From the IMG/VR virus record IMGVR_UViG_2916199983_000001: a stretch of DNA of 64,000 bases; one strand, written 5' to 3'. The translations under genes were made by a program, and so were the position numbers. Shown here one piece after another: positions 1 to 64,000 of the stretch. The stretch is from a virus. Lineage: Duplodnaviria; Heunggongvirae; Uroviricota; Caudoviricetes. Positions within the stretch are counted from its first letter, which is position 1; the number at the start of each line of letters is the position of its first letter. The notes below the pieces were generated by a model that saw only the letters and a list, made by a program, of their open reading frames with translations, was not told the DNA's origin and searched no databases.

Positions 1-1056
1 ATGAGCGAAAACGGCAATAAAAACATAGCGATCGTTGAAGCATTCTCAGAAACAGACAAAAAGACAGGCGAAGTTGTTACGTTAGTTCCTAACACCAACA
101 ACACAGTTCAGCCCGTTGCTCTGATGCGTCTTGGTCTCTTCGTTCCAACGCTGAAATCGACCGCCAGGGGCAGAAAGGGGCAAATGGTCTCTATGGACGC
201 CTCTGCTGAACTCAAACAGCTGTCTCTGGCCAAAGCTGAAGGGTACGAGGACATAAGGATCTCCGGTGTTCGTCTGGATATGGATAACGACTTCAAAACG
301 TGGGTTGGCATCATCCACGCGTTCGCTAAGCACAAGGTTGTTGGCGACACTGTCACGTTACCGTTCGTCGAGTTCGTCAGGCTCTGTGGTATACCAACGG
401 CCAGATCGTCAGCGAAGTTACGTAAGCGCCTGGACAGTTCTCTAACTCGTATCGCCACAAACACGATCTCATTCCGCAGTAAAGGCTCTGATGAGTATTA
501 CGTGACGCACCTTGTGCAGACAGCAAAGTACAGCACCAAGAACGACACGGTCTCTCTGCAGGCTGATCCTAAGATTTTCGAACTCTACCAGTTCGACAAA
601 AAGGTTCTTCTGCAACTCCGGGCAATCAACGAACTCTCCAGAAAAGAATCCGCGCAGGCGCTCTACACCTTCATCGAAAGTTTGCCTCCTGACCCGGCAC
701 CAATCTCGTTGGCTCGCTTACGCGCCAGACTTAACTTAACCAGCCGCACCATCACCCAGAACGCGACAGTCAGGAAGGCGATGGAGCAGCTGCGGGAGAT
801 CGGCTATCTCGATTACACCGAAGTGAAGCGCGGCAGCTCGGTCTACTTCATCATCCACTATAGGCGGCCGAAATTACGCCCAGCACTGCCACCAACTAAA
901 GCTGCGCCTGAAGAACCAGAAGACATCTTGCCTGGTGATGATCAGGAGGACATTATCGATGTTGTTCCTGAAGAAAAAGAGGGTGAGATGGTCATGTTGA
1001 GCAAGGAAGAACTGGCGATTCTCGAAGAGCTGCGCAAGGCAAAGGCTCGCAAATAG
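1..1056 (+). CDS. repA: RepFIB-type plasmid replication initiator RepA (N-terminus may be truncated by the window edge)
   Basis: The translated ORF matches stretches I remember from F/P307 RepFIB RepA ([87 protein letters not shown]). An iteron array lies immediately downstream. Confidence 0.85.
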
Positions 1057-1665
1057 CCCAACCACTGTAGAGAGTAGAAAGGCTCACTATCCGCTGTAGT
1101 GAGCCTTTTGTTTATCTGAAATCCGCTAACCACTGTAGTGAGTAACAACTACCGAATAGTAACCACTGTAGGCAGTAGCGCTCAAATAACGAAATAAATG
1201 TTAGTGGTTACAAACCTAGATGAAACAAGGGCTGCGAGGTTAGTGGTCACTGGGTGACTTGTTAAATCCACTCTCTATAGTGGTTATCGTTGCTCCCTTC
1301 GCTATTGGCTATCCACTGTGGAGAGCAGAACCGGTTGGCTGGATTTACTATCCACTGTGGAGAGCAGAACCGGTTGGCTGGATTTACTATCCACTGTGGA
1401 GAGTAGATATCTGCTGAAAACAGTGAAGGTTTACTCTCCATAGTGGATACCCGCTGGAGAGCGCATTCCATCACTCTCTATAGTGGTTGTTTGCTGCGAA
1501 TGAACGCCTGTTTACTCCCTACAGTGGATAGCGACGTCGATAATCTCCACTTTACTCACTACAGTGGATACCGGATGTCACGGCAGGCGTTTTACTCACT
1601 ACAGTGGTTATGGGCCGGATACGCACGCGGTGAGCTGGCTACTCACCGCAGTGGTTAGGGTTATC
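1057..1665. repeat. iteron array with at least 12 copies of a CCACTGTRG / CYACAGTGG core in both orientations, oriV-like
   Basis: The core recurs at about 1063, 1130, 1167, 1270, 1313, 1352, 1391, 1436, 1478, 1520, 1552, 1592 and 1648. No plausible coding frame crosses the region. The track ORF 1262..1474 lies inside the repeats and is judged spurious. Confidence 0.7.
1311..1404. repeat. 39-bp perfect tandem direct repeat, two copies plus a partial third
   Basis: atccactgtggagagcagaaccggttggctggatttact occupies 1311..1349 and is repeated exactly at 1350..1388. A partial third copy starts at 1389. Confidence 0.9.
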
Positions 1666-1879
1666 AGTGGATTTTCTTCAGCAGACCCCAGAGTGTCCCG
1701 GCCTTCGTCGTGAGCTTACCTGTTTCCGGATCGTACATGCGCCATTCGCGACGCTGGTGGACAATGACACCGTCCTCACGTTCCAGACGTTCCAGCACGC
1801 CAGGTTGCTTAAACCCTTTGGCACGCCAGTAGCCGCTTGTTTTTTCGATTTCCAGACCTGCCAGTGTAACCGCCATCAA
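1664..1879 (-). CDS. hypothetical protein
   Basis: 71-codon ORF. Its start overlaps the stop of the next minus-strand ORF in an ATGA coupling at 1876..1879. Confidence 0.4.
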   Translation of the reverse strand: MMAVTLAGLEIEKTSGYWRAKGFKQPGVLERLEREDGVIVHQRREWRMYDPETGKLTTKAGTLWGLLKKIH

Positions 1880-2211
1880 CCAACCTCCTTGCAGTCATCG
1901 AAAAGATAGCTGGCGTTCTTCGCGTGAACGCCGTAGACATCACCTGATTTGTTGTAAACGAACTTATCTTCACCCACGCCAGACAGTTTGCCGTTACGTT
2001 TGGTGAGATAGGGGGAAGACAGGACGCGATCATCGCGCACAACATAAAACTGTTCGCCGCTGTCCACAACCATCGCGCCGTAGCTGGCTTTGACGACATT
2101 GCGGATCACGTCGTTCTTCACTTCGGCCACTGACATCTCACACTCATAGACGTGCGTGTCCGCGTAGACAGGGAGGGAGAGCAGCGCCAGAGCCAGGGCT
2201 ATTTTCTTCAT
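1876..2211 (-). CDS. hypothetical secreted protein
   Basis: The N-terminus MKKIALALALLSLPVYA looks like a signal peptide. It is co-directional with and coupled to its neighbour. Confidence 0.5.
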   Translation of the reverse strand: MKKIALALALLSLPVYADTHVYECEMSVAEVKNDVIRNVVKASYGAMVVDSGEQFYVVRDDRVLSSPYLTKRNGKLSGVGEDKFVYNKSGDVYGVHAKNASYLFDDCKEVG

Positions 2212-2217
2212 GCCACG

Positions 2218-2388
2218 ACTCCTTTGATAACGCCGAATGCTGAGTCGAATACCAGCACTACGGCCAGCGCATTAACCATCGCGCCATTAACAGGCGCCAG
2301 CGCTTTACGGATTGCTCCGGTGAAGATGCAATCGAGCACAAAAGCTATCGAGACAATAAGTAATAAAGTGTCTAATACAGTTTTCATG
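2218..2388 (-). CDS. small hydrophobic protein (about 56 aa, below the ORF-track threshold)
   Basis: ATG at 2388 on the minus strand. The product is hydrophobic (MKTVLDTLLLIVSIAFVL...). It fills the gap between minus-strand genes. Confidence 0.3.
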
Positions 2389-2427
2389 ATAGGTAGATAC
2401 TAACTTATATATTTTTTGCTGTAAATA

Positions 2428-2703
2428 TCACTCAAAAGTGCTGATGCCTAAGATACGCTCAAGATGAGCCGCGTCTTCATCGCTTACCGGCATCGTGTCG
2501 TCGACGTACCAGCAACTACCGTTGTGCCAACAAACACCGTCATCATCGACATACACAGAATCCGCATCCATGCCTGTGTACTCAACGAGATTGCGCTCAA
2601 TTGCCGCTTGAATTTCTTCATCGTTCAGCCCATCACACTTGACCATGAACAACGGGTAAACGTCATAGTCGGTGCTGGCTGAAATGCGAACCAAAATCTT
2701 CAT
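2428..2703 (-). CDS. hypothetical protein
   Basis: 91-codon ORF. The hairpin-promoter motif sits at 2721..2734 just upstream of its start. Confidence 0.45.
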   Translation of the reverse strand: MKILVRISASTDYDVYPLFMVKCDGLNDEEIQAAIERNLVEYTGMDADSVYVDDDGVCWHNGSCWYVDDTMPVSDEDAAHLERILGISTFE

Positions 2704-2770
2704 GTGTTTCTCCTTGTTGGTAAGTACTTATTTATATTAATGTGCGCCATGCGGCGCACAATCATTGTGT

Positions 2771-3181
2771 TCAGGCTGGAGGAAAGAACTTCTCCAGCGT
2801 GCGGTCTACAGCTTTATCAATGTGCATCAGATGCCAGACGACCATATCTTTGCTTCCCAGACCGCGGGTGTAGATCACGTCGAACTTACGCCAGGCGGCG
2901 TGAAACCAGTGCGGTGTATCATCAACCGGCAGATTCTCTCCAGCCTCCTTGAAGTACTTGAGCAGCATGGCCTGTTCAGCGGTGGGCGTCGGGCCAATCT
3001 CTTCCGCGTACATTCTGATGAAACGCTGCCAGTCGGCTTCATCTTCTGAAGGTTCCGGTGCGTTCATCTCTGCAATCGCCTCACGCAGCTGCGTCGCCCA
3101 TTCTGGCTCCGGGAAGCCCTGGGCAATTTCGGTATCCACTACATCCAGCGCAGCGTTGGCCGCGTCATACAGTTTCTTCAT
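2771..3181 (-). CDS. hypothetical protein
   Basis: 136-codon acidic ORF in the minus-strand operon. Confidence 0.45.
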   Translation of the reverse strand: MKKLYDAANAALDVVDTEIAQGFPEPEWATQLREAIAEMNAPEPSEDEADWQRFIRMYAEEIGPTPTAEQAMLLKYFKEAGENLPVDDTPHWFHAAWRKFDVIYTRGLGSKDMVVWHLMHIDKAVDRTLEKFFPPA

Positions 3182-3536
3182 GCTTTTTCTCCTGCATTAA
3201 AAGGAACACGGTCATTGCCGCTCTGAAAGGGTTAGGGTTCTGGATCAGATGTTGTGGCGTTGAGCTATCCACCTTTCTGTGGGCCGCTCTCCACTCACCG
3301 GGCTGTCTGGCAGGAATTACACCGATTCTGTGTCGGTAAATAATGTCCCACGCATCTTCCGGATCGTTACACCAGTCGAAGGTTCCGGCTCCGTTCGGGC
3401 CGATGGCGACCACTGCTGTGTAATCGCCTTCCTGTGAGCCTTTCCAGCCATATTGTGAAATGAGCGGTCGGTGGCCGGTGGCTTCCGCGACCAGGCAGTT
3501 AATCTCAAAGTCCGTCATCTCGCTGTAATTTTTCAT
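3165..3536 (-). CDS. hypothetical protein
   Basis: ATG at 3536 is preceded by AGAAGGAGATCGGGA, a strong SD. The track ORF extends upstream to 3554 where there is no SD. Confidence 0.5.
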   Translation of the reverse strand: MKNYSEMTDFEINCLVAEATGHRPLISQYGWKGSQEGDYTAVVAIGPNGAGTFDWCNDPEDAWDIIYRHRIGVIPARQPGEWRAAHRKVDSSTPQHLIQNPNPFRAAMTVFLLMQEKKHEETV

Positions 3537-3619
3537 TCCCGATCTCCTTCTCATCCGTTGCCGAACAACTATGTGGCGTTGTCACTTTGTACTTCTACGG
3601 ATGGTAATTCCGTATTAGT

Positions 3620-3634
3620 AACCAATTTGTTTTC
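3620..3634 (-). promoter_or_regulatory. AACCAA-T-TTGTTT leader motif (copy upstream of the 3536 gene)
   Basis: AGAAAACAAATTGGTT in the leader of the minus-strand operon. Confidence 0.35.
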
Positions 3635-3698
3635 TTGTTGGTGATAATACGGAAATAAAAAAGGCGTCCAAGTGGACGCCGTATCTTTGAAAAGGCTG

Positions 3699-4529
3699 TT
3701 ACTTCAACGCGATAAACGGAGTATTAGCCCCTTCAGTCATGTACTGAGGCAACTGGCCATTCCATTTGTTGATGGCTTCCAGCTCCATGACGTTCGGGTT
3801 CTGACGCAATGCTTCACCGCGCAACTTGATGGCATCAGCTTCTGCTTGAGCACGCTTGCGGATAGCGTCGGCTTCACCTTCGGCTTGTTCACGCAGCATG
3901 TTCGCTTCTGCCTTGCGCTGCTCAACTTCCTGCTGGCGCTGGAGCGTTTTCTGGTTCGCGGTCACTTTGGCATTGATAGATTCGATGACAGTGTCCGGGT
4001 AGTCTGGTTTGCCCACCCATGACAGGCTAATAACCTCAATACCTACCGGTGACATTTCTGCCTGAATGTCTTTCAGCGCATTGTCGAGCAGAGACGCCTT
4101 GCCGCCGTCGATGAACGTGTCGGTAGTCATGCGGCTGGCCAGACGGTTCAGTGAGTCCGCAATCTTCTGGCGCAGATCAGTGTCGGTAATGTCATCAACA
4201 CCTTTGCGATAGGTCTGGAATACGGTAGTTACTTTGTCGCGATTAACCAGATATGCCACACCAATTTTGTGGCCGATAGCTGTACCGTCGCTCATCTGGA
4301 ATGTGAACGGCTCATCGTAGGTTTTCATCTGTTTGAAAGTGGGGAAGGTGTACAGCTCGGTATTCAGACCAGTCCACTGACGGCCAACGCCGACAACTTC
4401 ACCGATACCTTTGTCTTCACCCAATTTGTTTACCTTAATGCCAACGTACCCCGGTTCCACGCGATCGCAGCCGGTCAGACCCATTGTGCAAATAGCAGCC
4501 AAAGCCACCGCCAGTAAACCTTTCTTCAT
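3699..4529 (-). CDS. SPFH/band-7 (prohibitin/HflC-like) lipoprotein
   Basis: The lipobox LTGC follows a signal peptide. The body is SPFH-like and is followed by an Ala/Glu/Gln/Arg-rich coiled-coil tail, as in HflK/C and YqiK. Confidence 0.7.
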   Translation of the reverse strand: MKKGLLAVALAAICTMGLTGCDRVEPGYVGIKVNKLGEDKGIGEVVGVGRQWTGLNTELYTFPTFKQMKTYDEPFTFQMSDGTAIGHKIGVAYLVNRDKVTTVFQTYRKGVDDITDTDLRQKIADSLNRLASRMTTDTFIDGGKASLLDNALKDIQAEMSPVGIEVISLSWVGKPDYPDTVIESINAKVTANQKTLQRQQEVEQRKAEANMLREQAEGEADAIRKRAQAEADAIKLRGEALRQNPNVMELEAINKWNGQLPQYMTEGANTPFIALK

Positions 4530-4532
4530 TAC

Positions 4533-4733
4533 TTACTTCTCCTTAGTTTTATTGAGTGAGTTGATATACCTTCGGCCAGCTTTTAACAAGGCAACCGGGA
4601 AGACTACAGCGATGGCAAGTCCGATAAATAAGGCCAGATCGCTTTTAGCTGAGATAAGCGATGGAACCAGTAAACCGTAGATAAAGCAGACTGATATCAC
4701 CGCTGAAACAGCCATGAGATAACCCTTGATCAT
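4533..4733 (-). CDS. small two-TM membrane protein
   Basis: 66 aa with two hydrophobic helices. It sits immediately upstream of, and is co-transcribed with, the SPFH gene. The promoter motif lies at 4766..4784. Confidence 0.45.
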   Translation of the reverse strand: MIKGYLMAVSAVISVCFIYGLLVPSLISAKSDLALFIGLAIAVVFPVALLKAGRRYINSLNKTKEK

Positions 4734-4765
4734 GTGTTTCCTTTTGTCGTTTTGGTGTAGAAATG

Positions 4766-4784
4766 ATAAGTAAGTACTTATATA
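4766..4784 (-). promoter_or_regulatory. recurrent operon-start motif ATAAGTA-ag-TACTTAT (representative copy)
   Basis: gataagtaagtacttatat. See the findings for the other copies. Confidence 0.45.
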
Positions 4785-4823
4785 TTTTCAAGTATAAAAA
4801 GGCGTCCATTGGACGCCTTGTGA

Positions 4824-5900
4824 TTACGCTTCTTCTGTCTCTGCTGGGGACGACTCTTTCGCTCGCCGTTCGTCTATCGCCTGGAGTGCTGCGATGATTT
4901 CCGGGAGTGGCTTCTCGCGGTACATCTCGACGATCTGCGATTTGGTGTATTTCTTATCGCTAATTTCCACACGCCCGCTGGCGTTCTTGGGCAGGTATCC
5001 TTCTTCCAGCATGTACTCAACCAGCGATTCGATGACGTCCAGCCCGCGAGTCGGGTCGAAGTAGAATTTCCATGAGCATTTGCCAAACGGAGGCGCGACT
5101 TTGTTTTTAATGCACTCGGCGCCAACGTCCTGTCCGATCTTCTCTTTGCCATCCTTCATGACGGATGCACCCAGACGGATGCGCACCGACGCGTAGAACT
5201 TCGGAGAGTCGCCACCCGGAGACGTAGTCGGATCGCCAAACATCACACCAATTTTGGTACGCACCTGGTTCAAGAAGATGATGCACGCGTTGTACTTACG
5301 CGCCCAGAGCGCCAGAGTAGGGAAGTTCGCACTCGTCGCGCGCGCCAGCGCCGTGTTGTCGTTCATGTTCAGCTGATCTTTGTCCTTCGCAGTGCCTTCT
5401 GCCATCTTGTCGAACTTCTCAGCCTTCGAGTTCGGAACCATCGACGCCAGAGAGTCGGCAACGATGCAGATAGGGGCTGTTTCCGGGATAAGCTCTTCGT
5501 CGCGCACCAGCTTGAGGATTGTGCCGATCAGCTCGACGGAGTCTTCGAAGGTATCCGGCTGTTTGTAAACCCACTGGCCGTCATCTTCGTCGGCGTTCAA
5601 GCCATTCGCCACCGCAAGACCAACGTCGAAACTGTTTTCGTGGTCAAGGAACACGGCCAGACCATCCTGTTTCTGTGCTGACACCATTGCAGCCGTCGCC
5701 AAAAAGGTTTTACCGGCGCTTGGTGGCCCGAAGACTTCAACGATACGCCCACACGGAAAACCGCCGTCGTAACGTCCGGAAATGGCTTTGTTCAGTGGAG
5801 GGAAACCGGAGTCAATCCAGTGGGAGACCTTCTGGATCTCGTCATTGCTGCCGATTTTCTTTTTCAGCGCCAGTGCCAGTGCGGATTTGCCTTTTGCCAT
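4824..5900 (-). CDS. RecA-family recombinase (RecA/UvsX-like)
   Basis: Walker A GPPSAGKTFLA. The core aligns with E. coli RecA (FLNQVRTKIGVMFGDPTTSPGG, KFYASVRIRLG, KNKVAPPF). Confidence 0.8.
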   Translation of the reverse strand: MAKGKSALALALKKKIGSNDEIQKVSHWIDSGFPPLNKAISGRYDGGFPCGRIVEVFGPPSAGKTFLATAAMVSAQKQDGLAVFLDHENSFDVGLAVANGLNADEDDGQWVYKQPDTFEDSVELIGTILKLVRDEELIPETAPICIVADSLASMVPNSKAEKFDKMAEGTAKDKDQLNMNDNTALARATSANFPTLALWARKYNACIIFLNQVRTKIGVMFGDPTTSPGGDSPKFYASVRIRLGASVMKDGKEKIGQDVGAECIKNKVAPPFGKCSWKFYFDPTRGLDVIESLVEYMLEEGYLPKNASGRVEISDKKYTKSQIVEMYREKPLPEIIAALQAIDERRAKESSPAETEEA

Positions 5901-5902
5901 GA

Positions 5903-6169
5903 TTAGGCTCCTTTTGATTCGTTGATTCGCTTCGAAGCAGCGGCTTCGTCAAACTTGATTGCGTCGTGGTTCAGGTGTTTGGCGACGCGAGCGATGATCT
6001 TCACGACCTGCTCGCTGACCAGCGCGAACTCGCGCTCAGTTGCAGAAATGCCAGCAGCGCCCAGAATGTTCGGCAGCGCCATCACAGCGTGCTCGCCGTG
6101 GCAGAAGACAATCTCTTTAGCCAGCATGGTTGGCGTAGTTGCCCCGCCATTAATGATGGATTTCAGCAT
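5903..6169 (-). CDS. hypothetical protein
   Basis: 88-codon ORF, translationally coupled between the FEN gene and the recA-like gene. Confidence 0.4.
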   Translation of the reverse strand: MLKSIINGGATTPTMLAKEIVFCHGEHAVMALPNILGAAGISATEREFALVSEQVVKIIARVAKHLNHDAIKFDEAAASKRINESKGA

Positions 6170-7164
6170 CAGCAGTACCTCTCAAATGGCAGAACAAACA
6201 CTTCCAGATCTTCCAGAAACGACCGGAAATTCAGCTCGTAACACATCTGTTCGAAGGCATTCATGTCGCGTGCGCCTTTAATCGACTCGATTTCGCTGGG
6301 TGGGAATTTTGTGTCGATAAGGTTCATCAGCATCATGTTGCGCTTAAAGGCTTCGAGCATCCGGCAGCCCGTCTTCTCGTTGAAGGCGTTCTTTGCCAGC
6401 TTGTTGAATGCCGTCTTATAGCGACCCTTATTGATGACAATGGAACCGTCGTTAATGCCGCGTACCATTGCGGCCACGCTTCCCCACTCATGAAGCAGCT
6501 CTTTCGCGCCACCATCACCAATGCCGCCGACGCCTTTGATGTTGTCCGAGTTATCGCCCTGCAACGCTTTCGCTTCCAGAAACGCGCGTGGTGTTGGCAG
6601 ACCTGTCAGCTCTGCGAACTGTTCGAAGTTCACCTGCTTGTGCTTGGCATCTTCACGCAGGCTTACCCAGCTCACATTCTCGCGAACCAACTGGAGCCAG
6701 TCGCCATCGCCCGTCAGCAGGTAGATGTGATCGACGGTCGGCTGCGGAGCCAGGCGAGAGACCAGCATTCCAGCCAGGTCGTCCGCTTCTGCGTCCTTTG
6801 CAATGAGTTGGTTAACGCCCAGCGCGGTCATCATTTTCAAGATGTACGGCTTCTGGATGGCAAAGCCTTCTTTCATCTTCTTCATATCCGGGTCGTCATC
6901 GCGATTCGCTTTGTACTCCGGGTAGAAGTCGCGACGTTTGTCGCTGAATCCATCCCACAAGATCATTGGCCGGGCATGGAGAATTGAGGCGTAACGACGA
7001 ACGTTCTTCACGAAGCCAAAAGCCGCCTGAACTTCCATCTCGCCGTTGTGTAATTTGTCGGATTGCTGGTGGTAATAGCCCAGGCTGTTACCGTCCACAA
7101 AGAGATAATTCACCGGTACACTCCTTCCAAAAAGTAAGGCGTCCGTAGACGCCTTACTGGTCAC
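6169..7164 (-). CDS. flap endonuclease / 5'-3' exonuclease (T5 D15-like)
   Basis: N-terminal LFVDGNSLGY, then LLTGDGDWLQL, then GDNSDNIKGVGGIG, which looks like the helix-3-turn-helix. The layout matches the T5 exonuclease. Confidence 0.8.
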   Translation of the reverse strand: MTSKASTDALLFGRSVPVNYLFVDGNSLGYYHQQSDKLHNGEMEVQAAFGFVKNVRRYASILHARPMILWDGFSDKRRDFYPEYKANRDDDPDMKKMKEGFAIQKPYILKMMTALGVNQLIAKDAEADDLAGMLVSRLAPQPTVDHIYLLTGDGDWLQLVRENVSWVSLREDAKHKQVNFEQFAELTGLPTPRAFLEAKALQGDNSDNIKGVGGIGDGGAKELLHEWGSVAAMVRGINDGSIVINKGRYKTAFNKLAKNAFNEKTGCRMLEAFKRNMMLMNLIDTKFPPSEIESIKGARDMNAFEQMCYELNFRSFLEDLEVFVLPFERYC

Positions 7165-7173
7165 GTTATGGGA

Positions 7174-8202
7174 TTACAGAGCGTCCAGTTCAGCCAGCAG
7201 GTCGTCGAGACCTTCGTCAGCTGGTGCAGATGCAGCGGCAGAAGATGCTGAAGCACTTGCAGCTGCGGCGGCTTCCGGAGCTTTAACTTCTTCCGGTTTA
7301 GTTTCCGGTTTGAACTCAGCTTCAGCGGCACGCAGGATCTCTTCATCAACCAGGCTGGTGGACTCTGGAGCCGGAGTGTGTGCTGTAGCGACAGCAGCTG
7401 CACCTTCCGTATGACCAGTGATAGAGCCAAAGCCTGGCAGTTCAGCAGCGGCTGATTTTGCAGCGGAAGAAATGGCCGGAGACGACATTGTTGCTGCCGG
7501 AGCCGCGATACCAATCAGACGACCCATAGTGCGAGCTGTAGACAGCAGACGGGTTTCGTCAGCCTGGTTCGCGTATGCGATCAGATCGTGTTGAGTAGTC
7601 CATAGCTTCTCAGGAATGTCGCCTTTGTAGACTTTACGTTTCGGGGATACGTCGTACTTGGTGTCACGACCGGAACCGGTACGCTTAATCAGGAACGCAT
7701 AGCCTTCTTCTTTGCTCAGTGGGTTGCCGATATCATCCGCAATATCTTCGGACATCACTTTGCAGATATCGTCGAAGACCGTAGACGGCAGCTCAATCAG
7801 CTGGCATTTCTCTGCATCCGCAAAGTCTTCACGCGCAGACAGAACACCGTTGACCAGATAACGCGGTGTGGCACGCATACTGTTAATGCGCTCTTCCATC
7901 GCTTTATTGCCCTTAAAGCGAGCACGACCTTCCATAACCATCTCACACAGCTGGCAAGCGTGGCCGTGGGTGTGCTGTTCGCAGATGTAGGCGGTGGTTA
8001 CATCTTTGCCTTCCTCATTCTGATGCTTAACGTAGTGCATACCGAAAGTCTGGAAGAACACGCCATTCGGGTCGTCCTTGTTCGGAAAAATGCGCAGATA
8101 GTTATTGCCGTCTTTCAGACGGGTCAAATCAACGTTATTGCCACGTTTAGAAGCAATATCGCCACGGGTCTTGTTAAGCAGATCAAGTAATGACTTAGAC
8201 AT
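7174..8202 (-). CDS. ssDNA-binding protein, T4 gp32-like
   Basis: The N-terminal region resembles gp32 (NYLRIFPNKDDPNGVFFQTFGMHYVKH vs gp32 AVIRFLPSK..APFAILVNHGF). It has a His/Cys cluster and an acidic C-terminal tail DDLLAELDAL. Confidence 0.65.
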   Translation of the reverse strand: MSKSLLDLLNKTRGDIASKRGNNVDLTRLKDGNNYLRIFPNKDDPNGVFFQTFGMHYVKHQNEEGKDVTTAYICEQHTHGHACQLCEMVMEGRARFKGNKAMEERINSMRATPRYLVNGVLSAREDFADAEKCQLIELPSTVFDDICKVMSEDIADDIGNPLSKEEGYAFLIKRTGSGRDTKYDVSPKRKVYKGDIPEKLWTTQHDLIAYANQADETRLLSTARTMGRLIGIAAPAATMSSPAISSAAKSAAAELPGFGSITGHTEGAAAVATAHTPAPESTSLVDEEILRAAEAEFKPETKPEEVKAPEAAAAASASASSAAASAPADEGLDDLLAELDAL

Positions 8203-8321
8203 GTATTTCTCCTTGTTGTGATTGTGGCCATTGGCGCTATGCGCGTTGGGCGTTCGTTTATTCGTGGCTCTTTCGAGCGAGAAGAATGATAGATCAGTAC
8301 TTACTTACGATCTAGCATAAA

Positions 8322-8753
8322 TTAACGGGGAGAGTGGAAACGTTCGGCGCCCAAACGTTCAATCTCCACGATAGCCATTTTGGACGCCTGGACAATCATG
8401 TCGCGGCGGTGAGAGAAGGCGGCTACAGCGTGCTTGTACAGATCTGCAATGTGCCGGGCATCGTCGAGTTTCTGGCGCTTTGCGAGGTATTGCGGGTTGG
8501 TTCTAACCTTCGCCTCCAGTACGGACTCATTAAACTTAATGCCGTTCATACTCAGGTTCTTACGCTCATTGTCGTAGATTTTCGCCTCAATCGCATCGAG
8601 AGAGAGTTTTGCATCTGCGACCTCGCGTTCTGCCCGCGCCAGCTTAGAGCCGTATTCCATCAACAGGCGCGGTTGCTGACGCCAGACTTCTTCAAGATTG
8701 TCGCGGTCGAACTCCAGATCGGACATGATTTTTTCGTAGATATCGGTGCTCAT
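8322..8753 (-). CDS. hypothetical protein
   Basis: Internal ATG at 8753 gives MSTDIYEKIM.... The longer track ORF extends to 8942 and would overlap the plus-strand moron. Confidence 0.45.
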   Translation of the reverse strand: MSTDIYEKIMSDLEFDRDNLEEVWRQQPRLLMEYGSKLARAEREVADAKLSLDAIEAKIYDNERKNLSMNGIKFNESVLEAKVRTNPQYLAKRQKLDDARHIADLYKHAVAAFSHRRDMIVQASKMAIVEIERLGAERFHSPR

Positions 8754-8911
8754 GGTATTAAGTTTCCACTTACATTGATGTGTTAATTTTATCATGAGTA
8801 ATGCAGGGTGTTGCATGTTGGGGCAAAAAATGGAGGTTATACAGATCTCCTGTTTGGTACTATTGTCGCTATACAAAAATGGTGGATACCGTCCCCAAAT
8901 AAGAGGCTCAA

Positions 8912-9586
8912 ATGGCAAAGGACACGAAACCCGGCCGCGCATTAATCAGCGCCATAAAATCCGAATCTGTAGTCGAGCTTGGAAAAGAGTATGTCGAACT
9001 AGGTCTTGATGCCTTGCTTGAATCTAAGGCTCTTGAATCCATCCCCTTCGTGAATACGCTGGTCGGTGTATATAAAACGGCAGGCCATATCCGCGACCAA
9101 ATCTTCACGGATAAATTAGTTCACTTTCTGAACCCTTTGTCGGAGATGACTGAATCTGAGCGTATTGAAATGACTGACCGTCTGAATGATGACGACAAGT
9201 TCGCCGGTAAAGCAGGTGCCAGTCTGATCGAAATAATTGACCGTATGGAAAGTGAGAAAAAACCAGAGTTGGTGGCATCTTTCCTCAAGGCTTTTGCCAG
9301 GGAAGATATTGATTTCAACACTTTGAGACGCTTGCTTTATGCTCTTGAAAGAGTACCTGCCTTCGATATTGAACAATTGGCTGAATTTTGCCTAAGAGGA
9401 GGGTTTAGCTCTAGATCTAATGATGACCCACTCTTGGTAGGTTATGTTAATGCTGGTTTGGCAATAAACAACGGCGCAACTGATGGTGGTTATATTATTC
9501 CGACCAAGTTATGCAAAACTTTCGTTCAGGCTGGGGCGTTAAAAGCGAAAAAACCAGAAAATGACCTTGAACAGTTTTTTCAATAA
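8912..9586 (+). CDS. hypothetical protein (plus-strand moron)
   Basis: 224-codon ORF on the opposite strand to all its neighbours. It is followed by a strong bidirectional terminator. Confidence 0.5.
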   Translation: MAKDTKPGRALISAIKSESVVELGKEYVELGLDALLESKALESIPFVNTLVGVYKTAGHIRDQIFTDKLVHFLNPLSEMTESERIEMTDRLNDDDKFAGKAGASLIEIIDRMESEKKPELVASFLKAFAREDIDFNTLRRLLYALERVPAFDIEQLAEFCLRGGFSSRSNDDPLLVGYVNAGLAINNGATDGGYIIPTKLCKTFVQAGALKAKKPENDLEQFFQ

Positions 9587-9589
9587 ACA

Positions 9590-9617
9590 TTAACGGAGGC
9601 CGCAATGCCTCCGTTAA
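9590..9617. terminator. bidirectional rho-independent terminator
   Basis: TTAACGGAGGC-cgcaat-GCCTCCGTTAA is a perfect 11-bp stem. It sits between the convergent 224-aa gene and the lipoprotein gene. Confidence 0.6.
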
Positions 9618-9627
9618 CTGGTTATTG

Positions 9628-9927
9628 TTAGTTGTTGCCCAATGAACCGGCCATTGCTGCATATTTGATTTCATCAGCAGGGATCTCCGGGTGAAGTTTG
9701 ATTTGCCTGATGACATAGGCTGGGACTTCATCTCCCCAAAGTTTGGCGGCGTCTTTGCAAACTTTATATGCGAAATCTCTGTGTTCAAATGCGTAGGATT
9801 TGCCGTAAGCATACTGCTGGCAGTTATAGACGTAAGCGCCGTAATCTCCATCCTTATCCGGGAAAGCACAACCTGACAGTGTGAGAATCGTAGCGGTCAG
9901 AGTCAGAGTTTTGATCATGCTTTTCAT
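9628..9927 (-). CDS. lipoprotein
   Basis: Signal peptide plus lipobox LSGC (MKSMIKTLTLTATILTLSGC). Confidence 0.6.
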   Translation of the reverse strand: MKSMIKTLTLTATILTLSGCAFPDKDGDYGAYVYNCQQYAYGKSYAFEHRDFAYKVCKDAAKLWGDEVPAYVIRQIKLHPEIPADEIKYAAMAGSLGNN

Positions 9928-9937
9928 CGTTTTATCC

Positions 9938-10363
9938 TTAAAACTCAGGTTTCATTTGATCAGGGAATTTCTTGTATGCCGCGTAATAGCTTCCCAGCGT
10001 GTAGGCTTTCAACTGCTGCTCAGTATCAACACGACATGAGGCGTCGTAACAAGCTCCACTGATTATTCCGTATCCCGCAGCCTTCTTGTTCAGATCGGAC
10101 TTTGCTTCCTCAACACTATTTTTGCCCATCGTCACTACGCATCCGGAAACAATGGCCTGGGCCTTGTGGTCGTCCATTGTTAGGATCACCGTGTTGGCCA
10201 GTTTGCTGTAACCATTGTTCTTGTACACATCGGCAGCGAACTCGCGGCATTCTGAGTAGTACGGGCTTGTTTTTATCTCGGCATAATCAGGTACCTTCAT
10301 GCCGGCACAACCAACCATTCCGAAGCACATCGCTGTTATCAGCGTGTTTTTTATTCTATCCAT
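9938..10363 (-). CDS. lipoprotein
   Basis: Signal peptide plus lipobox MVGC (MDRIKNTLITAMCFGMVGC). Several Cys residues lie in the mature part. Confidence 0.6.
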   Translation of the reverse strand: MDRIKNTLITAMCFGMVGCAGMKVPDYAEIKTSPYYSECREFAADVYKNNGYSKLANTVILTMDDHKAQAIVSGCVVTMGKNSVEEAKSDLNKKAAGYGIISGACYDASCRVDTEQQLKAYTLGSYYAAYKKFPDQMKPEF

Positions 10364-10739
10364 AACCCAGGGACTCCATTTTGAAAACCAAATGATTTAA
10401 TTCAGTACCATCGTTGGTGGGTGGTATGTTCCCAAATTTTCCAAAATAAACAAGATCATCCCTACAAAAACTGTGGGTCTGGAAAGGTGTTCAGTTGGAG
10501 GGAGATTGTGAGAATGGAAAAATAAATATTGCACAAAGTTTAAGGTCATGACTTAATAGTGGCGTCGGTTTGCAAGACAGACCTTATGAAAGCAGTTTTA
10601 GTAAAGCAGTCCGTAGTTCAGGTGTTATCCAACAGATTTCCCTTCTTCGTGAGTCTCCTCCTAAGTGCCCAAGTAAGTCCCACTCTATCAGACCAAATTC
10701 GCCGCGTTGTGTGGCTCTCGAATCAAGAAGGTAATATCT

Positions 10740-10955
10740 ATGTCTAACAAAATGACTGGTTTAGTAAAATGGTTTAACGCTGATAAAGGCTTCGGCTTTA
10801 TCACTCCTGCTGATGGTAGCAAAGATGTGTTCGTTCACTTCTCTGCAATCCAGAGCAATGACTTCCGTACCCTGGATGAAGGCCAGAAAGTTGAGTTCTC
10901 TATCGAGAATGGCGCTAAAGGCCCGGCAGCAGCAAACGTTGTAGCCTTAAGCTAA
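10740..10955 (+). CDS. cspA: cold-shock protein CspA family
   Basis: [23 protein letters not shown]...VFVHFSAIQ matches the CspA RNP1/RNP2 motifs. An SD AAGGTAATATCT precedes the ATG at 10740. A long 5' leader follows, as in cspA. Confidence 0.85.
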
Positions 10956-11085
10956 TACACTCTGGTAATCCATTTGCTGCGATAACGAAGACGGCTTTAG
11001 CCTGAGTAGACAGAACGATGTGATTATCAGACGGTGAAAGGCTGATCTGGCGGCATTCGCCCGACCAACACGCCACCAATAAATG

Positions 11086-11110
11086 AAACCCGCCAATCGG
11101 CGGGTTTTTT
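11086..11110 (+). terminator. rho-independent terminator
   Basis: AAACCCGCCaatcGGCGGGTTTTTTGTTT, positioned after cspA. Confidence 0.7.
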
Positions 11111-11112
11111 GT

Positions 11113-11556
11113 TTATGCGACTTTCGTACCAAAAATGTTGGATAGCGTGACTCTGGTCTGGCGTTTCAGCCTGTACTGTCTCACATCGCCAATCTTGTTC
11201 ACTTCCATAAACTCTTTGGCCACCTTCAGCACCAGCCGATTGCGGAACACTTTGAACGCCTCCAGCTGTTCCTCTGGATTATCCGATTCGTAAATCTCCA
11301 GCAGATACTGGCACGCCTTCGGATCTTGCGTTTTAAGCGCCAGCGCTCTGGCACATTTACGCAGACGACTGACTTTATCGGCACCATCCAGCCAGGCGAA
11401 CGCCAGCGCCAGATCTAACGTGACCGGGCAGTCGATGATCTCCCAGAACTGCGACCGCATGGTGGCCGCAACTGCTTTATCCTGAAAATCCGCTGGGATA
11501 GCCGCCAGCGCTTGTGCAATCTTCTGTGCCTCGTTCATGGTGTTCTCTTTATTCAT
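11113..11556 (-). CDS. hypothetical protein
   Basis: 147-codon ORF. Its start overlaps the dnaE stop at 11553..11556, so the two are coupled. Confidence 0.5.
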   Translation of the reverse strand: MNKENTMNEAQKIAQALAAIPADFQDKAVAATMRSQFWEIIDCPVTLDLALAFAWLDGADKVSRLRKCARALALKTQDPKACQYLLEIYESDNPEEQLEAFKVFRNRLVLKVAKEFMEVNKIGDVRQYRLKRQTRVTLSNIFGTKVA

Positions 11557-14500
11557 TTGCTAATAGTCTCCGCTACCTCTGCCAGAATTGCTTCCAGCTT
11601 TTCGCCTTCCTCTGGGCGAAAGTACAAAATGTTCGGGTTAAATCCGTAGAAAACGGTCACATCCAGCTCTGGCAGGTACTCTTTGCGTCCAACCAGGTCG
11701 GATGGTTTGCTCTTGTTGTTGAAGAGTGACGTCGCCCGGCTGCCACACGTCAGCACATAGGTCGGACGCACCAGATTGATCTCTTCACGCATAAAGTCGG
11801 TGAACTGGCCGATCTCGTCTTTGGTGTAGTCCTTTTCTTTGTCTTTCACCTTTTTGCACACGCCGGTGACGTAGAGATCGCCCATGCGCAGATCGCCTGC
11901 AGTAAGCAACTTCGCCTTAAAGTCGTCGTAGCCGTTCTCCATGAAGTAGCCGGTACGCCCATCATTGCCGTTCGCGTTGTCCAGAATGACCATGATTTTC
12001 GGCTTAATGCCAATGCTTGGGCGAATCAGGTCGTCTCCCAGACCCATTTCGGCCGCCATGCGAGTCATCAGTACATTCACTTCAGCAGAGCGCTTAGGGT
12101 TCATCTCGAACGGTCGAGAGGCTTTTACAGCGTCGATCACCAGATTGCCCATCAACTCTGCCTGGTCGCGCAGCCGTTCCGGATCTGTCGCTGGCAGACT
12201 GCCAGGCTCAATCGATGCGAACGCACCTACTTTTTGCAGTGACTCGCGTACCCGGCTGTTACACGCATGCTTCTCGACCGCCTCCTCAAATTGCTCAAGT
12301 GACTCGAATTTGCCGCCAACTTTCTCACGCGCTCTCATGATGGCTTGGCAACCATTCTCAGAACAGCCTTTCACAGCAGAGAATGGCGCATACAGAACCT
12401 GGCTGCCGTCTTCCAGCGTGCGGATCTCAATTCGGTTAGATGACACGTTAACGTCTGGTGGCAATACGCGAATGCCATAGGTCAGCGCATCCTTAACCAG
12501 CCCCTGGTGTTTATCCTCGCCCAGAATGGTGAGCGCAGCAGCGAAGAACTCAGCAGGGTAATGTGTCTTTAACCACATAGACTGATAGCTGATCAGCGAG
12601 TAGGCAACGGAGTGTGATTTGTTGAACTGATACGCACCGTTCTTCTCGAAGGCATCCCAGATCTCCTTAGCTTTCGTCTCAGACAAGCCCGGTTGTGACC
12701 CTGTAACGCGTACAGCAGCCATAGGCAATTTCACACCTGCCTCCAGCGCTTCTTCGACCGTCCGCAGTGCGCCGTCCTCACATTTGAAGTGTTCCGCGCG
12801 GTGAATACGCTGCGTGGTGCCGTCTTCCATCTCAACATCGATCCAACCACCTTGAGCCTGAACGACGAACTTCTCGCCCATGCTCTTCATCTTTTCCATA
12901 TCCTTTTTACCGATCGCTTTACGCACACCATCTGCTTCGGCCATCGTGAAGCCGGCCAGCAATCGTGTCGCGTTCATCGTCTGTTCCTGATACAGAATCA
13001 CGCCGTTGGTTTCCGCGGTAAGTTCGTCCAGTACCGGGTGCAGCGACTGTGGAGCCATGAAGCCTTTGGCCACGGAGACATAGTCGTCCAACATGCCGGA
13101 TTGAATCGGGCCAGGTCGGAAGAGTGCGGTCGTGGCGACAACGGTTTTGAAGCTCATTGGTTCAATGCCGCCGCCAAGATCTTTAAGCAGCTTGCGCATG
13201 GGGCCGGACTCCAGCTGGAATACGCCCTGAGTGTACCCTGCAGCGAACCCATCCAGAACCTTGCGATCGTCCAGTGGGATCGCATCGAGATTGATGTCAT
13301 CCCCGGTGCTCTCTTTGATGTAGCGTTTCGCGCTATCCAGCAGATCGAGCGTTGCCAGACCGAGAACGTCCAACTTAATCAGCCCCATCGCCTCGCAGTA
13401 ACGTTTATCGAATGCAATACAGCGAGCGTTGCCACGCAGCTCGACGGGCGTGCGCTCTACCAGTGGAACGCCAGCGACGATCATCCCCGCTGCGTGACGG
13501 CCAAAACCACGCATCAGGCTTTGCAGCTTACACGCCGCTTTGAACGCTTCCGGGTTTTTCGTGGCGTATTTGTCCAGGCTGGCCAGTTGCTCGCGCAGCT
13601 CTTCCAGTGACAGGCTATCGTCCTCCAGATTCTTGAACTCTTTGGATACCGCCATATCAGCAGCGTCGACACCGTAAATACGCGCAGTGTCACGCAGCGC
13701 AGAAGCGGCGCCCAGATAGGTGAAGTTCGGAATACCGGCAACGTAATCTTCGCCATAGCGTTCATTCAGATACTCGATCACCTCATGACGACGTGCCTGG
13801 CTGAAGTCCAGATCCGCATCCGGCAAGTCTAGACGTTCAGGGTTGATGAAACGCTCAAACAGAAGACCGTGACGGATAGGATCTACGTTGGTTATGCCTA
13901 TGCACCACGCCACCAGAGAACCGGCAGAGGAACCACGACCAGGCCCGACAGGAATGCCAGTTTCACGGCTGTGATTCATCAGGTCGCGCACCATCAGGAA
14001 GTAGCCACAGAAGCCCAGGCGGGTCAGCGTGTCCATTTCGTACTTCAGGCGATCAACATACACACGGTGCTCAGAAGCCGGTGGGGTGTAGCCAAACTCT
14101 TTGGTAGTAAGACGCTTGCGCAGCCCCGCGACAGCCAGCTTCATCAGCGTTGCAGGTTCGTCGTCTGCCATCTTGGGCAGTGCTGGTGGCAATTCATGCC
14201 AGCGCCATGTGCAGGCTTCAATAATAGTGTCCTGCGTTGTTGAGGCCATTGCAGCTATTACCGGCACATCCATTCGAACGGAGAAGGCTTTCAGTGCTTC
14301 AAGGAGATGGCGGCGACCATTAACGGCGTTATCTCGCTGGTGGGGAATACGCAGACGATGCGGCTGGTCGATTTTGATGTTGTTCGTAACCATGTGCGCA
14401 ATGTCTTTAATGTCAGCGTCGTCGACCGCTTCGTAATAAGCGGGATAGAATGCCACTGGCTCTATTTTCAGTGCGCTCGCCACTTTCATCGCCCGGACGT

Positions 14501-15071
14501 TAATCTGGTCGTAGAATGGGGTAGGGTGCGGATAAACCACGCTGTAGAAGTTATCGCGTCCTCCAGCTGTCACCAGCGTCCCGATAATCTTTGCGAAGTC
14601 CCGGCGCTGGAATACACTGCCAATGTCAGACGTCAGCAGGATGATGTTGCCTTTGGCATATGCGGCCGCCAGCTGGTCAAGCGCCAGACGCGGGACAAAG
14701 TAGAATTGCTCGCGCTTGTTGGCTAAGGTCATCAGTTCGCACACGTCGCGATAACCTTGCTCATTCTTTATCAGTGCCGTGAAGCAGTAGCTGCGATCAC
14801 GTACCAATGATCCCATACATCCCCCTGACTCTTTCGCAAGGCGGGCGCGGTGCTCGTATGTCGGATCGTCGACAACATTCAGCTTAACACCACAAATAAC
14901 CGCCATGTCGTCGCCAGCGGCACGTTGCAGGGGGATCACACTGGCAATGTTCATGCTGTCAGCGGAAATGACAGCGGTGTAGCCAGCGTCTCTCGCGATT
15001 TTCACCGCGTTTTCTGCTTTTAGAGCCGACTCTCCCAGGGAGAAGTCAGTTCTGACCATCAGAGCCTTCAT
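11553..15071 (-). CDS. dnaE: DNA polymerase III alpha subunit (DnaE-type, with N-terminal PHP domain)
   Basis: 1172 aa. The N-terminus has PHP motifs. The core is Pol III alpha-like (GIPVGPGRGSSAGSLVAWCIGITNVDP, FERFINPER, DLDFS). The ATG is preceded by an AAAGGT SD. Confidence 0.9.
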   Translation of the reverse strand: MKALMVRTDFSLGESALKAENAVKIARDAGYTAVISADSMNIASVIPLQRAAGDDMAVICGVKLNVVDDPTYEHRARLAKESGGCMGSLVRDRSYCFTALIKNEQGYRDVCELMTLANKREQFYFVPRLALDQLAAAYAKGNIILLTSDIGSVFQRRDFAKIIGTLVTAGGRDNFYSVVYPHPTPFYDQINVRAMKVASALKIEPVAFYPAYYEAVDDADIKDIAHMVTNNIKIDQPHRLRIPHQRDNAVNGRRHLLEALKAFSVRMDVPVIAAMASTTQDTIIEACTWRWHELPPALPKMADDEPATLMKLAVAGLRKRLTTKEFGYTPPASEHRVYVDRLKYEMDTLTRLGFCGYFLMVRDLMNHSRETGIPVGPGRGSSAGSLVAWCIGITNVDPIRHGLLFERFINPERLDLPDADLDFSQARRHEVIEYLNERYGEDYVAGIPNFTYLGAASALRDTARIYGVDAADMAVSKEFKNLEDDSLSLEELREQLASLDKYATKNPEAFKAACKLQSLMRGFGRHAAGMIVAGVPLVERTPVELRGNARCIAFDKRYCEAMGLIKLDVLGLATLDLLDSAKRYIKESTGDDINLDAIPLDDRKVLDGFAAGYTQGVFQLESGPMRKLLKDLGGGIEPMSFKTVVATTALFRPGPIQSGMLDDYVSVAKGFMAPQSLHPVLDELTAETNGVILYQEQTMNATRLLAGFTMAEADGVRKAIGKKDMEKMKSMGEKFVVQAQGGWIDVEMEDGTTQRIHRAEHFKCEDGALRTVEEALEAGVKLPMAAVRVTGSQPGLSETKAKEIWDAFEKNGAYQFNKSHSVAYSLISYQSMWLKTHYPAEFFAAALTILGEDKHQGLVKDALTYGIRVLPPDVNVSSNRIEIRTLEDGSQVLYAPFSAVKGCSENGCQAIMRAREKVGGKFESLEQFEEAVEKHACNSRVRESLQKVGAFASIEPGSLPATDPERLRDQAELMGNLVIDAVKASRPFEMNPKRSAEVNVLMTRMAAEMGLGDDLIRPSIGIKPKIMVILDNANGNDGRTGYFMENGYDDFKAKLLTAGDLRMGDLYVTGVCKKVKDKEKDYTKDEIGQFTDFMREEINLVRPTYVLTCGSRATSLFNNKSKPSDLVGRKEYLPELDVTVFYGFNPNILYFRPEEGEKLEAILAEVAETISK

Positions 15072-15249
15072 GTGTTTTTACCTTTCTGGTTTTCTTGATT
15101 TTGTCATTGGGGAAGCCAACGAACTTCCCATACATCGAAATCGCAACCTCTTTGGCTGACTGGTGGCACTCGGACCTATCCGGACACGCCAGACAAGCCC
15201 GGCCAGTTTCAGACGCTGCGATAAGAGAGCCGAAACATCCTTTACGCAC
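15046..15249 (-). CDS. small Cys-rich ORF (GTG start), doubtful
   Basis: 67 codons. It overlaps the dnaE start by 26 nt in another frame and contains CLACPDRSEC. Confidence 0.2.
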   Translation of the reverse strand: MRKGCFGSLIAASETGRACLACPDRSECHQSAKEVAISMYGKFVGFPNDKIKKTRKVKTHEGSDGQN

Positions 15250-15251
15250 GA

Positions 15252-16487
15252 TTAACCGAAGATCTTCTGAACCACTTCACGCGCTGCCTGTGCAGACGTG
15301 GATGGAAGTTTATTGATAAACGACTTTTCGATGCCGGCAGAGAAATCACCGCGCATCATTCCGATTTTTGCGGACAGCAGCAGCTCGCGAGGGCCGATTG
15401 GCTGGCTGATCAGATGCTGTTCATAACCTTCACGGACAAGGTTCGCGAATTTCACCATCTTCTCGGCGTATTCGCGGATGACGCCAGCCTCAGCCAGCAT
15501 GTTGACTTCAGCCTTAGTGCTCATGTACTTCACGTTCGAAACAATGCCGAAGCGCGAGAAGTTCGCCGCGTTCTGGATGTTCGTTCCTTGATAGAGACCC
15601 GTTTCGTCGCCAGAGCCGTTAGTGTTGCCAGTGCCAATGAAGGCAAAGCGTTTATGCGGAGTGATACGGCGCCAGTCCGGAGTTGCCTCTTTGATGATCA
15701 GCGGCTCTCCTTCAAGAACTGGCTGGTACACACCCAGAATCTGCGGGAACGCGAAGTCATATTCATCAGCGAGGTACACCCAGCCATTTTTCATCGCCAG
15801 CGCCAGCAAACCCGGCTCGAAGTAGGTGGAGCCATCGCGAGCGAGGATCTGGCCTGTAACGTGTGCTTCTTCCATAGACGCCGTATGCTGGGCGCGGATC
15901 AGTGGTCGATTCAGCAGGGCGCATAGCTGCGTAGGAAGAGAAGATTTACCGGTTCCTGCATGACCCCAGAGATAGCCTGGGATTCCGATTTCCAGCATCA
16001 TGAAGATGTCTTTAATCAGGTCGAAGTCGCCATACACATAGTTCTTCTTCGCTTCCGGTACGAACTCCGGATATGGCGTGTTGACGTTGACTGTCACCTG
16101 TAGTGGTTTTCCGCGTGGCGTTCCCAGCTCTTTGATCGTTACGCCAAGCAGCTCGTGCGCGGCCACCAGTTCAGTCTTGTATTCGACCGTTCCTACGTAG
16201 CCCGGATGTGCGCTAATCTCCGCTACTTTTCCTTCGCCTGAATGCTTTTCGGCAAGCTTCTCATTGAGTTTGGCCAGTGCCGTGCGAGAGATCGTTGGTT
16301 CATCCGGAAACGCAGAGGTGTACATTTTCACCACTTCGTCCACGTCCAGACCCTTCGCGGACTCAGGAATGTTTTCGCAACGGCCCATAGAGATATGGGA
16401 TTTCAGGTAATGAAAGGATTTGCCACACCACTTGCAGACGATGGCTTCCGGCAAATGTTCTTCTTGCTGTAGTGCAGTAGCGGTCAT
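15252..16487 (-). CDS. AAA+ ATPase, CobS/MoxR-like
   Basis: Walker A GHAGTGKSS. There is an N-terminal C2H2-like CKWCGKSFHYLKSH. It is paired with a downstream vWA gene, as in phage cobS/cobT. Confidence 0.65.
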   Translation of the reverse strand: MTATALQQEEHLPEAIVCKWCGKSFHYLKSHISMGRCENIPESAKGLDVDEVVKMYTSAFPDEPTISRTALAKLNEKLAEKHSGEGKVAEISAHPGYVGTVEYKTELVAAHELLGVTIKELGTPRGKPLQVTVNVNTPYPEFVPEAKKNYVYGDFDLIKDIFMMLEIGIPGYLWGHAGTGKSSLPTQLCALLNRPLIRAQHTASMEEAHVTGQILARDGSTYFEPGLLALAMKNGWVYLADEYDFAFPQILGVYQPVLEGEPLIIKEATPDWRRITPHKRFAFIGTGNTNGSGDETGLYQGTNIQNAANFSRFGIVSNVKYMSTKAEVNMLAEAGVIREYAEKMVKFANLVREGYEQHLISQPIGPRELLLSAKIGMMRGDFSAGIEKSFINKLPSTSAQAAREVVQKIFG

Positions 16488-16583
16488 GTGTTTTTCCTTA
16501 CTGTTTGTCGTTCGTGGGGTATATCTTATATAAATATATTAGTCTGTATAGTAAGTGATTACTTATTTTTACGGGTAAAACAA

Positions 16584-18980
16584 TTACCCAAGAATGATAC
16601 GAGATAGCTCAGTGACGACTGACGGCCCTAACTCTTCTACGCTGTTTACCAGTGCGTAATTTTTGTAGTAACGCCGTGGTGCGTCGGTCAGAACGCCGAT
16701 AGCCATCAAATCGATGTCACTCAACGTCTCAATTTCTTTGGTGACGGTTCGCAAATGCTGATGGAACCCATCGCCTGCAGCACATGGCGCCCCGTCGCTC
16801 ATAACCAGCATGATCTTCTTGTCCTCCATTCGCCCTGCAAACAGAGTCGCCAGCTGCGCGACGCTCTCACCATCGACGTTATTGAGCAGGGGGAACGTCT
16901 CACACACGCAGCCCATGCGGGCGCGGATCTCTGGAGAGTTAGCTTTCTCATTCCAGTTTTTGATAATGGGCAGCATTAGCGCCTCGAAACGAGTAAACCC
17001 GCGCTTCGACATGGTTTCATAATCCGGACTACCAAACGTGGTAAAGCCGGTGATGATGTTAGGCACATTGATACGATCCAGAGCATCCGCAATGGTGTAG
17101 GCGCTGGCGAGTGCCAGTTGAATCTTCCTGCCGCCCATTGAGCCGGACAAGTCGATCACCTGCTGGACGCACGCGTTCACGGCTCTGTGGTCTTCTTTCT
17201 TGCGGAATACGCGGTCGTCGTTCATTGCCAGACGATACAGGTTCGCGCCATGTATCCGCCCACGTCTCTGGCCTGGGATAAACTGAACTCGGTTGCGGCT
17301 GGCGATAGCTCGCTCTAGGTCTTTGGCCAGAGTCGAAGAAACGCCTGCTGACAGATGTTTTTCGATTTTCAGTTCAAAGAGTTTTCTACCTTCCGGAACC
17401 ATGCGGTAGCGATCGACCGGTGAGTGCATTGGGATTGCGCCGAACGTCTTTCTGGTGCGCTTTACATGCTCTTCAGCCTCATCAATCAACCCGATAAAGT
17501 CGTATGAACGATCGTATGGGCGATACTCAGAAAGTGAGGTACTCATAAGCTCTTTGCTGATGGTGGCCGACAGCGCGTCTTCGGTCATTTCGCCTGTTCC
17601 GTCTTCCATCTCGTCGAGCGCCTTGAGTGCTTCCTCCAGAGTCATTTCATCCGGAGCGGGAACAAAACCTGACTCACTGTCTTCAGGCGCTTCCGCGGCA
17701 TCTTCATTTTCTTTGCCTTCGCCGTCTGTGTGATCGGCTGCGTCATCTTCCTCTTCTCCTTCTCCTTCTCCTTCTCCTTCTCCTTCTCCTTCTCCTTCGG
17801 ACTCCCCGTGACCAGCATCAGAGTCTTCGCCGTCATCACTATCACCATCGCCAGCGGCGCCAGAGCCATAACCATCGGAGTCATCGGCGTCTTCGCGAAT
17901 GCCATCACCAAGCGTTGGAGAGCCAGTGTCATCACTACTACCTTCGTCATCAGAATCACCTGATTCCATGCCGGCATCATCGGATTCTGGGGTGTCTCCT
18001 GATTCCTCTTCGCCTGCTTCTGTATATTTACTTTCTGTATCACTAATTTCTTTATCTTCTGTAGGTAAGTCCCTATCTACTGATTCAGGCAAATCAGAAT
18101 CCCCAGACTCTTCCTCTTCTGAGGCATCATCTTCTTGTTCTTCCTTGTCGTCGTCTTCGCCTTTGGTACGCTTTGGTGCTGATTCACTATGAGTCGGTTC
18201 ATCACCGGCTTCTGGGGTTTCCTCTGACTCGTCCTCACTCTTCGACGGCTTCCTAGCAGACGATTTCAGCTCTGGTAATTTGCCCTCTGGCTTGTCTTTC
18301 ATATCCTGCATGATTTGGGCGATAGCAGCTGCGACCTTCACACAGTCTTCTGTGTTCGACATATTGCGAACGGCCACGTCGATCCCATGTTCTTTGAGCA
18401 AGGCTACAGGCTTATCGATGAGGTGCCAGTGTTCTTCCATAAAGTCGATGAAAGGGCTTTGGCCATCCCAGGCGCGGACGACCGGGCAAAGGAAGAATTT
18501 CAGGAACAATTCACGCTGGTTGCCGTGGCAGATTGAAACCGCCTCTGACACTTTGCCCTTGAAGTATTTGTCGATCACCAGGTTCTGTGTGGCCAGCAAA
18601 TTGCGACGAGTTCCGTTGAATACCTGTCCCATTCTGCGTTCAATAAAAACGTCTTCCAGCGCGTTCCAAAGACCGGTAGACGGAGCCTTTCCTTTCTCGC
18701 GCATCTTCATTGCGACTTTCGGATCAGTAAAGAGGATATGGGCTACCTCATGGTCGAGAAAACCACGCACTGCGTTCATGAGGGTTGGCGATGCGTCGTC
18801 AGGTATAGATGGGATATTTACCAGCACTGGTTCGCCGCGCCGGTTGTAGCGGACATATGCTTCATTGCCTCGCTCTGCAACAGGTATCTGTTTACCTGAA
18901 AGCATCGCTACAACTCGTTTTACGCAGTCGCGGAAGTCCTGTACCTCTTTCAGCACAGATCTGGTCATGGCTTTGGACAT
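16584..18980 (-). CDS. CobT-like vWA-domain protein with a long acidic Gly/Glu/Asp repeat region
   Basis: The central region is (GE)n/DDxD-rich. The C-terminus has a vWA/MIDAS motif (DLSGSMGG). I place the start at ATG 18980, with AGGAAA 8 nt upstream. The track ORF begins at 19034. Confidence 0.65.
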   Translation of the reverse strand: MSKAMTRSVLKEVQDFRDCVKRVVAMLSGKQIPVAERGNEAYVRYNRRGEPVLVNIPSIPDDASPTLMNAVRGFLDHEVAHILFTDPKVAMKMREKGKAPSTGLWNALEDVFIERRMGQVFNGTRRNLLATQNLVIDKYFKGKVSEAVSICHGNQRELFLKFFLCPVVRAWDGQSPFIDFMEEHWHLIDKPVALLKEHGIDVAVRNMSNTEDCVKVAAAIAQIMQDMKDKPEGKLPELKSSARKPSKSEDESEETPEAGDEPTHSESAPKRTKGEDDDKEEQEDDASEEEESGDSDLPESVDRDLPTEDKEISDTESKYTEAGEEESGDTPESDDAGMESGDSDDEGSSDDTGSPTLGDGIREDADDSDGYGSGAAGDGDSDDGEDSDAGHGESEGEGEGEGEGEGEGEEEDDAADHTDGEGKENEDAAEAPEDSESGFVPAPDEMTLEEALKALDEMEDGTGEMTEDALSATISKELMSTSLSEYRPYDRSYDFIGLIDEAEEHVKRTRKTFGAIPMHSPVDRYRMVPEGRKLFELKIEKHLSAGVSSTLAKDLERAIASRNRVQFIPGQRRGRIHGANLYRLAMNDDRVFRKKEDHRAVNACVQQVIDLSGSMGGRKIQLALASAYTIADALDRINVPNIITGFTTFGSPDYETMSKRGFTRFEALMLPIIKNWNEKANSPEIRARMGCVCETFPLLNNVDGESVAQLATLFAGRMEDKKIMLVMSDGAPCAAGDGFHQHLRTVTKEIETLSDIDLMAIGVLTDAPRRYYKNYALVNSVEELGPSVVTELSRIILG

Positions 18981-18998
18981 GAGAATTTCCTTGTTATT

Positions 18999-19014
18999 AA
19001 AACAATTTGTTTTC
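18999..19014 (-). promoter_or_regulatory. AAACAA-T-TTGTTT palindromic leader motif (cobT-like gene copy)
   Basis: On the coding strand it reads GAAAACAAATTGTTTTAATAACAAGGAAATTCTCATG. Confidence 0.45.
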
Positions 19015-19089
19015 TGATGTGCGTAATTTATCACTGTACGAACAGGCGACTAAGCTGTTCGTACAGGCTTCTATCGGCAGGAATGTGTT

Positions 19090-19302
19090 TTAAATGGTTC
19101 TAACGGCAAGAGAGCCGCAGCCAGTATTGATGAGAGTGAAATGTTTATTTTTTAGCTCAAAAGTGAAAACCGTCGTATCAACCATCTCCACGGGAAGCTC
19201 TTCGGATTCCAATTCCGTCAGGATCGTTGCCACGCCATCCAGTCCAATCGCATACGCGTGTCCAACCTCAAGGGCGGTCAATTTAGAAGTTATATTTTTC
19301 AT
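19090..19302 (-). CDS. hypothetical protein
   Basis: 70-codon ORF only. Confidence 0.3.
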   Translation of the reverse strand: MKNITSKLTALEVGHAYAIGLDGVATILTELESEELPVEMVDTTVFTFELKNKHFTLINTGCGSLAVRTI

Positions 19303-19566
19303 TTCATATCATCCAACTGAACACATTTGAAAGTTTGTCAATACTACTACCTATTGTATCAATATGGAATGAGTCTATATCAGATACGTATTACTTTTGC
19401 CTGTAAGCTAATAGTGACAAATTGCCTAAAAAACATAGTATAATAGCGGTGTCCCAGGGGATTAGTACCTATCGAAATTAAATAGATAAGTCTTTACAAC
19501 CCTGGCCTTTGCTGTAATATCAGTAAGCACTTACCAGAGATAAACAAAACACGCAAGGTTTACTAC

Positions 19567-19953
19567 ATGGCTACCAACGAAACAGAGATCAAACAAGGTC
19601 GCTACGCAGCTTATATTGACTCGTTAATCACAATCTCGCCTAAAAGTCAGGCCACCATTGCCAAAGAGGTTGGGTACAAGAACGCCAACAATCTCTCCCT
19701 CATTAAAAGCGGCAAAATCCCGCTGCCGGTAGATAAAGTTCGAGCTTTAGCTAAAGCGCTAGATGCAGACCCGGTTCGACTGATGCTGATGGTTCTGGAA
19801 GAACGCCACCCTGAGTTGCTCGAATTTTTTCGCGAAGAGGGAACTGCGCCTCTCTCCGCTGATGAAAAACTTGTTCTAGAAGCGTTCCGTAACCGTTTTA
19901 ACGGTCAGCAGGGCGCATCAGAAAAGGTGGTCGAGGCCATCAAGTCACTGTGA
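19567..19953 (+). CDS. HTH (XRE-like) DNA-binding protein
   Basis: SQATIAKEVGYKNANNLSLIKSGK fits a helix-turn-helix. It follows an AT-rich region with a promoter-like TTG..TATAAT (about 19420..19445). Confidence 0.55.
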   Translation: MATNETEIKQGRYAAYIDSLITISPKSQATIAKEVGYKNANNLSLIKSGKIPLPVDKVRALAKALDADPVRLMLMVLEERHPELLEFFREEGTAPLSADEKLVLEAFRNRFNGQQGASEKVVEAIKSL

Positions 19954-21051
19954 GAAATTTACACGAATAAGCTCGGTGGCTAGACGATCTCCCTTGAATT
20001 TGTGGTCTATCTCGTCTAAGTCTGTTTGATTAACGATAGATGCGATGTACGCTGAGAAGTTGTTCAAGGCGTCTCGCATCTCATCCATATAATCGTGGCG
20101 ATCATAGACGCGATCTATCCCTTCAAGACTGTGGTTCATAATCTTACGAGCCACCTCCTGGTTAATCCCTAGAGCAGGGAAATAACTACGCGCTGTACGT
20201 CTCAGATCGCGTGGGGTGAATGACTCAACCTCCATCAACTCAGGTCGTTCCAGTATCCTTCTCAGTGCCTGGGCAATGGCCACCTTAGACATTGGCGTAT
20301 CCACGCCCTTCTTCTTATTCGAAGGAACGAGCCACTGGCTGCCTTTCCCGTACTCAAACAACTCTTCCACGCATTTGCGCATTAATGGGCTTAACGGCAG
20401 CGCGTGCTGTCTGGCCGATTTGTTACGCGTACCTTGATTCCATACATCACGTTGAAGGTTGAACTCATCCTTTCTGGCTCGGAGCACTTCATCGGGGCGT
20501 CTGGCAGCGACAAGACAGAGCCTGGCCGCCCACTTTGTGCCTTCGCACACATTGAAGTAATCCCAGACGTTCCAGAATACCCAGACCTCGGCGTCGGTCA
20601 GCTTACGTTCGCGCGGTACTGGCTTTGCGCCACCGGCAACTCTGTTGAGCGACATATCATTCAACGGTGATGTATCAATCAGCCCCTGAAAGGCGCACCA
20701 GCTCAGGAACTGTTTCATCAGGGAGAACACACGTCTGCCCTGGACGATCTTGCCTTCCAGTATCAGCGGGTTCACCAGCTGGTTAACCAAGACCCTACTT
20801 ATATCACTTACCTTTACTTCAGAGATATGCGGCATTACATGTATCAAAACACAATGAACAGCTATTTCAGGTCGACGCCTCGTTATCAGTAAAGATAAGC
20901 GAGTGAATAACATGAAGGCGGAAGAAAATGACATGTCTCCGTCGAATTTGGCGGTCGACATTGCCGACAAACCGGAAGCGCGTTCGAGGTACTCGATGGC
21001 TTCCCGAGAGGTGTTTTCTGCTGCGCGTGCTTTATCAAAGGTGTTTTTCAT
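19945..21051 (-). CDS. tyrosine recombinase (integrase / Cre/Xer-like)
   Basis: The C-terminal catalytic signature is present (RDLRRTARSYF ... HSLEGIDRVYDRHDY, i.e. R..H-x-x-R..Y). The exact start is uncertain. Confidence 0.7.
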   Translation of the reverse strand: MKNTFDKARAAENTSREAIEYLERASGLSAMSTAKFDGDMSFSSAFMLFTRLSLLITRRRPEIAVHCVLIHVMPHISEVKVSDISRVLVNQLVNPLILEGKIVQGRRVFSLMKQFLSWCAFQGLIDTSPLNDMSLNRVAGGAKPVPRERKLTDAEVWVFWNVWDYFNVCEGTKWAARLCLVAARRPDEVLRARKDEFNLQRDVWNQGTRNKSARQHALPLSPLMRKCVEELFEYGKGSQWLVPSNKKKGVDTPMSKVAIAQALRRILERPELMEVESFTPRDLRRTARSYFPALGINQEVARKIMNHSLEGIDRVYDRHDYMDEMRDALNNFSAYIASIVNQTDLDEIDHKFKGDRLATELIRVNFSQ

Positions 21052-21148
21052 CGTCCACTCACTGAGTGAAGCCCTTTTACTGTATGTATAAACAGTATAT
21101 TAGGCATAAGTTTCTGTATGATCAACCATAAAATAGCCTGTTTTGTAC

Positions 21149-21181
21149 AATGATTCCATACTTACTAGGTATGGAATCATT
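21149..21181. other. lox-like site: 13-bp perfect inverted repeats around a 7-bp spacer
   Basis: AATGATTCCATAC ttactag GTATGGAATCATT. It lies about 100 bp upstream of the tyrosine recombinase start. Confidence 0.5.
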
Positions 21182-21224
21182 AAAGGGCGGAAATTTAAAT
21201 TCTGAGGTTTTATTAGCGTGATTG

Positions 21225-21635
21225 TCACGGATTAGTGAGCGCTTGAAATGCAGCGGCGTATGCAGCGATATCGGCCATAATTTTTGGATCTTTCGCATAC
21301 TGATGTGCGTTGTTAGGGAAGATTGCCAATAGGCTATACACATCTTGGAAATGTGCATGTTGACTGTAAACGAGTGCGCGGTCGCTTGTGCAATTGAATC
21401 TGTTGCGGCTGCTGGTTCGTTCTTGCTTCGTGAACAAGAGATGAACGTGATAAACGCGGGAGGACACGATAGCACCCGGAGCCGTATACGGGCCATCTTT
21501 GCCGAATACGGCTGGGCACATGCCTTGTTTAAGCGACGTGAAATCGTCGAGTAACGTGATCTTTAAGTCAGGCTTTATATCGAAGGTCGGCTGTAAAAAT
21601 TGGGCGTAACTATCACTGTTCCATGTGACCTTCAT
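21225..21635 (-). CDS. YafO-family toxin-like protein
   Basis: It aligns with E. coli YafO (GMCPAVFGKDGPYTA vs GVLPDIFGRDALYDD; VYHVHLLF vs VAHIHLAN; LVYSQHAHFQDVYSLLAIFPNNAHQYAKDPKIMADIAAYAAAF vs LVYCQGAFDEQAWLLIAILKPEPHKLARDNNQMHKIGKMAEAF). Confidence 0.5.
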   Translation of the reverse strand: MKVTWNSDSYAQFLQPTFDIKPDLKITLLDDFTSLKQGMCPAVFGKDGPYTAPGAIVSSRVYHVHLLFTKQERTSSRNRFNCTSDRALVYSQHAHFQDVYSLLAIFPNNAHQYAKDPKIMADIAAYAAAFQALTNP

Positions 21636-21644
21636 CGTTCAACC

Positions 21645-22253
21645 TCAATGGAATGAGAAGTTGGCGAAGACGTCCTCATCAATGAGGCCAGTCTGCGATT
21701 CGATGACGTCTACGTCGTTAAAACACTGATTTAAAATCAATAGCAGATCAGAGATAGCCAAACGATACTCAGTTACAGAATCGCTCAGGCGCTTCAAGTA
21801 TGGATGAGGTTGCTCAGAGTCACGAATCAACTTGTTAACGAATCCCTCCAAACCACGAATGGTCAGGTCAACGTTCTTCAGTTCTTCGTAACGGCTTTCA
21901 CCGAAGCTGCTGCGAATCTTTTCCGCTTTCCATCCAGAGATGGCATTAGCCAGGCGAACGTGTTTCGCCGTCAATTCTGCGAGCTTGCTTTCGATCTCTG
22001 CCAGCTGTGCGGCATCGCCGTTCTCCTGAACAGGGATACCTGCGGTTCTCACATAGGTTTGTTCTTTGAATCCTGCGAATTTTGCAGAGTGCTTCACCGT
22101 GCCACGGAAGCGTCGATATCCAAGCGGCTCAATAAAGACACGCCCAGATTTAGCTTTAGGCTTTGCATTTGAAAAGCGCGAAGCGTTAGAGGTCACAGTA
22201 GCAAGGGCATTGCTAATGACACTCATATCTTCCAGGCAATTTTCTAAACGCAT
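21645..22253 (-). CDS. hypothetical protein (candidate partner or antitoxin of the YafO-like gene)
   Basis: 202-codon ORF ending 10 nt upstream of the YafO-like start. I recognise no family. Confidence 0.4.
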   Translation of the reverse strand: MRLENCLEDMSVISNALATVTSNASRFSNAKPKAKSGRVFIEPLGYRRFRGTVKHSAKFAGFKEQTYVRTAGIPVQENGDAAQLAEIESKLAELTAKHVRLANAISGWKAEKIRSSFGESRYEELKNVDLTIRGLEGFVNKLIRDSEQPHPYLKRLSDSVTEYRLAISDLLLILNQCFNDVDVIESQTGLIDEDVFANFSFH

Positions 22254-22348
22254 AAAACCTCTTAACTACTCAATGGCTCGTAACTAAGTGTACGCTGTGT
22301 TGATGAAAGCGACAAATAATAAACGGCCCCAAAAGGAGCCGTATTGTA

Positions 22349-22597
22349 TTACAGAGTGCTCGCAAAAGCAGCAAATTCTGTATAGCCGCCGATAGGTTCA
22401 CCATTTACGAACACCTGCGGTATGGTTTCCACCGGCTTGCCAACCAGGTCGCTTAACTTCTCTTTGTCGATCCCGGCAGACACAATATCGATGTATTCGT
22501 AATCACCAAAGTCGTGGCCGTGCAGCTGCTTCGCCAGCTCGACCGCACGTTTGCAGTATGAGCAATTATCCCGTCCGTAGATAACGACCTTCATCAC
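22349..22597 (-). CDS. glutaredoxin (NrdH/GrxA-like)
   Basis: CSYC active site at residues 12-15 of MMKVVIYGRDNCSYCKRAVELAK. Confidence 0.7.
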   Translation of the reverse strand: MMKVVIYGRDNCSYCKRAVELAKQLHGHDFGDYEYIDIVSAGIDKEKLSDLVGKPVETIPQVFVNGEPIGGYTEFAAFASTL

Positions 22598-22953
22598 TTC
22601 ACCTCGTGCAGCTGCTGCTTGAGAAGATAGCCTTCCAGGGGCCAGATTTTGGCAATCGCGTTCTGGCGTGCAATTTTACGTCCGATCTCCGGATCAAAGT
22701 TCTCCGGGCTGGCGCACGCAGACTCGCCGGTTACGGTGTAGCCGTTCTCCAGCACAAGAACGCAGAAGGTCAGCAGTTCGAGCGGGGCCGGTTCAGGCTC
22801 TTCCTGCTTCAGCCACAACGGTGAGCTGCGATATCCGTCCGCGCCGGTAAAGTAAAACTCGCCTGAGATAACAGCTTCAATGCGTTCCGGGGTAACACGC
22901 GCGGCCGTTTTGCCTTTGGCCACAATCTCTTTTTCGATATCCATATCGGTCAT
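22594..22953 (-). CDS. hypothetical protein
   Basis: 119-codon ORF coupled to grx. Confidence 0.45.
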   Translation of the reverse strand: MTDMDIEKEIVAKGKTAARVTPERIEAVISGEFYFTGADGYRSSPLWLKQEEPEPAPLELLTFCVLVLENGYTVTGESACASPENFDPEIGRKIARQNAIAKIWPLEGYLLKQQLHEVK

Positions 22954-22968
22954 TTTGGTTTCCTTACG

Positions 22969-23172
22969 TTAAAACTGAGCGATCCGGGCACGAAGAATCA
23001 GGTCATACGCCTTCATCGTGTCCAGCTGCTTAATGAGGATGATGCGGTCGACATACAGCAGGCGAGCAAACTCGTCGCCGGCAATGTATGCCTCCAGTTC
23101 TTTTATGCGGCTACACAGTTCTTCGTGTTCATCCATGACACGTTTCTGGTGTGGCAGGTACTCTTTGGTCAT
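22969..23172 (-). CDS. hypothetical protein
   Basis: 67-codon ORF. Confidence 0.35.
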   Translation of the reverse strand: MTKEYLPHQKRVMDEHEELCSRIKELEAYIAGDEFARLLYVDRIILIKQLDTMKAYDLILRARIAQF

Positions 23173-23181
23173 TGGCTTTCC

Positions 23182-23955
23182 TTACTGATAGGCTTCCAGT
23201 GCGACTTTGCATAGCTCAGAACGCACGCAGTCTTCGGTCGCAAACTCAATAAGGCCAACATGGGAGGAAGGTTTAAAACGCTCCAGTGCATCTTCCAGAC
23301 CAGACTTAACATTGCCTGGCAGGTCGCATTGCGTCACATCTCCGTTCACAATGACGGTTACGTTCTCGCCCATACGGGTCAGGAACATTTTCATTTGTGA
23401 CGCTGTAACGTTTTGCGCCTCATCCAGAATGACTACAGCGTTCTCGAATGTGCGCCCACGCATGTAAGCGAAGGGGGCAATTTCTACTTTGGCCACCTCT
23501 GGCTTTAAGCAATATTCAAGGAACGAGCCACCCAAACGCTTCTGTAGCACGTCATAGACGGGCCGGAAGAACGGAGCGAACTTCTCGCTCATGTCGCCCG
23601 GAAGGAAGCCCAGATCTTCTTCTGCTTGCAATACCGGACGCGTCACGATGATCTTCCCGACTTCCTTATCCAGCAGACGCTGCGCTGCGACGGCAGCTGC
23701 CAGGTACGTTTTGCCGCAGCCAGCTTCGCCTGTGGCGAACGTTAGCGTTTTGGTATCGAGGGAGATGAGATAGTGGGCCTGGGCCTCGTTTCGCGCTTCG
23801 AGAGGAGAGTTGTCGCGCTTCGGTTTCGGAGGCAGAGCAGGGGCGGCAGCCAGTTCGTCAACAATGATTGTGTCAATTTCGTAGCCGTGGATGCGTGGTT
23901 TTGACTTCAGAGCCTGACGAGCTGCGCGACGCGTCTGTTTACGTTTGTTTCCCAT
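23182..23955 (-). CDS. phoH: PhoH-family ATPase
   Basis: Walker A GEAGCGKTYLA and the PhoH core are present. I place the start at ATG 23955, with AAAGGA 8 nt upstream. The track ORF starts at a TTG at 23970. Confidence 0.85.
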   Translation of the reverse strand: MGNKRKQTRRAARQALKSKPRIHGYEIDTIIVDELAAAPALPPKPKRDNSPLEARNEAQAHYLISLDTKTLTFATGEAGCGKTYLAAAVAAQRLLDKEVGKIIVTRPVLQAEEDLGFLPGDMSEKFAPFFRPVYDVLQKRLGGSFLEYCLKPEVAKVEIAPFAYMRGRTFENAVVILDEAQNVTASQMKMFLTRMGENVTVIVNGDVTQCDLPGNVKSGLEDALERFKPSSHVGLIEFATEDCVRSELCKVALEAYQ

Positions 23956-24195
23956 ATTGAGTCCTTTCAAGTGAGTAACTGAAAGTACTATACATTAGAA
24001 ACACAAAAAAGATAAGTGTGTACCTACCTATCAGAATGACTTCAACAAAGTTTTTTACGGTATTAAAGGGGGAAAATAAAGTTTTTTTAGTTATTATAGG
24101 ATAGGCGCTTTGCTTCAATCATGACTACTATGAAGCGGTCATGTGATACAGTTTAAGCTTGCCAGTGCGTCTACTAAAGGAATACTGAAATTATT

Positions 24196-25401
24196 ATGAC
24201 GATACCAGCCAAAATAGATACCACTAATTTACTCACTATACTTGGAGTGATCGCTGCCGTATGGGCAATAATTACTCCTACCAGCAGACTGCGATTTCGT
24301 TTTTGTATGACTCGGTGGGACCTACTAATCATTGGGCTGATTTTTATACTAGCTAATTATTTGGTTTTTGCACCTGCATTAAGACAAGTTGGACTGTATT
24401 ACAGTTTCGGACCGTGGATATGGGGATTGGATAGTTCGAGTGCAGTATATCTATTGTTTCTCTTGGCTGCCTCATATCTTTTCATTCGGCTAAAATCGCC
24501 AACATTAAATCGAGGTAAAATAACACTATTTCTTGAGCTAATTGAGAGTTTACATCTTACCAAAAAATATGATGAGTTAGTATTGTTAGTTGAGCCTCAG
24601 TTAGACGAAATAATATCCCTTGCTAATGGAAAACCGAACCTTATTGTTCAATGGATTGATAAGCTATATGGCGGCTCCGATCGAAATGCGTTATTGAATG
24701 GAGAAGAACCCAAAGAACGAAATGTCTTGGTGAAAGGTCTATATTCCCTACTAAGTCCTTTGCGTAAAAAGCTATCATCAAATTATGAAGCCAGTGATAA
24801 AGCCCGAGAGGTTTTGCTGAATATACTAACTTCTCCTGATCTTACAAGGCATCTTTCACTTGCATATCCTCATTTTTGTTTGAGGCTTATTGGTGCTGAT
24901 GAGGTCGTTCGTTCTGATTTCATTGATAGATTTATTAATTCGCTGCTTGACTCACCTGGTAGTCGTCTTTATGTAGAACTTAAAAATAACCAAAATACAT
25001 GTACTGGAGGACGTCTTGCGATACCTGAAACCAACCGCTTGCTTCACTTTTTCTTTGCCGACTCAGTGTATGCAAGTAAAAGTGGCATATATAGAGCTAT
25101 AGGTGAATCTGTTTGCTGGCGTTTAGATGAAGACAGTAAGTTATCAGAAATACTAAACAAGCCCCTTGGCTCTTACCGTGAGCAAAGTAGATTTAGTTGT
25201 CCTATTAATTCTGGAATAACAATGTTCGAAATTATGGTGCATCAAGGTATTCATCAAAGATTGCAAGATCATCTTTGGCTGCATTATTTCAAACACTTTG
25301 CTGAAAAAATATTATATCAAATGAAAGTTCAGAGTATTGACTCAATCGCAGAACATCAAACACCATATCACTATCTTCTATGTCGCCTATTCGGTATTGC
25401 T
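24196..25401 (+). pseudogene. N-terminal 402 codons of an IS-disrupted, AT-rich gene for a 3-TM membrane-anchored protein
   Basis: Three N-terminal TM helices are followed by an unrecognised cytoplasmic domain. The apparent stop TGA at 25402..25404 is the first 3 nt of the IS terminus TGACCTGCC. Confidence 0.6.
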
Positions 25402-25534
25402 TGACCTGCCCCCACGATTAGATACAACACTCAGTTAGTAACGTCGGAATCTTCATTCTCAGAATGGTAATCCCCCCGAAAAGCCGGTGTGTTCATAAGT
25501 AGAATTTTCTCGTAATCTGAACCGGGAGATTTCT

Positions 25535-25801
25535 ATGAAAAAATCACGTTTTACCGACAGCCAGATCATGGCCATCCTCAAGCAAGCAGAAGCAGGAACG
25601 CCGGTGGCTGAATTGTGCCGCGAGCATGGCATGAGTAGCGCCAGTTTCTATAAGTGGCGCTCACGCTTTGGCGGGATGGATGCCTCCATGATGGCCCGTC
25701 TGAAAGAGCTGGAAGATGAAAACCGCCGCCTTAAAAAGATGTATGCCGAAGAACGACTAAAAGCCGAGATCATTCAGGAGGCTATGGCAAAAAAGTGGTG
25801 A
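25535..25801 (+). CDS. IS3-family transposase OrfA (HTH + leucine zipper)
   Basis: [32 protein letters not shown].... Confidence 0.85.
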
Positions 25802-26622
25802 AGCCATCGCATCGAAAGCAGATGGCACAGGACGCAGTCAGGAGTCGAAGCGTCAGCATACATTTTGCCTGCCAGTTGTTTGCTGTCAGCGAAAGTTGCT
25901 ATCGCTATCAGCCTCAGTTGAATGAAGAAAATGTCATTATTGCCGACTGGTTGCTCCGCATCACTGGCAATCAGCGCAACTGGGGATTTGGCCTGTGCTT
26001 TTTGTATCTGCGTAACGTAAAAGGCTTTAAGTTCAACCACAAAAGGGTGTACCGAATTTACTGCGAGTTATCGCTGAACATGCGAATAAAGCCGAAAAAA
26101 CGACTGAAACGGGATAAGCCCGAACCGCTGACGGTACCTAAAAACAGTAATGAATGCTGGTCGATGGACTTCATGCACGATCAATTATCAGATGGTCGCT
26201 CAGTCCGTCTGCTGAATATTATCGATGATTTTAACCGTGAGGCACTGGCAATAGAGGTCGATTTTTCTCTGCCGGCAAACCGAGTTGTGCGAACGCTGGA
26301 ACAGCTCATTGAATGGAAAGGTAAACCCATAGCAATACGATGTGATAATGGACCAGAATATACCAGTAACACGTTGATATCATGGGCTAATGACAGGGGC
26401 ATCCAGATTAACTTTATTCAGCCCGGCAATCCGCAGCAAAATGCCTATATTGAGCGTTACAACCGTACGGTACGCTATGATTGGCTGGGGCAACACCTGT
26501 TTACATCACTGGATGAATTGCAGAACTATGCCACGCAGTGGCAATGGTTTTATAATCATGAACGACCAAATATGGCGTTGAATGGTTTCACGCCGATGCA
26601 ACATATTCAACGCATGGCCTGA
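25795..26622 (+). CDS. IS3-family transposase OrfB (DDE), expressed by -1 frameshift
   Basis: DDE region ...WSMDFMHD...IRCDNGPEY...[12 protein letters not shown].... Confidence 0.85.
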
Positions 26623-27463
26623 TTCTACTTATCACCTCCGTCAAAAATGGGGGTATTACCGAATGACCCTTTCTCCAGCCCGCTGCAAATTCAGACGGTG
26701 TCTGATAATTCAGCGTGGAGTGCGGGCGGCATTCGTTATAATCCTGCCGCCAGTCATTAATAATTTTCCTGGCATGAACGATATCGCTGAACCAGTGCTC
26801 ATTCAAACATTCATCGCGAAATCGTCCGTTAAAGCTCTCAATAAATCCGTTCTGCGTTGGCTTGCCCGGCTGGATTAAGCGCAACTCAACACCATGCTCA
26901 AAGGCCCATTGATCCAGTGCACGGCAAGTGAACTCCGGCCCCTGGTCAGTTCTTATCGTCGCCGGATAGCCTCGAAACAGTGCAATGCTGTCCAGAATAC
27001 GCGTGACCTGAACGCCTGAAATCCCAAAGGCAACAGTGACCGTCAGGCATTCCTTTGTGAAATCATCGACGCAGGTAAGACACTTGATCCTGCGACCGGT
27101 GGAAAGTGCGTCCATGACGAAATCCATCGACCAGGTCAGATTGGGCGCCGCCGGACGGAGCAGCGGCAGACGTTCTGTTGCCAGCCCTTTACGACGTCTT
27201 CTGCGTTTTACGCCCAGGCCACTGAGGTGATAAAGCCGGTACACGCGCTTATGATTAACATGAAGCCCTTCACGGCGCAGCAACTGCCAAATACGACGGT
27301 AGCCAAAACGCCTGCGCTCCAGTGCCAGCTCAGTGATGCGCCCTGATAAATGCGCATCAGCAGCCGGACGGTGAGCCTCATAGCGGCAGGTCGACAGGGA
27401 TAAACCTGTAAGCCTGCAGGCACGACGTTGCGACAGACCGGTCGCATCACACATCAACATCAC
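26588..27463 (-). CDS. IS407-group transposase OrfB (DDE)
   Basis: ...WSMDFVMD...IRTDQGPEF...[23 protein letters not shown]...RPHSTL.... Confidence 0.85.
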
Positions 27464-27821
27464 GGCTTCCCGCTTCTGGTCTGTCGTCAGTACTTTCGCC
27501 CAAGAGCCACCTGAAGCGCCTCTTTATCCAGCATGGCTTCGGCAAGCAGCTTCTTGAGTCTGGTGTTCTCTTCCTCAAGCGACTTCAGGCGCTTAACTTC
27601 AGGCACCTCCATACCGCCATACTTCTTACGCCAGGTGTAAAACGTGGCATCGGAAATGGCATGCTTGCGGCAGAGTTCACGGGCGGGTACCCCAGCTTCG
27701 GCTTCGCGGAGAATACTGATGATCTGTTCGTCGGAAAAACGCTTCTTCATGGGGATGTCCTCATGTGGCTTATGAAGACATTACTAACATCGGGGTGTAC
27801 TAATCAACGGGGAGCAGGTCA
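26590..27821 (-). mobile_element. IS3-family (IS407-group) insertion sequence, copy B, inverted relative to copy A
   Basis: The outer terminus read in IS orientation is TGACCTGCTCCCCGTTGATTAGTACA, ending at 27821. Its orfB 3' end overlaps the 3' end of copy A orfB. Confidence 0.8.
27487..27750 (-). CDS. IS407-group transposase OrfA
   Basis: [30 protein letters not shown]...[15 protein letters not shown].... Confidence 0.85.
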
Positions 27822-28209
27822 TGCTATAGATTGGGCAGAACAAAGTTCATATATAAAAACAGTTAATAATTCTAAGGAGGATAGTAGGTATATCCCTAAG
27901 GAAGCGACGAAAGTATTAGGCTCTATGTTAGAGCATGTTATTCCTAGCCTGAAATTGAAGGGGTACTCAAAAGTATCCATATTACAGATGGTTGTCACCT
28001 GTTACACCAGGCTCGAAGAAAGGCAGATTAATGATATAGGTGAGGCATTATTGATACACACAACAACGGGGGAATTTAACTCTACAAGTTTAACATATCG
28101 TAGGAAGCTTCTATCGATATTCAAACGAATGGACCCTTACTTACAGGGAAATGCAAAAAAATTCAGAGAAAAGATAGAATTGGCTATTCAAATTAAACTT
28201 AACAGGTAA
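27822..28209 (+). pseudogene. C-terminal about 128 codons of the IS-disrupted AT-rich gene
   Basis: Once the IS pair and one TGCT copy are removed, the reading frame continues from the 24196 ORF (..FGIA|IDWAEQSSYIKTV...). The track ORF start at 27661 lies inside the IS, antisense to orfA. Confidence 0.5.
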
Positions 28210-28324
28210 TGGTTTAATTAAGCAGAGGAGCAAGGTCCTCGATTATGACATTGGTGTTATTAAATGAAATTGACTAACTTTGTCTTTTTTTTCAAGTAAT
28301 ATTGTTCTTTTTTGCTAATCTTAC

Positions 28325-28347
28325 AAAAGGGGCCGAAGCCCCTTTAA
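28325..28347. terminator. bidirectional rho-independent terminator
   Basis: AAAAGGGGCcgaaGCCCCTTTAAT. Confidence 0.5.
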
Positions 28348-28420
28348 TTATTTGCGCTGAAAAAAGTGTTGCTACGATGCTAAGAAGCAATGGTTAAGAA
28401 CGTCTGCCGTGTCTATCACA

Positions 28421-28496
28421 GCGCTGAACGGTCTGGCGACATTTTGCGGAGTCTTTCCGTTCGGACGGTGGTGGCGAACTCCAAACCGTTCAGCGC
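28421..28496. other. long hairpin: 12-bp perfect inverted repeat GCGCTGAACGGT/ACCGTTCAGCGC closing a structured 52-nt loop
   Basis: The inverted repeat is visible directly. Nested sub-stems (GGAGT..ACTCC, CCGT..ACGG) lie inside the loop. It sits just 3' of tRNA-Asn on the minus strand. Confidence 0.5.
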
Positions 28497-28501
28497 TATG
28501 T

Positions 28502-28576
28502 TGGCGATGGTGGGTGGACTCGAACCACCGACCAGTTGATTAACAGTCAACCGCTCTACCACTGAGCTACACCATC
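28502..28576 (-). tRNA. tRNA-Asn (anticodon GTT), CCA encoded
   Basis: Hand fold: acceptor GATGGTG/CACCATC, D-arm GCTC-AGTGGTA-GAGC, anticodon stem GTTGA/TCAAC with loop CTGTTAA, T-arm GGTGG-TTCGAGT-CCACC, discriminator G, then CCA. Confidence 0.85.
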
Positions 28577-29323
28577 ATTTTCGCGGCGGTACTTGTTCAT
28601 GGACAACCAGGCAACCAAGAACTTTCCCGCAACTTGCACTTTACGTTAGTGCCAGACGAGGCTTATGGCTCGCTCACATAGAGCGAAGATCTGGAATCCT
28701 TCTCGGCGGTTGACGGCCGCCAGACTCTTCGATCTTATTGGATGTATGGAATCATCCATGTTGTGGAACCAGGGGCTACATAGGCAACAATGATTTCACC
28801 AGAGGGTTAAAGAATCCTGCTTTCACAACGTTGAGGCCACTGAACCGATTTATGTTCGACCCAACATATTGATCAGTCACTACAGCTCTGTGGAATCACC
28901 TGTATGATTAAAAGAAAAACAGTGACCTCAACGTTGTGCGCTGGCTAACCAAGCCAGCCGGGTTACGTCGCCGCTTTTAACCCAAGATTAAACGACATAA
29001 GTAATGGAAATGACGTAACAGGATGGACGGTCAGCTGGCTGAAACCGGGATGATGGAATGGAATGAGGAAACCAACCGCCCATCCTGTTACTTCATCGAA
29101 TAGGGCATGGGTGGTGCAACATGCCCTATCCTGCGTTCTACAATCACACTCGCTCAGTGTGTCCCATTTCGGTGACGAGGCTGGAAACTGACCTCGCTGG
29201 TGTTTGGCTTCTTAGGCTACTGCCAGGTACGTATCTTCGTTTGCAGTTATATTTAACGTTCAAACAGTCGCGTCTCAACGAAAACAAATGAATCTTATAC
29301 ATAACAGATAAGTAAGTAAATAC

Positions 29324-29557
29324 TTATTTTTCTGTGACTCGTTCAGTTGCTATCTTTTTGACCAAGCTCACCTTCTGTTCCGGCGTTCTAGTGATGATGG
29401 CCGTAAAACGCTTCGCTTGAATAGTGATAGTTTCGTTCTCCTTCAGTTCGCCGTAGTGAGTCTCCAGCAGAGAACCCAGGCGCCACAGACCGTCATCTAT
29501 GCGTTTATGGCTGGCAAATCTGATCAGCAGTAGCTTTACGATTAACTGACCAGTGTA
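29324..29557 (-). pseudogene. 3' part of a 101-codon phage gene interrupted by the Tn3-family transposon
   Basis: Joined with 38363..38439 and counting the GTGTA once, it gives one open frame: MSNLTSFDWWLATYLVAAGFGYAFYTGQLIVKLLLIRF...TERVTEK. Confidence 0.6.
29553..29557. repeat. target-site duplication GTGTA (left copy)
   Basis: Identical pentamer abuts each 38-bp IR. Confidence 0.85.
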
Positions 29558-29595
29558 GGGGTTTGAGGGCCAATGGAACGAAAACGTACGCTAAG
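29558..29595. repeat. Tn3-family 38-bp terminal inverted repeat (tnpA end)
   Basis: It contains the tnpA stop codon, as in Tn3. Confidence 0.9.
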
Positions 29596-32500
29596 AAGTT
29601 AATTCATTGTTTAAATTGAAATTTAGTTCTCTCAGTTCCCCCTTCAAAATATCCTCCGGTAGCGTAAACGTATAATGCCCCAGCATATTGATATGCCCGT
29701 GCATCAGTGGGGACAACCGGGCGATATCTTCAACCCCGATTTCTTCTCCATTACTGCGTATCCAGCTCAGGGCTTCCTGCATATAAAGTGTGTTCCACAG
29801 TACCACTGCGTTAGTGACCAGGCCCAGTGCCCCCAGCTGATCTTCCTGACCTTCACGATAGCGCTTTCTGATCTCACCGCGCTGCCCGTAGCAGATCGCC
29901 CTCGCCACAGCATGGCGGCCTTCCCCCCGGTTTAGCTGCGTCAGGATCCGCCGACGATAATCCTCATCATCAATATAATTAAGAAGGTACAGCGTCTTGT
30001 TGACGCGCCCCACTTCCATGATCGCCTGTGCCAGCCCTGATGGGCGCGAGCTTTTCAGCAAAGAGCGAATGAGTTCTGAAGCATGAATGGTGCCCAGTTT
30101 CAGCGAACCGGCGGTTCGCATCATCTCATCCCACTGATCCTCGGCTTTCGACAGATCGGCACAACCACGTGCCAGTTCGTCCAGTGCACCGTAATTTGCC
30201 GATTTATCCACTCGCCAGAATACCGCTTCACCGGCATCGGCAAGCCGGGGGGAAAACTGGTATCCCAGCAGCCAGAAGAGGCCAAAAATAATGTCGCTGG
30301 TACCGGCTGTGTCTGTCATGATCTCAACCGGATTCAGCCCTGTCTGCTGCTCCAGAAGGCCTTCCAGCACAAAAATGGAATCTCGTAATGTGCCGGGGAC
30401 AACGATGCCGTGGAATCCAGAGTACTGATCAGAGACGAAGTTGTACCAGGTGATGCCACGTCCGGAACCAAAATATTTTCTGTTAGGTCCTGAATTGACG
30501 GTTTTCACCGGCGTGACAAAGCGCATGCCATCAGCTGAAGCCACTTCGCCACCACCCCAGCGGCCAGCAAGCTCCAGTGTGGACTGAAAATCAACCAGGC
30601 GGGCATTGGCGCTGACCAGCGTTTCTGCCCGGAGGTAATTCTGTTTTACCCAGCTAAGCCGGTGGCGCGTCAGCGCCGGTATATTGTGCTTTATCAGCGG
30701 TTCCAGCCCGATATTGCAGGCCTCTGCCATCAGGACCGCGCACAGGCTGATGTGCAGATCCTGTGCCCGGGCCCCGGATTCACTGACATGCGTAAACTCA
30801 CGTGTAAATCCCGTTCTGGCATCTATTTCAAGCAACAGTTCCGTCAAATCTACTGGCGGGAGTAGCAGCCTTACCCGACTGTTGAGACGATGCAACGATG
30901 TTGGCTCCTCCAGTTTCTCCAGGCTGCTGATAGTCAGGGAAGGATGTTTACCGTCATGGCAAATATGAACCTCCGCATTTCCTTCAAAGCGGGATGCGAC
31001 GGTTTTCCAGGTTTCATCTAGCTGGACCGCCAACTGTTGCACGCCTTTATGTCCATCAGTGGGATGTCCCAGCGCCCGGCAAACGGGGACCCGCTGAGCC
31101 TGCCATTCTTCCCCCTGCAACAGCTTCTCGCGGGGATTTCCCCAGCGATCGCTGTTTTCGAGCCAGATGTCCCTTCGACGTAGTGCATCCTGAAGGCGCT
31201 CCAGCAGACAAAGCGAGTAACCGGCACGCTGTATCCGGCCCTCCGCATCGTATACCAGGCGTTTCCAGGGGCCGGTAATAATATGTTCAGGCGCATTGTC
31301 CAGGATGCGCTTTTTCGAGCAGTTCAGTTCGGTCAGATAATGAATGGCGGACAACGTATGTTCTCCGGCTGGCGCTGCCTGGAAATGCAGGTCGCGCAAT
31401 ACCGCCGGAAGAAAGCGCTTTACCCGCCCGTACTGCTCCACCATTTCGTCATGGAAATTGTTGTTCTGAGGCCGGGCCAGCTCATTTACCTTGCAGACGG
31501 ATTCTGCCAGCCTGCTTTTCGGTATGCTGTTGAATATGGTCTCCCTCAGTTCAGCATCGTCAGCCTGTTCATCCAGCAACAATGAACATGCCCGCGCCAA
31601 TATTAGCGCAGCACGATCAAGATCTTTAAGCGTCCTGAGCCGTTTTTTCTGCCCCGTTTTCTTCGCCGCACGAGTGATATCCAGTATCAGCATATCGAGC
31701 ACATCAATGGCCTCATCCAGCGCCGCAGTCTCCTGCGCTTTAACGAATGCTGTGAGTACGGCCAGTTTTCTCTGCTGTGGCATTCGCGCGATATATTTTA
31801 CCGACGCCATGCCTGCGTAACGGGCCAAATTACGCAGTTGTATAGCAGGCAGACCGGTAAAATTCAGTCGGGAAAATTCCAGGTTTCGCAGCCGGATATA
31901 CCGCTCCAGCGCTTCGGTAAATGCCGGGCCGCTGACGGTGACCGGTCCCTTTTTCAGTTGCTCCAGCGGTGAAGTACGCTGCCCCTCAGGAATGTCCAGA
32001 AGCTCCGTCACGCGGGCGGTCTGCCAGCTGTCCGGCAACGCGGCCAGTTTCTTCCACAGCCGCTGATTTGCCCGTTCGCGTATTTCACTGACGAGACGTA
32101 CAAGTGTGGTTGCTCCGGGCAGCAGGACCTTATTCTGAAGCAGCCACGCGGTGGCAAAATCAAACATAAGGCCGGGTCGCTCATTACTGAGCCATGCGCG
32201 GGTGTACAGCAGGCGCTTCAGGCGGAAAGACCAGGGGAAATCGCCAAATTCATGGTAACCGTAATATTCCTTAATCAGCGCAGTATGCTCTCTGAGGGTG
32301 GTAACCCGTTCTGCGTAGCGGGTAAGGACTTCTGGACGGCGAATATTAAGCTGCACCGCGACAAATTGCTGAACACCTGGCAGAACCCGGGTTAAGTCTG
32401 TCAGAAAGGTGCCCAGAAAACGGGCGGTGGTGAGCTGAAGCGCAATTCCCAGCCGGTTATGCCTTCCCCGCCGCTGGTTAATGAAGGCAAGATCCCGCTC

Positions 32501-32599
32501 ATCAAGATGAAAATAGCGCGCCAGCTGCACGTCATTGGGTTCTGCAACATAGCGACCATAATTCAGTTCCTGCTCAGTGGTCAGAAAATCGACGGGCAT
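29591..32599 (-). CDS. tnpA: Tn3-family transposase TnpA
   Basis: 1002 aa. It closely resembles Tn3/Tn1000 TnpA from the N-terminus (MPVDFLTTEQ...ARYFHLDE...NRLGIALQ) to the C-terminal DDE region (GLVTNAVVLWNT.YMQ...LSPL.HGHINMLGHY). Confidence 0.95.
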   Translation of the reverse strand: MPVDFLTTEQELNYGRYVAEPNDVQLARYFHLDERDLAFINQRRGRHNRLGIALQLTTARFLGTFLTDLTRVLPGVQQFVAVQLNIRRPEVLTRYAERVTTLREHTALIKEYYGYHEFGDFPWSFRLKRLLYTRAWLSNERPGLMFDFATAWLLQNKVLLPGATTLVRLVSEIRERANQRLWKKLAALPDSWQTARVTELLDIPEGQRTSPLEQLKKGPVTVSGPAFTEALERYIRLRNLEFSRLNFTGLPAIQLRNLARYAGMASVKYIARMPQQRKLAVLTAFVKAQETAALDEAIDVLDMLILDITRAAKKTGQKKRLRTLKDLDRAALILARACSLLLDEQADDAELRETIFNSIPKSRLAESVCKVNELARPQNNNFHDEMVEQYGRVKRFLPAVLRDLHFQAAPAGEHTLSAIHYLTELNCSKKRILDNAPEHIITGPWKRLVYDAEGRIQRAGYSLCLLERLQDALRRRDIWLENSDRWGNPREKLLQGEEWQAQRVPVCRALGHPTDGHKGVQQLAVQLDETWKTVASRFEGNAEVHICHDGKHPSLTISSLEKLEEPTSLHRLNSRVRLLLPPVDLTELLLEIDARTGFTREFTHVSESGARAQDLHISLCAVLMAEACNIGLEPLIKHNIPALTRHRLSWVKQNYLRAETLVSANARLVDFQSTLELAGRWGGGEVASADGMRFVTPVKTVNSGPNRKYFGSGRGITWYNFVSDQYSGFHGIVVPGTLRDSIFVLEGLLEQQTGLNPVEIMTDTAGTSDIIFGLFWLLGYQFSPRLADAGEAVFWRVDKSANYGALDELARGCADLSKAEDQWDEMMRTAGSLKLGTIHASELIRSLLKSSRPSGLAQAIMEVGRVNKTLYLLNYIDDEDYRRRILTQLNRGEGRHAVARAICYGQRGEIRKRYREGQEDQLGALGLVTNAVVLWNTLYMQEALSWIRSNGEEIGVEDIARLSPLMHGHINMLGHYTFTLPEDILKGELRELNFNLNNELTS

Positions 32600-33748
<1,149 letters not shown>

Positions 33749-33752
33749 TAAT

Positions 33753-33774
33753 GAAGGGGGCAAATGCCCCCTTC
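33753..33774. terminator. bidirectional terminator shared by the convergent arsA fragment and arsC
   Basis: GAAGGGGGCaaatGCCCCCTTC. Confidence 0.6.
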
Positions 33775-33778
33775 GTCT

Positions 33779-34204
33779 TTATTTCAGTCTTTTACCTGAA
33801 TCATCAACGACTTTTTCACCGTCTTCCTTGGTGAAAGCCGCTTTCTGGGCATCTGGAAGGATATCGAGAACAACCTCTGAAGGACGGCAAAGTTTAGTTC
33901 CCAGTGGCGTCACTACGATCGGACGGTTGATCAGAATCGGATGCTGTAGCATAAAGTCGATGAGCTGGTCGTCAGTAAATTTATCTTCTGCAAGACCCAG
34001 TTCCTCATACGGCTCGACGTTCTTACGCAGCAAAGCCCGGACGGAAATGCCCATATCCGCAATGAGTTTGAGCAGCTCATCGCGTGAAGGTGGAGTCTCA
34101 AGGTAAAGAATAACGGTCGGCTCGATACCGCTGTTGCGGATCATCTCCAGCGTATTACGCGACGTGCCGCAGGCTGGGTTGTGATAAATGGTGATGTTGC
34201 TCAT
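33779..34204 (-). CDS. arsC: arsenate reductase ArsC (glutaredoxin-coupled, R773 type)
   Basis: MSNITIYHNPACGTSRNTLEMIR... Confidence 0.95.
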   Translation of the reverse strand: MSNITIYHNPACGTSRNTLEMIRNSGIEPTVILYLETPPSRDELLKLIADMGISVRALLRKNVEPYEELGLAEDKFTDDQLIDFMLQHPILINRPIVVTPLGTKLCRPSEVVLDILPDAQKAAFTKEDGEKVVDDSGKRLK

Positions 34205-34216
34205 ATCAGTATCTCA

Positions 34217-35506
34217 TTACAAAGTGAAAGAGAGACGTAGCGCCAGCGCGGCCAGCGTTACAAACAGCACAGGCAGAGTCATGACGATCCCGGTGCGGAA
34301 ATAGTATCCCCATGTGATGGTCATGTTCTTCTGTGAAAGGACATGCAGCCAGAGCAACGTTGCCAGGCTACCAATAGGTGTAATTTTCGGTCCAAGATCG
34401 CAGCCAATCACGTTGGCAAAAATCATCGCCTCTTTGATAACGCCTGTTGCAGTGCTGCCATCAATAGAGAGAGCACCAACCAGCACGGTAGGCATATTGT
34501 TCATGATGGAAGAGAGGAAAGCCGTCAGGAAGCCAGTACCAAACGTCGCGGCCCAAAGTCCTTTATCTGCCAGCACGTTCAACACACCGGAGAGGTATTC
34601 TGTTAGTCCGGCATTACGCAGACCATAGACCACCAGATACATTCCCAGAGAGAATATGACGATCTGCCATGGCGCACCGCGAAGCACTTTGCCAGTGTTA
34701 ATGGCATGGCCTCGCTTCGCCACCGCAAACAGAATGACAGCCCCTACAGCAGCAATCGCACTGACCGGGATACCCAACGGCTCAAGGACGAAAAAGCCAA
34801 CCAGAAGAAGGATCAACACTATCCAGCCGGTTCTGAAGGTTGCCAGATCTTTAATCGCTTTTGCCGGTGCTTTCAGGAGAGCCAGGTCGTAAGTTGGCGG
34901 AATATCTTTGCGGAAGAACAGATGCAGCATCACCAGCGTGGCGATAATGGCTGCGATATCCACCGGCACCATTACCGACGCATACTCAGTGAAACCCAGC
35001 CCAAAGAAGTCTGCAGAAACGATGTTAACCAGGTTGGACACGATAAGCGGCAGACTGGCCGTATCGGCAATAAACCCGGCGGCCATGACAAATGCCAGCG
35101 TAGTGCCTTTGCTGAAACCTAATGCAAGCAGCATGGCGATAACAATTGGCGTCAGAATCAATGCCGCACCATCGTTGGCAAACAGTGCCGCCACCGCTGC
35201 GCCGAGCAAAACGATATAGGTAAACAGCAAACGCCCGCGACCGTTACCCCAACGTGAAACGTGCAGCGCCGCCCATTCGAAAAAGCCCGATTCATCGAGC
35301 AGAAGGCTGATAATAATCACGGCAATAAAGGTCGCCGTCGCATTCCAGACAATATTCCACACTACAGGGATATCACCAAAATGGACTACGCCAGAGATCA
35401 GCGCCAGTACCGCGCCCAGCGTCGCACTCCAGCCGATCCCTAATCCCTTCGGTTGCCAGATAACCAAAACGATGGTCAGGACAAAAATAGCGCCTGCCAG
35501 TAACAT
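34217..35506 (-). CDS. arsB: arsenite efflux permease ArsB
   Basis: The start at [21 protein letters not shown] matches the R773 ArsB N-terminus. The protein is 429 aa with many TM helices. Confidence 0.95.
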
Positions 35507-35554
35507 AAATCCTCCAGACAGGACGGCTTTGCCGCCCTGTATATACAAAAAAAA

Positions 35555-37306
35555 TTAAACAACCAGCTCTCTGAGTTTCTCGATGCCAGTGGGCTCTGCA
35601 GCCATTACCGGTACTAACGCTATGCGGCTTGCATGCTGGTTTTTCACAACCTCGATTTGAGGACGCTCTTGTAGGGCGCGCTGGCAAAGCAGCGGCGATT
35701 GCGTCTGTGCAATCGAAAGGCTGTTATTGATAATCCAGCCCCAGGGATGAATCCCCGCACGTTCAAGATCGGACTGCAGGTTTGCCGCTTCCAGTACAGG
35801 TGTGGTTTCAGGCAGAGTGACCAGCAAAACTTTGGTACGTTCCTGGTCCTGAAGCTGCATCATCGGAGTGGTAAAATGACCTTTATCCCCCATCTTCCTG
35901 GCAATCTCACGGTGATAAGCCCCGGTAGCATCAAGCAGTAATAGCGTATGCCCGGTAGGTGCCGTATCCATGACCACAAACCGTTTGCCAGCTTCACGAA
36001 TTACGCGTGAAAACGCCTGGAACACCGCAATCTCTTCTGTGCAAGGAGAACGTAAATCCTCTTCGAGCAGCCGTTTCCCAGCCTCATCCAGATCCCTGCC
36101 TTTCGTCTCAAGAACATGCTGACGATAGCGTTCAGTTTCATCGTGAGGGTTGATTCGGCTGACCTGCAGATTTTTGAGGCTGCCATTGAGCGTTGTACTG
36201 AGATGTGCAGCAGGATCTGAGGTGGTGAGATGCACATCAAAACCCTTATCCGCCAGACTGACGGCGATAGCCGCAGCCATTGTGGTTTTGCCCACACCAC
36301 CTTTGCCCATCAGCATAATCAAACCGTGTTCACTGCGGGCGATATCATCAACCAGGACAGACAACGACATATTCTCTGGCTTGTTCTGTGGGCTTTGTTC
36401 AGGAAGCGATGTTATCTCAGCGTGTTCGTTGAGCAGGCCTTTCAATGCGGATACACCAACCATGTTCAGCGGCTGCAGGTATAAGTTGTCTGTCGGCAAA
36501 TCAGATAACCCGGCAGGAAGATTTGCCAGCGCCTCTTGCTCCCGTTGCCATATTGCAGCGGCCAGTGCATCACGTTCTGCTTCGCTCGCAGGCAGGACAC
36601 CGTTAATGACTAAATACTGATTTTTAAGGCCAATAGCTGATAATTCGTCATGAGTACGAGCGACTTCCTGCAGTGTTGATTTTTGCAATCGCGCGACCAG
36701 CACAAGGCGAGTTCGTTCAGGATCGGATAATGCCTCAACCGCATGAGCATATTGCTCGCGTTGTTTTTCCAGCCCAGCCATTGGACCAAGACAGGAAGCA
36801 CCATCCGGGTTACTTTCGATGAAGCTGCTCCAGGCTCCGGGAAGCTGAAGAAGGCGAATAGTGTGGCCAGTTGGGGCAGTATCAAAAATGATGTGATCAA
36901 AGCGGGTCAGCAGAGAAGCGTCAGTCAGTAAGCCAGTAAACTCGTCGAATGCAGCGATCTCTGTCGTACAAGCTCCTGAAAGCTGTTCACTGATGCTGTT
37001 AACAACGTCATCAGGCAAAAGACCTTTAATAGGGTCAACGATTCTGGCGCGGTATTGCTGGGCGGCGTCCTGCGGGTCAATCTCCAGAGCCGAAAGACCA
37101 GACACAGCAGTCACGGGCTGGATAGTGTTACCGATAGTCTGATCGAATACCTGACCGACATTGGAAGCCGGGTCGGTACTGACAAGCAGAACACGCTTTC
37201 CCAGTTCAGCCAGACGTATAGCCGTTGCGCAGGAAATCGAAGTTTTGCCTACACCTCCCTTACCGGTGAAAAACAGGTAAGACGGGATATTCTCTAAGAA
37301 TTTCAT
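35555..37306 (-). CDS. arsA: arsenite-stimulated ATPase ArsA
   Basis: Duplicated P-loops FFTGKGGVGKTS and MLMGKGGVGKTT. The start is at MKFLENIP. Confidence 0.95.
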   Translation of the reverse strand: MKFLENIPSYLFFTGKGGVGKTSISCATAIRLAELGKRVLLVSTDPASNVGQVFDQTIGNTIQPVTAVSGLSALEIDPQDAAQQYRARIVDPIKGLLPDDVVNSISEQLSGACTTEIAAFDEFTGLLTDASLLTRFDHIIFDTAPTGHTIRLLQLPGAWSSFIESNPDGASCLGPMAGLEKQREQYAHAVEALSDPERTRLVLVARLQKSTLQEVARTHDELSAIGLKNQYLVINGVLPASEAERDALAAAIWQREQEALANLPAGLSDLPTDNLYLQPLNMVGVSALKGLLNEHAEITSLPEQSPQNKPENMSLSVLVDDIARSEHGLIMLMGKGGVGKTTMAAAIAVSLADKGFDVHLTTSDPAAHLSTTLNGSLKNLQVSRINPHDETERYRQHVLETKGRDLDEAGKRLLEEDLRSPCTEEIAVFQAFSRVIREAGKRFVVMDTAPTGHTLLLLDATGAYHREIARKMGDKGHFTTPMMQLQDQERTKVLLVTLPETTPVLEAANLQSDLERAGIHPWGWIINNSLSIAQTQSPLLCQRALQERPQIEVVKNQHASRIALVPVMAAEPTGIEKLRELVV

Positions 37307-37323
37307 ATGTCCTCCTGACATAC

Positions 37324-37686
37324 TCAACAACAGGAAGTTTTACCACCACAGCAACTGGTGGAAGCTAAACCCACCTTTTCCAGCGGTATACCAAACCAGC
37401 GAGCCAGTTCAGCGCGTTTTGGGTATCGCCCGGCCATCACCGTTTCACCATCAAGCAACAGCAGCGGAAGCCCTTCAGCTCCAGAAGCCTCAAGGAATGC
37501 TTTCGCTTTTTCGTTCTCAACGAAGCTCATAGGCTGCTGCGCCAGGTTATAACGTTCGATCTGAACCCCACGCCCTTTCAGCCACTGCACATCAGCAGAA
37601 AAATTGACCAAAACCTGATCGACATCTGAACCACAAACGCCGGTACTGCAGCACATCGCCGGATCAAACACCGTTAACATTTTCAT
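37324..37686 (-). CDS. arsD: arsenic metallochaperone / repressor ArsD
   Basis: MKMLTVFDPAMCCSTGVCG...CCGG..C, 120 aa. Confidence 0.9.
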   Translation of the reverse strand: MKMLTVFDPAMCCSTGVCGSDVDQVLVNFSADVQWLKGRGVQIERYNLAQQPMSFVENEKAKAFLEASGAEGLPLLLLDGETVMAGRYPKRAELARWFGIPLEKVGLASTSCCGGKTSCC

Positions 37687-37733
37687 CTTTAACACCTCAT
37701 ATTCGTAAAAACATATATGTACAGGCAAAATTT

Positions 37734-38087
37734 TTAGATACAAACAGCCTTACCGCTGCCAGAGCAGTTGGCCGATGCCAGCTTACGGGCGATGGCCTGT
37801 ACGTCGTCCTGTTGACTTAACCAGGCCTGCTCAATCACCAGGGCAGCCCAGGAAGGAATATGCGGGGATAAGCGATAATGAACCCATTTCCCCTGCTTGC
37901 GATCCAGCAACAGGCCACTTTCCCGAAGCATCGCCAGATGGCGGGAGGTCTTGGGTTGTGATTGTTCCAGCGCTGTGCAGAGATCGCATACGCACAGCTC
38001 CCCCATCTCCCTGAGCAGTAGCACGATACCCAGGCGGGTTTCATCAGATAGTATTTTGAAAAGTTGTAGGGATGCAATTTCTGGCAT
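37734..38087 (-). CDS. arsR: ArsR/SmtB-family repressor ArsR
   Basis: ELCVCDLC metal-binding site and an HTH, as in R773 ArsR. Confidence 0.9.
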   Translation of the reverse strand: MPEIASLQLFKILSDETRLGIVLLLREMGELCVCDLCTALEQSQPKTSRHLAMLRESGLLLDRKQGKWVHYRLSPHIPSWAALVIEQAWLSQQDDVQAIARKLASANCSGSGKAVCI

Positions 38088-38324
38088 TATGTACTCCTGC
38101 TATGAATGGGTATTGTCTCTCCACCAAAACAAGAAGTCAAAATCATATGTGTTTTCTCGCATGTGAGTGCAGGTGTCACTATGCGGTTGAAAAACGACCT
38201 GATGTGCGATCGTTACGTTAGTTGGGTAGGTAAAAAAGTCATTTGAGGCTAAAACATTGCTTAGTGCGGGCTTTCAGTTCATAGAGAAGAATGAATAATA
38301 TCAATTATAACAATTGGTTATTTC

Positions 38325-38362
38325 CTTAGCGTACGTTTTCGTTCCATTGGCCCTCAGACCCC
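38325..38362. repeat. Tn3-family 38-bp terminal inverted repeat (ars end)
   Basis: CTTAGCGTACGTTTTCGTTCCATTGGCCCTCAGACCCC. It is 36/38 identical to the complement of the left IR, with two mismatches (C/G at IR position 33, A/G at position 30). Confidence 0.9.
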
Positions 38363-38367
38363 GTGTA
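38363..38367. repeat. target-site duplication GTGTA (right copy)
   Basis: Matches 29553..29557. Confidence 0.85.
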
Positions 38368-38439
38368 AAAGGCATATCCGAAGCCGGCCGCCACAAGGTA
38401 GGTTGCCAGCCACCAGTCGAAAGAGGTCAAATTGCTCAT
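38363..38439 (-). pseudogene. 5' part (start codon plus 24 codons) of the transposon-interrupted phage gene
   Basis: ATG at 38439 overlaps the stop of the upstream small ORF (ATGA). Confidence 0.6.
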
Positions 38440-38588
38440 TTCCGCACTCCCGTCTCGTGAACAACCCGATACAGACGCTTACCGATGCGAAGCGTTTTGG
38501 TTTTCAGTTCCTGCCTGACCAGGTCGCGACAGATACTGAAGCCGAGGGCCACGCCCCCAGCAAAAGATAATAGGATGTATGGAATCAT
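38436..38588 (-). CDS. small membrane protein (50 aa)
   Basis: MIPYILLSFAGGVALGFSIC.... It is coupled to both neighbours. Confidence 0.3.
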   Translation of the reverse strand: MIPYILLSFAGGVALGFSICRDLVRQELKTKTLRIGKRLYRVVHETGVRK

Positions 38589-38800
38589 TAGAACGCCCCC
38601 GCCTCAGTCAATTGCTGCAACAGTGAGTGTCCTTTTTCAGTGAGTTGATAGTTCTCCACACATCCCTTTGGCGAAACGTTAGCGACAAGATTCATGCGTT
38701 CCAGTTTGGCGCGGGTCTTTGGCTTCCAGTTAGCGTAGAACTCCTTCCACTGGCTGATTTCACGCAGAGTTTCTTTCTCCCGTTTACTTAGCATGATCAT
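38588..38800 (-). CDS. hypothetical protein
   Basis: 70-codon ORF. Confidence 0.4.
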   Translation of the reverse strand: MIMLSKREKETLREISQWKEFYANWKPKTRAKLERMNLVANVSPKGCVENYQLTEKGHSLLQQLTEAGAF

Positions 38801-38959
38801 CCTTAATATCCTTCAGTGTGTACGTGATATCTACAATGCGGTAAATGCGGCCACGTCTCTGCATGACACCGGCTTTTACGTAATCGTTGATGCAGCTGGA
38901 CGTAACCAGACTGCCGATAACAATGCCGACGACCAAAATTACAATCATCCAGCCGAGCA

Positions 38960-40282
38960 TCAGTCTTTATCTCCAATACGGTCTTCGGTATCTCGCAGAC
39001 ATTTCGGCCACTTCAGACGTGGGTGGCGTAAGCTACCGTCTGGCGTTTTCTCATGGCAGTGAACCTCAACGATGCGTCCACGATACTTCTCCTGATTGTT
39101 CCAGATCTCGTCCAGGTACTTATGCTTGATACCGCTGGCACGAACGATGACGCCGTTCTCCAGACGAATCACTATCTTGCCCAGCGTATGCGCAAAGCCA
39201 GAGTCCGGGTCGCCTGGCTCGAAGTCGATGATTTCACCGTCTTCGGAATCCTCGTCTTTCAGCTTCCACCAGCTGCGGGTGCGTTTGAACTCGTAAACAG
39301 AATCCGGATCTTTGCCCATCTCCCCCTCTTCGTTCTCGTCCAGGCGCTTCATAAAGCGTTCGATAAAGTCTTCATGGCTATGGATGATGTAGAACGGATG
39401 CAGGTGGATATCTTGCGCGTAATCTTCCCCGCAAGTGTTGCGGAATAACGCCACCAGCATAGCCAGGCGCTCTTTCAGCTTCATGCCGGTCTTCAGGTAC
39501 TCTTTGCTTTTTGCCTGAGCACGCCACTCCGGTAAGAAGAAATCGAAGATGTGGTAAACGGCACCAATGGCTGTCACGTTCTTCTTGCGAAGCGCCGACA
39601 CGGACTGGTTGAACGTACCTGCAGTACCCTCACCATCGAAAAAGATGTGCTTGAAACCGGAGAGTCTGCCTCGCTCCAGCATGGCCGGTTTAAGGTGATC
39701 GAGTGACGTAATCGGATTGCCGGTACGCGTCAGGAAGTTCACCTCTTCCTCGTCAACGATGACTTCGCAGATAACCCGGAGACCATCGAGTTTGAGGCTG
39801 CCGATCATTGGCCACTTGGCCTTTGGATTTGGTTTAAATGGGTATTTGTCGCCTTTCTCCTTGTACGGAGACGCCAGCTGTACCTCAAACTTCGGAATTG
39901 GGTTTTCGAACACCTTGTTGCACAGACTGATACCGACACCGGCTTTCGGATCTTTCAGCAGGAAGCGACGAAACACGTCCTGCCCGTCAGCGCACATTGA
40001 GGCAACGAGTGATTCGACAGCAGTAACGGCCGCGTTCCCGGTCAGTTCGCGCGCCGCCAGCTTCTCCAGCAGCTCTACTACCTTCTGGTCGCTGGGTACG
40101 GACGTATCGAGTGGCTCGGCCACTTTGTACTTCTTCACACCGAATCGAATGAATGGGTTGAGCATTAGCGAGACCATGCTCTGCTCAAATCCATCAAGAT
40201 TGGCCAGCGCCTCTTTCTTGGCGTTTGTTCCCATCGTTTTTATGGCATCCAGCTTGTGCTTTAGGGCGATCAGTTTTTCCAT
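38960..40282 (-). CDS. ATP-dependent DNA ligase
   Basis: The adenylation motif KLDGLR (KxDG) is present, and the size (440 aa) and fold layout fit an ATP-dependent ligase. Confidence 0.75.
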   Translation of the reverse strand: MEKLIALKHKLDAIKTMGTNAKKEALANLDGFEQSMVSLMLNPFIRFGVKKYKVAEPLDTSVPSDQKVVELLEKLAARELTGNAAVTAVESLVASMCADGQDVFRRFLLKDPKAGVGISLCNKVFENPIPKFEVQLASPYKEKGDKYPFKPNPKAKWPMIGSLKLDGLRVICEVIVDEEEVNFLTRTGNPITSLDHLKPAMLERGRLSGFKHIFFDGEGTAGTFNQSVSALRKKNVTAIGAVYHIFDFFLPEWRAQAKSKEYLKTGMKLKERLAMLVALFRNTCGEDYAQDIHLHPFYIIHSHEDFIERFMKRLDENEEGEMGKDPDSVYEFKRTRSWWKLKDEDSEDGEIIDFEPGDPDSGFAHTLGKIVIRLENGVIVRASGIKHKYLDEIWNNQEKYRGRIVEVHCHEKTPDGSLRHPRLKWPKCLRDTEDRIGDKD

Positions 40283-40316
40283 TAGTGTTTAACCTCCATC
40301 GGTCGCTCGGGAGTTT

Positions 40317-40793
40317 TCATGTGTTTTCTTTGGTTGCTTCTTCAATGAGTGCCGCGTACACGTCAGTGACGGGCGCCAGTGAATCGGTGGACGTGGTTTT
40401 GGGTTTGGCTGGTTCTGTTTTCTTCGTGCGTTTAACCAGACTGTTAATCGTCATGGTGTTGCGCTTCCGGGTGAGCGTTCTGGCATGGTCGTTTTGCTCT
40501 TCCACTTCTTTGATAAGCGCAGTCATATCGATGAAGTAGAGCTGTTCGCCTTTGCGGATCTCTTCGACCATCATCTTCAGCGCCTGGCATTTGCCGGCAG
40601 CAATGGCCGCAGCGCAGGACTGGAACGATGTAGCCGGGAGACGCTTCTCTTTGTAGGCGAGGATGGTGTGCTGGCAGACTGTATAGCTGCAATGAGCCTC
40701 ATGGCCGTTGATCTTCACTTCCGGACAGCGCAGCGAATAACCGTTGTTTCCGGAGATAGACGGGATTTTCGACAAATCTGTTCTTGTGGACAT
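40317..40793 (-). CDS. hypothetical Cys-rich protein
   Basis: I place the start at ATG 40793 (MSTRTDLSKIP...). The promoter motif lies at 40812..40823. The track ORF extends to 40871. Confidence 0.4.
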   Translation of the reverse strand: MSTRTDLSKIPSISGNNGYSLRCPEVKINGHEAHCSYTVCQHTILAYKEKRLPATSFQSCAAAIAAGKCQALKMMVEEIRKGEQLYFIDMTALIKEVEEQNDHARTLTRKRNTMTINSLVKRTKKTEPAKPKTTSTDSLAPVTDVYAALIEEATKENT

Positions 40794-40874
40794 GCTTATA
40801 ACCGTAGTCGTGTACTTACTTATTGAGCGCAGTTTAAAAAAGCCCCACCAGGGGGCTAAATGGTTTATCAAGGC

Positions 40875-41669
40875 TTACCAGGTCGCCCAGCCAGTCATTT
40901 TGTCCTGAGCGGCTTCGAACCGGTATGGCTCCAGTAAATCGTTGGCATGGTGGACGGCGTATGATTTTGCCTCCTGTTTAATCATCGGCAGCTCGTTGGC
41001 CAGGCGTGCCACCTGCCCTGCAAAACTGGCGAGTACACCGTCACATGCCTGACCCGCGTCGACAATGATACGCACCAGGTCTAAGTCGCTACGGCACATA
41101 TCGCAGATGATGCCGTATTCCACCTCACGAATGCGCTCAACGGCCTTTTTGGTATCGCCACTGACCACCAATTCCAGCAAACCAGGTGGGGTTGTCAGAT
41201 CTGTTACGCGTTCGGTAACTTCAGGCAGTTCGACAATGCTCAGGAACGCCGCGATAGACGGATCATCCTCTACACCAGCCCTGCCTTTGATCGCGCGAAG
41301 AGTTGCGTCGACAATTTCCTCAAATCGTTCACCTTCATCACACACCGCCTGATTGGTGTAGACAACGCGGCCGTCGTACCATGCACCGGCACGTACTTCG
41401 ACCGTTGCGTCCTTCATTTTGCGAGTGAACGCCACGAGTGCCGCGCGTTTCTGTTTAACACCAGGCAGCTCCGGGGACTCTCCAAAACGAACCCATACCC
41501 GCATGTATTTCGAGCCTTCCCCAAGAGGTGCGGTGCCCACAGACGTGGCGATGTGCTCCAGCGCAGTTTGGATCGCCTCATCGATAATCTTCTGGCGCTC
41601 TTCTGTATCAATTTCTACGCCTGATTTGTCGATAATTACGGTAACGGACTTCTGAATATCTGCTTTCAT
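40875..41669 (-). CDS. hypothetical protein
   Basis: 264-codon ORF. The promoter motif lies at 41713..41733. Confidence 0.45.
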   Translation of the reverse strand: MKADIQKSVTVIIDKSGVEIDTEERQKIIDEAIQTALEHIATSVGTAPLGEGSKYMRVWVRFGESPELPGVKQKRAALVAFTRKMKDATVEVRAGAWYDGRVVYTNQAVCDEGERFEEIVDATLRAIKGRAGVEDDPSIAAFLSIVELPEVTERVTDLTTPPGLLELVVSGDTKKAVERIREVEYGIICDMCRSDLDLVRIIVDAGQACDGVLASFAGQVARLANELPMIKQEAKSYAVHHANDLLEPYRFEAAQDKMTGWATW

Positions 41670-41852
41670 AAAGGTTCCTCAATTCCTTCGTCGCGCATAT
41701 TCTTACAAAAAAATAAGTATGTATCTACTTAACAATATAGGCATTTTGTTTCGTTTATAAAAGATGCTCTTAATCCTGCCCAGTTGTAGCAGTCACGTCA
41801 CTTCTATATGATTTCACTTAACTAATACGTTAAACACACAAGGCTTAGGTCT

Positions 41853-42923
41853 ATGACAACGTTGTCCAAAAACGTGATGCAACACAGGAAGGTATTGAAA
41901 GAAACCGGTTTGGCATTTGCCAAATCTATACCGCTTGTTGGGCCTCATATTGAGGCAGCGGAAAAAATGTTCACGTTGTTCTCAGAGATAAATGCTACGA
42001 CTTGTCGTGATCGATTCAACCGTTACATTATGGGCATTGGTGAAATTTGCGACGATGAGGTCGATATCTCAAGAGAACACTTTTCGGCGTTAGTCAAAAA
42101 GCTCGTGCTTGATGATGAAGACAAGAAAACAGAATACTACATCCGCTTGACGGTAAGCCTAGCCCGCAGCAGCCTTAACGACGATGAACGACTACTTTTT
42201 ATTCATATATTAAGTGAATTAACCTGCTCTGATATCGATTATGCCCGCAAGCTCTACATTGCAACGAATGCTTCCATCAAAGGTTTTAAAACATCAGCAT
42301 CAGCTCAAGCCAGCATCACATCACAAAAAAAAGCACTGTCTCTGCGCTCACTCAATAAGCTCATTTCTTCAGGACTTGTTTACGAGGATAGAACAGGTGA
42401 GATCAAGGCCAATCCGGGCTACAAACTAACAAGCGATTTAGAGCGTCTTTTGGGATTCATTTTCCATAGTGACGATCTACAACCTACGGCATTGTCCATT
42501 GAATCGAAAGAAGAATATGACGTCATTATTATTGACAGCGACAAGATTTACCGAGGCTCATATCCAAACATTATCTATCGTCAGCTTCGGGCTGCTGGAG
42601 TTAAAGTTTGCATAGAGAAAAGTGAAGACTGTATTGCCTACAAGCTAGCAACGCTCTTCATTTCCGTCAAAACAGGTAGCGGGTTGAACGGTCTTGGCGA
42701 GTGGATAAATTATGGCGATATTAGCGTCCTCACACATTTAGATAACAGCACTAATCGCTTTTATGAAAGTGCATTCAGGGAGACAGTCGACCGCGAGCAT
42801 TTTTCACCTGGAGACGACGATTCGTCATTCGATGCAAGTAAGCTAAATAACGCACTAAATAAGGTAGCTGCGTTTGTTTTAGACCGACTATCTCCATCTA
42901 TAGGAACTAAATTAAAGCCTTAA
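41853..42923 (+). CDS. hypothetical protein (plus-strand moron)
   Basis: 356-codon ORF opposite to all its neighbours. Its 3' end overlaps the primase 3' end by 17 nt in convergent orientation. Confidence 0.5.
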   Translation: MTTLSKNVMQHRKVLKETGLAFAKSIPLVGPHIEAAEKMFTLFSEINATTCRDRFNRYIMGIGEICDDEVDISREHFSALVKKLVLDDEDKKTEYYIRLTVSLARSSLNDDERLLFIHILSELTCSDIDYARKLYIATNASIKGFKTSASAQASITSQKKALSLRSLNKLISSGLVYEDRTGEIKANPGYKLTSDLERLLGFIFHSDDLQPTALSIESKEEYDVIIIDSDKIYRGSYPNIIYRQLRAAGVKVCIEKSEDCIAYKLATLFISVKTGSGLNGLGEWINYGDISVLTHLDNSTNRFYESAFRETVDREHFSPGDDDSSFDASKLNNALNKVAAFVLDRLSPSIGTKLKP

Positions 42924-44118
42924 TTCCCCGTACCTTGCTTTGTAGCTCCAACTGTCTGGAGTACGGCTTGGCACGATAATAGGCTTTTAGTATCTGCTCT
43001 GGCGTCGCGTCGCCGGGGTCGAGACCTTCTTCGCCCAGACAGGCCACTTTGACATTCAGTCCGATGCTGGTGAGACGTTTGGCCGCTGACATGGTGTTGC
43101 GGATCGCTTGCTTTTCGCTGTCCCACATCATGATGACGTTGCGTAATCCACGCGCCTTGAGCGTCAGGAACGCGCCTAACTGATCTTCAGCGTCCTCATT
43201 CATATTTCCGGACAAGTGCATCCCGAACGTGCCAATTGGCTCTACATAATCCCGCAGCGTCTCTTCGTCGAAGATGGCTCGCTTCACGCCCATTACGTCA
43301 AATGCCCCTTCACACACAACGACCGTTTGTTTTCCGACTGCATTGTGGCCGTTGTAGAGAAACTTACCCGACGCCGGCAGCTGCATCGGAAAGAGGTAAC
43401 GGCGTTCTGCTGCACCGGTAATGTCACGCCCTTGGAAGGTCTTCATCACGCCATCCAGATCGTAAACCGGTATCAGGATGCGCATATCAAACACCTGCCC
43501 TTTGACCTGGTCTGTGTACGGATCGACGTATGCGTGCTTGCCTTCGACGCAGTAACGCAGATCAAAGTATTTGGCCAGATCCGGGGAGATATGGCGCTCC
43601 ACCAGATAATCAGGAAGACGACCGTCAATGGGGAGTTCGTAATGTCGCGGGAGAGCTACTGGCCCTTCGAGTTCAACCTTGCTGGCCAGCACGACCTCTT
43701 CCTTCTTCGGCGCCCATCCTTGTGAGATCAGCGCGTTCTGGACGTACTCTTCAAAATCGCGACGGGATTTGCCGCTGTAGTGCTTGAGGAAGACCAGCTT
43801 GTTGAACTGAATCTCTTCGGGATGATCACCAGCAAAGCATTTGCCGACGCCATTGGTCAGGTTGAAATAAACCTTCCAGTTTGAGCTGCCGCATACCGGA
43901 CACTCCTTGATATTCACCTCACGTCCACGAGTACTGACGCCACCACGACGGTAGATGATTCCTTCCATATCGAGCCATTGTTCAAAATCCAGCTCGGTCA
44001 GTAATTCTTTCAAGTCGCTCACGTTCTTAACCCTACTTTTTGCAGGTAATATCTCGATAAGCCTCGGTATTTGAATACCATAAAGGCTCATGTGTTTTTT
44101 CTTTTGTGGCTTTGGCAA
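42907..44118 (-). CDS. DNA primase (zinc-ribbon + TOPRIM)
   Basis: CPVCGSSNW...C looks like a CHC2 zinc finger. A TOPRIM-like C-terminal half follows. The start is uncertain: TTG at 44118 or ATG at 44091. Confidence 0.7.
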   Translation of the reverse strand: MPKPQKKKHMSLYGIQIPRLIEILPAKSRVKNVSDLKELLTELDFEQWLDMEGIIYRRGGVSTRGREVNIKECPVCGSSNWKVYFNLTNGVGKCFAGDHPEEIQFNKLVFLKHYSGKSRRDFEEYVQNALISQGWAPKKEEVVLASKVELEGPVALPRHYELPIDGRLPDYLVERHISPDLAKYFDLRYCVEGKHAYVDPYTDQVKGQVFDMRILIPVYDLDGVMKTFQGRDITGAAERRYLFPMQLPASGKFLYNGHNAVGKQTVVVCEGAFDVMGVKRAIFDEETLRDYVEPIGTFGMHLSGNMNEDAEDQLGAFLTLKARGLRNVIMMWDSEKQAIRNTMSAAKRLTSIGLNVKVACLGEEGLDPGDATPEQILKAYYRAKPYSRQLELQSKVRGIKALI

Positions 44119-44182
44119 AAGAGAAAATTTGTTCTCTTATGGAGACCGGCGTGGAGAGCGTTTCTCCACGCCTTCTTTTTTT

Positions 44183-45523
44183 TTAGAGGACGTCCATAAT
44201 GCGTTCGATGAATCGCATTTGTTCGAGGTTCTGCTTAACGCGGATGCTTACGCCGCCTTTCTGGTTACGTGAACCAGCGAAGTACAGACGCGCTTCGCCT
44301 TTCGCTTCTTCCTCTTCCGTTTTGTTGATCGTGATAACGAGGTCAGCGATACGCACCTTCTCGATGTTGTCCGCTGCGTGCATCATTGTGGCCACCTCTG
44401 AAGCACCACCTTCCCTGTTAGTCTGCGATGCAGTGATGCCGGCAACGTTGTGTTTGTCGTACAGCGCACGCAGGTCAGTGTAGATGCTGCGAATGTTGGC
44501 GCGGTCGTCGCGGAGGTCGTAGCTGGCACGCATCAGGTCGGCGTAGTCGACCACGACCATGTCGGGGATCATGCCATTGGCTTTCATGCTGCCCAACATA
44601 CGATCCAGATCTGCAGGCGACATGCTTCCGGACGGTCGTTCAACAATCCACAAGCTCCCCACGCCTTTCGTCGCGCCCAGCTCTGCCAGTTTGCGATGGA
44701 CGTCGTCGCGGCGCTCCACCAGCTTGGACATTTCGGTCTCAGACAGACGGGCGTCAAAGCGATCTGACAGAATGGAGGTGTGAACTTCCAGCGACAGATA
44801 CAGGACGTTGTAACCGGCAAGCGTGGCGTTGATGGAGAACTCACCCATCGCTGTCGATTTACCAGACTTCGCGAAGCCCATGAACAGCACCATTTCACGC
44901 TTTGCCCAGCCTTTCTGGTAAAGCAGCTTGTCGAGCAGCGGTAGACCCGTCGTGATGCTGTTTGGCACGTAATCGTCGGATGCTTCATACTCACGCGCCT
45001 TGTAACGCTCTGCTGATTCAGAGAAGTAATCGTAAATGCCGGTCGCTTCGTTAGAGCCGATTTGCTGGACTTTGGCCATGATTGCCATTGCGCCCTGGAA
45101 ATCGCCCTTCTCTTTCATCTCAGCCGCTTTAATCAGCGCGTCGTCGAACGCTACGCTTTTGGCAAACGTCGCGACCTGGTCGACCATGTACGCCGTATCT
45201 GACAGCTTCTCCGCGAGAATCCGCTTAAACGCCTCAACGACGTCGGGGAACAGCTCTTCGCGGATCGTCTTATCGCGTTTGGCGCGTTTGAGCATGTCGA
45301 GGATGGCCGACGATGATGGTGCGCTCTTATACATTCTGTAGTAGCCCGACACCATGTTCACCAGAATGGCGTTGGCCGCATTGGAGAACTGGTTTGGCGC
45401 AACCAGATCACCGGCGCGAGTGAGAAATTCATGGTCGCGACAGAAGTAGGCTGCGAGTCGATTCTGGAAATCGTCGTCGAACTCTTCAGACAACCCTCGT
45501 CCTGTGTGGCAAAGTTCGGTCAT
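44183..45523 (-). CDS. DnaB-like replicative helicase
   Basis: Walker A GFAKSGKST. The RecA-like C-terminal domain has DnaB motifs (VVDYADLM, SQTNREG). Confidence 0.85.
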   Translation of the reverse strand: MTELCHTGRGLSEEFDDDFQNRLAAYFCRDHEFLTRAGDLVAPNQFSNAANAILVNMVSGYYRMYKSAPSSSAILDMLKRAKRDKTIREELFPDVVEAFKRILAEKLSDTAYMVDQVATFAKSVAFDDALIKAAEMKEKGDFQGAMAIMAKVQQIGSNEATGIYDYFSESAERYKAREYEASDDYVPNSITTGLPLLDKLLYQKGWAKREMVLFMGFAKSGKSTAMGEFSINATLAGYNVLYLSLEVHTSILSDRFDARLSETEMSKLVERRDDVHRKLAELGATKGVGSLWIVERPSGSMSPADLDRMLGSMKANGMIPDMVVVDYADLMRASYDLRDDRANIRSIYTDLRALYDKHNVAGITASQTNREGGASEVATMMHAADNIEKVRIADLVITINKTEEEEAKGEARLYFAGSRNQKGGVSIRVKQNLEQMRFIERIMDVL

Positions 45524-45542
45524 GTGCTTTCCTTTGGTGCTT

Positions 45543-45557
45543 AAACAATTTGTTTTC
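45543..45557 (-). promoter_or_regulatory. AAACAA-T-TTGTTT palindromic leader motif (helicase gene copy)
   Basis: On the coding strand it reads GAAAACAAATTGTTTAAGCACCAAAGGAAAGCACATG. Confidence 0.45.
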
Positions 45558-45583
45558 TAATACTAAAAAAGCCAAATAGGGGA

Positions 45584-46309
45584 TCAACAGAATCGCCGTG
45601 CTTCTTCCAGTTCTTCCGGGAAGTGCGCGTAAATCACACGCTCAGGCACGATTTCCATCAACCAGACAGCGGAGAAGATGATGCGGACGCGTTTGTCTCG
45701 GGTAATGCCACGCAGACGCTCCAGAACCCACTCAAAATAGCGTTCTTGAATCGGGTCGTCCTGCATGTCTCCCAGATGCTTAAAACTCACCAGAGAGTCA
45801 TCCAGACGGGTTACAGCGCGTTTGGCTAACTTCTCTTCGAAAATCTCGATCAGCTCGGGCTGCCAGAGATGCTGGGGGCGAGGTAATTTGTCCCACAGAC
45901 GGCGTGCAGCTGCGGAAAGAACGGTAGAAATAAAGTAGTCATAAGAGCAGCAGTACTGGTCGGCAAACTGGCGTGCTTTCCAGAGAGACGTTTTGTTGGC
46001 CGTCGACAGCTCCTGATACGGCACACGTTTCAAACCGGTAGTGAATTGGGCCGTCTCATAGTGCTCGCGGCCATGCGACAGCATGATGTATGAGTACTGG
46101 CGCTTGTATGCCTCAGTGAAGAGGCATGTGGCCATAAGCGGGTGCATGTCGCGGTAATCGAACCACTTTGTCTCGAACAGCTCTGCCTCATCCTTACAGC
46201 GTGACAGCCCAATATTCTCGGCCACCCACTTGTCCATGACTGTGGTGTCCCACTCGGTCATGAAGTCGTACTGGTCGTTGTTAATAGTGTTAAAGAAGAT
46301 CTGGCTCAT
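45584..46309 (-). CDS. hypothetical protein
   Basis: 241-codon ORF. The promoter motif lies at 46321..46342. Confidence 0.45.
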   Translation of the reverse strand: MSQIFFNTINNDQYDFMTEWDTTVMDKWVAENIGLSRCKDEAELFETKWFDYRDMHPLMATCLFTEAYKRQYSYIMLSHGREHYETAQFTTGLKRVPYQELSTANKTSLWKARQFADQYCCSYDYFISTVLSAAARRLWDKLPRPQHLWQPELIEIFEEKLAKRAVTRLDDSLVSFKHLGDMQDDPIQERYFEWVLERLRGITRDKRVRIIFSAVWLMEIVPERVIYAHFPEELEEARRFC

Positions 46310-46500
46310 GTGCTTTGCTCGATAGGTAGTTACTTACTTATCATAATGAGCGAATCATAGCGACTGGAGACTGTTTTTGGAAGTGGAAACGGAAGGGAAT
46401 GTGTCTGGGAAGTTGGCATAGAAAAAGACCTGCTCCCGTATAAATAATAATAAGTAACTTAGTATTTATATACGAAAACAGGTTCACAGAAGTATAATTT

Positions 46501-48204
46501 TTAAATTGTTTTAATAATATACCTTACCCTAAATTCATTTAAAGAAGACAATTTAGAAATCCTTACAAGTGCATCTTTGGCCTTTCTGGTTATCTGCTCT
46601 TGCTCACTGGTGGGATTAGTTAAGTTGTCAAATTTTAACAGACCATTTTTGACTAGATTCATCACATCTCGTTCACATGTTGTCATCCAATTGAAATAGT
46701 CATCCTCACTAAAATTATTCAAAGCATCAACATCTCTTGGGTTATAAGAATTGCCTGCACTTAGCTTAATTAGTATATCTTCTAAAGAAATCCCTTCATA
46801 TTTAAGTGCAACGATTCGATTTTTAATGACACTTGACAATTTTTCAAAATTTATATGTGCATCTATTAAATCTGAATACGCTAAATTTATATCACATCTT
46901 TCGAAAAATGCATCAGTATATTTCGTAATGTAGTCGTCACAATCTTCCCCTAGAGATTCCAACATTTCCATTAAACTGGATACCCTACCCAATGGAAGAT
47001 CACAAAGATTTTCTTCAAATAGCTTTTTAATTTCAGAAATAAAAACAAAATCATTCTTTGCAAAGGACCCAGTATAAATAGCCCAAACATCATTAACTTT
47101 ATTATTCAATGTGATATTAGTATAATCTTTATTCTTCTTTTGGATTACTTCACCAAGATTACTTGCAGCGATTTTATAACCATGTTTTAGATGAAAGTCA
47201 ATATCATCATCAAACACACCATCGCATCTATTAAAAACATCTTCGACATTACCTACAAATAGATGCACAGGTGTTTTGTTATCTACTTCATCGTCTGGAA
47301 TGTAGTATGCATTTGTATTAATGAGAGTTTTGAACTCTTCGTAATCGACGTCATGAACCCCAGAATAGTAGACAAATGAAAATAAAGCTACTCTATTGAC
47401 AAAGTCAGCTCTAACCTGTTCATGTGCTTCGCAAAGGTCTTTTTCATATTCTGCAAGCATATTTTTAATTTTAATTAATATCCGAATGTTTTTAATATCC
47501 AAATGCAATACAATTTCTTTTAAATATTTATAGTTTTTATCATTTTTAAAAAAAACTTTATCCAGGTTATCAATGGCCATTGGGGAAAACATAATATCTA
47601 GATCTACAATTTTCTCTCTGTACTCTGAGAATTGTTTTTCCTCTTTTGTCCCCTTGAGATTGTTTTCATTATAAACCAGTATTATTTTACAGTTTTTCTT
47701 TCGGGCTAACTCATCAATCAACCCCATGATATCCTTTATCTCTAAAGAGTTACCTTTTCTTTCTAAATCGTCAAAACAAATTACATAATCCTTTACAAAC
47801 GAATATTCAACAGCCGAAACAAAATTTCCCGCTCTAAAACCTATAGACGTATTGTCGAAATATTTTATAATGAACTTAGATAATCTATTATATTTTAAAC
47901 AATAACAAATTTTGGAAAGGAATTTCCCATTCACTATTTTATCTTGTTCGACAAGTGTCTGCCTATACTTTTTTTCATTTATTGGAGTCGCCAAATGAAA
48001 TATTTCTTTCTTAATTTCATTTATTGAGTTTTTTCCAAAAAGAGAAATATATGAGTAAGCACTTTTATTTAGCGAATTAACATTTTTGTGATAGTACCCA
48101 TTCCAAAAATGTGTTTTCCCTATCCCCCAATCACCTTTTATTACAGCAACCTTATTGTCTGAATTGAAAAAAGTGTTTAAGACTTCATCCAAATTTATCA
48201 TCAT
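46501..48204 (-). CDS. KAP-family P-loop NTPase
   Basis: Walker A VIKGDWGIGKTHFW and Walker B VICFDDLER. The gene is about 30% GC, far below its neighbours. Confidence 0.65.
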   Translation of the reverse strand: MMINLDEVLNTFFNSDNKVAVIKGDWGIGKTHFWNGYYHKNVNSLNKSAYSYISLFGKNSINEIKKEIFHLATPINEKKYRQTLVEQDKIVNGKFLSKICYCLKYNRLSKFIIKYFDNTSIGFRAGNFVSAVEYSFVKDYVICFDDLERKGNSLEIKDIMGLIDELARKKNCKIILVYNENNLKGTKEEKQFSEYREKIVDLDIMFSPMAIDNLDKVFFKNDKNYKYLKEIVLHLDIKNIRILIKIKNMLAEYEKDLCEAHEQVRADFVNRVALFSFVYYSGVHDVDYEEFKTLINTNAYYIPDDEVDNKTPVHLFVGNVEDVFNRCDGVFDDDIDFHLKHGYKIAASNLGEVIQKKNKDYTNITLNNKVNDVWAIYTGSFAKNDFVFISEIKKLFEENLCDLPLGRVSSLMEMLESLGEDCDDYITKYTDAFFERCDINLAYSDLIDAHINFEKLSSVIKNRIVALKYEGISLEDILIKLSAGNSYNPRDVDALNNFSEDDYFNWMTTCERDVMNLVKNGLLKFDNLTNPTSEQEQITRKAKDALVRISKLSSLNEFRVRYIIKTI

Positions 48205-48226
48205 TTATGCTCTATTTGACAAATGT

Positions 48227-48250
48227 AAAAGGCGCCTCTCAGCGCCTTTT
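48227..48250. terminator. rho-independent terminator after the par operon
   Basis: AAAAGGCGCctctcaGCGCCTTTT. Confidence 0.6.
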
Positions 48251-48252
48251 AC

Positions 48253-48612
48253 TTAACCTTTCTTCATCAGCTCACGCTTGATTTCATCGGTGCGCATCGT
48301 GACGTCGGCAGCGGTGATCGCCTCGTTCAGTTTCACGATGTCTTCGATTTCCTGCGGCGACTTCTCTGCCAGATGGAAAATGGCTGCGCGAATCACGTCA
48401 GAACGGGTGAACTTCTCGAAACGAGGGATGAACTTCATCATCTCCAGCAGATCGAAGTACTCGTCTTCCAGCGACATTGTGCGGCTCTTAATCTTCTCTT
48501 TCCCACGAGTCGGACGCCCCTGCGGTCTGACTGGCTGGCGCATTGGGGTGCTGCTTTTTACCGGTTCTTCCGGATCTTTGCGCTTTGCAAGGTCTCCCAT
48601 TCTCATGGACAT
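48253..48612 (-). CDS. partition protein, ParG/ParB-like small DNA-binding partner
   Basis: Coupled to parA (shared nt 48612). It has a basic N-terminal tail and a C-terminal RHH-like segment. Confidence 0.5.
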   Translation of the reverse strand: MSMRMGDLAKRKDPEEPVKSSTPMRQPVRPQGRPTRGKEKIKSRTMSLEDEYFDLLEMMKFIPRFEKFTRSDVIRAAIFHLAEKSPQEIEDIVKLNEAITAADVTMRTDEIKRELMKKG

Positions 48613-49277
48613 TATTCTTCCTCCAGACTCATGATGTAATCTACAAACTCTTCAAACTCGGCTTCTGCCTTCTTATCGCGTTCGGCGCCAGTCATTTCAA
48701 AGATAGAACGACCTGCCTCTTCCGCATCGTCATAAACGTTACGGTTGTACAGGTTAACCGGCGCAGCCTCGATGCCGAATGTCTCGACAATTTCTTTCGC
48801 CGCCAGAATACGTGACGCCTGGGAAGGCAGTGACGGACACTGGTTCACTACCGCGCGGATCTTCACAGTCTCGTTCACGTTGCGAACGTTGTCGATAATC
48901 GGGTCGATATCACGCAGGGATTTCAAATCACGACGCTTAGGGCGAAGCGGGATAATGATGAAGTCTGCCAGCAGCATCGCTTGTCGCTGAATTTCGGAGT
49001 CAAAACCACCCGCATCAATGACGACGTAATCGTAGCGTCCCTTCAGCGATTTGATGTGTTTGACGATGTCGTCCTGAACGTATGCGAACGGGATTAGCTC
49101 AAGATCTTCGTTCTGGCGACGGTCTTCGCACCAGCTCGTTGTGGTGCGCTGAATATCAATGTCGGTGACGTGAGTCTTCTTTTTCTTTTTAACTTTGAGG
49201 CATACCGCAATTTGCTGGGCAACGGTAGATTTGCCTGGGCCGCCTTTTGTGCCGCCAACCACAATGATCCTGGTCAT
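48612..49277 (-). CDS. parA: ParA/Soj-family partition ATPase (type Ib)
   Basis: Deviant Walker A GGTKGGPGKST. 221 aa. Confidence 0.85.
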   Translation of the reverse strand: MTRIIVVGGTKGGPGKSTVAQQIAVCLKVKKKKKTHVTDIDIQRTTTSWCEDRRQNEDLELIPFAYVQDDIVKHIKSLKGRYDYVVIDAGGFDSEIQRQAMLLADFIIIPLRPKRRDLKSLRDIDPIIDNVRNVNETVKIRAVVNQCPSLPSQASRILAAKEIVETFGIEAAPVNLYNRNVYDDAEEAGRSIFEMTGAERDKKAEAEFEEFVDYIMSLEEE

Positions 49278-49312
49278 TGGTGAGTTCCCTTTGCGTGAAT
49301 TATTGTCGTATG

Positions 49313-49327
49313 AAACAACTTGTTTTC
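49313..49327 (-). promoter_or_regulatory. AAACAA-c-TTGTTT leader motif (parA copy)
   Basis: AGAAAACAAGTTGTTTC lies 36 nt upstream of the parA ATG. Confidence 0.4.
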
Positions 49328-49329
49328 TT

Positions 49330-49690
49330 ATATGCGATATAGCCTAAATGCCTACGGCTACGGTGTAAAGGTGAAATGATAGGCAATGCAGGGTGTTAGC
49401 TCACAGAGCAAACTAACAGTTGAATGTTTGGCCAATCAGCCTTATAGTGAATGTACGGAAAGACGCCGTACATATGACGGGTTTGACCGATAATATTATT
49501 GATGCTTGAAATGACTATATAAATACTGATCTTACTGAATAAATACCGTTTAAATTACTGTTACTAATCGCTTATATACTGACATTAAATTATTGAGTTG
49601 ATACTGAAATAGCTTATATATCTGACACTTATATCATTTAATTATATCTAGACAAAGAAGTGCCTCACAGCTTGGGAAGTGAGGCCAGGA
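49330..49690. promoter_or_regulatory. AT-rich parA upstream region with repeated TACTGA / TATCTGACA motifs (candidate centromere/operator)
   Basis: aaatactgatcttactgaataaatac, attactgttactaatcg, cttatatactgacatt, gatactgaaatag and cttatatatctgacactt all lie here. Confidence 0.4.
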
Positions 49691-49697
49691 GTAAAGC

Positions 49698-49967
49698 ATG
49701 TCAGCACTGAAAAAACAGCGCATCGATCTAAGATTAACTGACGACGACAAGAGCATGATCGAAGAAGCTGCGGCAATGACCAACCAGACTATTACTCAGT
49801 TTATGGTTGCCAGCGCCTCTGAACGTGCTGCGGAAGTGATAGAGCAACATCGCCGCTTGATTCTCAGTGAAGAGTCCTGGAATCTGGTAATGGATGCCAT
49901 CAGTAACCCGCCTGCACCGAACGATAGGCTGAAACGAGCTGCCAAACGTCTACAAAGCATGGAGTAA
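49698..49967 (+). CDS. DUF1778/RHH antitoxin (TacA-like)
   Basis: 89 aa. It is immediately upstream of, and coupled to, the GNAT toxin gene. Confidence 0.6.
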   Translation: MSALKKQRIDLRLTDDDKSMIEEAAAMTNQTITQFMVASASERAAEVIEQHRRLILSEESWNLVMDAISNPPAPNDRLKRAAKRLQSME

Positions 49968-49970
49968 GAC

Positions 49971-50495
49971 GTGGCCGACCTGACCATAGAGATGTTTTCA
50001 GCACAAGCCGTATACGATTTTTCTGGCTTCGACTGCGGCGAACCATCTCTGAATGATTTCCTGCAAAACCGCCTAGTACAGCAACACAACGGGCGTATAT
50101 TACGCGGCTACCTGCTTCTTACCAAAGATCCGGTGCCGAAAGTTAAGGGTTTTTACACGCTATCCGGGAGCTGTTTTGCAAGACAGACGCTACCATCGAA
50201 CACCCAGAAGCGGAAAATCCCCTACGCAGATGCACCCAGCGTTACGCTTGGCCGCCTGGCAATAGATATCAGCCTACAGAAACAAGGCTACGGTGAGGTT
50301 CTCGTAACGCACGCGTTGAAGGTTGTTTATCAGGCTTCTCGCGCAGTAGGCATATACGCTTTGTTTGTGGATGCACTAAACCAAAGCGCAATGCAGTTCT
50401 ATCAGAAGTTTGGATTCATCCCTTTGACGGGGGCGAATGCGAACTCGCTTTTCTACCCCACGAAAAGCATTGAAGAGCTGTTTGAAACAGAGTAA
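49971..50495 (+). CDS. GNAT acetyltransferase toxin (TacT/AtaT-like)
   Basis: GNAT fold motifs (RLAIDISLQKQGYGEVLV, FYQKFGF). GTG start. Confidence 0.7.
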   Translation: MADLTIEMFSAQAVYDFSGFDCGEPSLNDFLQNRLVQQHNGRILRGYLLLTKDPVPKVKGFYTLSGSCFARQTLPSNTQKRKIPYADAPSVTLGRLAIDISLQKQGYGEVLVTHALKVVYQASRAVGIYALFVDALNQSAMQFYQKFGFIPLTGANANSLFYPTKSIEELFETE

Positions 50496-50498
50496 ACG

Positions 50499-50528
50499 AA
50501 GCCCCTCAATCGAGGGGCTTTTTTTATT
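50499..50528. terminator. bidirectional terminator
   Basis: AAGCCCCTCaatCGAGGGGCTTTTTTTATTT. Confidence 0.6.
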
Positions 50529-50760
50529 TCAAGGCTTGTCTGTCCTGCCAGTTACACAATCGCTCTCCCATCGTGTTATGGAAGAGGATCTCACGTTCCG
50601 TCTCTTCGGTCATAAAGTCGTCGTTACTGACATAAATAGGGTTTGCTGCATCGCAGAACAGCACGCCGGAAGTCTGTGTCTTAATCACGCAGCCACTTAT
50701 CATGCAGCTCGCGATGAACAGCAGAAGCATCTTTCCGCCGCACTTCATTAAGTGTCTCAT
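50524..50760 (-). CDS. putative o-spanin (Rz1-like lipoprotein)
   Basis: Start ATG 50760 (MRHLMKCGGKMLLLFIASCMISGC) with a lipobox. It overlaps the i-spanin gene out of frame. Confidence 0.45.
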   Translation of the reverse strand: MRHLMKCGGKMLLLFIASCMISGCVIKTQTSGVLFCDAANPIYVSNDDFMTEETEREILFHNTMGERLCNWQDRQALK

Positions 50761-50932
50761 TTTTGACGTCCACTGTGCTTTGAAGCCTTTTCCTGTCCTC
50801 CTGTCTGGCCTTCTCTTCGATTGCTTGCCGGGCCGCACGACCTCCCATCGTATAAGCACCGACAAGCACGAAAAGAACGGCAGCCAGAGTCATCAGAGCA
50901 AACTTCAGCTTTGAAAATAGGCTGCCGGTCAT
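50681..50932 (-). CDS. putative i-spanin (Rz-like)
   Basis: Start ATG 50932 (MTGSLFSKLKFALMTLAAVLFVLVG). An N-terminal TM is followed by a charged coiled coil. Confidence 0.45.
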   Translation of the reverse strand: MTGSLFSKLKFALMTLAAVLFVLVGAYTMGGRAARQAIEEKARQEDRKRLQSTVDVKNETLNEVRRKDASAVHRELHDKWLRD

Positions 50933-50933
50933 A

Positions 50934-51626
50934 TCAGACCATCCCGTTCTGGTGTTTTCGCACCTGTGACCAGGCGATAAAGCCAGCCACCACAATGGTC
51001 GCGATACCGAAGATGATCCGAACCGTATCACCACTGGTGATGTGTCCCTGCGCCTTGTCCATTGCCGCAGAGACCTGTGGCATGACGTCGGCCAGCTGTG
51101 CCAGACCAATTCCCGCCGTAACGGTCGCACCGGCAGTTTCTTTGGTTACAGGAACAGCCTTCACGGTTTTCACCGGCTTAACGACACCAGCGCGACGTAG
51201 ACCTTCCTCAATAACTTCTGCCGCATACCAGGTGTTCGGCGTTTTGAGCGGGCCACGGCCATTTTCATGACGGATAATCGCCTCCACCAGCGGACGCAGA
51301 GTGTCGTAGTCGTGCAGATCGATAATCATGTCCGGGGTCACGCCAACGGCTTTAGATACCTCGTTCACGTAAGCTACGGTGTTGTTTTCATGCGGAGGCG
51401 CCCAGCGTTCGATGACTTCGCGGATCGTATCGATGCTGGAGCCATCCTTCGCGCGGCGCTTGTCGTGGTAGGTAATGAGCGTTACTGCCAGCGCTCGAAT
51501 GCCCCATACGGGATCTTTGAACGTGCAGAAACGCGGTTCGGCAGGGTTGTCAATTAACCCCTGCCACGGCGAACCTTTGTCGAGGTTGCCAGGGTTGTTA
51601 TTACGAATGCCTCTCGGAGTTTTCAT
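50934..51626 (-). CDS. putative endolysin / cell-wall hydrolase with a C-terminal TM segment
   Basis: MKTPRGIRNNNPGNL.... ATG 51626 is preceded by AGGAG. The gene lies between the holin and spanin genes. Confidence 0.45.
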   Translation of the reverse strand: MKTPRGIRNNNPGNLDKGSPWQGLIDNPAEPRFCTFKDPVWGIRALAVTLITYHDKRRAKDGSSIDTIREVIERWAPPHENNTVAYVNEVSKAVGVTPDMIIDLHDYDTLRPLVEAIIRHENGRGPLKTPNTWYAAEVIEEGLRRAGVVKPVKTVKAVPVTKETAGATVTAGIGLAQLADVMPQVSAAMDKAQGHITSGDTVRIIFGIATIVVAGFIAWSQVRKHQNGMV

Positions 51627-51639
51627 CCTTGATCTCCTG

Positions 51640-51975
51640 TTATTGCAGTCCATTCTTCACGCCATAAGCGGCCAGACCCAGCAGCAGCGCGGTAATCAGG
51701 AACGACGTTATCTTTGAGATAATGCCGCCAAAGAACCCGCTGGAGATGGCGTCTAGTCGATTAAGTAGTTTGTCCAGGTTGGAGTGCTGAATGCTGTGTT
51801 GCGAAGGCGTCATATCGCCAAAGTAGGTTTTGAGCTGGTCGTTGACCTCCTGGCCAATTTCCTCACGTAACTCCTTACCTAATTTGCCGACAACTTCACG
51901 CGCAACGATAGCGGCAATGCGCTCTACCTGCTCTGGCGTTACGCCTGCCATCTCGTTCGACATTATTTCCTCCAT
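51640..51975 (-). CDS. putative holin
   Basis: C-terminal TM ISKITSFLITALLLGLAAYGV. Two candidate starts, M1 and M5. M5 (ATG 51963) is preceded by GGAGGAAATA. Confidence 0.45.
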   Translation of the reverse strand: MEEIMSNEMAGVTPEQVERIAAIVAREVVGKLGKELREEIGQEVNDQLKTYFGDMTPSQHSIQHSNLDKLLNRLDAISSGFFGGIISKITSFLITALLLGLAAYGVKNGLQ

Positions 51976-52037
51976 GAATCGTCAAATCGGGATGGCTGTT
52001 TTATACCACAAATCACTCTTACATGGTAGGTAAGTAC

Positions 52038-52826
52038 TTACACACGAGCACCATAAATTGCACCGACTTTAGTCCATGTAGGCACGTTCCCCGTGACAGC
52101 CTTACCCGCCGCGCCACCTCCGTACATTGTCCCCAATCGTCCAGTGGCAGCGGCACCAGCAGCCCCCACATTACCTCCACTACCGCATGTGTATTGGACA
52201 GCAGTAGAGCCGATCAAATATTGAGCGCCAATCCCGGCAGCGGTTAGAGTGCCAGAAGTTGCCGCACGCGAATTTGAAGCTGGTGGCCTTGTAGTGTTTG
52301 CAACACCAAACGGGCGACCGCCCCCACCCATACCACCATCGGCTGAGTTACCGCCACCGCCACCGCCACCACCGGCAATAGCGCCGTTATTGGTTATTCT
52401 TAAACGGGTCCCAATTCCGTTGTTAATAGCAGTGCCACCGGCAGCACCGCCACCTTTAACGCCACCATTACCGCCACGGCCATAGACAGTTACACCTGCG
52501 TTGATTACCAGGCTGATATAAGAGTTGGTAAGCGAACTTGGGAAATCTAAACATGGCACGCCGCTACTGTACGACACCAGATCCCCTGTAATGGTAACAA
52601 CGACTGGTGTCGACCCCTGTGATTTTAAATAGTTGATCAGTGTGTCTTTGTTGTAGTTATGATTCGCACCGATGCTGTAATGAATTTCCGTAGAACGACC
52701 TGCTAACTGAGACATATTCCCAGCAGCAGACAATTGCACCGCAGTTCGAGCCGCGCTCATCCATCTCTGGCCGGTAACACTAACAGCCGAAGATCCAATC
52801 CAACCGGGAACACCGACAATTGGCAC
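52038..52826 (-). CDS. glycine-rich tail fibre-like protein
   Basis: GTG start with TAAGGAG 5 nt upstream. Long GGGGGGGG and GxG tracts. It sits in the tail-fibre block. Confidence 0.55.
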   Translation of the reverse strand: MPIVGVPGWIGSSAVSVTGQRWMSAARTAVQLSAAGNMSQLAGRSTEIHYSIGANHNYNKDTLINYLKSQGSTPVVVTITGDLVSYSSGVPCLDFPSSLTNSYISLVINAGVTVYGRGGNGGVKGGGAAGGTAINNGIGTRLRITNNGAIAGGGGGGGGNSADGGMGGGGRPFGVANTTRPPASNSRAATSGTLTAAGIGAQYLIGSTAVQYTCGSGGNVGAAGAAATGRLGTMYGGGAAGKAVTGNVPTWTKVGAIYGARV

Positions 52827-52890
52827 ACCTAATCTCCTTATTCGATGTGAAAATAGATGATTGGTGGGGAAGCCCCACCAATCGCCTTGA

Positions 52891-55800
52891 TTACATTCTC
52901 GCCTTCAGTTCACGCACTTCCTTGCGCAGCTCCTTGACGGCCTCAACCAGCATACCGATAACGCCGTTATAGTTCAGACGCAGACGAGGCTCTCCGGACT
53001 GATCGTTATGATCAACCGTTACCAGTTCAGGCTGAACATTCTGGACGTCCTGAGCGATGAGGCCGCCAGACTGCTCATACCGGTCACAGACCTGAATCTC
53101 GTACAGAACACCTTCGATCCGATCCAGCTTGTCGAGCGCTCGTTCAATCTTGCGAATATTGCGTTTGCTACGACGGTCAGAGCGGATATAAACGTCATTA
53201 AAGCTGCCATTACCGCCACAAACCCAAGTACCATCATTCTGGAGGTATGCGTTCGCATCCGTGCCGTTTGCGGTACGTGAGTTGTTGATCATGTAAAAAC
53301 CAAACTGACTGTTTCCCAAGCCACCCAAGAAGAATTTGCGATCCGCGTGGTCTTGTCTCAACAACGCTTGTGCAGAGCTTGTACTTACAGCGTTCCTCCC
53401 GAAGATGACGTTCTGGTTACGCATATCTATCCACGCGCCAGAACTGCTGTTGATGGAAAAACGGTTGGCGTAAACCCACGCACTTGACGTGATGTCACCC
53501 GTTACACTCAACGGCTTAAGGCTTTGCAGCGTGCTATTAACGAACCTAAAAACATGGGCGCTATTGGCGTAAACATCCAGAATGCCATCTCCGTTCTGTT
53601 TAAAGCCGGTATCATTATCGCCAAGAACGATTGAATTACCGCCTAACCCGTTTGCAACCCCCAACCCCACACTTCCGTTGATGGTTGCCCCACCACCGAT
53701 ATCAATTCCGTTTGATATTGAAGCACGGCCAGTGGCATTGTTGATGGTTAAAGGACGTAAGCCATTCCAACCGCCATATGCACTGCCAGAATTGGTAAGA
53801 AGAAAATAGGTATTTGCACCGTCGTTACGGATAAAGAAACCGTAGTTTCCACTTACAGCCCTGAATTGGCCTCCATCTGTTTTTGCCGAAGTGACCTGGA
53901 GTTCCCCGGATGCAGTGATTCCGCCAGAGAGTGAACCGCCAGAAATCGGCAATGCACCGACATCAGCCGCAGTAGGTTTGAGAGCAGTGTTGTAATCTCT
54001 GCGCCAGGCAGGGGCATACGCGCTACCGTGATTAATATAGGTGAACTGAGCACAGGCAATCCCACCACCGGTCGTCGTTGTAGGCGTAGTTACTCGGATG
54101 GTCATTGCGCCTTCGGTACCTAAAACCTCGATAACTGCACCAGCAAGACAGATATTGCCGACACCTGTATCAGTGATAATTTTATTGTCGGCATATGACC
54201 AGGAACCCTTCATCATCCAGTACGGCACTTCGAAAGCACCACGCTCCTTCAGCCATGCGATAAATTCAGCGGTAGTCCAATTACCAGCCCCTGTGCTGTA
54301 CGACGCGCTAAATGCTTGCGCGGCCCCAACGTCTTTCGCTGTGGGTTTGTGTGCTGTGGTGTAAACCTGTGCCCAATCAGACCAGTTTGCGTCACCGGCA
54401 TCACGTCGAGATCGCACATATACCGGGGCATGAGCGCCGCTTGTTCCACTCCAACCAACTAAAAGTTCGCCCTCACCAGACGCATAAGCACCTTTCAAGT
54501 GAATAACGTTGCCGTAAGCCGTTGGATAGCTATTGTTATAGGCTTCATACATCTGAATGCCAGGCATGGCACCTTGAGTGTTCGAAGCCAGCGCATTAAC
54601 TCGCCCGCGGGAAACCAACGTCGGGATAGTAATGTTGGCAGAGCCATCGAACATTACGCTGTTGATTGTCCGCGGTGTTTGCAGTTTGGTTGCAGTAGCG
54701 GCATTACCAGTGGTGTTCTGATCACCCTGAATATTCACACCAGGTAGGTTGATATCAGCCGAACCGTCAAATCTCACTCCACCGATCTGGCGTGCAGTCT
54801 GAAGTACAGTCGCAGTGCTGGCATTACCCACCAGCGAACCGGTAATAGAGCCATCCTGATCAGAAATGACGCGATGGTAGACAGTCCCTTCTACAGCGTC
54901 TTCAGGCAGCGTATCCACAACCTCAAGTACTTCCAGAGTTTCGACCACAGCACCGGCAGATTGCAGGTTGACGACCAGCTTCTGAGAGCCAGCACCGGCT
55001 TTGAGGTAAATGTCGTAATTATCGTCAGTCGTGTTAACGGTAGCTACAGTCAACACAGCCGAATCCATAGTGCGATAAGCGACCGCATTCAACGATTTCG
55101 GATCGCCTGCAGCAGTTCGCAGCACAATATCGGCCATTGCAGCAAGCCCTGGCTGCCCGGCTTCGTACCCTGCCCCGCCGATCACTTCGATGTATACGGT
55201 GCTGGTCGACTGTGGCATACGTGCCGTGGACACTTTCACCCACTTCGGCGCATCGGTAGCCATGTCCATTTCAGCCGAAGTCCCTTTCCATTTCACACTG
55301 GCAACACTGGCCTGGGCGTTCTGGGCGTACTCATAAGCCTTCGTTTCTGATTCTTTGGCATTCAGTTCAGAAGTTTTCGCCCCGGCAGCCGCATCGGTCG
55401 CCTCAGTTGCTTTCGTGGATGCCAGAGCAGCAGAGTCAGAGGCTTCTTTGGCTTTAGCTTCAGCCACTGCCATCGCTTCGGTCGCAGTCGCTGCGGAAGC
55501 AGCAGCCTCACCTGCGGATTTGGCAGCAGCTGTTGCAGATCCTTCAGCGGCGGTCTCAGCAGACTTCGCGTTGGTTTCAGAGGTTTTGGCGGCTGCGGCA
55601 GATGCCTCAGAAGCTGTCGCCTGTTCACTGGCAACGTTGGCCTTCTCTGTTGCAGTTGTGGCCGAATCGGCAGCCGCGGTAGCGGATTTGCTCGCAGCAT
55701 CAGCACTGCCAGCTGCGGCAGCGGCACTTTCCACTGCGTGGGCTTCTGAGTTCTGGGCAGCCGCTTTTGATGCTTCGGCAGCCGTTGCGCTCTCCGATGC

Positions 55801-56967
55801 AGCTGTCTCGGACGCCTTTGCATTGGTCTCCGAAGTTTTTGCCTTCTGTTCGCTGGACGCAGCAGCATTTTTACTCGCTAAAGCGGCGTCAGCAGACTCA
55901 CCTGCAGCGGTGGCGCTTTCGGAAGCGGCGTTCGCGCTGGATGCGGCAGCTGACTCGCTGGCAGCAGCAGCCTTCTGTGATGCGTCGGCGTTGGTTTCTG
56001 ACGTTTTGGCAGCCGCAGCACTTGCCGCCGACTCACCGGCGCTCGAAGCAGCATGGGTTTCTGATTCCTTAGCCGCATTTTTTGAGGCCAGCGCATCAGC
56101 TGCACTGCCAGCGGCGGCCTGCTCTGAGGCAGAGGCATTGGTTTCAGAGGTTTTGGCAGCAGCAGCAGAGTCAGACGCAGCAGACGCTGAAGCAGAGGCT
56201 TCGGACGCGCTGGTCGCAGCCTGAGTTTCAGATGCTTTCGCCGCATCTTTGGATGCCGCGGCACTCGTGGCTGATTCTCCCGCTTCAGTCGCTTTGGTAG
56301 ACGCTGTCGCGGCAGACGCAGCAGCTTCTACCTTGAAGCTCTCAGCATTGGTTTCAGACGTTTTGGCAGCGGAAGCGCTTGCACCGGCAGCGTTTTCTGA
56401 TGCAGCAGCTGCGGCAGCACTCTGGCTTGCTTCGGTGGCTTTGGTAGACGCTGTATTGGCGCTTTCCGCAGCGGCCGCGGCACTGGCAGCAGCTTCCCTG
56501 GCCTTGTCGCCAGCGGCATTGATAACGTCGGCGTTATCCGTATACCATTTCTGGTTTGCGTTATGCTCATCGACGATCTGCGTCAGCGACTTCACGGTCA
56601 CTTCCGTACCGTCTTCACGCTCAAGCGTTACCTCATCAACTGCCGTCAACCAGGTGCGCATCGTCTTCGAGTCGGCTGACATTCGGGTCATGAGCGCGGT
56701 AAAGCGTGCGCTGAACTGCGTTAAGTCGCCTTCATAGGTTGTGATGATGCGGCACGGAACGTCCGTCTGGGTCTCGCCCGTGTACGGCTCCGCGAGAATC
56801 AGGCTTGTGTCGCTGATTACACGCTTAATTTCGTACAATTTGTTGTCAGGGCCGATGACGATCATGCCCGGCAGAACGCCGTTGGCGGTCACATTCCAGT
56901 ACGTGCCAGTGCCAGAAAGTGCGTCACTTCCCTGTGTAAATGTGATAGTACCTTCCCTGTACCACAT
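52891..56967 (-). CDS. side tail fibre (lambda Stf-like Ala/Ser-rich shaft, C-terminal intramolecular-chaperone / peptidase-S74-like domain)
   Basis: The central KTSETNA..ASASE repeats match those of lambda Stf. The C-terminal 120 aa (SDRRSKRNIRKIERALDKLDRIEGVLYE...) look like an auto-cleaving chaperone domain. Confidence 0.8.
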   Translation of the reverse strand: MWYREGTITFTQGSDALSGTGTYWNVTANGVLPGMIVIGPDNKLYEIKRVISDTSLILAEPYTGETQTDVPCRIITTYEGDLTQFSARFTALMTRMSADSKTMRTWLTAVDEVTLEREDGTEVTVKSLTQIVDEHNANQKWYTDNADVINAAGDKAREAAASAAAAAESANTASTKATEASQSAAAAAASENAAGASASAAKTSETNAESFKVEAAASAATASTKATEAGESATSAAASKDAAKASETQAATSASEASASASAASDSAAAAKTSETNASASEQAAAGSAADALASKNAAKESETHAASSAGESAASAAAAKTSETNADASQKAAAASESAAASSANAASESATAAGESADAALASKNAAASSEQKAKTSETNAKASETAASESATAAEASKAAAQNSEAHAVESAAAAAGSADAASKSATAAADSATTATEKANVASEQATASEASAAAAKTSETNAKSAETAAEGSATAAAKSAGEAAASAATATEAMAVAEAKAKEASDSAALASTKATEATDAAAGAKTSELNAKESETKAYEYAQNAQASVASVKWKGTSAEMDMATDAPKWVKVSTARMPQSTSTVYIEVIGGAGYEAGQPGLAAMADIVLRTAAGDPKSLNAVAYRTMDSAVLTVATVNTTDDNYDIYLKAGAGSQKLVVNLQSAGAVVETLEVLEVVDTLPEDAVEGTVYHRVISDQDGSITGSLVGNASTATVLQTARQIGGVRFDGSADINLPGVNIQGDQNTTGNAATATKLQTPRTINSVMFDGSANITIPTLVSRGRVNALASNTQGAMPGIQMYEAYNNSYPTAYGNVIHLKGAYASGEGELLVGWSGTSGAHAPVYVRSRRDAGDANWSDWAQVYTTAHKPTAKDVGAAQAFSASYSTGAGNWTTAEFIAWLKERGAFEVPYWMMKGSWSYADNKIITDTGVGNICLAGAVIEVLGTEGAMTIRVTTPTTTTGGGIACAQFTYINHGSAYAPAWRRDYNTALKPTAADVGALPISGGSLSGGITASGELQVTSAKTDGGQFRAVSGNYGFFIRNDGANTYFLLTNSGSAYGGWNGLRPLTINNATGRASISNGIDIGGGATINGSVGLGVANGLGGNSIVLGDNDTGFKQNGDGILDVYANSAHVFRFVNSTLQSLKPLSVTGDITSSAWVYANRFSINSSSGAWIDMRNQNVIFGRNAVSTSSAQALLRQDHADRKFFLGGLGNSQFGFYMINNSRTANGTDANAYLQNDGTWVCGGNGSFNDVYIRSDRRSKRNIRKIERALDKLDRIEGVLYEIQVCDRYEQSGGLIAQDVQNVQPELVTVDHNDQSGEPRLRLNYNGVIGMLVEAVKELRKEVRELKARM

Positions 56968-57003
56968 ATTCTCTCCTTGAAAGGACGGGCATCCATGCCC
57001 GCC

Positions 57004-57026
57004 ATAAGTAAGTACATACCTATATT
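57004..57026 (-). promoter_or_regulatory. hairpin (GGGCATccATGCCC at 56986..56999) plus ATAAGTAAGTACAT motif between the J and side-fibre genes
   Basis: cataagtaagtacatacctatat. Confidence 0.45.
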
Positions 57027-57081
57027 ACTTGTTATAAAAACGCTTTTCTACACTGCATAAAATAACAATTAACGCATTGAG

Positions 57082-60000
57082 TTAGCTAATAACAATACCT
57101 GAAGTACTCTTTTTAACGACTATCACTAATAGGTCGCTGACACGAGATCGAGGCCAACCTCCACTGTTTCCTCTTGTACTTGCAGTAAATGTCAGTGTTT
57201 TGGCACCACGACCTGCAGGCATGTCAAAAATCGCATTATAACATTCCTGCTTCCCTGAACTTGTTGCCTGATAAATCAGTGACCCGTTATGAGTAACTTT
57301 AAAAGTACATTCATCCCAGACATCGTTACTCGTATTACTTTCATATGAGCTTCCCGAAAATAAAATGGGTGGAATAATTATCTGTCGGTCAAAAGATTGA
57401 TCGTCATGAACAGTGACGGTCAGACTTCCGTTAGCATATAAATACTCCCCTGTTGTCGGGTTTTTAAAGTGAGGAAACTCCCTACCCGCTGCTTTAACAA
57501 CATCGCCTATGATCTTTTCAGCTCTTAGCGTGCCATTAATGATACATGTGTCAGCGATAGTGACGTGGTTCAGCGTGCCAGAATTAGCATCTACATTTCC
57601 CCTGAATGTTCCGTTGCAAAACTCGGCTGTTCCATCTTTACGAATACTCCATCCGGATCTTCCTGAAACATAGTCATTTGACTGAATCACGTTGCCAATC
57701 TTGGCATTACTGATCGTCCCGTCTTTAATCCATGCTCCATTCATATAAGCAACACCGTTCTCTATGACAAACGGCGTGGTGATCTTCCCGTTTACGGAGT
57801 TTACCAGGCCAAAACGGTCTGCCTGAACCAAAAACTGCGATAGACCGGTGCTGTCGATACCCAGCGCGATACCTGCAACGTACTTCTGGCCGCCACTGGT
57901 AGACGTTTCCATCTTCAGCGTCCAGGCAGCAGAAACCTTCTTATCGGTATCAGCAATGGCCTTCGCCTGCTCCTGGATGAGAGCCGAGTTACCATCAACT
58001 TCAGCCTTAACCGTATCAATTCTCTTACCGAGAGCACCGTCAGCGTTTGCACGCGCGGTGGCTTCGGATGTGATAGCAGCGTTGATATCTTTGCCGGTCT
58101 GAGCCTGAAGATTGGTGATCTGCCCGGCCAGAGCAGAGTCGGCATCGGTACGCGCTTTCGTCTCCGTGGCAACGGCAGCCTTGATGTCCTCTGCCGTCTG
58201 AGCCTTCAGCGAACTGATCTGCGAAGCCAGAGCACCATCTGCATCGGTTCGAGCCTGGGTCTCTGCCGCAACGGCTGCTTTGATATCCTCACCAGTCTGG
58301 GCCTTCAGTTGGGTGATTTGCTTCGATAGCGCCTCATCCGCTGTGGCTCGGGCAATCTGCTCTTCAGTGAGTGCCGCGCTGATATCCCCTTCAACTTTCG
58401 CCTGCAACGTGGTGATCTGACGAGAAAGCGCTTCGTCCGCAGTCGCACGCGCCTCTTGTTCAGCAACAATGGCCGCTGAGATATCGTCGTTGAGCTGGGC
58501 TTCCAGCTTGGAGATATGCGTCGCAATAGCCTTATCAGCCTCTACGCGAGCCGTTGTCTCTTCCAGAATCGATGCCCGGATGTCCTCACCAATTTCTGCG
58601 CGGATCTCTTCCACTTTTGAGGCCATTGCAGACATATCGTCGGCAAACGTCTTCTGAGTGGTGGCGATCTTCGCGTTATTGACCATTTGCTTGTGCTGGT
58701 CTTCATCCTGACGCAGAGCGAGGTCAATATTGGTTTTGGCCAGAGCCTCGATATTGGTCGATACTTCCGCGCTGGCGCGTTCGACTTCGGCAACGGTCTT
58801 TTTCATCTCTTCGACGGCGGCAACGCTGTCATCGACGGAGGATTTCATTGCCTCAATCTGTTTGGCATTTGCCTTATCGCCTTCGACACGGGCTTCACGC
58901 TCTTCAGCAATCAGCGCGGAGGCATTGTCGAGCGCAGCGTGTGCCGCTTCCACAGCACCTGCAACGGCTTTGCCCTGCTCGGAAACGGTCTCCTGCAACT
59001 CAACCAGAGCCGCATTAGAGTCCTCAACCTGTTGCAGCGCGTCGTTGACCTTGTCCAGCGTGCCAGAGACTTCATTTTTGAGGTCGTTCTGGGCCTGTTC
59101 AAGCCGACCGCTGGTGTCTTCCAGTTTGCTGTCCAGATCGGCAACGGACTGATCAAGCTCTTTCAGGCTTTCTTCCATCTGTTTGTTGATGGCGTCGACC
59201 GCATCCTGAGAGGCTTTAGAGTCGATTTCCTCCAGCAGCTCCTGTCCCAGCTCGGAAGAGGTGATCTTCCCGGTAAGGAATGAGAGGACGTCTCGCGTCA
59301 TCGCTTCCGTACCCAGATTGGAGTTCGGCGGGCTTAACATGCCACGCTTGTTCACCGCGCGAACCCAATAGTACCAGGTCTCGCTATCCCCAAGACCGGC
59401 ATGGGTGAACGTGGTGCTGGCAGCCTCTGCAATCAACTTTGCCGTTTCCAGATCGTTGGTCTGGGAGGCGTACACGTTGATGTGATCGAGGTCGATTGAG
59501 TCCGGGTTGACCCAATTCAGAATCACGTTGCGGTAGTCACCAACGGCCGTCAGAGAGGTAGGAGAGCCTGGCGGCGTCATCGTACCTTTCACCTGGTAAA
59601 CGGTACTGATGATGTCCGTCTTCTTGCCGCTGAACGAAACCGCATAGAGCTGAATGTCGTATTGGCCATTCTCGGCAATATTGAGGATCTCGAACTGCTC
59701 TTCGGTAACGCGTGCGGACTGCCAGTTAGAGACGTTGTTCTCATCGGAACGACGCCAGCTGATCCAATATTCCGCAGACTTACCTTCCCAGGTGGCAACG
59801 AGCTTGATTGAGAGGTTGCCCGGACTGGAGATATACGTCCCTTCCGTCACCTGCAGGTTGGTCGGCTTCGAATAAGTCGGGTCGAGAACGGTGTTGTTCT
59901 CGGGGATCAGCGTCGCGCCGTTGTCGATGGCTTCGTACTTCGATGCGTTATTCTGGACAACGGTAACGTCAAACGTCCCCTGAGCCTCGCCCTGGGCAAC

Positions 60001-61803
60001 GTTGATAACACGCACGCGCATTGGTTCCAGATCTGGCTCGGTAATCGTCCAGACGCCATTCATAACCGGCATATCACCAGAATTGAGCGCTTTGGAGAAG
60101 GTTACTTTGGTAATGTCTTCCCCGGTCTCAAGAATATCGCGCTCAACGATTTCTCCTTCCTGATTCAAGATCCGGATGTAGCTACCAGCCTTATTCAGCG
60201 TAACCGGTGCGTCGAGAGTGATGCTGTTCTTTGTGAACGCCACAATGCGGCCAGAGTTGCGTTTACCAGCACGGTATTTGTTCTGAATCAGCACCGTTTC
60301 GCCCGGCATCAGGAAGGAAGCATCCAGCCCTGCCGTAAAGCTGATAACGTCGGACTCCATGCGTGCGGTATACAGCAGCCACAGACCGACACGATGCGCC
60401 TGGCCACGGCTTGTACAGCCGAACGCAACCACTTCGGTTTTGCGCTCACCATAACGACGCATCGCCTCCTGGTCTTCGACGTACTCGATGTTCTGCTTGT
60501 AGCCGTCTTCCTTGTTGTTGTAGGTCACAAGAGCCACTGACGGACGGTCTTTACGCGCAGATCCCTTGTAACTGAACATGCCATCTTTGACGTTCGCGTT
60601 GGTGAACATCATGACCGGATCTGACGGACTATCCTGCATGACGTTAACCATGCCGCCAGCCCAGAAGACCATTCCGCGGAAGGCGCCAGCGATATCCTGA
60701 ATCAGTCGGTACGCATCCTGACGGCTGGTGATCTGGGTGTTGATAGCGAAGCGCTTCTCTTTGCCACCGAAACCATCGTCAATCTCTTCGTCGCAGTAGC
60801 GCCCAATCTGGTAGATCTGCCCGAGGTCAATCATGGACTCAGAAACGTACTGCCCCAGGCCATAACGGGCGTTGGTAAGCAGGTCGAAGAGAATCCAGGC
60901 AGGGTTGGAAGATGACAACAGCTTGAATGTGCCATCCCATACGCCGATATAGGTGTTTGTGTGCTCGTCGTAGTTGGACGGGACTCGGATCTTAAGGCCA
61001 CGCACCAGATACGAACGAGACGGCATCGAGCTGCCGAACTGCTCTGAGTTGACCTTGAGACCAACCAGCGCGGAGTTCGGGTAGTTCATCGGCGTATCAA
61101 CAATCTCACCGATAGAGTCCACCCACGTATCGTTAAAGATGTACTGAGTGTTGCTGTCATCGGTCAGACGAAGCACGCGAACCTTGTAGGCACGACCTGG
61201 CTTGGGCAGTTTTAGCTCATAGCTGCGGTAGTAGACGCCCGTCTTTTTTGCCGTCAGCGTAATTTCGGAAGTGCTCTCCCCTTCTGCGATGGCGTCCTTG
61301 AAGGCATTATCGCCATTGGCAATCTGGAATTTGTAATTCACGGTCGTACCGTTGGTATCACCGGTCTTTTTGTCGATGCTACGCAGAGACGGGAACTTAA
61401 GAATGACGCGGACACGGTCTGCCTCATCGTTATCGATGGCAATCGTAACGTCGTGCATTCTTTTCAACTGGATGTTGACTGACTTCGGCGTTTCAACGAA
61501 ATCGAACCCGGACATCGGCGTCTGGTCTTGTGAACCATCGCGGAAGTCCCACGTGATACCGCTAAAGTTTGGAGACCCGTCTTCGTTAAGGATTGGCAGA
61601 TCATCAACGAAGATCGACTTTGCGCCATCCACCAGCCCGCCAATGACACCCTCCCCGAGCAGGTCGAGGATGGACGCCATAGCACGCGAGTTTACGGTAT
61701 CGTCGGCTTCAACCGGCGTGCGGCTGGAGCCACTGCTTTTCTTACCGCCAGCACCTGCAATCAGGAGAGGCAGTCTCTTCTTCTTGAACTGTTCCATGTT
61801 CAA
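57082..61803 (-). CDS. tail tip / host specificity protein, lambda gpJ-like central fibre
   Basis: Strong matches to lambda J (NYPNSALVGLKVNSEQFGS..RSYLVRGLKIRVPSNY..GVWDGTFK; C-terminal NVTIA..C.INGTLRAEKI.GD.VKAA). Confidence 0.95.
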   Translation of the reverse strand: MNMEQFKKKRLPLLIAGAGGKKSSGSSRTPVEADDTVNSRAMASILDLLGEGVIGGLVDGAKSIFVDDLPILNEDGSPNFSGITWDFRDGSQDQTPMSGFDFVETPKSVNIQLKRMHDVTIAIDNDEADRVRVILKFPSLRSIDKKTGDTNGTTVNYKFQIANGDNAFKDAIAEGESTSEITLTAKKTGVYYRSYELKLPKPGRAYKVRVLRLTDDSNTQYIFNDTWVDSIGEIVDTPMNYPNSALVGLKVNSEQFGSSMPSRSYLVRGLKIRVPSNYDEHTNTYIGVWDGTFKLLSSSNPAWILFDLLTNARYGLGQYVSESMIDLGQIYQIGRYCDEEIDDGFGGKEKRFAINTQITSRQDAYRLIQDIAGAFRGMVFWAGGMVNVMQDSPSDPVMMFTNANVKDGMFSYKGSARKDRPSVALVTYNNKEDGYKQNIEYVEDQEAMRRYGERKTEVVAFGCTSRGQAHRVGLWLLYTARMESDVISFTAGLDASFLMPGETVLIQNKYRAGKRNSGRIVAFTKNSITLDAPVTLNKAGSYIRILNQEGEIVERDILETGEDITKVTFSKALNSGDMPVMNGVWTITEPDLEPMRVRVINVAQGEAQGTFDVTVVQNNASKYEAIDNGATLIPENNTVLDPTYSKPTNLQVTEGTYISSPGNLSIKLVATWEGKSAEYWISWRRSDENNVSNWQSARVTEEQFEILNIAENGQYDIQLYAVSFSGKKTDIISTVYQVKGTMTPPGSPTSLTAVGDYRNVILNWVNPDSIDLDHINVYASQTNDLETAKLIAEAASTTFTHAGLGDSETWYYWVRAVNKRGMLSPPNSNLGTEAMTRDVLSFLTGKITSSELGQELLEEIDSKASQDAVDAINKQMEESLKELDQSVADLDSKLEDTSGRLEQAQNDLKNEVSGTLDKVNDALQQVEDSNAALVELQETVSEQGKAVAGAVEAAHAALDNASALIAEEREARVEGDKANAKQIEAMKSSVDDSVAAVEEMKKTVAEVERASAEVSTNIEALAKTNIDLALRQDEDQHKQMVNNAKIATTQKTFADDMSAMASKVEEIRAEIGEDIRASILEETTARVEADKAIATHISKLEAQLNDDISAAIVAEQEARATADEALSRQITTLQAKVEGDISAALTEEQIARATADEALSKQITQLKAQTGEDIKAAVAAETQARTDADGALASQISSLKAQTAEDIKAAVATETKARTDADSALAGQITNLQAQTGKDINAAITSEATARANADGALGKRIDTVKAEVDGNSALIQEQAKAIADTDKKVSAAWTLKMETSTSGGQKYVAGIALGIDSTGLSQFLVQADRFGLVNSVNGKITTPFVIENGVAYMNGAWIKDGTISNAKIGNVIQSNDYVSGRSGWSIRKDGTAEFCNGTFRGNVDANSGTLNHVTIADTCIINGTLRAEKIIGDVVKAAGREFPHFKNPTTGEYLYANGSLTVTVHDDQSFDRQIIIPPILFSGSSYESNTSNDVWDECTFKVTHNGSLIYQATSSGKQECYNAIFDMPAGRGAKTLTFTASTRGNSGGWPRSRVSDLLVIVVKKSTSGIVIS

Positions 61804-61818
61804 AAATTTCCCTTCTTA

Positions 61819-62406
61819 CTAAAGCTGGTCGATGGTGATCGAAGAACTCACAACCTGTGAGCCGACCAGAATTTCCTCGCCATAAATGAGCTGAACCGGG
61901 TTGCCCTGGTTAGTGGTGTTTTGTGGCCCGTCGAAATAAAACGAGTTCGAGTTATCTGCCTGCCTTACGCTGTCATTGGTCGCCTGGGGCGAAATTAACT
62001 GCGAAATACCTCCCATCATTAGCGACAAGCCGAGCGGGGCCAGCGCTGGGAACCAGAATGAGGCAACCATGACGAGTGCCCCTACGACTGTCTGGAACCA
62101 ACCAAAAGCCTTACCGCCACTACCGCGAGGAACCGGCGTGATGCGGATCTTCGCGATGTTGTCGGACTGCCCCATCATTTGAAACTCGCTCTCATCAACC
62201 GACCACTTATGCCCCTGCTTATTGGTGATCTGGATGTGGTAACTGTCGTAGGTCTTCATGTTGCGTTTCATCCAGGCTTTTAAGCCCGGACGGTTGGCTT
62301 CGACCAAATCCAACGCCTGTTTGGTGTTGCGCACTTTTAAATGCCAGTGGCGGCCGAAATGTCTGGCCATCGGGCCACCAAGTTGCACATGAACTAACTC
62401 AGACAC
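61819..62406 (-). CDS. tail assembly protein, lambda gpI-like
   Basis: It sits between the K-like and J-like genes. Its hydrophobic C-terminal half resembles gpI. Confidence 0.6.
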   Translation of the reverse strand: MSELVHVQLGGPMARHFGRHWHLKVRNTKQALDLVEANRPGLKAWMKRNMKTYDSYHIQITNKQGHKWSVDESEFQMMGQSDNIAKIRITPVPRGSGGKAFGWFQTVVGALVMVASFWFPALAPLGLSLMMGGISQLISPQATNDSVRQADNSNSFYFDGPQNTTNQGNPVQLIYGEEILVGSQVVSSSITIDQL

Positions 62407-63218
62407 GTTTCATCTCCCTTGAGTAAGTCTCTGTGACGCAGGTGGTGCGTCGTGTGTTTCTGGTACATGCCACCGTAATAAGCGCGACAGCTCAGACGGT
62501 CGATCTGGTGGTGCAGGATCATTCCGTCTCCGATGTACACCGCGCAGTGGTCAGGCATCTTTCCGTACTGAATGAAGAAGACGTCACCACGCTGGGGTTC
62601 CGTCCCCGGCGCCAGACGAACAAGCCCTTCATTGCGGTAGTTCTGATCGAGAATGTCGGTATCGCCCGTGTACCACGATGGAATATGCAGGTGCGGGTTT
62701 GGATTCAACTCGACGTTGAACTCACGCTTCAGGTAGTCGCGGCACAGCATCCAGCAGTCGAAGACACCAAACACATAGGGCCGCCCCAGATAAGGCATCT
62801 CAAAGCCGTCTGGGGTGATCACATTCATCTCACTGAAGTGAAATGGCGCATCGCCCTCGACGTTCTTCCGAACAGCCAGAATCAGCCACGGAACTTCCGT
62901 TGCCTCGCATCCGGCGCGGTCGGCGTCTGACGCTTCAGCTGATTCGTCAGTGTGGGAGTGCCAGATGGCAACCACGTCTCCCGCATCTTCCGCTGCGATA
63001 ATGTCGTCAGCGTGCATAACAAACGTGTTTTCCGGGTTTTCCGACACGTTCCGGGCTTCCATGAAGCGATATTTCTCGCCAGTGGTACGTACCAGAAAGC
63101 CACACGCTTCGTTCGGGTAGCGTTTGATGGCTGTCAGATAGATTTCCTGCATAACGTCCGAACCAAGCTCAGGGAAAGCTCTATTACCCATAACGCGTTG
63201 CTCCAATGAACCCGCCAA
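62394..63218 (-). CDS. tail tip assembly protein, lambda gpK-like (MPN/JAB + NlpC/P60)
   Basis: JAMM motif WHSHTDESAEASD, followed by an NlpC/P60 Cys/His region. Confidence 0.8.
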   Translation of the reverse strand: MAGSLEQRVMGNRAFPELGSDVMQEIYLTAIKRYPNEACGFLVRTTGEKYRFMEARNVSENPENTFVMHADDIIAAEDAGDVVAIWHSHTDESAEASDADRAGCEATEVPWLILAVRKNVEGDAPFHFSEMNVITPDGFEMPYLGRPYVFGVFDCWMLCRDYLKREFNVELNPNPHLHIPSWYTGDTDILDQNYRNEGLVRLAPGTEPQRGDVFFIQYGKMPDHCAVYIGDGMILHHQIDRLSCRAYYGGMYQKHTTHHLRHRDLLKGDETCLS

Positions 63219-63882
63219 AGTGGATTACGCCATTGGCAAAGTAGTTACGGCGTGCGTTGCATGAGTCGTAGCGTTTCGTGCAGTAATCCGCGCCTGACAT
63301 GGTGGTTTGCTGGTTGTTTTTGTCGAAATAGGGGCCGGTGTAGCCGCACTCTGGACCGCGGTATTTCCACGGGCAGGTGTTTTTGATGATCTGGCGGTAC
63401 GGCAGCTGCACGCCCATCAGATCGAACACACTCGACAGCTCAAACTCGACAACCTCATGGGTTTCGAGAGTCTTCTGTTCGATGAACCACATCTCATCCG
63501 GGAAGTGCTGATTTGGATCTGCGGTTGGATTCCCGTCTTTGAAGTTGGCCGCGTCGAGAAAACGCGCCAGCGTCATCTTGCGGATGATGCGACAGCCAAC
63601 CAGATCGTCGTTTGCCTGAACTTCAGCGGAGACAGTTCCGGCAAAGTTGGAGACCTGGATTTTTGGACGCGGCAAAGTACCCTGACCAGTCTTATCAAAG
63701 CCTGACGCCTTGATTGGCCACGGTTCGTAGGACACGCCTTGCCAAACGACTGGCTCCATCAGTTCGTTTGTACCAGCGTGGAAAAACAGCTTGCCCCCAG
63801 AGGTGGTGTTCGACATATCAAGTTCGAACAGCTCAATGAGCGCGGAGGGCGACAAGCTCTGAATATCAGCTTTAATACCCAT
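63184..63882 (-). CDS. minor tail protein, lambda gpL-like
   Basis: It aligns with lambda L (WQGVSYEPWPIKASGF, CPWKYRGPECGYTGP, NGVIHFGGF). Start ATG 63882 is preceded by AAGGAAGAAACG. Confidence 0.85.
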   Translation of the reverse strand: MGIKADIQSLSPSALIELFELDMSNTTSGGKLFFHAGTNELMEPVVWQGVSYEPWPIKASGFDKTGQGTLPRPKIQVSNFAGTVSAEVQANDDLVGCRIIRKMTLARFLDAANFKDGNPTADPNQHFPDEMWFIEQKTLETHEVVEFELSSVFDLMGVQLPYRQIIKNTCPWKYRGPECGYTGPYFDKNNQQTTMSGADYCTKRYDSCNARRNYFANGVIHFGGFIGATRYG

Positions 63883-63940
63883 CGTTTCTTCCTTGAAATA
63901 AAGAGGCGCCAACATCCTGTCAGCGCCTATAGATAATAGT

Positions 63941-63962
63941 AAATAAGTGCTTACTTATCTAG
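63941..63962 (-). promoter_or_regulatory. hairpin plus AAATAAGTGCTTACTTAT motif upstream of the gpL-like gene
   Basis: The hairpin AGGCGCcaacatcctgtcaGCGCCT at 63903..63928 comes first, then the motif. Confidence 0.45.
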
Positions 63963-64000
63963 TGGGTTGAATTATCCTTCATAAATTTGTCGGAAGGTCG

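Follow-up and report, generated by a model that had tools for sequence, protein, structure and literature searches.

The C1 protein of P1 represses a plasmid-prophage by controlling many operons from operators scattered over a genome of ~100 kb, with no single immunity region. In P1 the operators are asymmetric 17-mers whose reader is a large protein not of the XRE type, and the late operons use a separate activator, Lpa. In mycobacteriophage L5, global silencing of the prophage is carried out by gp71 through ~25–30 repressor sites in short intergenic regions, the stoperators, some of which are located at promoters while others act as roadblocks; each is a 13-bp, asymmetric and orientation-dependent sequence. 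The KorB/KorA system of IncP plasmids coordinates many operons through a palindromic operator present in 12 dispersed copies on the backbone, and KorB, a ParB-family protein, is able to act at a distance.

The window described here, a 64-kb stretch, is the first part of a 119.7-kb phage-plasmid of the SSU5/pHCM2 type from Citrobacter. It carries many copies of a palindrome that are best read as dispersed prophage-repressor operators, which would work like the P1 C1 or stoperator networks. With P1 the element would share the principle of one repressor with operators scattered over a plasmid-prophage, but its site is a symmetric 20-mer, the protein proposed to read it is small and of the Cro/CI helix-turn-helix type, and the same site stands at early and late gene blocks alike. 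The number of sites and their genome-wide placement in short intergenic regions resemble those of L5, whereas the sites themselves are palindromic and orientation-free, and a roadblock function is putative. Similarity to the lambdoid regulators (CI/Cro, 434, P22 c2), which bind 14–20 bp palindromes as dimers, extends to the gene arrangement, with the candidate regulator gene divergent from a small gene and adjoining the integrase, and to the fold: superposing the predicted N-terminal domain on P22 c2, 434 Cro and C.AhdI gives rmsd values of 1.5–1.9 Å over ~62 residues. The lambdoid operators, however, are clustered at OL and OR, in contrast to the ~27 dispersed copies found here. The regulator has no S24 peptidase domain, from which we infer that induction probably needs an antirepressor. 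The likeness to KorB lies in a palindromic operator repeated over a plasmid backbone, although ParB-like proteins are here only a rival candidate reader.

An intergenic palindrome on the phage-plasmid

The consensus of the motif is the 20-bp palindrome ATARGTAAGT|ACTTACYTAT. A scan of the whole plasmid with its perfect form, ATAAGTAAGTACTTACTTAT, at a cut-off of ≤5 mismatches gave 30 matches, compared with 0.05 expected (the mean for Markov-simulated sequence, in which the maximum was 1). The centres of 29 of the 30 are intergenic, intergenic DNA making up 15% of the sequence, and a strict gapped pattern gave 2 matches against 0 expected. There are ~27 copies of the palindrome on the ~120-kb element, or about one per 4 kb, with 12 to 13 of them in the window. 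The position weight matrix (PWM) of the 20–26 bp palindrome correlates with its own reverse complement at 0.78, and the best match occurs in both orientations relative to the gene. The motif is real and symmetric, occurs far more often than chance would give, and lies almost only between genes. The short intergenic regions that bear it head blocks of replication, nucleotide-metabolism, lysis, head and tail genes. The sites in the window, given without strand, are as follows.

2389..2408: site ATAGGTAGATACTAACTTAT, 4 mismatches, PWM 27.8; 1 nt upstream of the annotated ATG of minus-strand gene 2208-2387; orthologous copies in Cyrano and pJN2-26
2716..2735: site GTTGGTAAGTACTTATTTAT, upstream of gene 2428-2703 and 12 nt from its ATG; GC hairpin 5 nt upstream of the site in the gene direction
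4766..4785: site ATAAGTAAGTACTTATATAT, 2 mismatches; follows an intrinsic-terminator-like hairpin and has the genes 4533-4733 and SPFH downstream; TTGAAA and TATCAT flank it on the minus strand, with the site filling the 17-bp spacer
8289..8308: site upstream of the gp32-like ssDNA-binding protein gene 7174-8202 (this gene's annotation reads 'regulator')
16547..16566: site, 5 mismatches; between CobT-like and CobS-like genes, an intergenic position also occupied by a site in Rhizobium phage B1VFA
19523..19534: core-only site GTAAGCACTTAC, just downstream of the regulator gene's promoter-like TTTACA-16-TAATAT
24012..24031: site upstream of phoH, a position conserved in Rhizobium phage B1VFA
29308..29327: site ATAAGTAAGTAAATACTTAT, 2 mismatches; ~730 nt upstream of tRNA-Asn (28502-28576, minus strand); same layout in SSU5
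40804..40823: no more than a marginal half-site, GTACTTACTTAT, differing from the 20-mer at 6 positions; PWM score, 3.0, about that of the null 95th percentile
41713..41732: site upstream of gene 40875-41669, in an intergenic region that is divergent; an extended −10-like TGTAAGAAT lies ~8 nt downstream
46322..46341: site upstream of gene 45584-46309 (head of the helicase/primase cluster), 12 nt from the ATG
46428..46483: different element, a copy of the long hairpin repeat GCCTGCTTCCGTATATAT...ATATATACGGAAGCAGGC, of which a genome has three
52026..52045: site upstream of the holin/lysis genes, with a perfect GTRAGYRCTYAC as its inner 12-mer
57004..57023: site upstream of the tail-fibre gene; GC hairpin between site and start codon
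63939..63958: site upstream of the minor tail protein L gene; terminator-like hairpin between site and start codon

A first-pass annotation of the window had described a recurrent motif, and this core observation is borne out; the motif is not equally common inside genes. Eleven of its 13 listed positions are genuine strong sites, with PWM scores of 23–31.5 against a null 95th percentile of 3.3. The other two are the marginal half-site at 40812 and position 46449, which falls inside the loop (TAAGTnACTTA) of the separate ~70-bp hairpin repeat and was rejected as an ordinary operator; the strong site at 2389-2408 and the core-only site at 19523-19534 had been missed. Its broader statements were too sweeping. 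Rather than almost every minus-strand operon, 14 of the 32 scanned intergenic stretches have a strong site (PWM ≥22.9), the fourteenth being a site-like core in the hairpin-repeat gap 46310-46500, counted once. GC-rich hairpins, said to precede most copies, occur within ~60 nt at only 11 of 26 sites, 5 being upstream of the site and 6 downstream relative to transcription, and the suggestion of a terminator-promoter unit applies to a minority of sites. The proposed spacing of 10–60 nt from the start codon is roughly right, centre-to-ATG distances ranging from 11.5 to 96.5 nt for window sites with an annotated downstream gene.

Relatives and the candidate reader

The motif is deeply conserved, often in orthologous positions. 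E. coli phage Cyrano has 22 sites and Klebsiella pJN2-26 has 28; the same motif is present in SSU5, in Salmonella relatives, in a Photorhabdus contig and in 79 of 80 IMG/VR loci. The syntenic Rhizobium phage B1VFA carries 26 sites in 84.6 kb of DNA with 59% GC, among them a site upstream of phoH, a site in the gap that separates cobT from cobS, and sites flanking the regulator gene. A related but distinct palindrome, GTCAGTMAATATTKACTGAC, is found in RHEph10 (~19 copies) and RHph_Y2_11. Each lineage has its own motif flanking the regulator gene. The two genes concerned in the window are:

19567..19953, plus strand: 128-aa XRE/Cro-C1-type helix-turn-helix regulator (WP_000224608.1), the protein proposed to read the motif; its Cyrano orthologue is CYRAN_45, 'putative repressor'
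19090..19302, minus strand: small gene (70 aa), divergent from the regulator gene and possibly a Cro-like partner; a partial half-site ATAGGTAGTAGTAT on the minus strand lies upstream

The TTTACA-16-TAATAT block of the regulator gene, together with its core-only site, is conserved in three genomes, and the site is probably an autoregulatory operator. BLAST detects ~42 proteins common to RHEph10 and the Citrobacter element, and of these the XRE regulator alone resembles a transcription factor. Its helix-turn-helix residues (SQ...GY[KS]N in class I elements, SH...GWTQ in class II) track the class of motif and not host phylogeny; for all other proteins compared, the two Rhizobium phages resemble each other more than either resembles the Citrobacter element. 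In the case of P0017 (GYKYQNQVSFIK), a natural variant of the recognition helix, the sites of the locus are shifted towards half-sites of the form GTATGTA. The co-variation comprises one clear class switch and one small-sample variant (~7 sites in 20 kb, picked partly with the class I consensus), and the link between regulator and site, drawn from sequence comparison, is correlative. In the Cyrano lysogen the orthologous gene is among the few that are expressed, and the element is inducible by ciprofloxacin (PMC9928086). The lytic phage SSU5 is without the regulator-integrase segment and has kept the sites, indicating that the regulator cannot be an essential activator of the operons that bear them.

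Alternative readings

The two halves of the palindrome vary independently. No covariation is seen between paired positions; at pair 4/17 the four combinations are equally frequent (AT 15, AC 14, GT 13, GC 11), and only 42% of sites have a Watson-Crick pair. This fits a dimeric protein bound to duplex DNA and argues against a hairpin in RNA or single-stranded DNA. A terminator, processing site or mRNA stabiliser would explain a self-complementary, intergenic motif that is sometimes beside GC-rich hairpins, but it is the sequence that is conserved and not the pairing, the palindrome has no trailing U-tract, Rfam gave no family match at the sites, and we regard such a function as highly improbable. 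A phage-specific promoter in the style of the P1 late promoters, in which a dimeric activator is centred near −20 and TATyAT serves as a −10 without a −35, is a more serious candidate, if still an unlikely one. The sites head gene blocks, one motif serves early and late genes, no −35 element is recognisable at most sites, and the gene-proximal edge and flank read T(0.92) A(0.95) T(0.69) Y A(0.65) T(0.65), which is −10-like. This TATyAT, however, has an equal mirror image on the distal edge (frequency of A 0.65 at position −2; R at position 0) and is therefore part of the palindrome rather than an oriented promoter element, and in B1VFA the flanks beyond the 20-mer have no such signal. Several sites lie only 1–12 nt from the ATG, one with an intervening Shine-Dalgarno sequence, which is incompatible with a fixed distance to the transcription start, and some have terminator-like hairpins downstream. 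Moreover, the only conserved protein resembling a transcription factor is dispensable for lytic growth, as SSU5 shows, and the enterobacterial elements, which have the motif in common with the Rhizobium relatives, lack the sigma factor that the latter encode. Of the 'promoter or operator' proposed in the first-pass annotation, it is the operator that fits, given the symmetry, the independent halves, the use of either orientation and the tracking of a phage-encoded helix-turn-helix regulator; the promoter stays putative, most sites being without a −35.

Identification of the reader is complicated by other conserved proteins. Either of two ParB/Srx-like proteins, or an FljA-like PF03614 protein, might act as the global regulator or organiser, and we give this a small but appreciable probability. 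The ParB-like proteins are retained from Citrobacter to the Rhizobium phages at 38–43% identity, they diverge between the motif classes (53–56% identity, B1VFA vs RHEph10), and a site separates the ParB-like gene from the divergent helicase operon, of which the FljA-like gene is a part; the FljA-like protein of the enterobacterial elements has a very strong Pfam match (E = 1e-96). No homologue of the latter is detectable by BLAST in RHEph10, though the same type of motif is present there, and no helix-turn-helix was seen on reading the translation of the ParB-like ORF. It is the XRE protein whose helix-turn-helix residues track motif class, and its gene that has flanking sites in all lineages. 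SlmA, the nucleoid-occlusion protein of the host, is a different kind of candidate, and the phage consensus fits its published binding sequence. Like the phage site, the E. coli SlmA-binding sequence (SBS) is a 20-bp palindrome of 4-nt GTAA/GTGA-like units, and the differences in the central 12-mer are at positions reported as tolerant. The inner 12-mer GTAAGTACTTAC follows the published rule of G, T, A and G at positions 1, 2, 4 and 5, any purine at 3 and any pyrimidine at 6, the G to A change at position 3 giving a Kd of ~60 nM vs ~50 nM (PMC3020112). In register with the SBS consensus GTAAGTGAGCGCTCACTTAC (PMC4423959), 14 of 20 positions match (P = 0.0035 for a random palindrome), and the plasmid has 5 perfect and 13 one-mismatch SlmA cores, against 0.03 and 2.1 expected. 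An SBS between −35 and −10 makes a promoter SlmA-repressible (PMC3573117). Yet the TetR-family SlmA has 24–52 sites per 4.6-Mb chromosome, reported outside promoter regions (PMC3020112), unlike the dense, intergenic phage sites. The same motif, nearer still to the SBS consensus, also fills a Rhizobium phage, and SlmA is not known from the Alphaproteobacteria. Only 18 of the ~27 sites are within one mismatch of the core rule, and no SlmA or TetR homologue encoded by the phages was found. SlmA tolerates or prefers G and C at positions 7 and 10, whereas the 62 aligned sites from the three enterobacterial genomes have A (90%, G 0%) and T (94%), suggesting that another reader constrains both. That the sites serve primarily for SlmA, whether for silencing, plasmid positioning or a division block during replication of the element, is a testable side hypothesis to which we give little credence.

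Probable dispersed operators in the plasmid state

We favour, with moderate confidence, the reading of the motif as a double-stranded DNA operator to which a phage-encoded protein binds as a symmetric dimer, most probably the XRE/Cro-C1-type repressor at 19567-19953. Several observations weigh against this reading. Dispersal over a whole genome is unusual for Cro/CI-type repressors, the consensus also fits a host SlmA site, and the ParB-like proteins, which too are conserved in all lineages and diverge between B1VFA and RHEph10, may be the readers instead. Sites upstream of terminator-like hairpins, or almost abutting start codons, indicate that the relation of site to promoter is heterogeneous, and a −35 is generally lacking.

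Where a site overlaps promoter elements, as in the TTGAAA-[site]-TATCAT arrangement at 4766 and at the portal/scaffold junction at 75987 (outside the window), a bound repressor would block initiation of transcription; elsewhere it may stop read-through from upstream genes. The core-only copy directly downstream of the regulator's own promoter would allow negative autoregulation. In the plasmid state, the repressor would thus sit on the dispersed sites and keep the virus genes silent.

The palindrome and its place on the element

The window is identical to nucleotides 1–64000 of NZ_CP056401.1, a circular plasmid of 119,726 bp from Citrobacter sp. RHBSTW-00570. The element is an SSU5/pHCM2-type phage-plasmid that carries repA, parA, genes of T4-like replication and recombination and of nucleotide metabolism, and a siphovirus head-tail-lysis module, nearly all of them on the minus strand. 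The remainder of the plasmid was added to the analysis, so that the motif was studied across the entire element; coordinates beyond 64000 are those of the plasmid.

Features referred to in the text
19567–19953, plus strand: 128-aa XRE/Cro-C1-type helix-turn-helix protein (WP_000224608.1), the candidate regulator
~24–38 kb (about 24100–38500): cargo insertion with IS3, a Tn3-family element and an ars operon
46428–46483, plasmid 79526–79594 and 102740–102796: long near-perfect hairpin repeat, three copies per genome

A position weight matrix, seeded with five sites from the first-pass annotation and iterated over the whole plasmid as that annotation had proposed, converged on 30 sites. The matrix is symmetric (correlation with its own reverse complement 0.78), with the axis between positions 10 and 11 of a 20-bp consensus made up of the half-sites ATARGTAAGT and ACTTACYTAT. 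Searching with the perfect palindrome ATAAGTAAGTACTTACTTAT gave 1, 4, 6, 9 and 10 matches at one to five mismatches, respectively; these 30 compare with means of 0.05 and 0.08 at up to five mismatches (maxima 1 and 2) in first-order Markov simulations of the whole plasmid and of intergenic DNA, and the motif proposed from inspection of the sequence is clearly real. All but one of the matches (29/30) are centred in intergenic DNA, which makes up 15% of the plasmid, and equal frequency inside genes, which had been named as counting against the motif, is thus not seen. One match, at 75987, is centred instead within the final 100 nt of the portal gene, 5' of the scaffold and capsid genes. When 62 sites from three genomes are aligned in the direction of the downstream gene, positions T2, G5, T6, T10, A15, T18 and A19 are each conserved in at least 92%, and the AT-rich flanks mirror one another at equal frequencies (Y-A-T at positions 21–23, R-W-A at positions 0 to −2).

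The distribution is less regular than first described. Of the 13 coordinates listed in the first-pass annotation, 11 are strong sites, but 40812 is a half-site of background score and 46449 is the loop of a different repeat, while a site at 2389 and a core-only copy at 19523 had been missed. Nor does the motif head almost every minus-strand operon; a strong site is present in 14 of the 32 intergenic stretches scanned. The sites do lie upstream of start codons, but at centre-to-annotated-start distances of 11.5 to ~100 nt rather than the 10–60 nt proposed. The copy at 2389–2408 ends 1 nt before the annotated ATG of the gene at 2208–2387, which has no Shine-Dalgarno sequence. This arrangement is kept in the relatives Cyrano (E. 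coli) and pJN2-26 (Klebsiella), and either the start of this gene is misannotated or its mode of expression is unusual.

The repeat at 46449 belongs to the hairpin family listed above, with arms GCCTGCTTCCGTATATAT / ATATATACGGAAGCAGGC of up to 24–26 nt and an AT-rich loop containing TAAGTnACTTA. It is also found in Cyrano, pJN2-26 and SSU5, and one copy is directly 5' of the small-terminase gene; the repeat might serve as a pac site or origin, as a bidirectional terminator, or as a special operator.

Several other features of the element deserve mention. The cargo insertion, whose insertion point is around a tRNA-Asn region, comprises IS3-family elements, including an IS1222-type frameshift element at 27403–27520, a Tn3-family transposase and resolvase, and a complete arsRDABC operon; no strong motif copy was found among its IS, Tn3 or ars genes. 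The site at 29308 is in backbone DNA, present in SSU5 too. The gene at 7174–8202 (minus strand), annotated as a 'regulator', encodes a T4 gp32-like ssDNA-binding protein (PF08804, E = 9e-72) and not a transcription factor; together with nearby UvsY-like, RecA/UvsX-like and UvsW-like genes it forms a T4-type recombination set within a temperate plasmid-phage. A full-length cspA-type thermoregulator RNA leader (10564–10998, plus strand; Rfam RF01766, 225 bits) is located 5' of a plasmid-borne cspG-like cold-shock gene.

Promoter, terminator and RNA readings

The sites do not have the character of sigma-70 promoters, with −35 and −10 elements 16–18 bp apart and directed at the gene, as the first-pass annotation had noted of plain sigma-70 sites. 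A generic sigma-70 scan of 40–60 kb found 26 promoter-like sites (21.8 expected), none of them on a motif copy in the orientation of the gene, and no −35 consensus emerges from the 62 aligned sites. A −10-like TATyAT at the gene-side edge occurs equally on the opposite side and so is not acceptable as an oriented promoter element. The combination TTGAAA-17 bp-TATCAT or TATGAT can be read only at 4766 and 75987. The further suggestion of a terminator-promoter unit, with most copies preceded by a GC-rich hairpin, suits a minority of sites only. Such hairpins lie within ~60 nt of only 11 of 26 sites, five upstream of the site and six between site and gene in the direction of transcription, and some lack a T-run; in the same 40–60 kb a generic terminator scan gave 15 terminator-like sites against 21.1 expected.

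A structured RNA hairpin can likewise be rejected. The pair at positions 4 and 17 shows no covariation (AT 15, AC 14, GT 13, GC 11), the four combinations of the variable pairs 4/17 and 0/21 being equally frequent, and the sites match no Rfam family. The symmetry of the motif, taken with these two observations, fits a symmetric dimer on duplex DNA and argues against RNA or a cruciform. A late promoter of the P1 Lpa type also fits the data poorly; early blocks (replication, nucleotide metabolism) and late blocks (tail, lysis) share the motif, and its distance from the start codon varies from 11 to >100 nt where such a promoter has a fixed spacing.

A candidate repressor and its probable operators

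The same motif is present in Cyrano (22 sites), pJN2-26 (28 sites), phage SSU5 and a Photorhabdus contig, and in 79 of 80 regulator-gene loci from IMG/VR. A search of IMG/VR for more distant relatives of the regulator returned only matches of at least 66% identity, and hence no further motif classes. With tblastn, however, the regulator also led to Rhizobium phages of 115–122 kb. These are syntenic distant relatives, with RepC, ParA/ParB, CobT/CobS, DnaE and the same head-tail order; ~42 proteins are common to the Citrobacter element and Rhizobium phage RHEph10, at 21–58% identity and in the same gene order. Between cobS and dnaE, the Rhizobium phages RHEph10, B1VFA and RHph_Y2_11 carry a gene for a sigma factor of the sigma-70 family; the enterobacterial elements lack it. 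A phage sigma factor was rejected as the reader of the motif, since this gene has no counterpart in the motif-bearing Citrobacter element.

In B1VFA, which is 59% GC, 26 copies of [G/A]TAAGTAAG-YR-CTTACTTA[T/C] occur in 84.6 kb. The half-sites TAAGTAA/TTACTTA are near-invariant around a variable 4-bp centre, and intergenic copies precede phoH, sit in the cobT–cobS gap and flank the regulator gene, matching the Citrobacter element. RHEph10 (~19 copies) and RHph_Y2_11 carry a different palindrome, GTCAGTMAATATTKACTGAC, of the same 4-nt periodic build. The helix-turn-helix residues go with the motif class, being S-Q...G-Y-[K/S]-N in class I (Citrobacter, Cyrano, pJN2-26, B1VFA) and S-H...G-W-T-Q in class II (RHEph10, RHph_Y2_11). 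All proteins compared are more similar between the two Rhizobium phages than to their Citrobacter counterparts, which supports an ancestral class I state and a switch on the RHEph10 branch. Conservation as far as the Rhizobium phages makes the site an old feature of the phage lineage, with a phage-borne reader, and an operator shared by phages of Gamma- and Alphaproteobacteria indicates an old regulatory design of these two distant branches.

A second instance of co-variation may exist among the enterobacterial proteins. In the variant P0017 the recognition helix is rewritten (GYKYQNQVSFIK), and the sites in the 20 kb of surrounding sequence are shifted towards GTATGTA/TACATAC half-sites; T at position 4 is found in 16 of 42 half-sites at the P0017 locus compared with 30 of 156 (Fisher p = 0.014), in a small sample and with a loose 'skeleton' scan for variant sites that gives many false positives. 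No complete plasmid with this variant was found in PLSDB or among complete E. coli genomes, and the analysis covers those 20 kb; a 103-kb contig of the P0017 type is ABZCOC010000014.1 of GCA_050572525.1. The operator variants cognate to the P0017 and RHEph10 recognition helices would be GTATGTA and GTCAGTMAATATT, respectively. The match between the P0017 operator shift and its helix is suggestive only, and the co-variation as a whole comprises few independent events, namely one clear class switch and one small-sample variant.

Among the proteins that BLAST links between the Citrobacter element and RHEph10, the regulator alone resembles a transcription factor. At NCBI it bears the name of an XRE-family regulator, and its match to Pfam HTH_31 is weak (18.1 bits, cut-off 27). 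In an AlphaFold model (mean pLDDT 79) the first ~60 residues fit the structures of P22 c2, 434 Cro and the C.AhdI controller protein with deviations of 1.5–1.9 Å. A small gene (70 aa) diverges from that of the regulator, which overlaps the integrase gene at the latter's end. The Cyrano orthologue, CYRAN_45, a 'putative repressor', belongs to the small set of genes with above-background transcription in the lysogen, and Cyrano is inducible by ciprofloxacin (PMC9928086). The promoter region of the regulator, kept in three genomes, reads TTTACA-16-TAATAT followed directly by the core GTAAGCACTTAC, a position that would fit autorepression; in all lineages, the Rhizobium phages included, the regulator gene is flanked by the motif of its own lineage. 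The features of an operator for a dimeric helix-turn-helix protein are thus present: two-fold symmetry with independent half-sites, and a cognate protein with sites at its own gene.

In SSU5 (30000–50000) everything from phoH to the regulator gene is missing, the integrase and the small divergent gene with it (compare 19090–23955 in the window). This phage, used as a lytic phage, nevertheless retains motif sites; the regulator is therefore not a required activator of these operons, as fits a repressor. Its lytic behaviour would follow from the missing segment, most relatives having been found as plasmids.

Two other kinds of protein leave some doubt. ParB-like proteins are conserved too and also diverge between the motif classes, which makes them less likely, alternative candidate readers of the sites. 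An intact 226-aa ParB/Srx-like ORF (MDVKITILQVEVANLRPNPWNT...), orthologous to Cyrano CYRAN_119, lies at plasmid 82336–83016 (minus strand) in a stretch without a gene in the PLSDB table, and has a motif copy directly upstream. A further regulator could be the 175-aa FljA-like protein encoded at plasmid 85424–85951, which matches PF03614, 'Repressor of phase-1 flagellin', with E = 1e-96; it has, however, no detectable homologue in RHEph10. This protein is 77–83% identical in Cyrano and pJN2-26, and its gene belongs to a plus-strand helicase operon with a motif copy at its head.

We lean towards the view that the motif copies are dispersed operators of a candidate prophage repressor, the 19567–19953 protein. 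Repression could operate in several ways. At 4766 and 75987 the operator would fill the spacer of a good promoter; at 41713, 95477 and their orthologues it would lie 5' of an extended −10-like TGTAAGAAT; and at the regulator's own gene it would cover the probable start point. The other sites, 5' of terminator-like hairpins or beside start codons, may act as roadblocks or may belong to promoters that were not recognised. Dispersed repressor sites are known from the P1 C1 operators and L5 stoperators; the logic would be the same here, with a Cro/CI-type protein and a palindromic site instead.

Overlap with the SlmA site and wider meaning

A resemblance to SlmA sites emerged when the consensus was compared with DNA-binding sites known from enterobacteria. 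Its inner 12-mer GTAAGTACTTAC agrees with the SlmA-binding sequence GTGAGTACTCAC, and the operator core, positions 5–16 of the 20-mer (for example 52030–52041 and 19523–19534), obeys in its consensus the SlmA rule GTRAGYRCTYAC. SlmA requires G, T, A and G at positions 1, 2, 4 and 5 of its site, any purine at position 3 (G to A giving a Kd of ~60 nM compared with ~50 nM) and any pyrimidine at position 6 (PMC3020112). The 20-bp SlmA-binding sequence (SBS) consensus in use, GTAAGTGAGCGCTCACTTAC (PMC4423959), is in register with the phage 20-mer. It equals the enterobacterial consensus at 14 of 20 positions, which a random palindrome would reach with P = 0.0035, and the B1VFA consensus at 18 of 20 if the SBS-matching C and G are picked at the variable central Y/R. 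The plasmid has five perfect SlmA cores (0.03 expected) and 13 with one mismatch (2.1 expected); the remaining third of the sites deviates further from the rule.

SlmA is unlikely to be the primary reader, for all the closeness of this match. Positions 7 and 10 of the phage sites are more restricted than SlmA needs, G never occurring at 7 and C rarely at 10, yet SlmA accepts or prefers these bases. Moreover, the motif is probably not confined to SlmA-bearing hosts, being abundant in the Rhizobium phage B1VFA; SlmA is not known from Rhizobium. A phage-encoded SlmA or TetR protein was also rejected as reader; a tblastn search of the three enterobacterial genomes and the Rhizobium phages with SlmA, TetR and AcrR probes detected no homologue.

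A secondary role for SlmA is conceivable. A promoter with an SBS between −35 and −10 is repressible by SlmA (PMC3573117), and at one promoter of Vibrio SlmA activates transcription (PMC5519180). We raise, as a speculative and rather improbable proposal, that the operators also serve SlmA as binding sites in enterobacterial hosts, with repressor and SlmA then competing for them. If so, a phage-plasmid at ~5 copies per cell, with ~18–27 SBS-like sites, would outnumber the 24–52 SlmA sites of the chromosome. SlmA could then aid the silencing of lytic promoters, and the plasmid could locally prevent septum formation until it has been partitioned. Lytic replication would multiply the sites and titrate or activate SlmA cell-wide, coupling derepression to a division block. 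Such a match, if functional, would tie the regulation of a mobile element to host cell division, a link without earlier description.

Systems in which a phage repressor reads a conserved palindrome at operon starts are known. What appears to be new is the family concerned, the SSU5-type phage-plasmids and their Rhizobium relatives, the combination of a Cro/CI-type protein with palindromic operators dispersed genome-wide, and the overlap of the operator with the SlmA site; literature searches found no prior description of the motif string or of SlmA together with phage-plasmids. Phage-plasmids of the SSU5/pHCM2/pMT1 type occur widely in Salmonella, E. coli, Klebsiella, Citrobacter and Yersinia, and the window has matches in 877 PLSDB records; pMT1 of Yersinia pestis is said to be a defective relative. 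Such elements carry resistance genes, here an ars operon with IS/Tn3 cargo, and we found no literature account of how they stay silent. The operator and its candidate repressor offer a concrete handle on the lysis-lysogeny switch and the heteroimmunity groups of these elements, and also let one predict which cargo genes escape silencing.

Follow-up and report, generated by a model that had tools for sequence, protein, structure and literature searches.

Background

Partition-linked proteins that serve both in segregation and as global repressors are known from IncP-1 plasmids, where KorB acts at the 13-bp palindrome TTTAGCSGCTAAA (OB), and from pSM19035, which encodes omega. In type Ib partition systems, whose ParA is small, the protein that binds the centromere represses its own operon. 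The C1 regulon of P1 holds lytic functions off via many operators, each overlapping a promoter, over a genome of roughly 100 kb. Sites at +1 to +20 are typical of repressors; known activators dock at the -35 region or further upstream. Regulation at the RNA level is represented by FljA of Salmonella, which was reported to act on fliC mRNA (PMC2652032).

The stretch of DNA analysed here (the window) covers the opening 64 kb of an SSU5/pHCM2-like phage-plasmid of 119.7 kb (119,726 bp). It carries four palindromes that are copies of a repeated 13-base DNA switch, most likely a repressor docking site and not an RNA signal, that heads about 17 genes or operons and is present in all relatives.

A repeated palindrome on the minus strand

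The motif AGAAAACAAnTTGTTT was found on the minus strand at all four places where a first-pass annotation had noted a palindrome, and the downstream genes named there are correct, one per site: a DUF2591 operon, a cobT-like gene, a DnaB-like helicase gene and parA. The palindromes are real, and their number is far above the chance expectation for such a sequence: the 16-mer with up to three mismatches has 8 matches in the window against 1.03 expected, a count reached in none of 100 shuffles. Across the whole plasmid, the core AAACAANTTGTTT occurs in 12 exact copies and in 18 copies with at most one mismatch, against 0 and 0.43, respectively, in first-order Markov simulations. The plasmid has about 17 distinct palindrome sites, the four noted ones being a subset, and the column statistics given below were taken from 54 sites in four genomes.

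Copy 1 (AGAAAACAAATTGGTT, 3620..3635, minus strand), with one mismatch in the right arm, precedes the DUF2591 small-gene operon (3536 down to 1664, minus strand) and has orthologous sites in Cyrano (58601), pMT1 (50082) and pCAV (86821). A -10-like TATTAT (3644..3649, minus strand), read from the sequence, is located 8 nt upstream and is followed by the spacer CACCAACA, which by column counts is common to about ten other copies; directly upstream of this promoter module, an intrinsic-terminator-like hairpin with a T-run (3663..3680, minus strand) makes up a terminator-promoter cassette. Copy 2 (AGAAAACAAATTGTTT, 19000..19015, minus strand) is perfect and precedes the cobT-like start codon (18980) by 19 nt, with a putative extended -10-like box, TGATAAATT, upstream (19025..19033, minus strand). 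It is kept in at least 30 related contigs, degenerate in the Cyrano group and missing from pCAV-like contigs. Copy 3, of the same perfect sequence (45543..45558, minus strand), lies 19 nt before the start codon of the DnaB-like helicase gene (45523) and is kept in Cyrano, pCAV, L275 and L276 although the flanks diverge. A presumed -10-like TAGTAT (45560..45565, minus strand) abuts this copy, and the operator would here overlap the transcription start. Copy 4 (AGAAAACAAGTTGTTT, 49313..49328, minus strand) is situated 35 nt before the parA start codon (49277). A putative parA promoter (49341..49369, minus strand) can be read as TTTACA (49364-49369), 17 nt and TAGGCT (49341-49346), the latter being kept in five of six lineages; the consensus promoter scan did not call it. 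Such a placement would put copy 4 at about +6 to +21.

Architecture of the putative promoter module

The palindrome sites follow terminators, and the order of the module is terminator, -10-like box, about 10 bp, palindrome and SD. In most sites the distance from the palindrome to the -10 box is near-constant, with T at -11 in 51 of the 54 sites (1.64 bits), inside TAAT at -14 to -11, whereas the start codon lies anywhere from 12 to 83 nt further downstream (83, 19, 19 and 35 nt for copies 1 to 4). The helicase and parA promoters have a -10 spacing unlike that of the cassette type, which counts against the explanation preferred below. An SD close behind the motif, as described earlier, is seen at three window sites (about 7-20 nt) but not at 3620, where the start codon is 83 nt off. 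The likely promoter that had been placed ahead of each motif was recovered as a -10-like box only: owing to their poor -35 boxes, none of the four sites was called as a full sigma-70 promoter by the consensus scan. Motif promoters could therefore depend on an activator, which is a further point against the preferred explanation.

Both arms of the dyad are conserved in the 54 sites (1.3-2.0 bits each) while the centre base is unconstrained (0.03 bits), which is the signature of a dimeric binder of double-stranded DNA. Some promoters possess a second, inverted copy ahead of the -10 box and behind the terminator, at a centre-to-centre distance of 51 bp (93372/93321 and 88871/88820 in the plasmid, 93120/93171 in Cyrano), and the inverted upstream copies have an AGA extension on the non-coding strand. 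The terS pair is spaced by 25 bp both in the plasmid and in Cyrano. A mini-unit of motif plus terminator also occurs, at 94057-94095 in the plasmid and at 85833 in Cyrano.

The motif RNA alone gave no stable fold (0.0 kcal/mol), the variant sites with TTGGTT, GATGTTT and ATAACAA break pairs and have no compensating changes, and no Rfam families were found at the palindrome sites. A regA-like gene, which the first-pass annotation had suggested looking for, was not found across the plasmid (tblastn, best E = 1.5). Its first proposal, a RegA-like translational operator or mRNA-binding site, is thus not upheld, since a RegA homologue is lacking, the sites stay clear of the SD and AUG, they are tied to the -10 box and the RNA is unfolded. 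Its fallback, the operator of a DNA-binding regulator, is favoured by the dyad symmetry, the anchoring to the -10 box and the inverted upstream copies.

Conservation and expression in the lysogen

The motif is identical at orthologous promoters of Cyrano (about 80% DNA identity), pMT1, pCAV1099-111, in which UvsW is 71% and the CI-like protein 40% identical, and two further contigs with FljA-like proteins 56-58% identical; its positional conservation in relatives, on which the earlier proposal depended, thus stands. Upstream of parA in six diverged lineages, only cATAAGAAAACAwnTTGTTT is conserved. pMT1 keeps palindrome sites without the ParA partner, but its split is too recent for this retention to be informative. 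A related Pseudomonas phage with a syntenic replication module, ZY21, does not carry the motif.

In RNA-seq of the Cyrano lysogen the background is 9.8 (PMC9928086, S1 table), and genes behind the motif are at that level: terS 7.1, cobT 7.8, nrdB 12.9 and CYRAN_58 5.7, with CYRAN_85, 87 and 101 at about 7 (PMC9928086). parA, at 50, is the exception to this silence, and its partner is at 89 (PMC9928086).

The ParA partner and a model of repression

The parA gene (48612..49277, minus strand) encodes a 221-aa ParA/MipZ-type ATPase of the type Ib size class, in which no Pfam DNA-binding domain was detected. The ParA partner (48253..48606, minus strand) is a protein of 117 aa whose basic N-terminal arm, together with the blocks ..SRTMS.EDE.. 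and RSDVIRAAI, is invariant in all lineages; it has no detectable homology to KorB (ParB-HTH) or omega/ParG. The putative DNA-reading strand of orf92 varies. The partner is the leading candidate for the binder of the palindrome. As for KorB and omega, the same operator is found at the parA promoter and at about 16 further plasmid sites.

We favour, with a probability of roughly 0.55, the reading that a repressor common to the family binds the palindrome as a double-stranded DNA operator, the ParA partner being the most likely candidate binder. The palindrome AAACAAnTTGTTT, extended to AGAAAACAAnTTGTTTa, would then belong to a reusable promoter module. Its parts, in order, would be a terminator, a -10-like box whose -35 counterpart is weak or missing, a spacer of about 8-10 bp (often CACCAACA), the palindrome at approximately +1 to +20 from a presumed transcription start, the SD and the gene. 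About 17 such modules would head small 'early' genes, operons for replication and nucleotide metabolism (helicase-primase, cobT-cobS-dnaE and nrdB), the terminase/structural operon, with two palindrome copies, and parA. The predicted binder, a dimeric or tetrameric protein encoded by the phage-plasmid and conserved across the SSU5/pHCM2/pMT1/pCAV family, would repress rather than activate, stopping RNA polymerase where transcription starts or immediately beyond and keeping the genes silent during the plasmid life of the element; an inverted second copy, five helical turns (51 bp) further upstream, might tighten the hold by cooperative binding or looping. The ParA partner (48253-48606) may autoregulate parA via copy 4 and silence the other promoters via the same site, a dual role analogous to that of KorB of IncP plasmids or omega of pSM19035.

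Several observations count against this repressor model. Known type Ib centromeres are repeat arrays, whereas here there is a single palindrome per site, and a separate iterated array, GGTAATGGC, with 6-7 copies at 91.3-91.7 kb of the plasmid, could be the real centromere. Two other small proteins, orf70 and orf88, are as conserved as the ParA partner. The stronger proposal, that the partner serves segregation as its adaptor and also silences the lytic promoters throughout the family, with the CI-like repressor running a second operator family, GTAAGnnCTTAC, is put forward only tentatively. If it is true, one 13-bp site would serve both the partition of SSU5-like phage-plasmids, among them pHCM2 of S. 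Typhi and the pMT1 backbone of Y. pestis, and their decision between lysogeny and lysis.

Other binders and mechanisms

The transcribed motif, AGAAAACAAnUUGUUU, near the mRNA 5' end might instead be an RNA-level operator at which the element's FljA-family protein would block translation or destabilise the mRNA, as FljA reportedly does to fliC mRNA. This is the earlier idea with a protein other than RegA; it is the main rival, though we consider it unlikely. The FljA-family gene (plasmid 85424-85951, outside the window) gives a full-length match to Flag1_repress (PF03614, E = 1e-96), encodes a tandem Sm/Hfq-like fold and belongs to the core of all SSU5-like elements, those from non-motile Klebsiella and Y. 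pestis among them. The motif lies inside the presumed leader, in many cases with the SD 2-20 nt behind it, and the succession of an A-rich and a U-rich run is reminiscent of Hfq-type sites; moreover, the fliC leader of Salmonella/Citrobacter contains CAAGUUGU, the central 8-mer of the motif, and the motif-plus-terminator mini-unit could be a decoy RNA. However, a conserved two-arm dyad with a free centre is not needed by a single-stranded RNA binder, the motif is fixed to the -10 box and variable relative to the SD, and the inverted copies, with their AGA extension on the non-coding strand, are found upstream of the -10 box. The fliC match spans only 8 of the 13 core positions (the 8-mer CAAGTTGT is shared, and 4 of the 12 specified core positions are mismatched), the pCAV FljA-like protein is only 35% identical while the motif is unchanged, and the gene is only about 2-fold over background in the lysogen. 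The same DNA operator could also be bound by a CI-like immunity repressor, with operators scattered in the style of P1 C1. This protein (19567..19953, plus strand) is an HTH protein encoded beside the integrase in a cI/cro-like divergent arrangement, is annotated as a putative repressor in Cyrano, where its lysogen expression is 96, has a recognition helix, NANNLSLIKSG, that is conserved even in pCAV, and lies about 550 bp from copy 2. What makes it an improbable binder is that in 11 lineages the stretch between the CI-like and cro-like genes, which is its own control region, lacks the motif, and other palindromes, GGTAAGnnCTTACC and TATTGnnnCAATA, are conserved there instead. A different conserved palindrome, GTAAGnnCTTAC, is found both in this control region and at the promoter of the uvsW operon, which is expressed in the lysogen. 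It is dispersed over 19 sites and never occurs in the same intergenic region as the AAACAA motif; such dispersal and separation fit binding of GTAAGnnCTTAC by the CI-like protein, to which this second palindrome probably belongs.

The motif might also be a temporal signal instead of a lysogenic operator, marking a class of promoters that need a lytic-phase, phage-encoded activator or shut-off factor such as orf70 or orf88. The first of these (38588..38800, minus strand) is a family-conserved protein of 70 aa, winged-helix-like by eye, with a faint HTH_45 match (E = 0.076), and is silent in the Cyrano lysogen (6.4, background 9.8); the other (plasmid 79613-79879) is also small and winged-helix-like by eye, and is encoded just upstream of the terS double site. 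Both are 57-76% conserved in pCAV, the orf70 operon is headed by a motif promoter, -10 boxes are present with poor -35 boxes, and a missing activator would explain the lysogen silence equally well. Such a class is nevertheless quite unlikely, as the site at +1 to +20 is in the position of a repressor, the motif spans early-type, replication, structural and partition genes rather than one class, and parA is expressed in the lysogen although it has the motif. A host protein conserved in Enterobacterales as the binder would explain how the motif stays invariant while the element's own regulators diverge, and the motif is indeed invariant across hosts and across lineages with regulators 33-40% identical. 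We know of no E. coli or Salmonella regulator with this consensus, though, the motif is lacking in Pseudomonas phage ZY21 despite the syntenic replication module, and conserved candidates are encoded by the element itself, which makes a host binder very improbable.

Comparison with known systems

The likeness to T4 RegA lies in the A/U-rich leaders of replication genes and in the T4-like gp32-like, UvsW and UvsY proteins of the element; the differences are that tblastn of T4 RegA (from NC_000866) against the whole plasmid revealed no homologue, and that the sites are palindromic, promoter-tied and do not overlap the AUG. With FljA control of the fliC 5'-UTR in Salmonella flagellar phase variation the element shares a protein of the FljA family, and the target would be in a short leader before the SD. 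However, identity between the phage-plasmid clade and true FljA is only 34-37%, the fliC leader resembles the motif at its centre alone, and motif symmetry and promoter anchoring argue for DNA.

Like P1, the element is a phage-plasmid with dispersed operators. The P1 operators, however, are asymmetric 17-mers bound by a C1 monomer, whereas here the site is a 13-bp dyad, the region of the CI-like repressor itself is without the motif, and two dispersed operator families are present. KorB and omega resemble the proposed system in having a short palindrome that recurs at about a dozen promoters or more across the replicon, the partition operon's own among them. The ParA partner differs from both in that its homology to KorB (ParB-HTH) or omega/ParG is not detectable and its binding to the palindrome is a candidate role. 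Instead of being at about -40 or far off, the sites would coincide with the transcription start or follow it, and the genes under control would be the lytic genes of a phage.

Element and its family

Bases 1-64000 of the Citrobacter plasmid pRHBSTW-00570_3 (NZ_CP056401.1; 119,726 bp) are identical to the window; the remainder of the plasmid (records L001-L003) was added, and motif counts refer to the whole element. The plasmid carries an IncFIB/pHCM2-type repA, phage genes for tail, capsid and terminase, a T4-like recombination/replication set (gp32-like, UvsW, RecA-like, DnaE, CobS/CobT-like, helicase-primase, NrdAB) and plasmid functions, and is therefore an SSU5/pHCM2-like phage-plasmid, with 98% identity to Salmonella phage SSU5 in the helicase region. 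Such elements occur commonly in Salmonella, E. coli, Klebsiella, Enterobacter and Citrobacter, with 746 plasmid records related to the window region returned in one search. They carry resistance genes as cargo, in this case an ars operon within a Tn3-family transposon. Rfam gathering-score matches in the window were a cspA thermoregulator leader (10564-10998, with cspG), an IS1222-type frameshift element (27403-27520, IS3-family ISSen4) and a tRNA (28505-28576).

Number and distribution of the motif

The four AAACAA-T-TTGTTT palindromes described in the first-pass annotation were all found, on the minus strand, upstream of the DUF2591 operon (3635-3620, AGAAAACAAATTGGTT), the cobT-like gene (19015-19000, AGAAAACAAATTGTTT), the helicase gene (45558-45543, AGAAAACAAATTGTTT) and parA (49328-49313, AGAAAACAAGTTGTTT). 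With up to three mismatches allowed, the 16-mer has 8 matches in the window versus 1.03 expected, a number reached in 0 of 100 shuffles. Over the full plasmid we counted 12 exact copies of the 13-mer core AAACAANTTGTTT, and 18 when one mismatch was allowed, versus 0 and 0.43 in Markov-1 simulations, well above the background for an AT-rich 13-mer. Once double counting of the palindrome is removed, about 17 distinct sites remain: besides the four window sites, two precede the small terminase gene (terS), one precedes nrdB, and the small-ORF region (88-98 kb) holds a dense cluster. A 16-mer scan of viral contigs was not discriminating, as it gave many single chance matches together with contigs of ~100 kb that hold several.

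No paper containing any of the four motif variants was found in the literature searched, and the papers on SSU5 and phage-plasmids that were searched say nothing of operators; both the regulation of SSU5-like elements and the motif are essentially undescribed in the searchable literature. The motif would define a regulon of ~17 promoters that can be read straight from the sequence of any family member.

Conservation among relatives

The motif is present at orthologous promoters in every SSU5-like element examined, namely the E. coli phage-plasmid Cyrano (~80% DNA identity), Y. pestis pMT1, two distant contigs (neighbouring FljA-like protein 56-58% identical) and the very diverged K. oxytoca pCAV1099-111, and among these relatives the flanks diverge while the motif is unchanged. 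Cyrano carries it at terS (two copies), parA, helicase, nrdB, the equivalent of the DUF2591 operon and many small-gene promoters; its cobT site is degenerate. The site upstream of cobT is kept in at least 30 related viral contigs and missing in pCAV1099-111-like ones. In pCAV1099-111 itself, about 20 sites of the same architecture accompany proteins of 71% (UvsW), 74% (ParA), 40% (CI-like), 35% (FljA-like) and 33% (the small protein orf92) identity. Relatives with an altered motif were sought for a co-varying regulator, and none was found among the SSU5-like lineages examined, even pCAV1099-111.

The motif is absent from the syntenic Pseudomonas phage ZY21 (Nickievirus), and its presence in all SSU5-like elements examined therefore marks it as a family-wide signal of enterobacterial phage-plasmids rather than an immunity-specific one. 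The promoter design of ZY21 (L206), whose replication module is the syntenic part, differs from that of the SSU5-like family: -10-like boxes lie inside GC-rich intergenic inverted repeats, e.g. GTGCGCTC-ttacaat-GAGCGCAC.

The promoter module

Site alignment reveals the palindrome as the 3' part of a longer module, which consists of an intrinsic-terminator-like hairpin with a T-run (as at 3663-3680), a -10-like box (GATAAT, TATTAT or CATAAT), a spacer of 8-10 nt, often (A)CACCAACA, the palindrome AGAAAACAAnTTGTTTa and the SD. Across 54 sites from four genomes, a T stands at -11 from the motif start in 51 (1.64 bits), both dyad arms hold 1.3-2.0 bits per position and the central base holds 0.03 bits; the -35 region is merely T-rich. 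A consensus promoter scan called nothing at the four window sites, and the promoters are inferred from the conserved -10-like box, its place after terminators and the downstream genes. Given a correct -10 assignment, the palindrome spans about +4 to +19. The helicase promoter has a -10-like TAGTAT abutting the palindrome, and a putative parA promoter (TTTACA, 17 nt, TAGGCT) would put the parA copy at about +6 to +21. Start codons lie at variable distances (12-83 nt): an SD within 2-25 nt, as first described, holds at three window sites but not at 3620, where the start codon is 83 nt off. Several promoters have an inverted second copy upstream of the -10 box, 51 bp centre to centre (plasmid 93372/93321 and 88871/88820; Cyrano 93120/93171), and the two terS copies are separated by 25 bp in the plasmid and in Cyrano alike.

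Other signals lie close to these sites. For the motif promoter at plasmid 88829, the -35 region holds a perfect DnaA-box sequence, TTATCCACA (~88848-88856), which is present in pMT1 too. The structural-gene operon has a leader with a GC-rich hairpin followed by TGTTTT, situated downstream of the terS double operator and ahead of the terS start codon (plasmid 79420-79457; kept in Cyrano, altered in form in pCAV1099-111). This hairpin resembles a leader terminator, and antitermination may therefore be required as well for late expression. At plasmid 94057-94095 and Cyrano ~85790-85833, a perfect motif copy is preceded by a -10-like ATTAAT and directly followed by a terminator hairpin (AAGGCCAC...GTGGCCTT and a T-run); this unit could produce an RNA of ~40 nt or simply be a terminator between convergent genes. 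An inverted repeat with a 12-bp stem (CTGTACGAACAG / CTGTTCGTACAG) at window 19034-19066, between the cro-like gene and the cobT promoter, has no T-run downstream and is kept in relatives; one lineage (L236) shows compensating changes (CTGCGCGAA / TTCGCGCAG).

Recognition as DNA or as RNA

The module points to recognition of the motif as double-stranded DNA by a symmetric protein, because the dyad is symmetric with a free centre, is anchored to the -10 box and not to the SD, and has inverted partner copies in presumably untranscribed DNA. The first-pass annotation had preferred a RegA-like translational operator; a search of the whole plasmid found no homologue of T4 RegA, and the -10 anchoring and dyad symmetry speak against that reading. 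Its fallback, the operator of a DNA-binding regulator, is the one favoured by symmetry, promoter anchoring and the inverted upstream copies. An RNA hairpin was rejected as the function of the motif, being unstable and without an Rfam match at the sites: by itself the motif RNA gives no fold (0.0 kcal/mol), the best pairing within leaders is a marginal 5-bp stem, and variant sites break the would-be pairs without compensation.

An RNA target might instead be bound by the element's own FljA-family protein ('repressor of phase-1 flagellin'; plasmid 85424-85951, L002:35424-35951, outside the window), which would make the motif a translational operator. This protein matches PF03614 over its full length (E = 1e-96), its gene is a core gene of the SSU5-like family, and its model predicts two tandem Sm/Hfq-like domains, consistent with the action of FljA on fliC mRNA (PMC2652032). 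Proteins of the phage-plasmid clade share 34-37% identity with true FljA, and the gene persists even where the plasmid host is non-motile Klebsiella or Y. pestis; a phage-internal RNA may therefore be the target. The Salmonella/Citrobacter fliC leader does contain the motif's central 8-mer, CAAGTTGT, yet 4 of 12 specified core positions differ, and the E. coli fliC leader has no motif match. Since symmetry, promoter anchoring and the inverted upstream copies also argue against an RNA operator, we regard this explanation as unlikely.

Expression in the Cyrano lysogen

In published LF82 transcriptomes (PMC9928086, S1 table; background median 9.8), genes behind motif promoters were at background in the lysogen: terS 7.1, cobT 7.8, CYRAN_58 5.7, nrdB 12.9, CYRAN_85/87/101 ~7 and helicase 21. 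Other values were 50 for parA, 89 for the ParA partner gene, 96 for the CI-like gene, 114 for orf92 and 18 for the FljA-like gene. Ciprofloxacin is reported to induce Cyrano 39-fold. Silence of the motif genes fits repression, and a missing activator would fit as well; stress-induced expression in the Cyrano table showed no clear difference between the two operator classes (the AAACAA motif and the second palindrome described below).

Candidate binding proteins and a second palindrome

Every small regulator-like protein of the element was considered as a binder. The best fit among them is the 117-aa ParA partner (48253-48606, minus strand), a candidate for the AAACAAnTTGTTT sites. ParA itself has 221 aa and no detected DNA-binding domain; in type Ib partition systems, where ParA is small and lacks such a domain, autorepression falls to the small partner. 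When the region upstream of parA is aligned across six diverged lineages, the sole invariant block is cATAAGAAAACAwnTTGTTT. The partner has a basic arm and the blocks ..SRTMS.EDE.. and RSDVIRAAI, invariant in all lineages, and is expressed in the lysogen; no homologues were found outside the family.

In the CI-like HTH repressor (19567-19953) the recognition helix is conserved. The AAACAA motif is absent from the repressor's own control region in 11 lineages; that region holds the conserved palindromes GGTAAGnnCTTACC, at +1 of its TTTACA-16-TAATAT promoter, and TATTGnnnCAATA. A second dispersed element, GTAAGnnCTTAC, extendable roughly to ATAGGTAAGyACTTACCTAT, has 8 matches in the window versus 1.06 expected and is conserved in Cyrano and pCAV1099-111 (19 in the plasmid, 12 in Cyrano, 15 in pCAV1099-111). 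Window sites are at 2720-2731, 4770-4781, 16551-16562, 19523-19534, 52030-52041, 57008-57019 and 63943-63954, with 12 more in the rest of the plasmid. It sits in terminator/-10/operator cassettes similar to the AAACAA ones, at +1 of the promoter of the CI-like gene itself and within the uvsW-operon promoter spacer; no intergenic region contains both this element and the AAACAA motif. The simplest assignment is that GTAAGnnCTTAC is probably the operator of the CI-like repressor, which would bind these sites.

Three other small proteins fit less well: orf92 (plasmid 84660-84938), of ribbon-helix-helix appearance by eye, is expressed in the lysogen but has a putative DNA-reading strand that varies between lineages, and the well-conserved orf70 and orf88, of winged-helix appearance by eye, are silent in the lysogen. 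About six AT-rich CAGTAT(A/T) repeats at window 49500-49660, between parA and a DUF1778/GNAT toxin-antitoxin pair, are absent from the same place in Cyrano and pCAV1099-111 and are thus probably not a conserved centromere. A 1.4-kb non-coding region at plasmid 90700-92100 (L002:40700-42100), conserved in Cyrano and distant contigs, contains GGTAATGGC in 6-7 spaced copies along with further short repeats, and adjoins two AAACAA-type sites (91720-91758) that are 25 bp apart; its candidate functions are lytic origin, pac site and centromere.

Comparison with known systems

Should the binder be the partition protein, plasmid maintenance would be linked to prophage silencing, and that protein might double as a silencer of the lytic genes. 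The AAACAA set is classed as a putative promoter-proximal repressor operator regulon. It does not belong with the RegA system and resembles in function the dispersed-operator regulons of P1 (C1), IncP KorB and pSM19035 omega.

Follow-up and report, generated by a model that had tools for sequence, protein, structure and literature searches.

A 33-bp palindrome lying upstream of a tyrosine recombinase gene (int) in an SSU5-like Citrobacter phage-plasmid is probably the cognate core site of that recombinase, with the pair predicted to act as a Cre/lox-like system of plasmid dimer resolution. In the window, meaning the whole 64-kb stretch of DNA that was analysed, the left arm AATGATTCCATAC occupies 21149..21161 on the plus strand, and the right arm GTATGGAATCATT, which is the same 13-mer read on the minus strand, occupies 21169..21181. 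Each is a putative binding site for one recombinase monomer. The 7-bp asymmetric spacer TTACTAG (21162..21168, strandless) is the putative strand-exchange (overlap) region. Both the sequence itself and a repeat search confirmed the two perfect 13-bp inverted arms of the original prediction, which are exact reverse complements; the search also offered an alternative reading with 16-nt arms of 94% complementarity separated by 1 nt. The description of the site as exactly the loxP/FRT architecture did not hold, as its spacer has 7 bp. The FRT spacer has 8 bp. The loxP spacer likewise has 8 bp (PMC10250229).

The palindrome is the longest perfect short-spacer inverted repeat of the window, where about 0.01 would be expected by chance (64000 x 10 x 4^-13, for arms of at least 13 bp and spacers of 3-12 bp). 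Since two 12-bp inverted repeats are also present in the window, length is not decisive by itself, and the comparative data have to decide. Only a single full site was found in the whole 119.7-kb plasmid, and one in a Klebsiella relative too. A protelomerase (tel) site was considered and rejected, given the asymmetric 7-bp centre, the odd length and the circular replicon. From the inner edge of the palindrome to the int ATG (21051) there are 97 bp.

The int gene (19945..21051, minus strand) encodes a 368-aa protein annotated as a site-specific integrase (WP_048665987.1). It matches Pfam PF00589 (Phage_integrase) with E 7e-10 and 39.3 bits, over a cut-off of 27.1. PF22022 (Phage_int_M, the central domain) matches below the cut-off of that family, the match to NCBIfam PRK09692 is partial, and the best match among named PHROG families is integrase (phrog_1). 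An AlphaFold model (pLDDT 81.6) gave Tn1549 Int and lambda Int as best Foldseek matches (E ~3e-6), with probability 1.0 for these two, XerH and IntI; XerH is a distant structural match. Cre was ranked 36th (E ~1e-2) and was not recovered by a PDB sequence search at E<=1. The phi3T SroF repressor, which has a recombinase-like fold, is also in the Foldseek list. As modelled, the protein thus has a lambda-Int/P4-type fold and not a Cre-type fold. The characterized members of the lambda/P4-type branch are mostly integrases, a point against a resolution role. No arm-binding Pfam family was matched, and residues 1-60 are predicted to be helical in the AlphaFold model.

Catalytic residues, assigned by motif position in the family alignment rather than by structural superposition, are invariant in 25 homologs: R184/R185, K211, R281-D-L-R284, H307 and Y316. 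The R..HxxR..Y signature originally reported needs correction, as the arginines and Y316 are present while an invariant Arg (R281) sits where the His of HxxR is normally found, giving RxxR. This replacement of the canonical His also counts against the proposed role. The invariance of the catalytic residues, including the Tyr nucleophile, over 44-100% identity implies selection for catalysis.

The link between gene and palindrome was assessed in an unbiased set of 62 int loci, collected by protein similarity alone and spanning 44-99% identity. The palindrome was not missing from any relative with the same recombinase: in all 62, the gene is preceded, about 45-200 bp upstream, by an inverted repeat whose spacer is 7 bp. 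The arms are perfect over at least 11 bp in 56 loci and imperfect in five, and one locus has the same arms with a symmetric end change. The inner 10 bp of the arm are identical, with a 7-bp spacer, in 114 IMG/VR contigs, and in these viral contigs int (56-99.7% aa identity) adjoins the site wherever the gene falls within the available locus DNA. At three loci int seemed to be missing, but a group II intron has inserted there between the gene and its promoter. The yafO neighbor is often absent beside the site in viral contigs, and the gene on the far side is not conserved. Megablast homology to the E. coli clade stops exactly at 21181.

In a clade at 44-50% identity, TGACTCCAGAC-N7-GTCTGGAGTCA replaces TGATTCCATAC-N7-GTATGGAATCA. 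Both arms are altered symmetrically at the same two positions, following the recombinase clade. Palindromes of the hybrid arm types TGACTCCATAC and TGATTCCAGAC were not found in the viral contigs. Some sites have unequal arms (TGACGCCAGAC versus TGACTCCATAC) with no compensating change, which argues against a hairpin. The spacer is 7 bp long in all of the ~170 sites examined. Its sequence varies with the clade and also between close relatives, and can run in either direction relative to int, while the outer positions are mostly kept as approximately TTnnTAG in the spacers listed across relatives. Such variability would be tolerable for a self-contained simple site and not for an attP that has to match a chromosomal attB. 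Linkage, conservation and clade co-variation, all read from sequence, thus support the view that the palindrome is the target of the recombinase.

All copies of the module were found on plasmids or phage-plasmids. Among 5,426 complete E. coli genomes there were 33 int matches and, with the 33-bp sequence of the E. coli clade as query, 252 site matches, all plasmid-borne with one site per record; no chromosomal copy of gene or site was detected in these genomes. In PLSDB, int is present on 929 plasmids at 932 places, as a single copy in all but a few. These include plasmids of Yersinia pestis, ~107-kb plasmids of Salmonella enterica and many of Klebsiella, E. coli and Enterobacter, and some carry resistance genes. 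The Yersinia pestis and Salmonella plasmids are presumably of the pMT1 and pHCM2 kind, names that are ours and not those of the records. The module is common to SSU5-like phage-plasmids and to non-phage plasmids of Pantoea, Rahnella and Erwinia; on Pantoea megaplasmids it stands alone among metabolic genes. Neither the module nor the putative repressor next to it is present in phage SSU5, which keeps all virion and replication genes, so that, judged by this comparison, the module appears dispensable for the phage cycle. The segment missing from SSU5 corresponds to window positions 19069-28458 (9.4 kb). No direct repeat of at least 8 bp was found at the deletion junctions and the tRNA 3' end is not duplicated. 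An island integrated at the plasmid tRNA-Asn was therefore rejected, and the difference looks like an ordinary deletion.

From the linkage, conservation, symmetric co-variation, plasmid-only spread, single site per replicon and intact catalytic residues, we infer binding and cleavage of the palindrome and a role in resolution. One monomer would bind each 13-bp arm, as expected from the mechanism of the family, and two sites would synapse as a tetramer with strands exchanged across the 7-bp spacer. Given one site per replicon and a plasmid-only life, the natural substrate would be a directly repeated pair of sites in a plasmid dimer. The recombinase is predicted to turn such dimers back into monomers, as Cre does at loxP, and may also circularize incoming phage DNA. 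Gene and site would form an old, self-contained module in which site specificity co-evolved with the enzyme. Resolution fits better than integration because the copies are confined to plasmids, each replicon has a single site and even close relatives do not share the same spacer. When palindromes near Cre-type recombinase genes were tested as predicted targets, about half of the candidates were confirmed experimentally (PMC10250229). A dif-like position at the terminus is unsupported. The site is not opposite the replication genes: it lies ~20 kb from repA in a circle of 110-120 kb, and in a Pantoea stewartii plasmid of 334 kb int and repB are ~65 kb apart, a distance of ~18-20% of the circle. 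Nearly all genes lie on the same strand, a bias that dominates the cumulative GC skew and makes it monotonic and uninformative.

The SSU5-like clade also has single arm copies away from the palindrome, as the 15-mer ATGATTCCATACATC, the exact core arm plus ATC. They occur only within ~7 kb of the palindrome, in three coding contexts, and all of them point towards it, a polarity that rests on three or four independent positions only. In this plasmid, ATGATcCCATACATC (14807..14821, plus strand), with one mismatch, lies antisense inside dnaE. The exact 11-mer is found at the homologous position in 36 of 40 relatives, whereas DnaE proteins that are more distant do not conserve the residues encoded at this point (CMESL). 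TGATTCCATACATC (20435..20448, plus strand) is antisense inside int, over codons D-V-W-N-Q and ~0.72 kb from the core. It is exact in only 55/111 relatives, and the W-N-Q codons partly dictate its sequence, since W and Q do not vary in the family; it is the weakest of the four half-sites. The remaining two are ATGATTCCATACATC itself on the minus strand: one (28741..28755) is ~165 bp upstream of tRNA-Asn (28502-28576), and the other (38574..38588) forms the first five codons (MIPYI) of a 50-aa ORF (38436-38588). An ars/Tn3-family transposon (29558-38363) separates them. No half-sites were found in the distant clade within 9 kb on either side of the site; a near-match inside the int genes of that clade is due to conserved Trp, Gln and Gly codons.

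The isolated copies in the SSU5-like clade are most simply explained as extra binding sites for the same recombinase. Scars of cassette insertion into the spacer were rejected as their origin, as the bases adjoining the arm (ATC...) match no spacer and the motif does not vary even where it lies within coding sequence. A simple Cre/lox model does not predict isolated half-sites, a point against it. More speculatively, and at rather long odds, the ATGATTCCATACATC copies might be functional recombinase-binding sites that make up, with the core, a convergent polar array of ~12 kb. It might serve as a trap for replication forks, give a translocase its direction or unload SMC/MukBEF; alternatively, it might keep the core within an intramolecular four-arm complex for as long as no dimer is present. 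If so, it would be a plasmid-scale counterpart of the Ter/KOPS/XDS sites around dif, built from the half-site of the recombinase itself.

The palindrome is bordered on either side by about 25 bp of weakly conserved sequence. Between it and int, a tentative int promoter can be read from the sequence at 21097..21125 on the minus strand, with -35 TTGATC (21125-21120), a 17-nt spacer and -10 TAATAT (21102-21097). It matches 8/12 consensus positions, under the threshold of the promoter scan, and the GATCAA block is retained in most SSU5-like clades. Comparison of relatives showed a semi-conserved flank beyond the distal arm (21182..21207, strandless) with a T-rich stretch and AAATTCTGA (21197-21205), the latter at a fixed distance from the arm. 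Both clades have an AAnTCTGA-like motif ~19-27 bp outside the arm, past which the DNA of relatives is unrelated. In this region the promoter scan gave GTGACA-18-CAGAAT on the minus strand. The flank could represent an accessory element, or else a -10-like element oriented towards the site. Given such semi-conserved flanks, accessory factors may be required at the site, or it may have a second function in regulation; together with the isolated half-sites, the flanks suggest a site perhaps less simple than loxP. A spacer that can face either way relative to the flanks would suit a simple site, while the semi-conservation of the flanks hints the opposite way.

These flanking signals bear on whether the palindrome is mainly a regulatory operator for int or neighboring genes, with the half-sites in the same regulon and the recombinase, or some other protein, as the regulator. 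Recombinase-fold repressors do act as DNA-binding regulators in SPbeta-like phages, and the match to phi3T SroF, the dispersed single arm copies, the location of the site ~23 bp upstream of the plausible int -35 and a far-side -10-like element, which at its fixed distance could drive transcription through the site, would all suit such an operator. Nevertheless, the catalytic residues including the Tyr are kept over the full range of identities, the Pantoea megaplasmids carry the module alone among metabolic genes and without half-sites, and the fixed 7-bp spacer is typical of a crossover region. We regard a mainly regulatory role as unlikely, although regulation could coexist with recombination. 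Still less can be said for a transcript hairpin, for example one that ends or directs processing of a transcript between yafO and int, or for a chance palindrome, which we consider highly improbable. The palindrome lies between two same-strand genes and its predicted RNA fold is stable (-19.2 kcal/mol, z = -5.3). However, the palindrome remains beside int even where the upstream gene is a different one, mismatched arms are uncompensated in some sites, and the same 11-15-mer is conserved as single copies unable to pair. An intrinsic terminator was rejected, as the core arms form an AT-rich stem that no T-run adjoins (no U-run in the transcript) and a terminator scan of 20900-21700 was empty. 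Rfam gave nothing at the site, with matches in the window only to cspA, an IS1222 frameshift element and tRNA.

The original prediction had also allowed for an attP core. On this reading, the recombinase would integrate the element into the chromosome or other replicons. The lambda/P4 integrase-type character of the protein (PF22022 central domain, partial PRK09692), a 7-bp overlap as in lambda-type cores, the variable-cargo hotspot just past the distal arm and the tRNA-Asn gene at the far end of that variable segment are what one might expect of such an element. Against this, the search of host genomes for an attB with the 33-bp site returned plasmid copies only: none of the 252 site-bearing E. 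coli genomes has a chromosomal site or gene. In addition, the site beside int is intact in ~170 loci and never hybrid, its spacer is not constant in close relatives, the 9.4-kb segment absent from SSU5 has neither direct repeats at its borders nor a duplicated tRNA 3' end, and the protein has a predicted helical N-terminus with no arm-binding domain by Pfam. An attP core is accordingly disfavored and seems very improbable. Taken together, the 62/62 loci, the co-variation, the restriction to plasmids and the absence of the module from SSU5 make integration, a terminator and a telomere site unlikely.

The recombinase gene is counted among the persistent genes of the SSU5 phage-plasmid supergroup (PMC7969092). 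The searchable literature (SSU5, pMT1, pHCM2, integrase, resolution, arm sequences) yielded no account of its target. The system is thus previously undescribed there, and it is fairly ordinary in kind. If the target is confirmed, it would explain how low-copy SSU5-type elements stay monomeric and would offer a handle for curing or destabilizing these plasmids. In addition, two natural recombinase/target pairs that have a 7-bp spacer, do not belong to the Cre family and are probably orthogonal would become available. The conserved single arm copies pose a question of their own, and one that is directly testable.

Over its core-binding and catalytic domains, the present recombinase is structurally closest to lambda Int, Tn1549 Int and P4-type integrases, and it has PF22022 in common with them. 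The lambda overlap region is likewise 7 bp. The present system differs from them in its perfect 13-bp symmetric arms, in that no arm-binding domain or arm-type repeats were detected, and in being always on a plasmid, with no attB or integrated copy found. Resolution by one tyrosine recombinase encoded next to or near its dimer-resolution site is seen in XerS/difSL, XerH/difH, F ResD/rfsF and Salmonella Rsd/crs. The Xer/dif site has 28 bp (11-6-11) and lies at the replication terminus, compared with 13-7-13 here at a position not opposite the rep genes. In E. coli, Ter and KOPS sites converge on dif, and the convergent polarity of Ter/Tus and KOPS resembles that of the half-sites. Copies of a recombinase-arm-like motif near the crossover site are likewise found in the Tn4430 TnpI accessory repeats and the B. 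subtilis XDS sites, the latter described as dif-like sequences where XerD unloads SMC (PMC11840125, citing Karaboja 2021). Unlike XDS, Ter and KOPS, the copies described here are predicted sites only, on a kilobase scale in a 110-kb plasmid, consist of the exact arm plus ATC, and lie inside coding sequences.

The closest parallels in layout are P1 Cre/loxP, Dre/rox, Vika/vox, Nigri/nox and Panto/pox, each with one recombinase gene and one nearby palindrome with 13-bp arms and a short asymmetric spacer. They too are borne on plasmids or plasmid-prophages, each replicon having just one site that lacks a partner in the chromosome, and dimer resolution is the expected job there as here. Panto is 41% identical to Cre and pox resembles rox (PMC4957104); it is a different system, though also from Pantoea. 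The present recombinase is not of the Cre type, has RxxR in place of HxxR and a 7-bp instead of an 8-bp spacer, and its site has semi-conserved flanks and extra single arm copies. Target searches for Cre-type enzymes likewise predict a palindrome close to the gene, and because an 8-bp spacer and homology to Cre were both preconditions in published screens (PMC4957104, PMC10250229), the site described here would escape them.

The palindrome contains the two perfect 13-bp inverted arms of the original prediction. As read from the sequence, the left arm AATGATTCCATAC (21149-21161) and its exact reverse complement (21169-21181) flank the spacer TTACTAG. No other perfect inverted repeat with a short spacer in the 64-kb window is as long, and the full site occurs only once in the entire plasmid. 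One neighbor is a yafO-family toxin gene (21225-21635, minus strand), whose stop faces the site. On the other side, the gene for a 368-aa tyrosine recombinase (int; 19945-21051, minus strand) starts 97 bp away, in agreement with the predicted position about 100 bp upstream of the gene. The window is positions 1-64000 of plasmid pRHBSTW-00570_3 of Citrobacter sp. RHBSTW-00570 (NZ_CP056401.1; 119,726 bp, circular, non-mobilizable, IncFIB), and a 2.2-kb query spanning the palindrome matched that record with 100% identity and unchanged coordinates. The tailed-phage gene set is complete, making the plasmid an SSU5-like phage-plasmid.

Searching IMG/VR with the inner 10 bp of both arms and any 7-bp spacer gave exact matches in 114 contigs. 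At every one of these loci whose sequence reaches int, the gene adjoins the site, about 45-130 bp off, and the linked recombinases are 56-99.7% identical to the window enzyme; yafO on the other side is often absent. Three loci seemingly without int have a group II intron directly upstream of it. Such an intron (Rfam RF02005, 182.7 bits) separates the putative promoter of int from its start codon in the IMG/VR loci L066 (13247-13472), L084 and L085. Since these contigs had been picked via the site itself, an unbiased set of 62 loci, one genome per species, was gathered using an alignment of 25 homologues. In all 62, two inverted arms separated by 7 bp lie upstream of the recombinase gene, beginning 80-216 bp from it, and the pairing of palindrome and recombinase extends to every protein-selected relative. 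The arms are perfect over at least 11 bp in 56 loci; one locus departs from these arms only by a symmetric change of their inner end, and another five carry one or two mismatches.

Relatives at 44-50% identity (Pantoea, Rahnella, Erwinia, Ewingella, Xenorhabdus, Photorhabdus, Morganella and Hafnia) form a distant clade, in which sites of the form TGACTCCAGAC-N7-GTCTGGAGTCA replace TGATTCCATAC-N7-GTATGGAATCA. Two arm positions are altered, in both arms jointly, with the spacing unchanged; the arm consensus is TGA[CT][TG]CCA[GT]AC. In imperfect sites the arms are unequal (TGACGCCAGAC and TGACTCCATAC in one instance) and uncompensated, which would be tolerable for protein-recognized half-sites and not for a functional hairpin. 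The spacer is 7 bp in every site examined and differs by clade (TTACTAG in the window; TTAATAG, ATAGTAG, CTACCAA, CTTACAA, TATATAA and others elsewhere), with TTAATAG the most frequent in each of the two major clades. The spacer was found in either orientation relative to int, even between enzymes at least 97% identical (loci L050 and L121 versus L014), so its orientation relative to the flanks seems free. This fits a simple lox-like site.

The recombinase matched Phage_integrase in Pfam, with the central domain Phage_int_M below cut-off, and gave only a partial NCBIfam match, to a P4-type integrase domain model. No sequence match to solved structures was found. As modeled by AlphaFold (pLDDT 81.6), it is structurally nearest to Tn1549 Int and lambda Int (E ~3e-6 to 6e-6), followed by XerH, XerA and IntI; Cre is a much weaker match (E 1e-2), and the enzyme falls outside the Cre family. 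Family-invariant residues in the 25-homologue alignment include R184/R185, K211, R281-D-L-R284, H307 and Y316, so the catalytic set, as assigned by motif position, is intact save for an arginine in place of the usual first histidine. The signature differs from the R..HxxR..Y originally proposed in having R281 where its His would stand. The enzyme is predicted to work like a simple recombinase.

The alternative that the palindrome is an attP core used for integration is disfavored. A search for the 33-bp site of the E. coli clade as a host attB across 5,426 complete genomes of E. coli returned 252 matches, with 33 megablast matches for the gene region; all were on plasmids, and no chromosomal copy of either was found. 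Each E. coli record has one site, listed twice since it matches on either strand. The seemingly free spacer orientation does not fit a site needing a directional match to accessory arms or a fixed chromosomal attB, and no repeats were seen flanking the int-bearing segment beside tRNA-Asn. In PLSDB, 929 plasmids encode the recombinase family in 932 places, almost always once per plasmid; 896 of them are non-mobilizable. On a 508-kb Pantoea vagans plasmid the gene stands alone amid metabolic genes.

A purely regulatory operator fits poorly with the invariance of the catalytic residues; a dual role, regulatory as well as recombinational, is plausible. A terminator was excluded by a terminator scan and the comparative data, and a telomere-resolution site by the asymmetric center. 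A dif-like placement at the replication terminus was unsupported.

Conservation is weak in the ~25 bp on either side of the palindrome. An AAnTCTGA-like motif lies 19-27 bp outside the arm, away from int, in both clades, and beyond it the DNA of the relatives is unrelated. Megablast homology of the window to the E. coli clade ends precisely at 21181. The site therefore divides a conserved block on the int side (int, XRE regulator, CobT-like protein, AAA ATPase and DnaE) from variable cargo on the far side (yafO, glutaredoxin, phoH and IS elements), a position compatible with exchange at the site without proving it. Phage SSU5 (L193, JQ965645) lacks window 19069-28458, which contains int, the palindrome and an XRE gene annotated 'putative repressor' in phage Cyrano, and retains the virion and replication genes. 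This module is thus not needed for lytic growth and is associated with plasmid life. The 9.4-kb segment absent from SSU5 also holds a small hypothetical gene, yafO, grxA, a gp49-family gene, phoH and two IS3 copies; in SSU5 it is replaced by thirty unrelated bases (L193 42643-42672). One deletion endpoint falls inside a hairpin with 20-nt arms directly past tRNA-Asn, the other beside a 12-bp inverted repeat (19034-19066).

The arm 13-mer is in excess in the window, with seven matches (at most two mismatches) against 1.4 expected. Four extra copies share the longer motif (A)TGATTCCATACATC: at 14808 (plus strand, antisense in dnaE, C-M-E-S-L), 20435 (plus, antisense in int, D-V-W-N-Q), 28741 (minus, non-coding, upstream of tRNA-Asn) and 38574 (minus, sense, codons 1-5, M-I-P-Y-I, of a 50-aa ORF). 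These are the only occurrences in the whole plasmid; they lie on either side of the palindrome and are all oriented toward it. After subtraction of the ars transposon and IS elements they are at about -6.3, -0.7, +5.3 and +6.3 kb, as in NZ_OW849211.1. A Klebsiella plasmid has the identical layout, with no further exact copy in 109.7 kb. Among ~100 relatives, int-side copies are all on the plus strand and far-side copies all on the minus strand; since the positions are inherited, this polarity amounts to three or four independent observations. The dnaE copy is present as an exact 11-mer at the homologous position in 36 of 40 loci, and the corresponding segment is unconserved in more distant DnaE proteins. 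In the window's own copy (14808-14821) a T-to-C change (TGATCCCATACATC) converts DnaE CMESL to CMGSL, whereas the motif is unaltered in close relatives. Inside int, the copy matches exactly at just 55 of 111 loci and is mostly forced by the W-N-Q codons. No half-sites were found within 9 kb in the distant clade or in same-arm Chimaeribacter plasmids. SSU5 keeps the half-sites though it lacks int, a retention made weakly informative by 95-98% identity.

The small ORF opening with the half-site motif (38436-38588, minus; MIPYI...) and another small ORF at 26406-26582 (minus) of relative L116 have products of similar design, in which one hydrophobic helix precedes a basic tail bearing an R(L/I)YR(V/I)V motif. 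The former shares one base with the upstream stop codon (TAATG), which suggests translational coupling. Unannotated L116 DNA at 24800-25530 (~window 28370-29100), around tRNA-Asn and into the interval between the far-side half-sites, has several inverted repeats (arms of 19-22 nt, loops of 42-77 nt) that may be structured RNAs. Between the same half-sites, a Tn3-family transposon (29558-38363; tnpA, serine recombinase and arsRDABC) interrupts a small gene of the backbone that carries the annotation 'C-type natriuretic protein'; the close relative NZ_OW849211.1 lacks it. Two IS3-family elements interrupt the variable region (24000-28300), one with an IS1222-type frameshift element (27403-27520), and another copy of the transposase lies at record position 101183-102270. 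Elsewhere, a full-length cspA thermoregulator (10564-10998, plus; Rfam RF01766, 224.9 bits) spans a plasmid-borne cspG. The AAA ATPase gene (15252-16487) pairs with a gene annotated 'porphyrin biosynthesis protein' (16584-19034, minus), whose product has a long acidic low-complexity insert including (EG)n repeats and which we read as CobT/vWA-like. In the Klebsiella relative L182 (NZ_CP075258.1; 2806-5148 and 10490-13551), a LAGLIDADG homing-endonuclease gene lies where the window's plasmid has a recombinase gene at 4824-5900, and an HNH endonuclease gene directly adjoins dnaE; the annotated dnaE CDS of this relative is 2.4 kb versus 3.5 kb. These endonuclease genes point to intein or homing-endonuclease activity in replication genes.

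No description of the palindrome or arm motif was found in the literature searched. Published target-prediction screens demanded Cre homology and an 8-bp spacer (PMC4957104, PMC10250229), so that a 7-bp-spacer, non-Cre site would be missed. The core site and its recombinase belong to an already known kind of system. We take the half-sites to be putative extra binding sites for the recombinase, and TnpI accessory repeats are a possible parallel. Ter/KOPS show polarity around dif, which could likewise parallel the convergence of the half-sites on the palindrome. A further possible parallel is offered by the XerD-binding XDS sites (PMC11840125). The half-site array might exceed the known kind of system to which the core site belongs.
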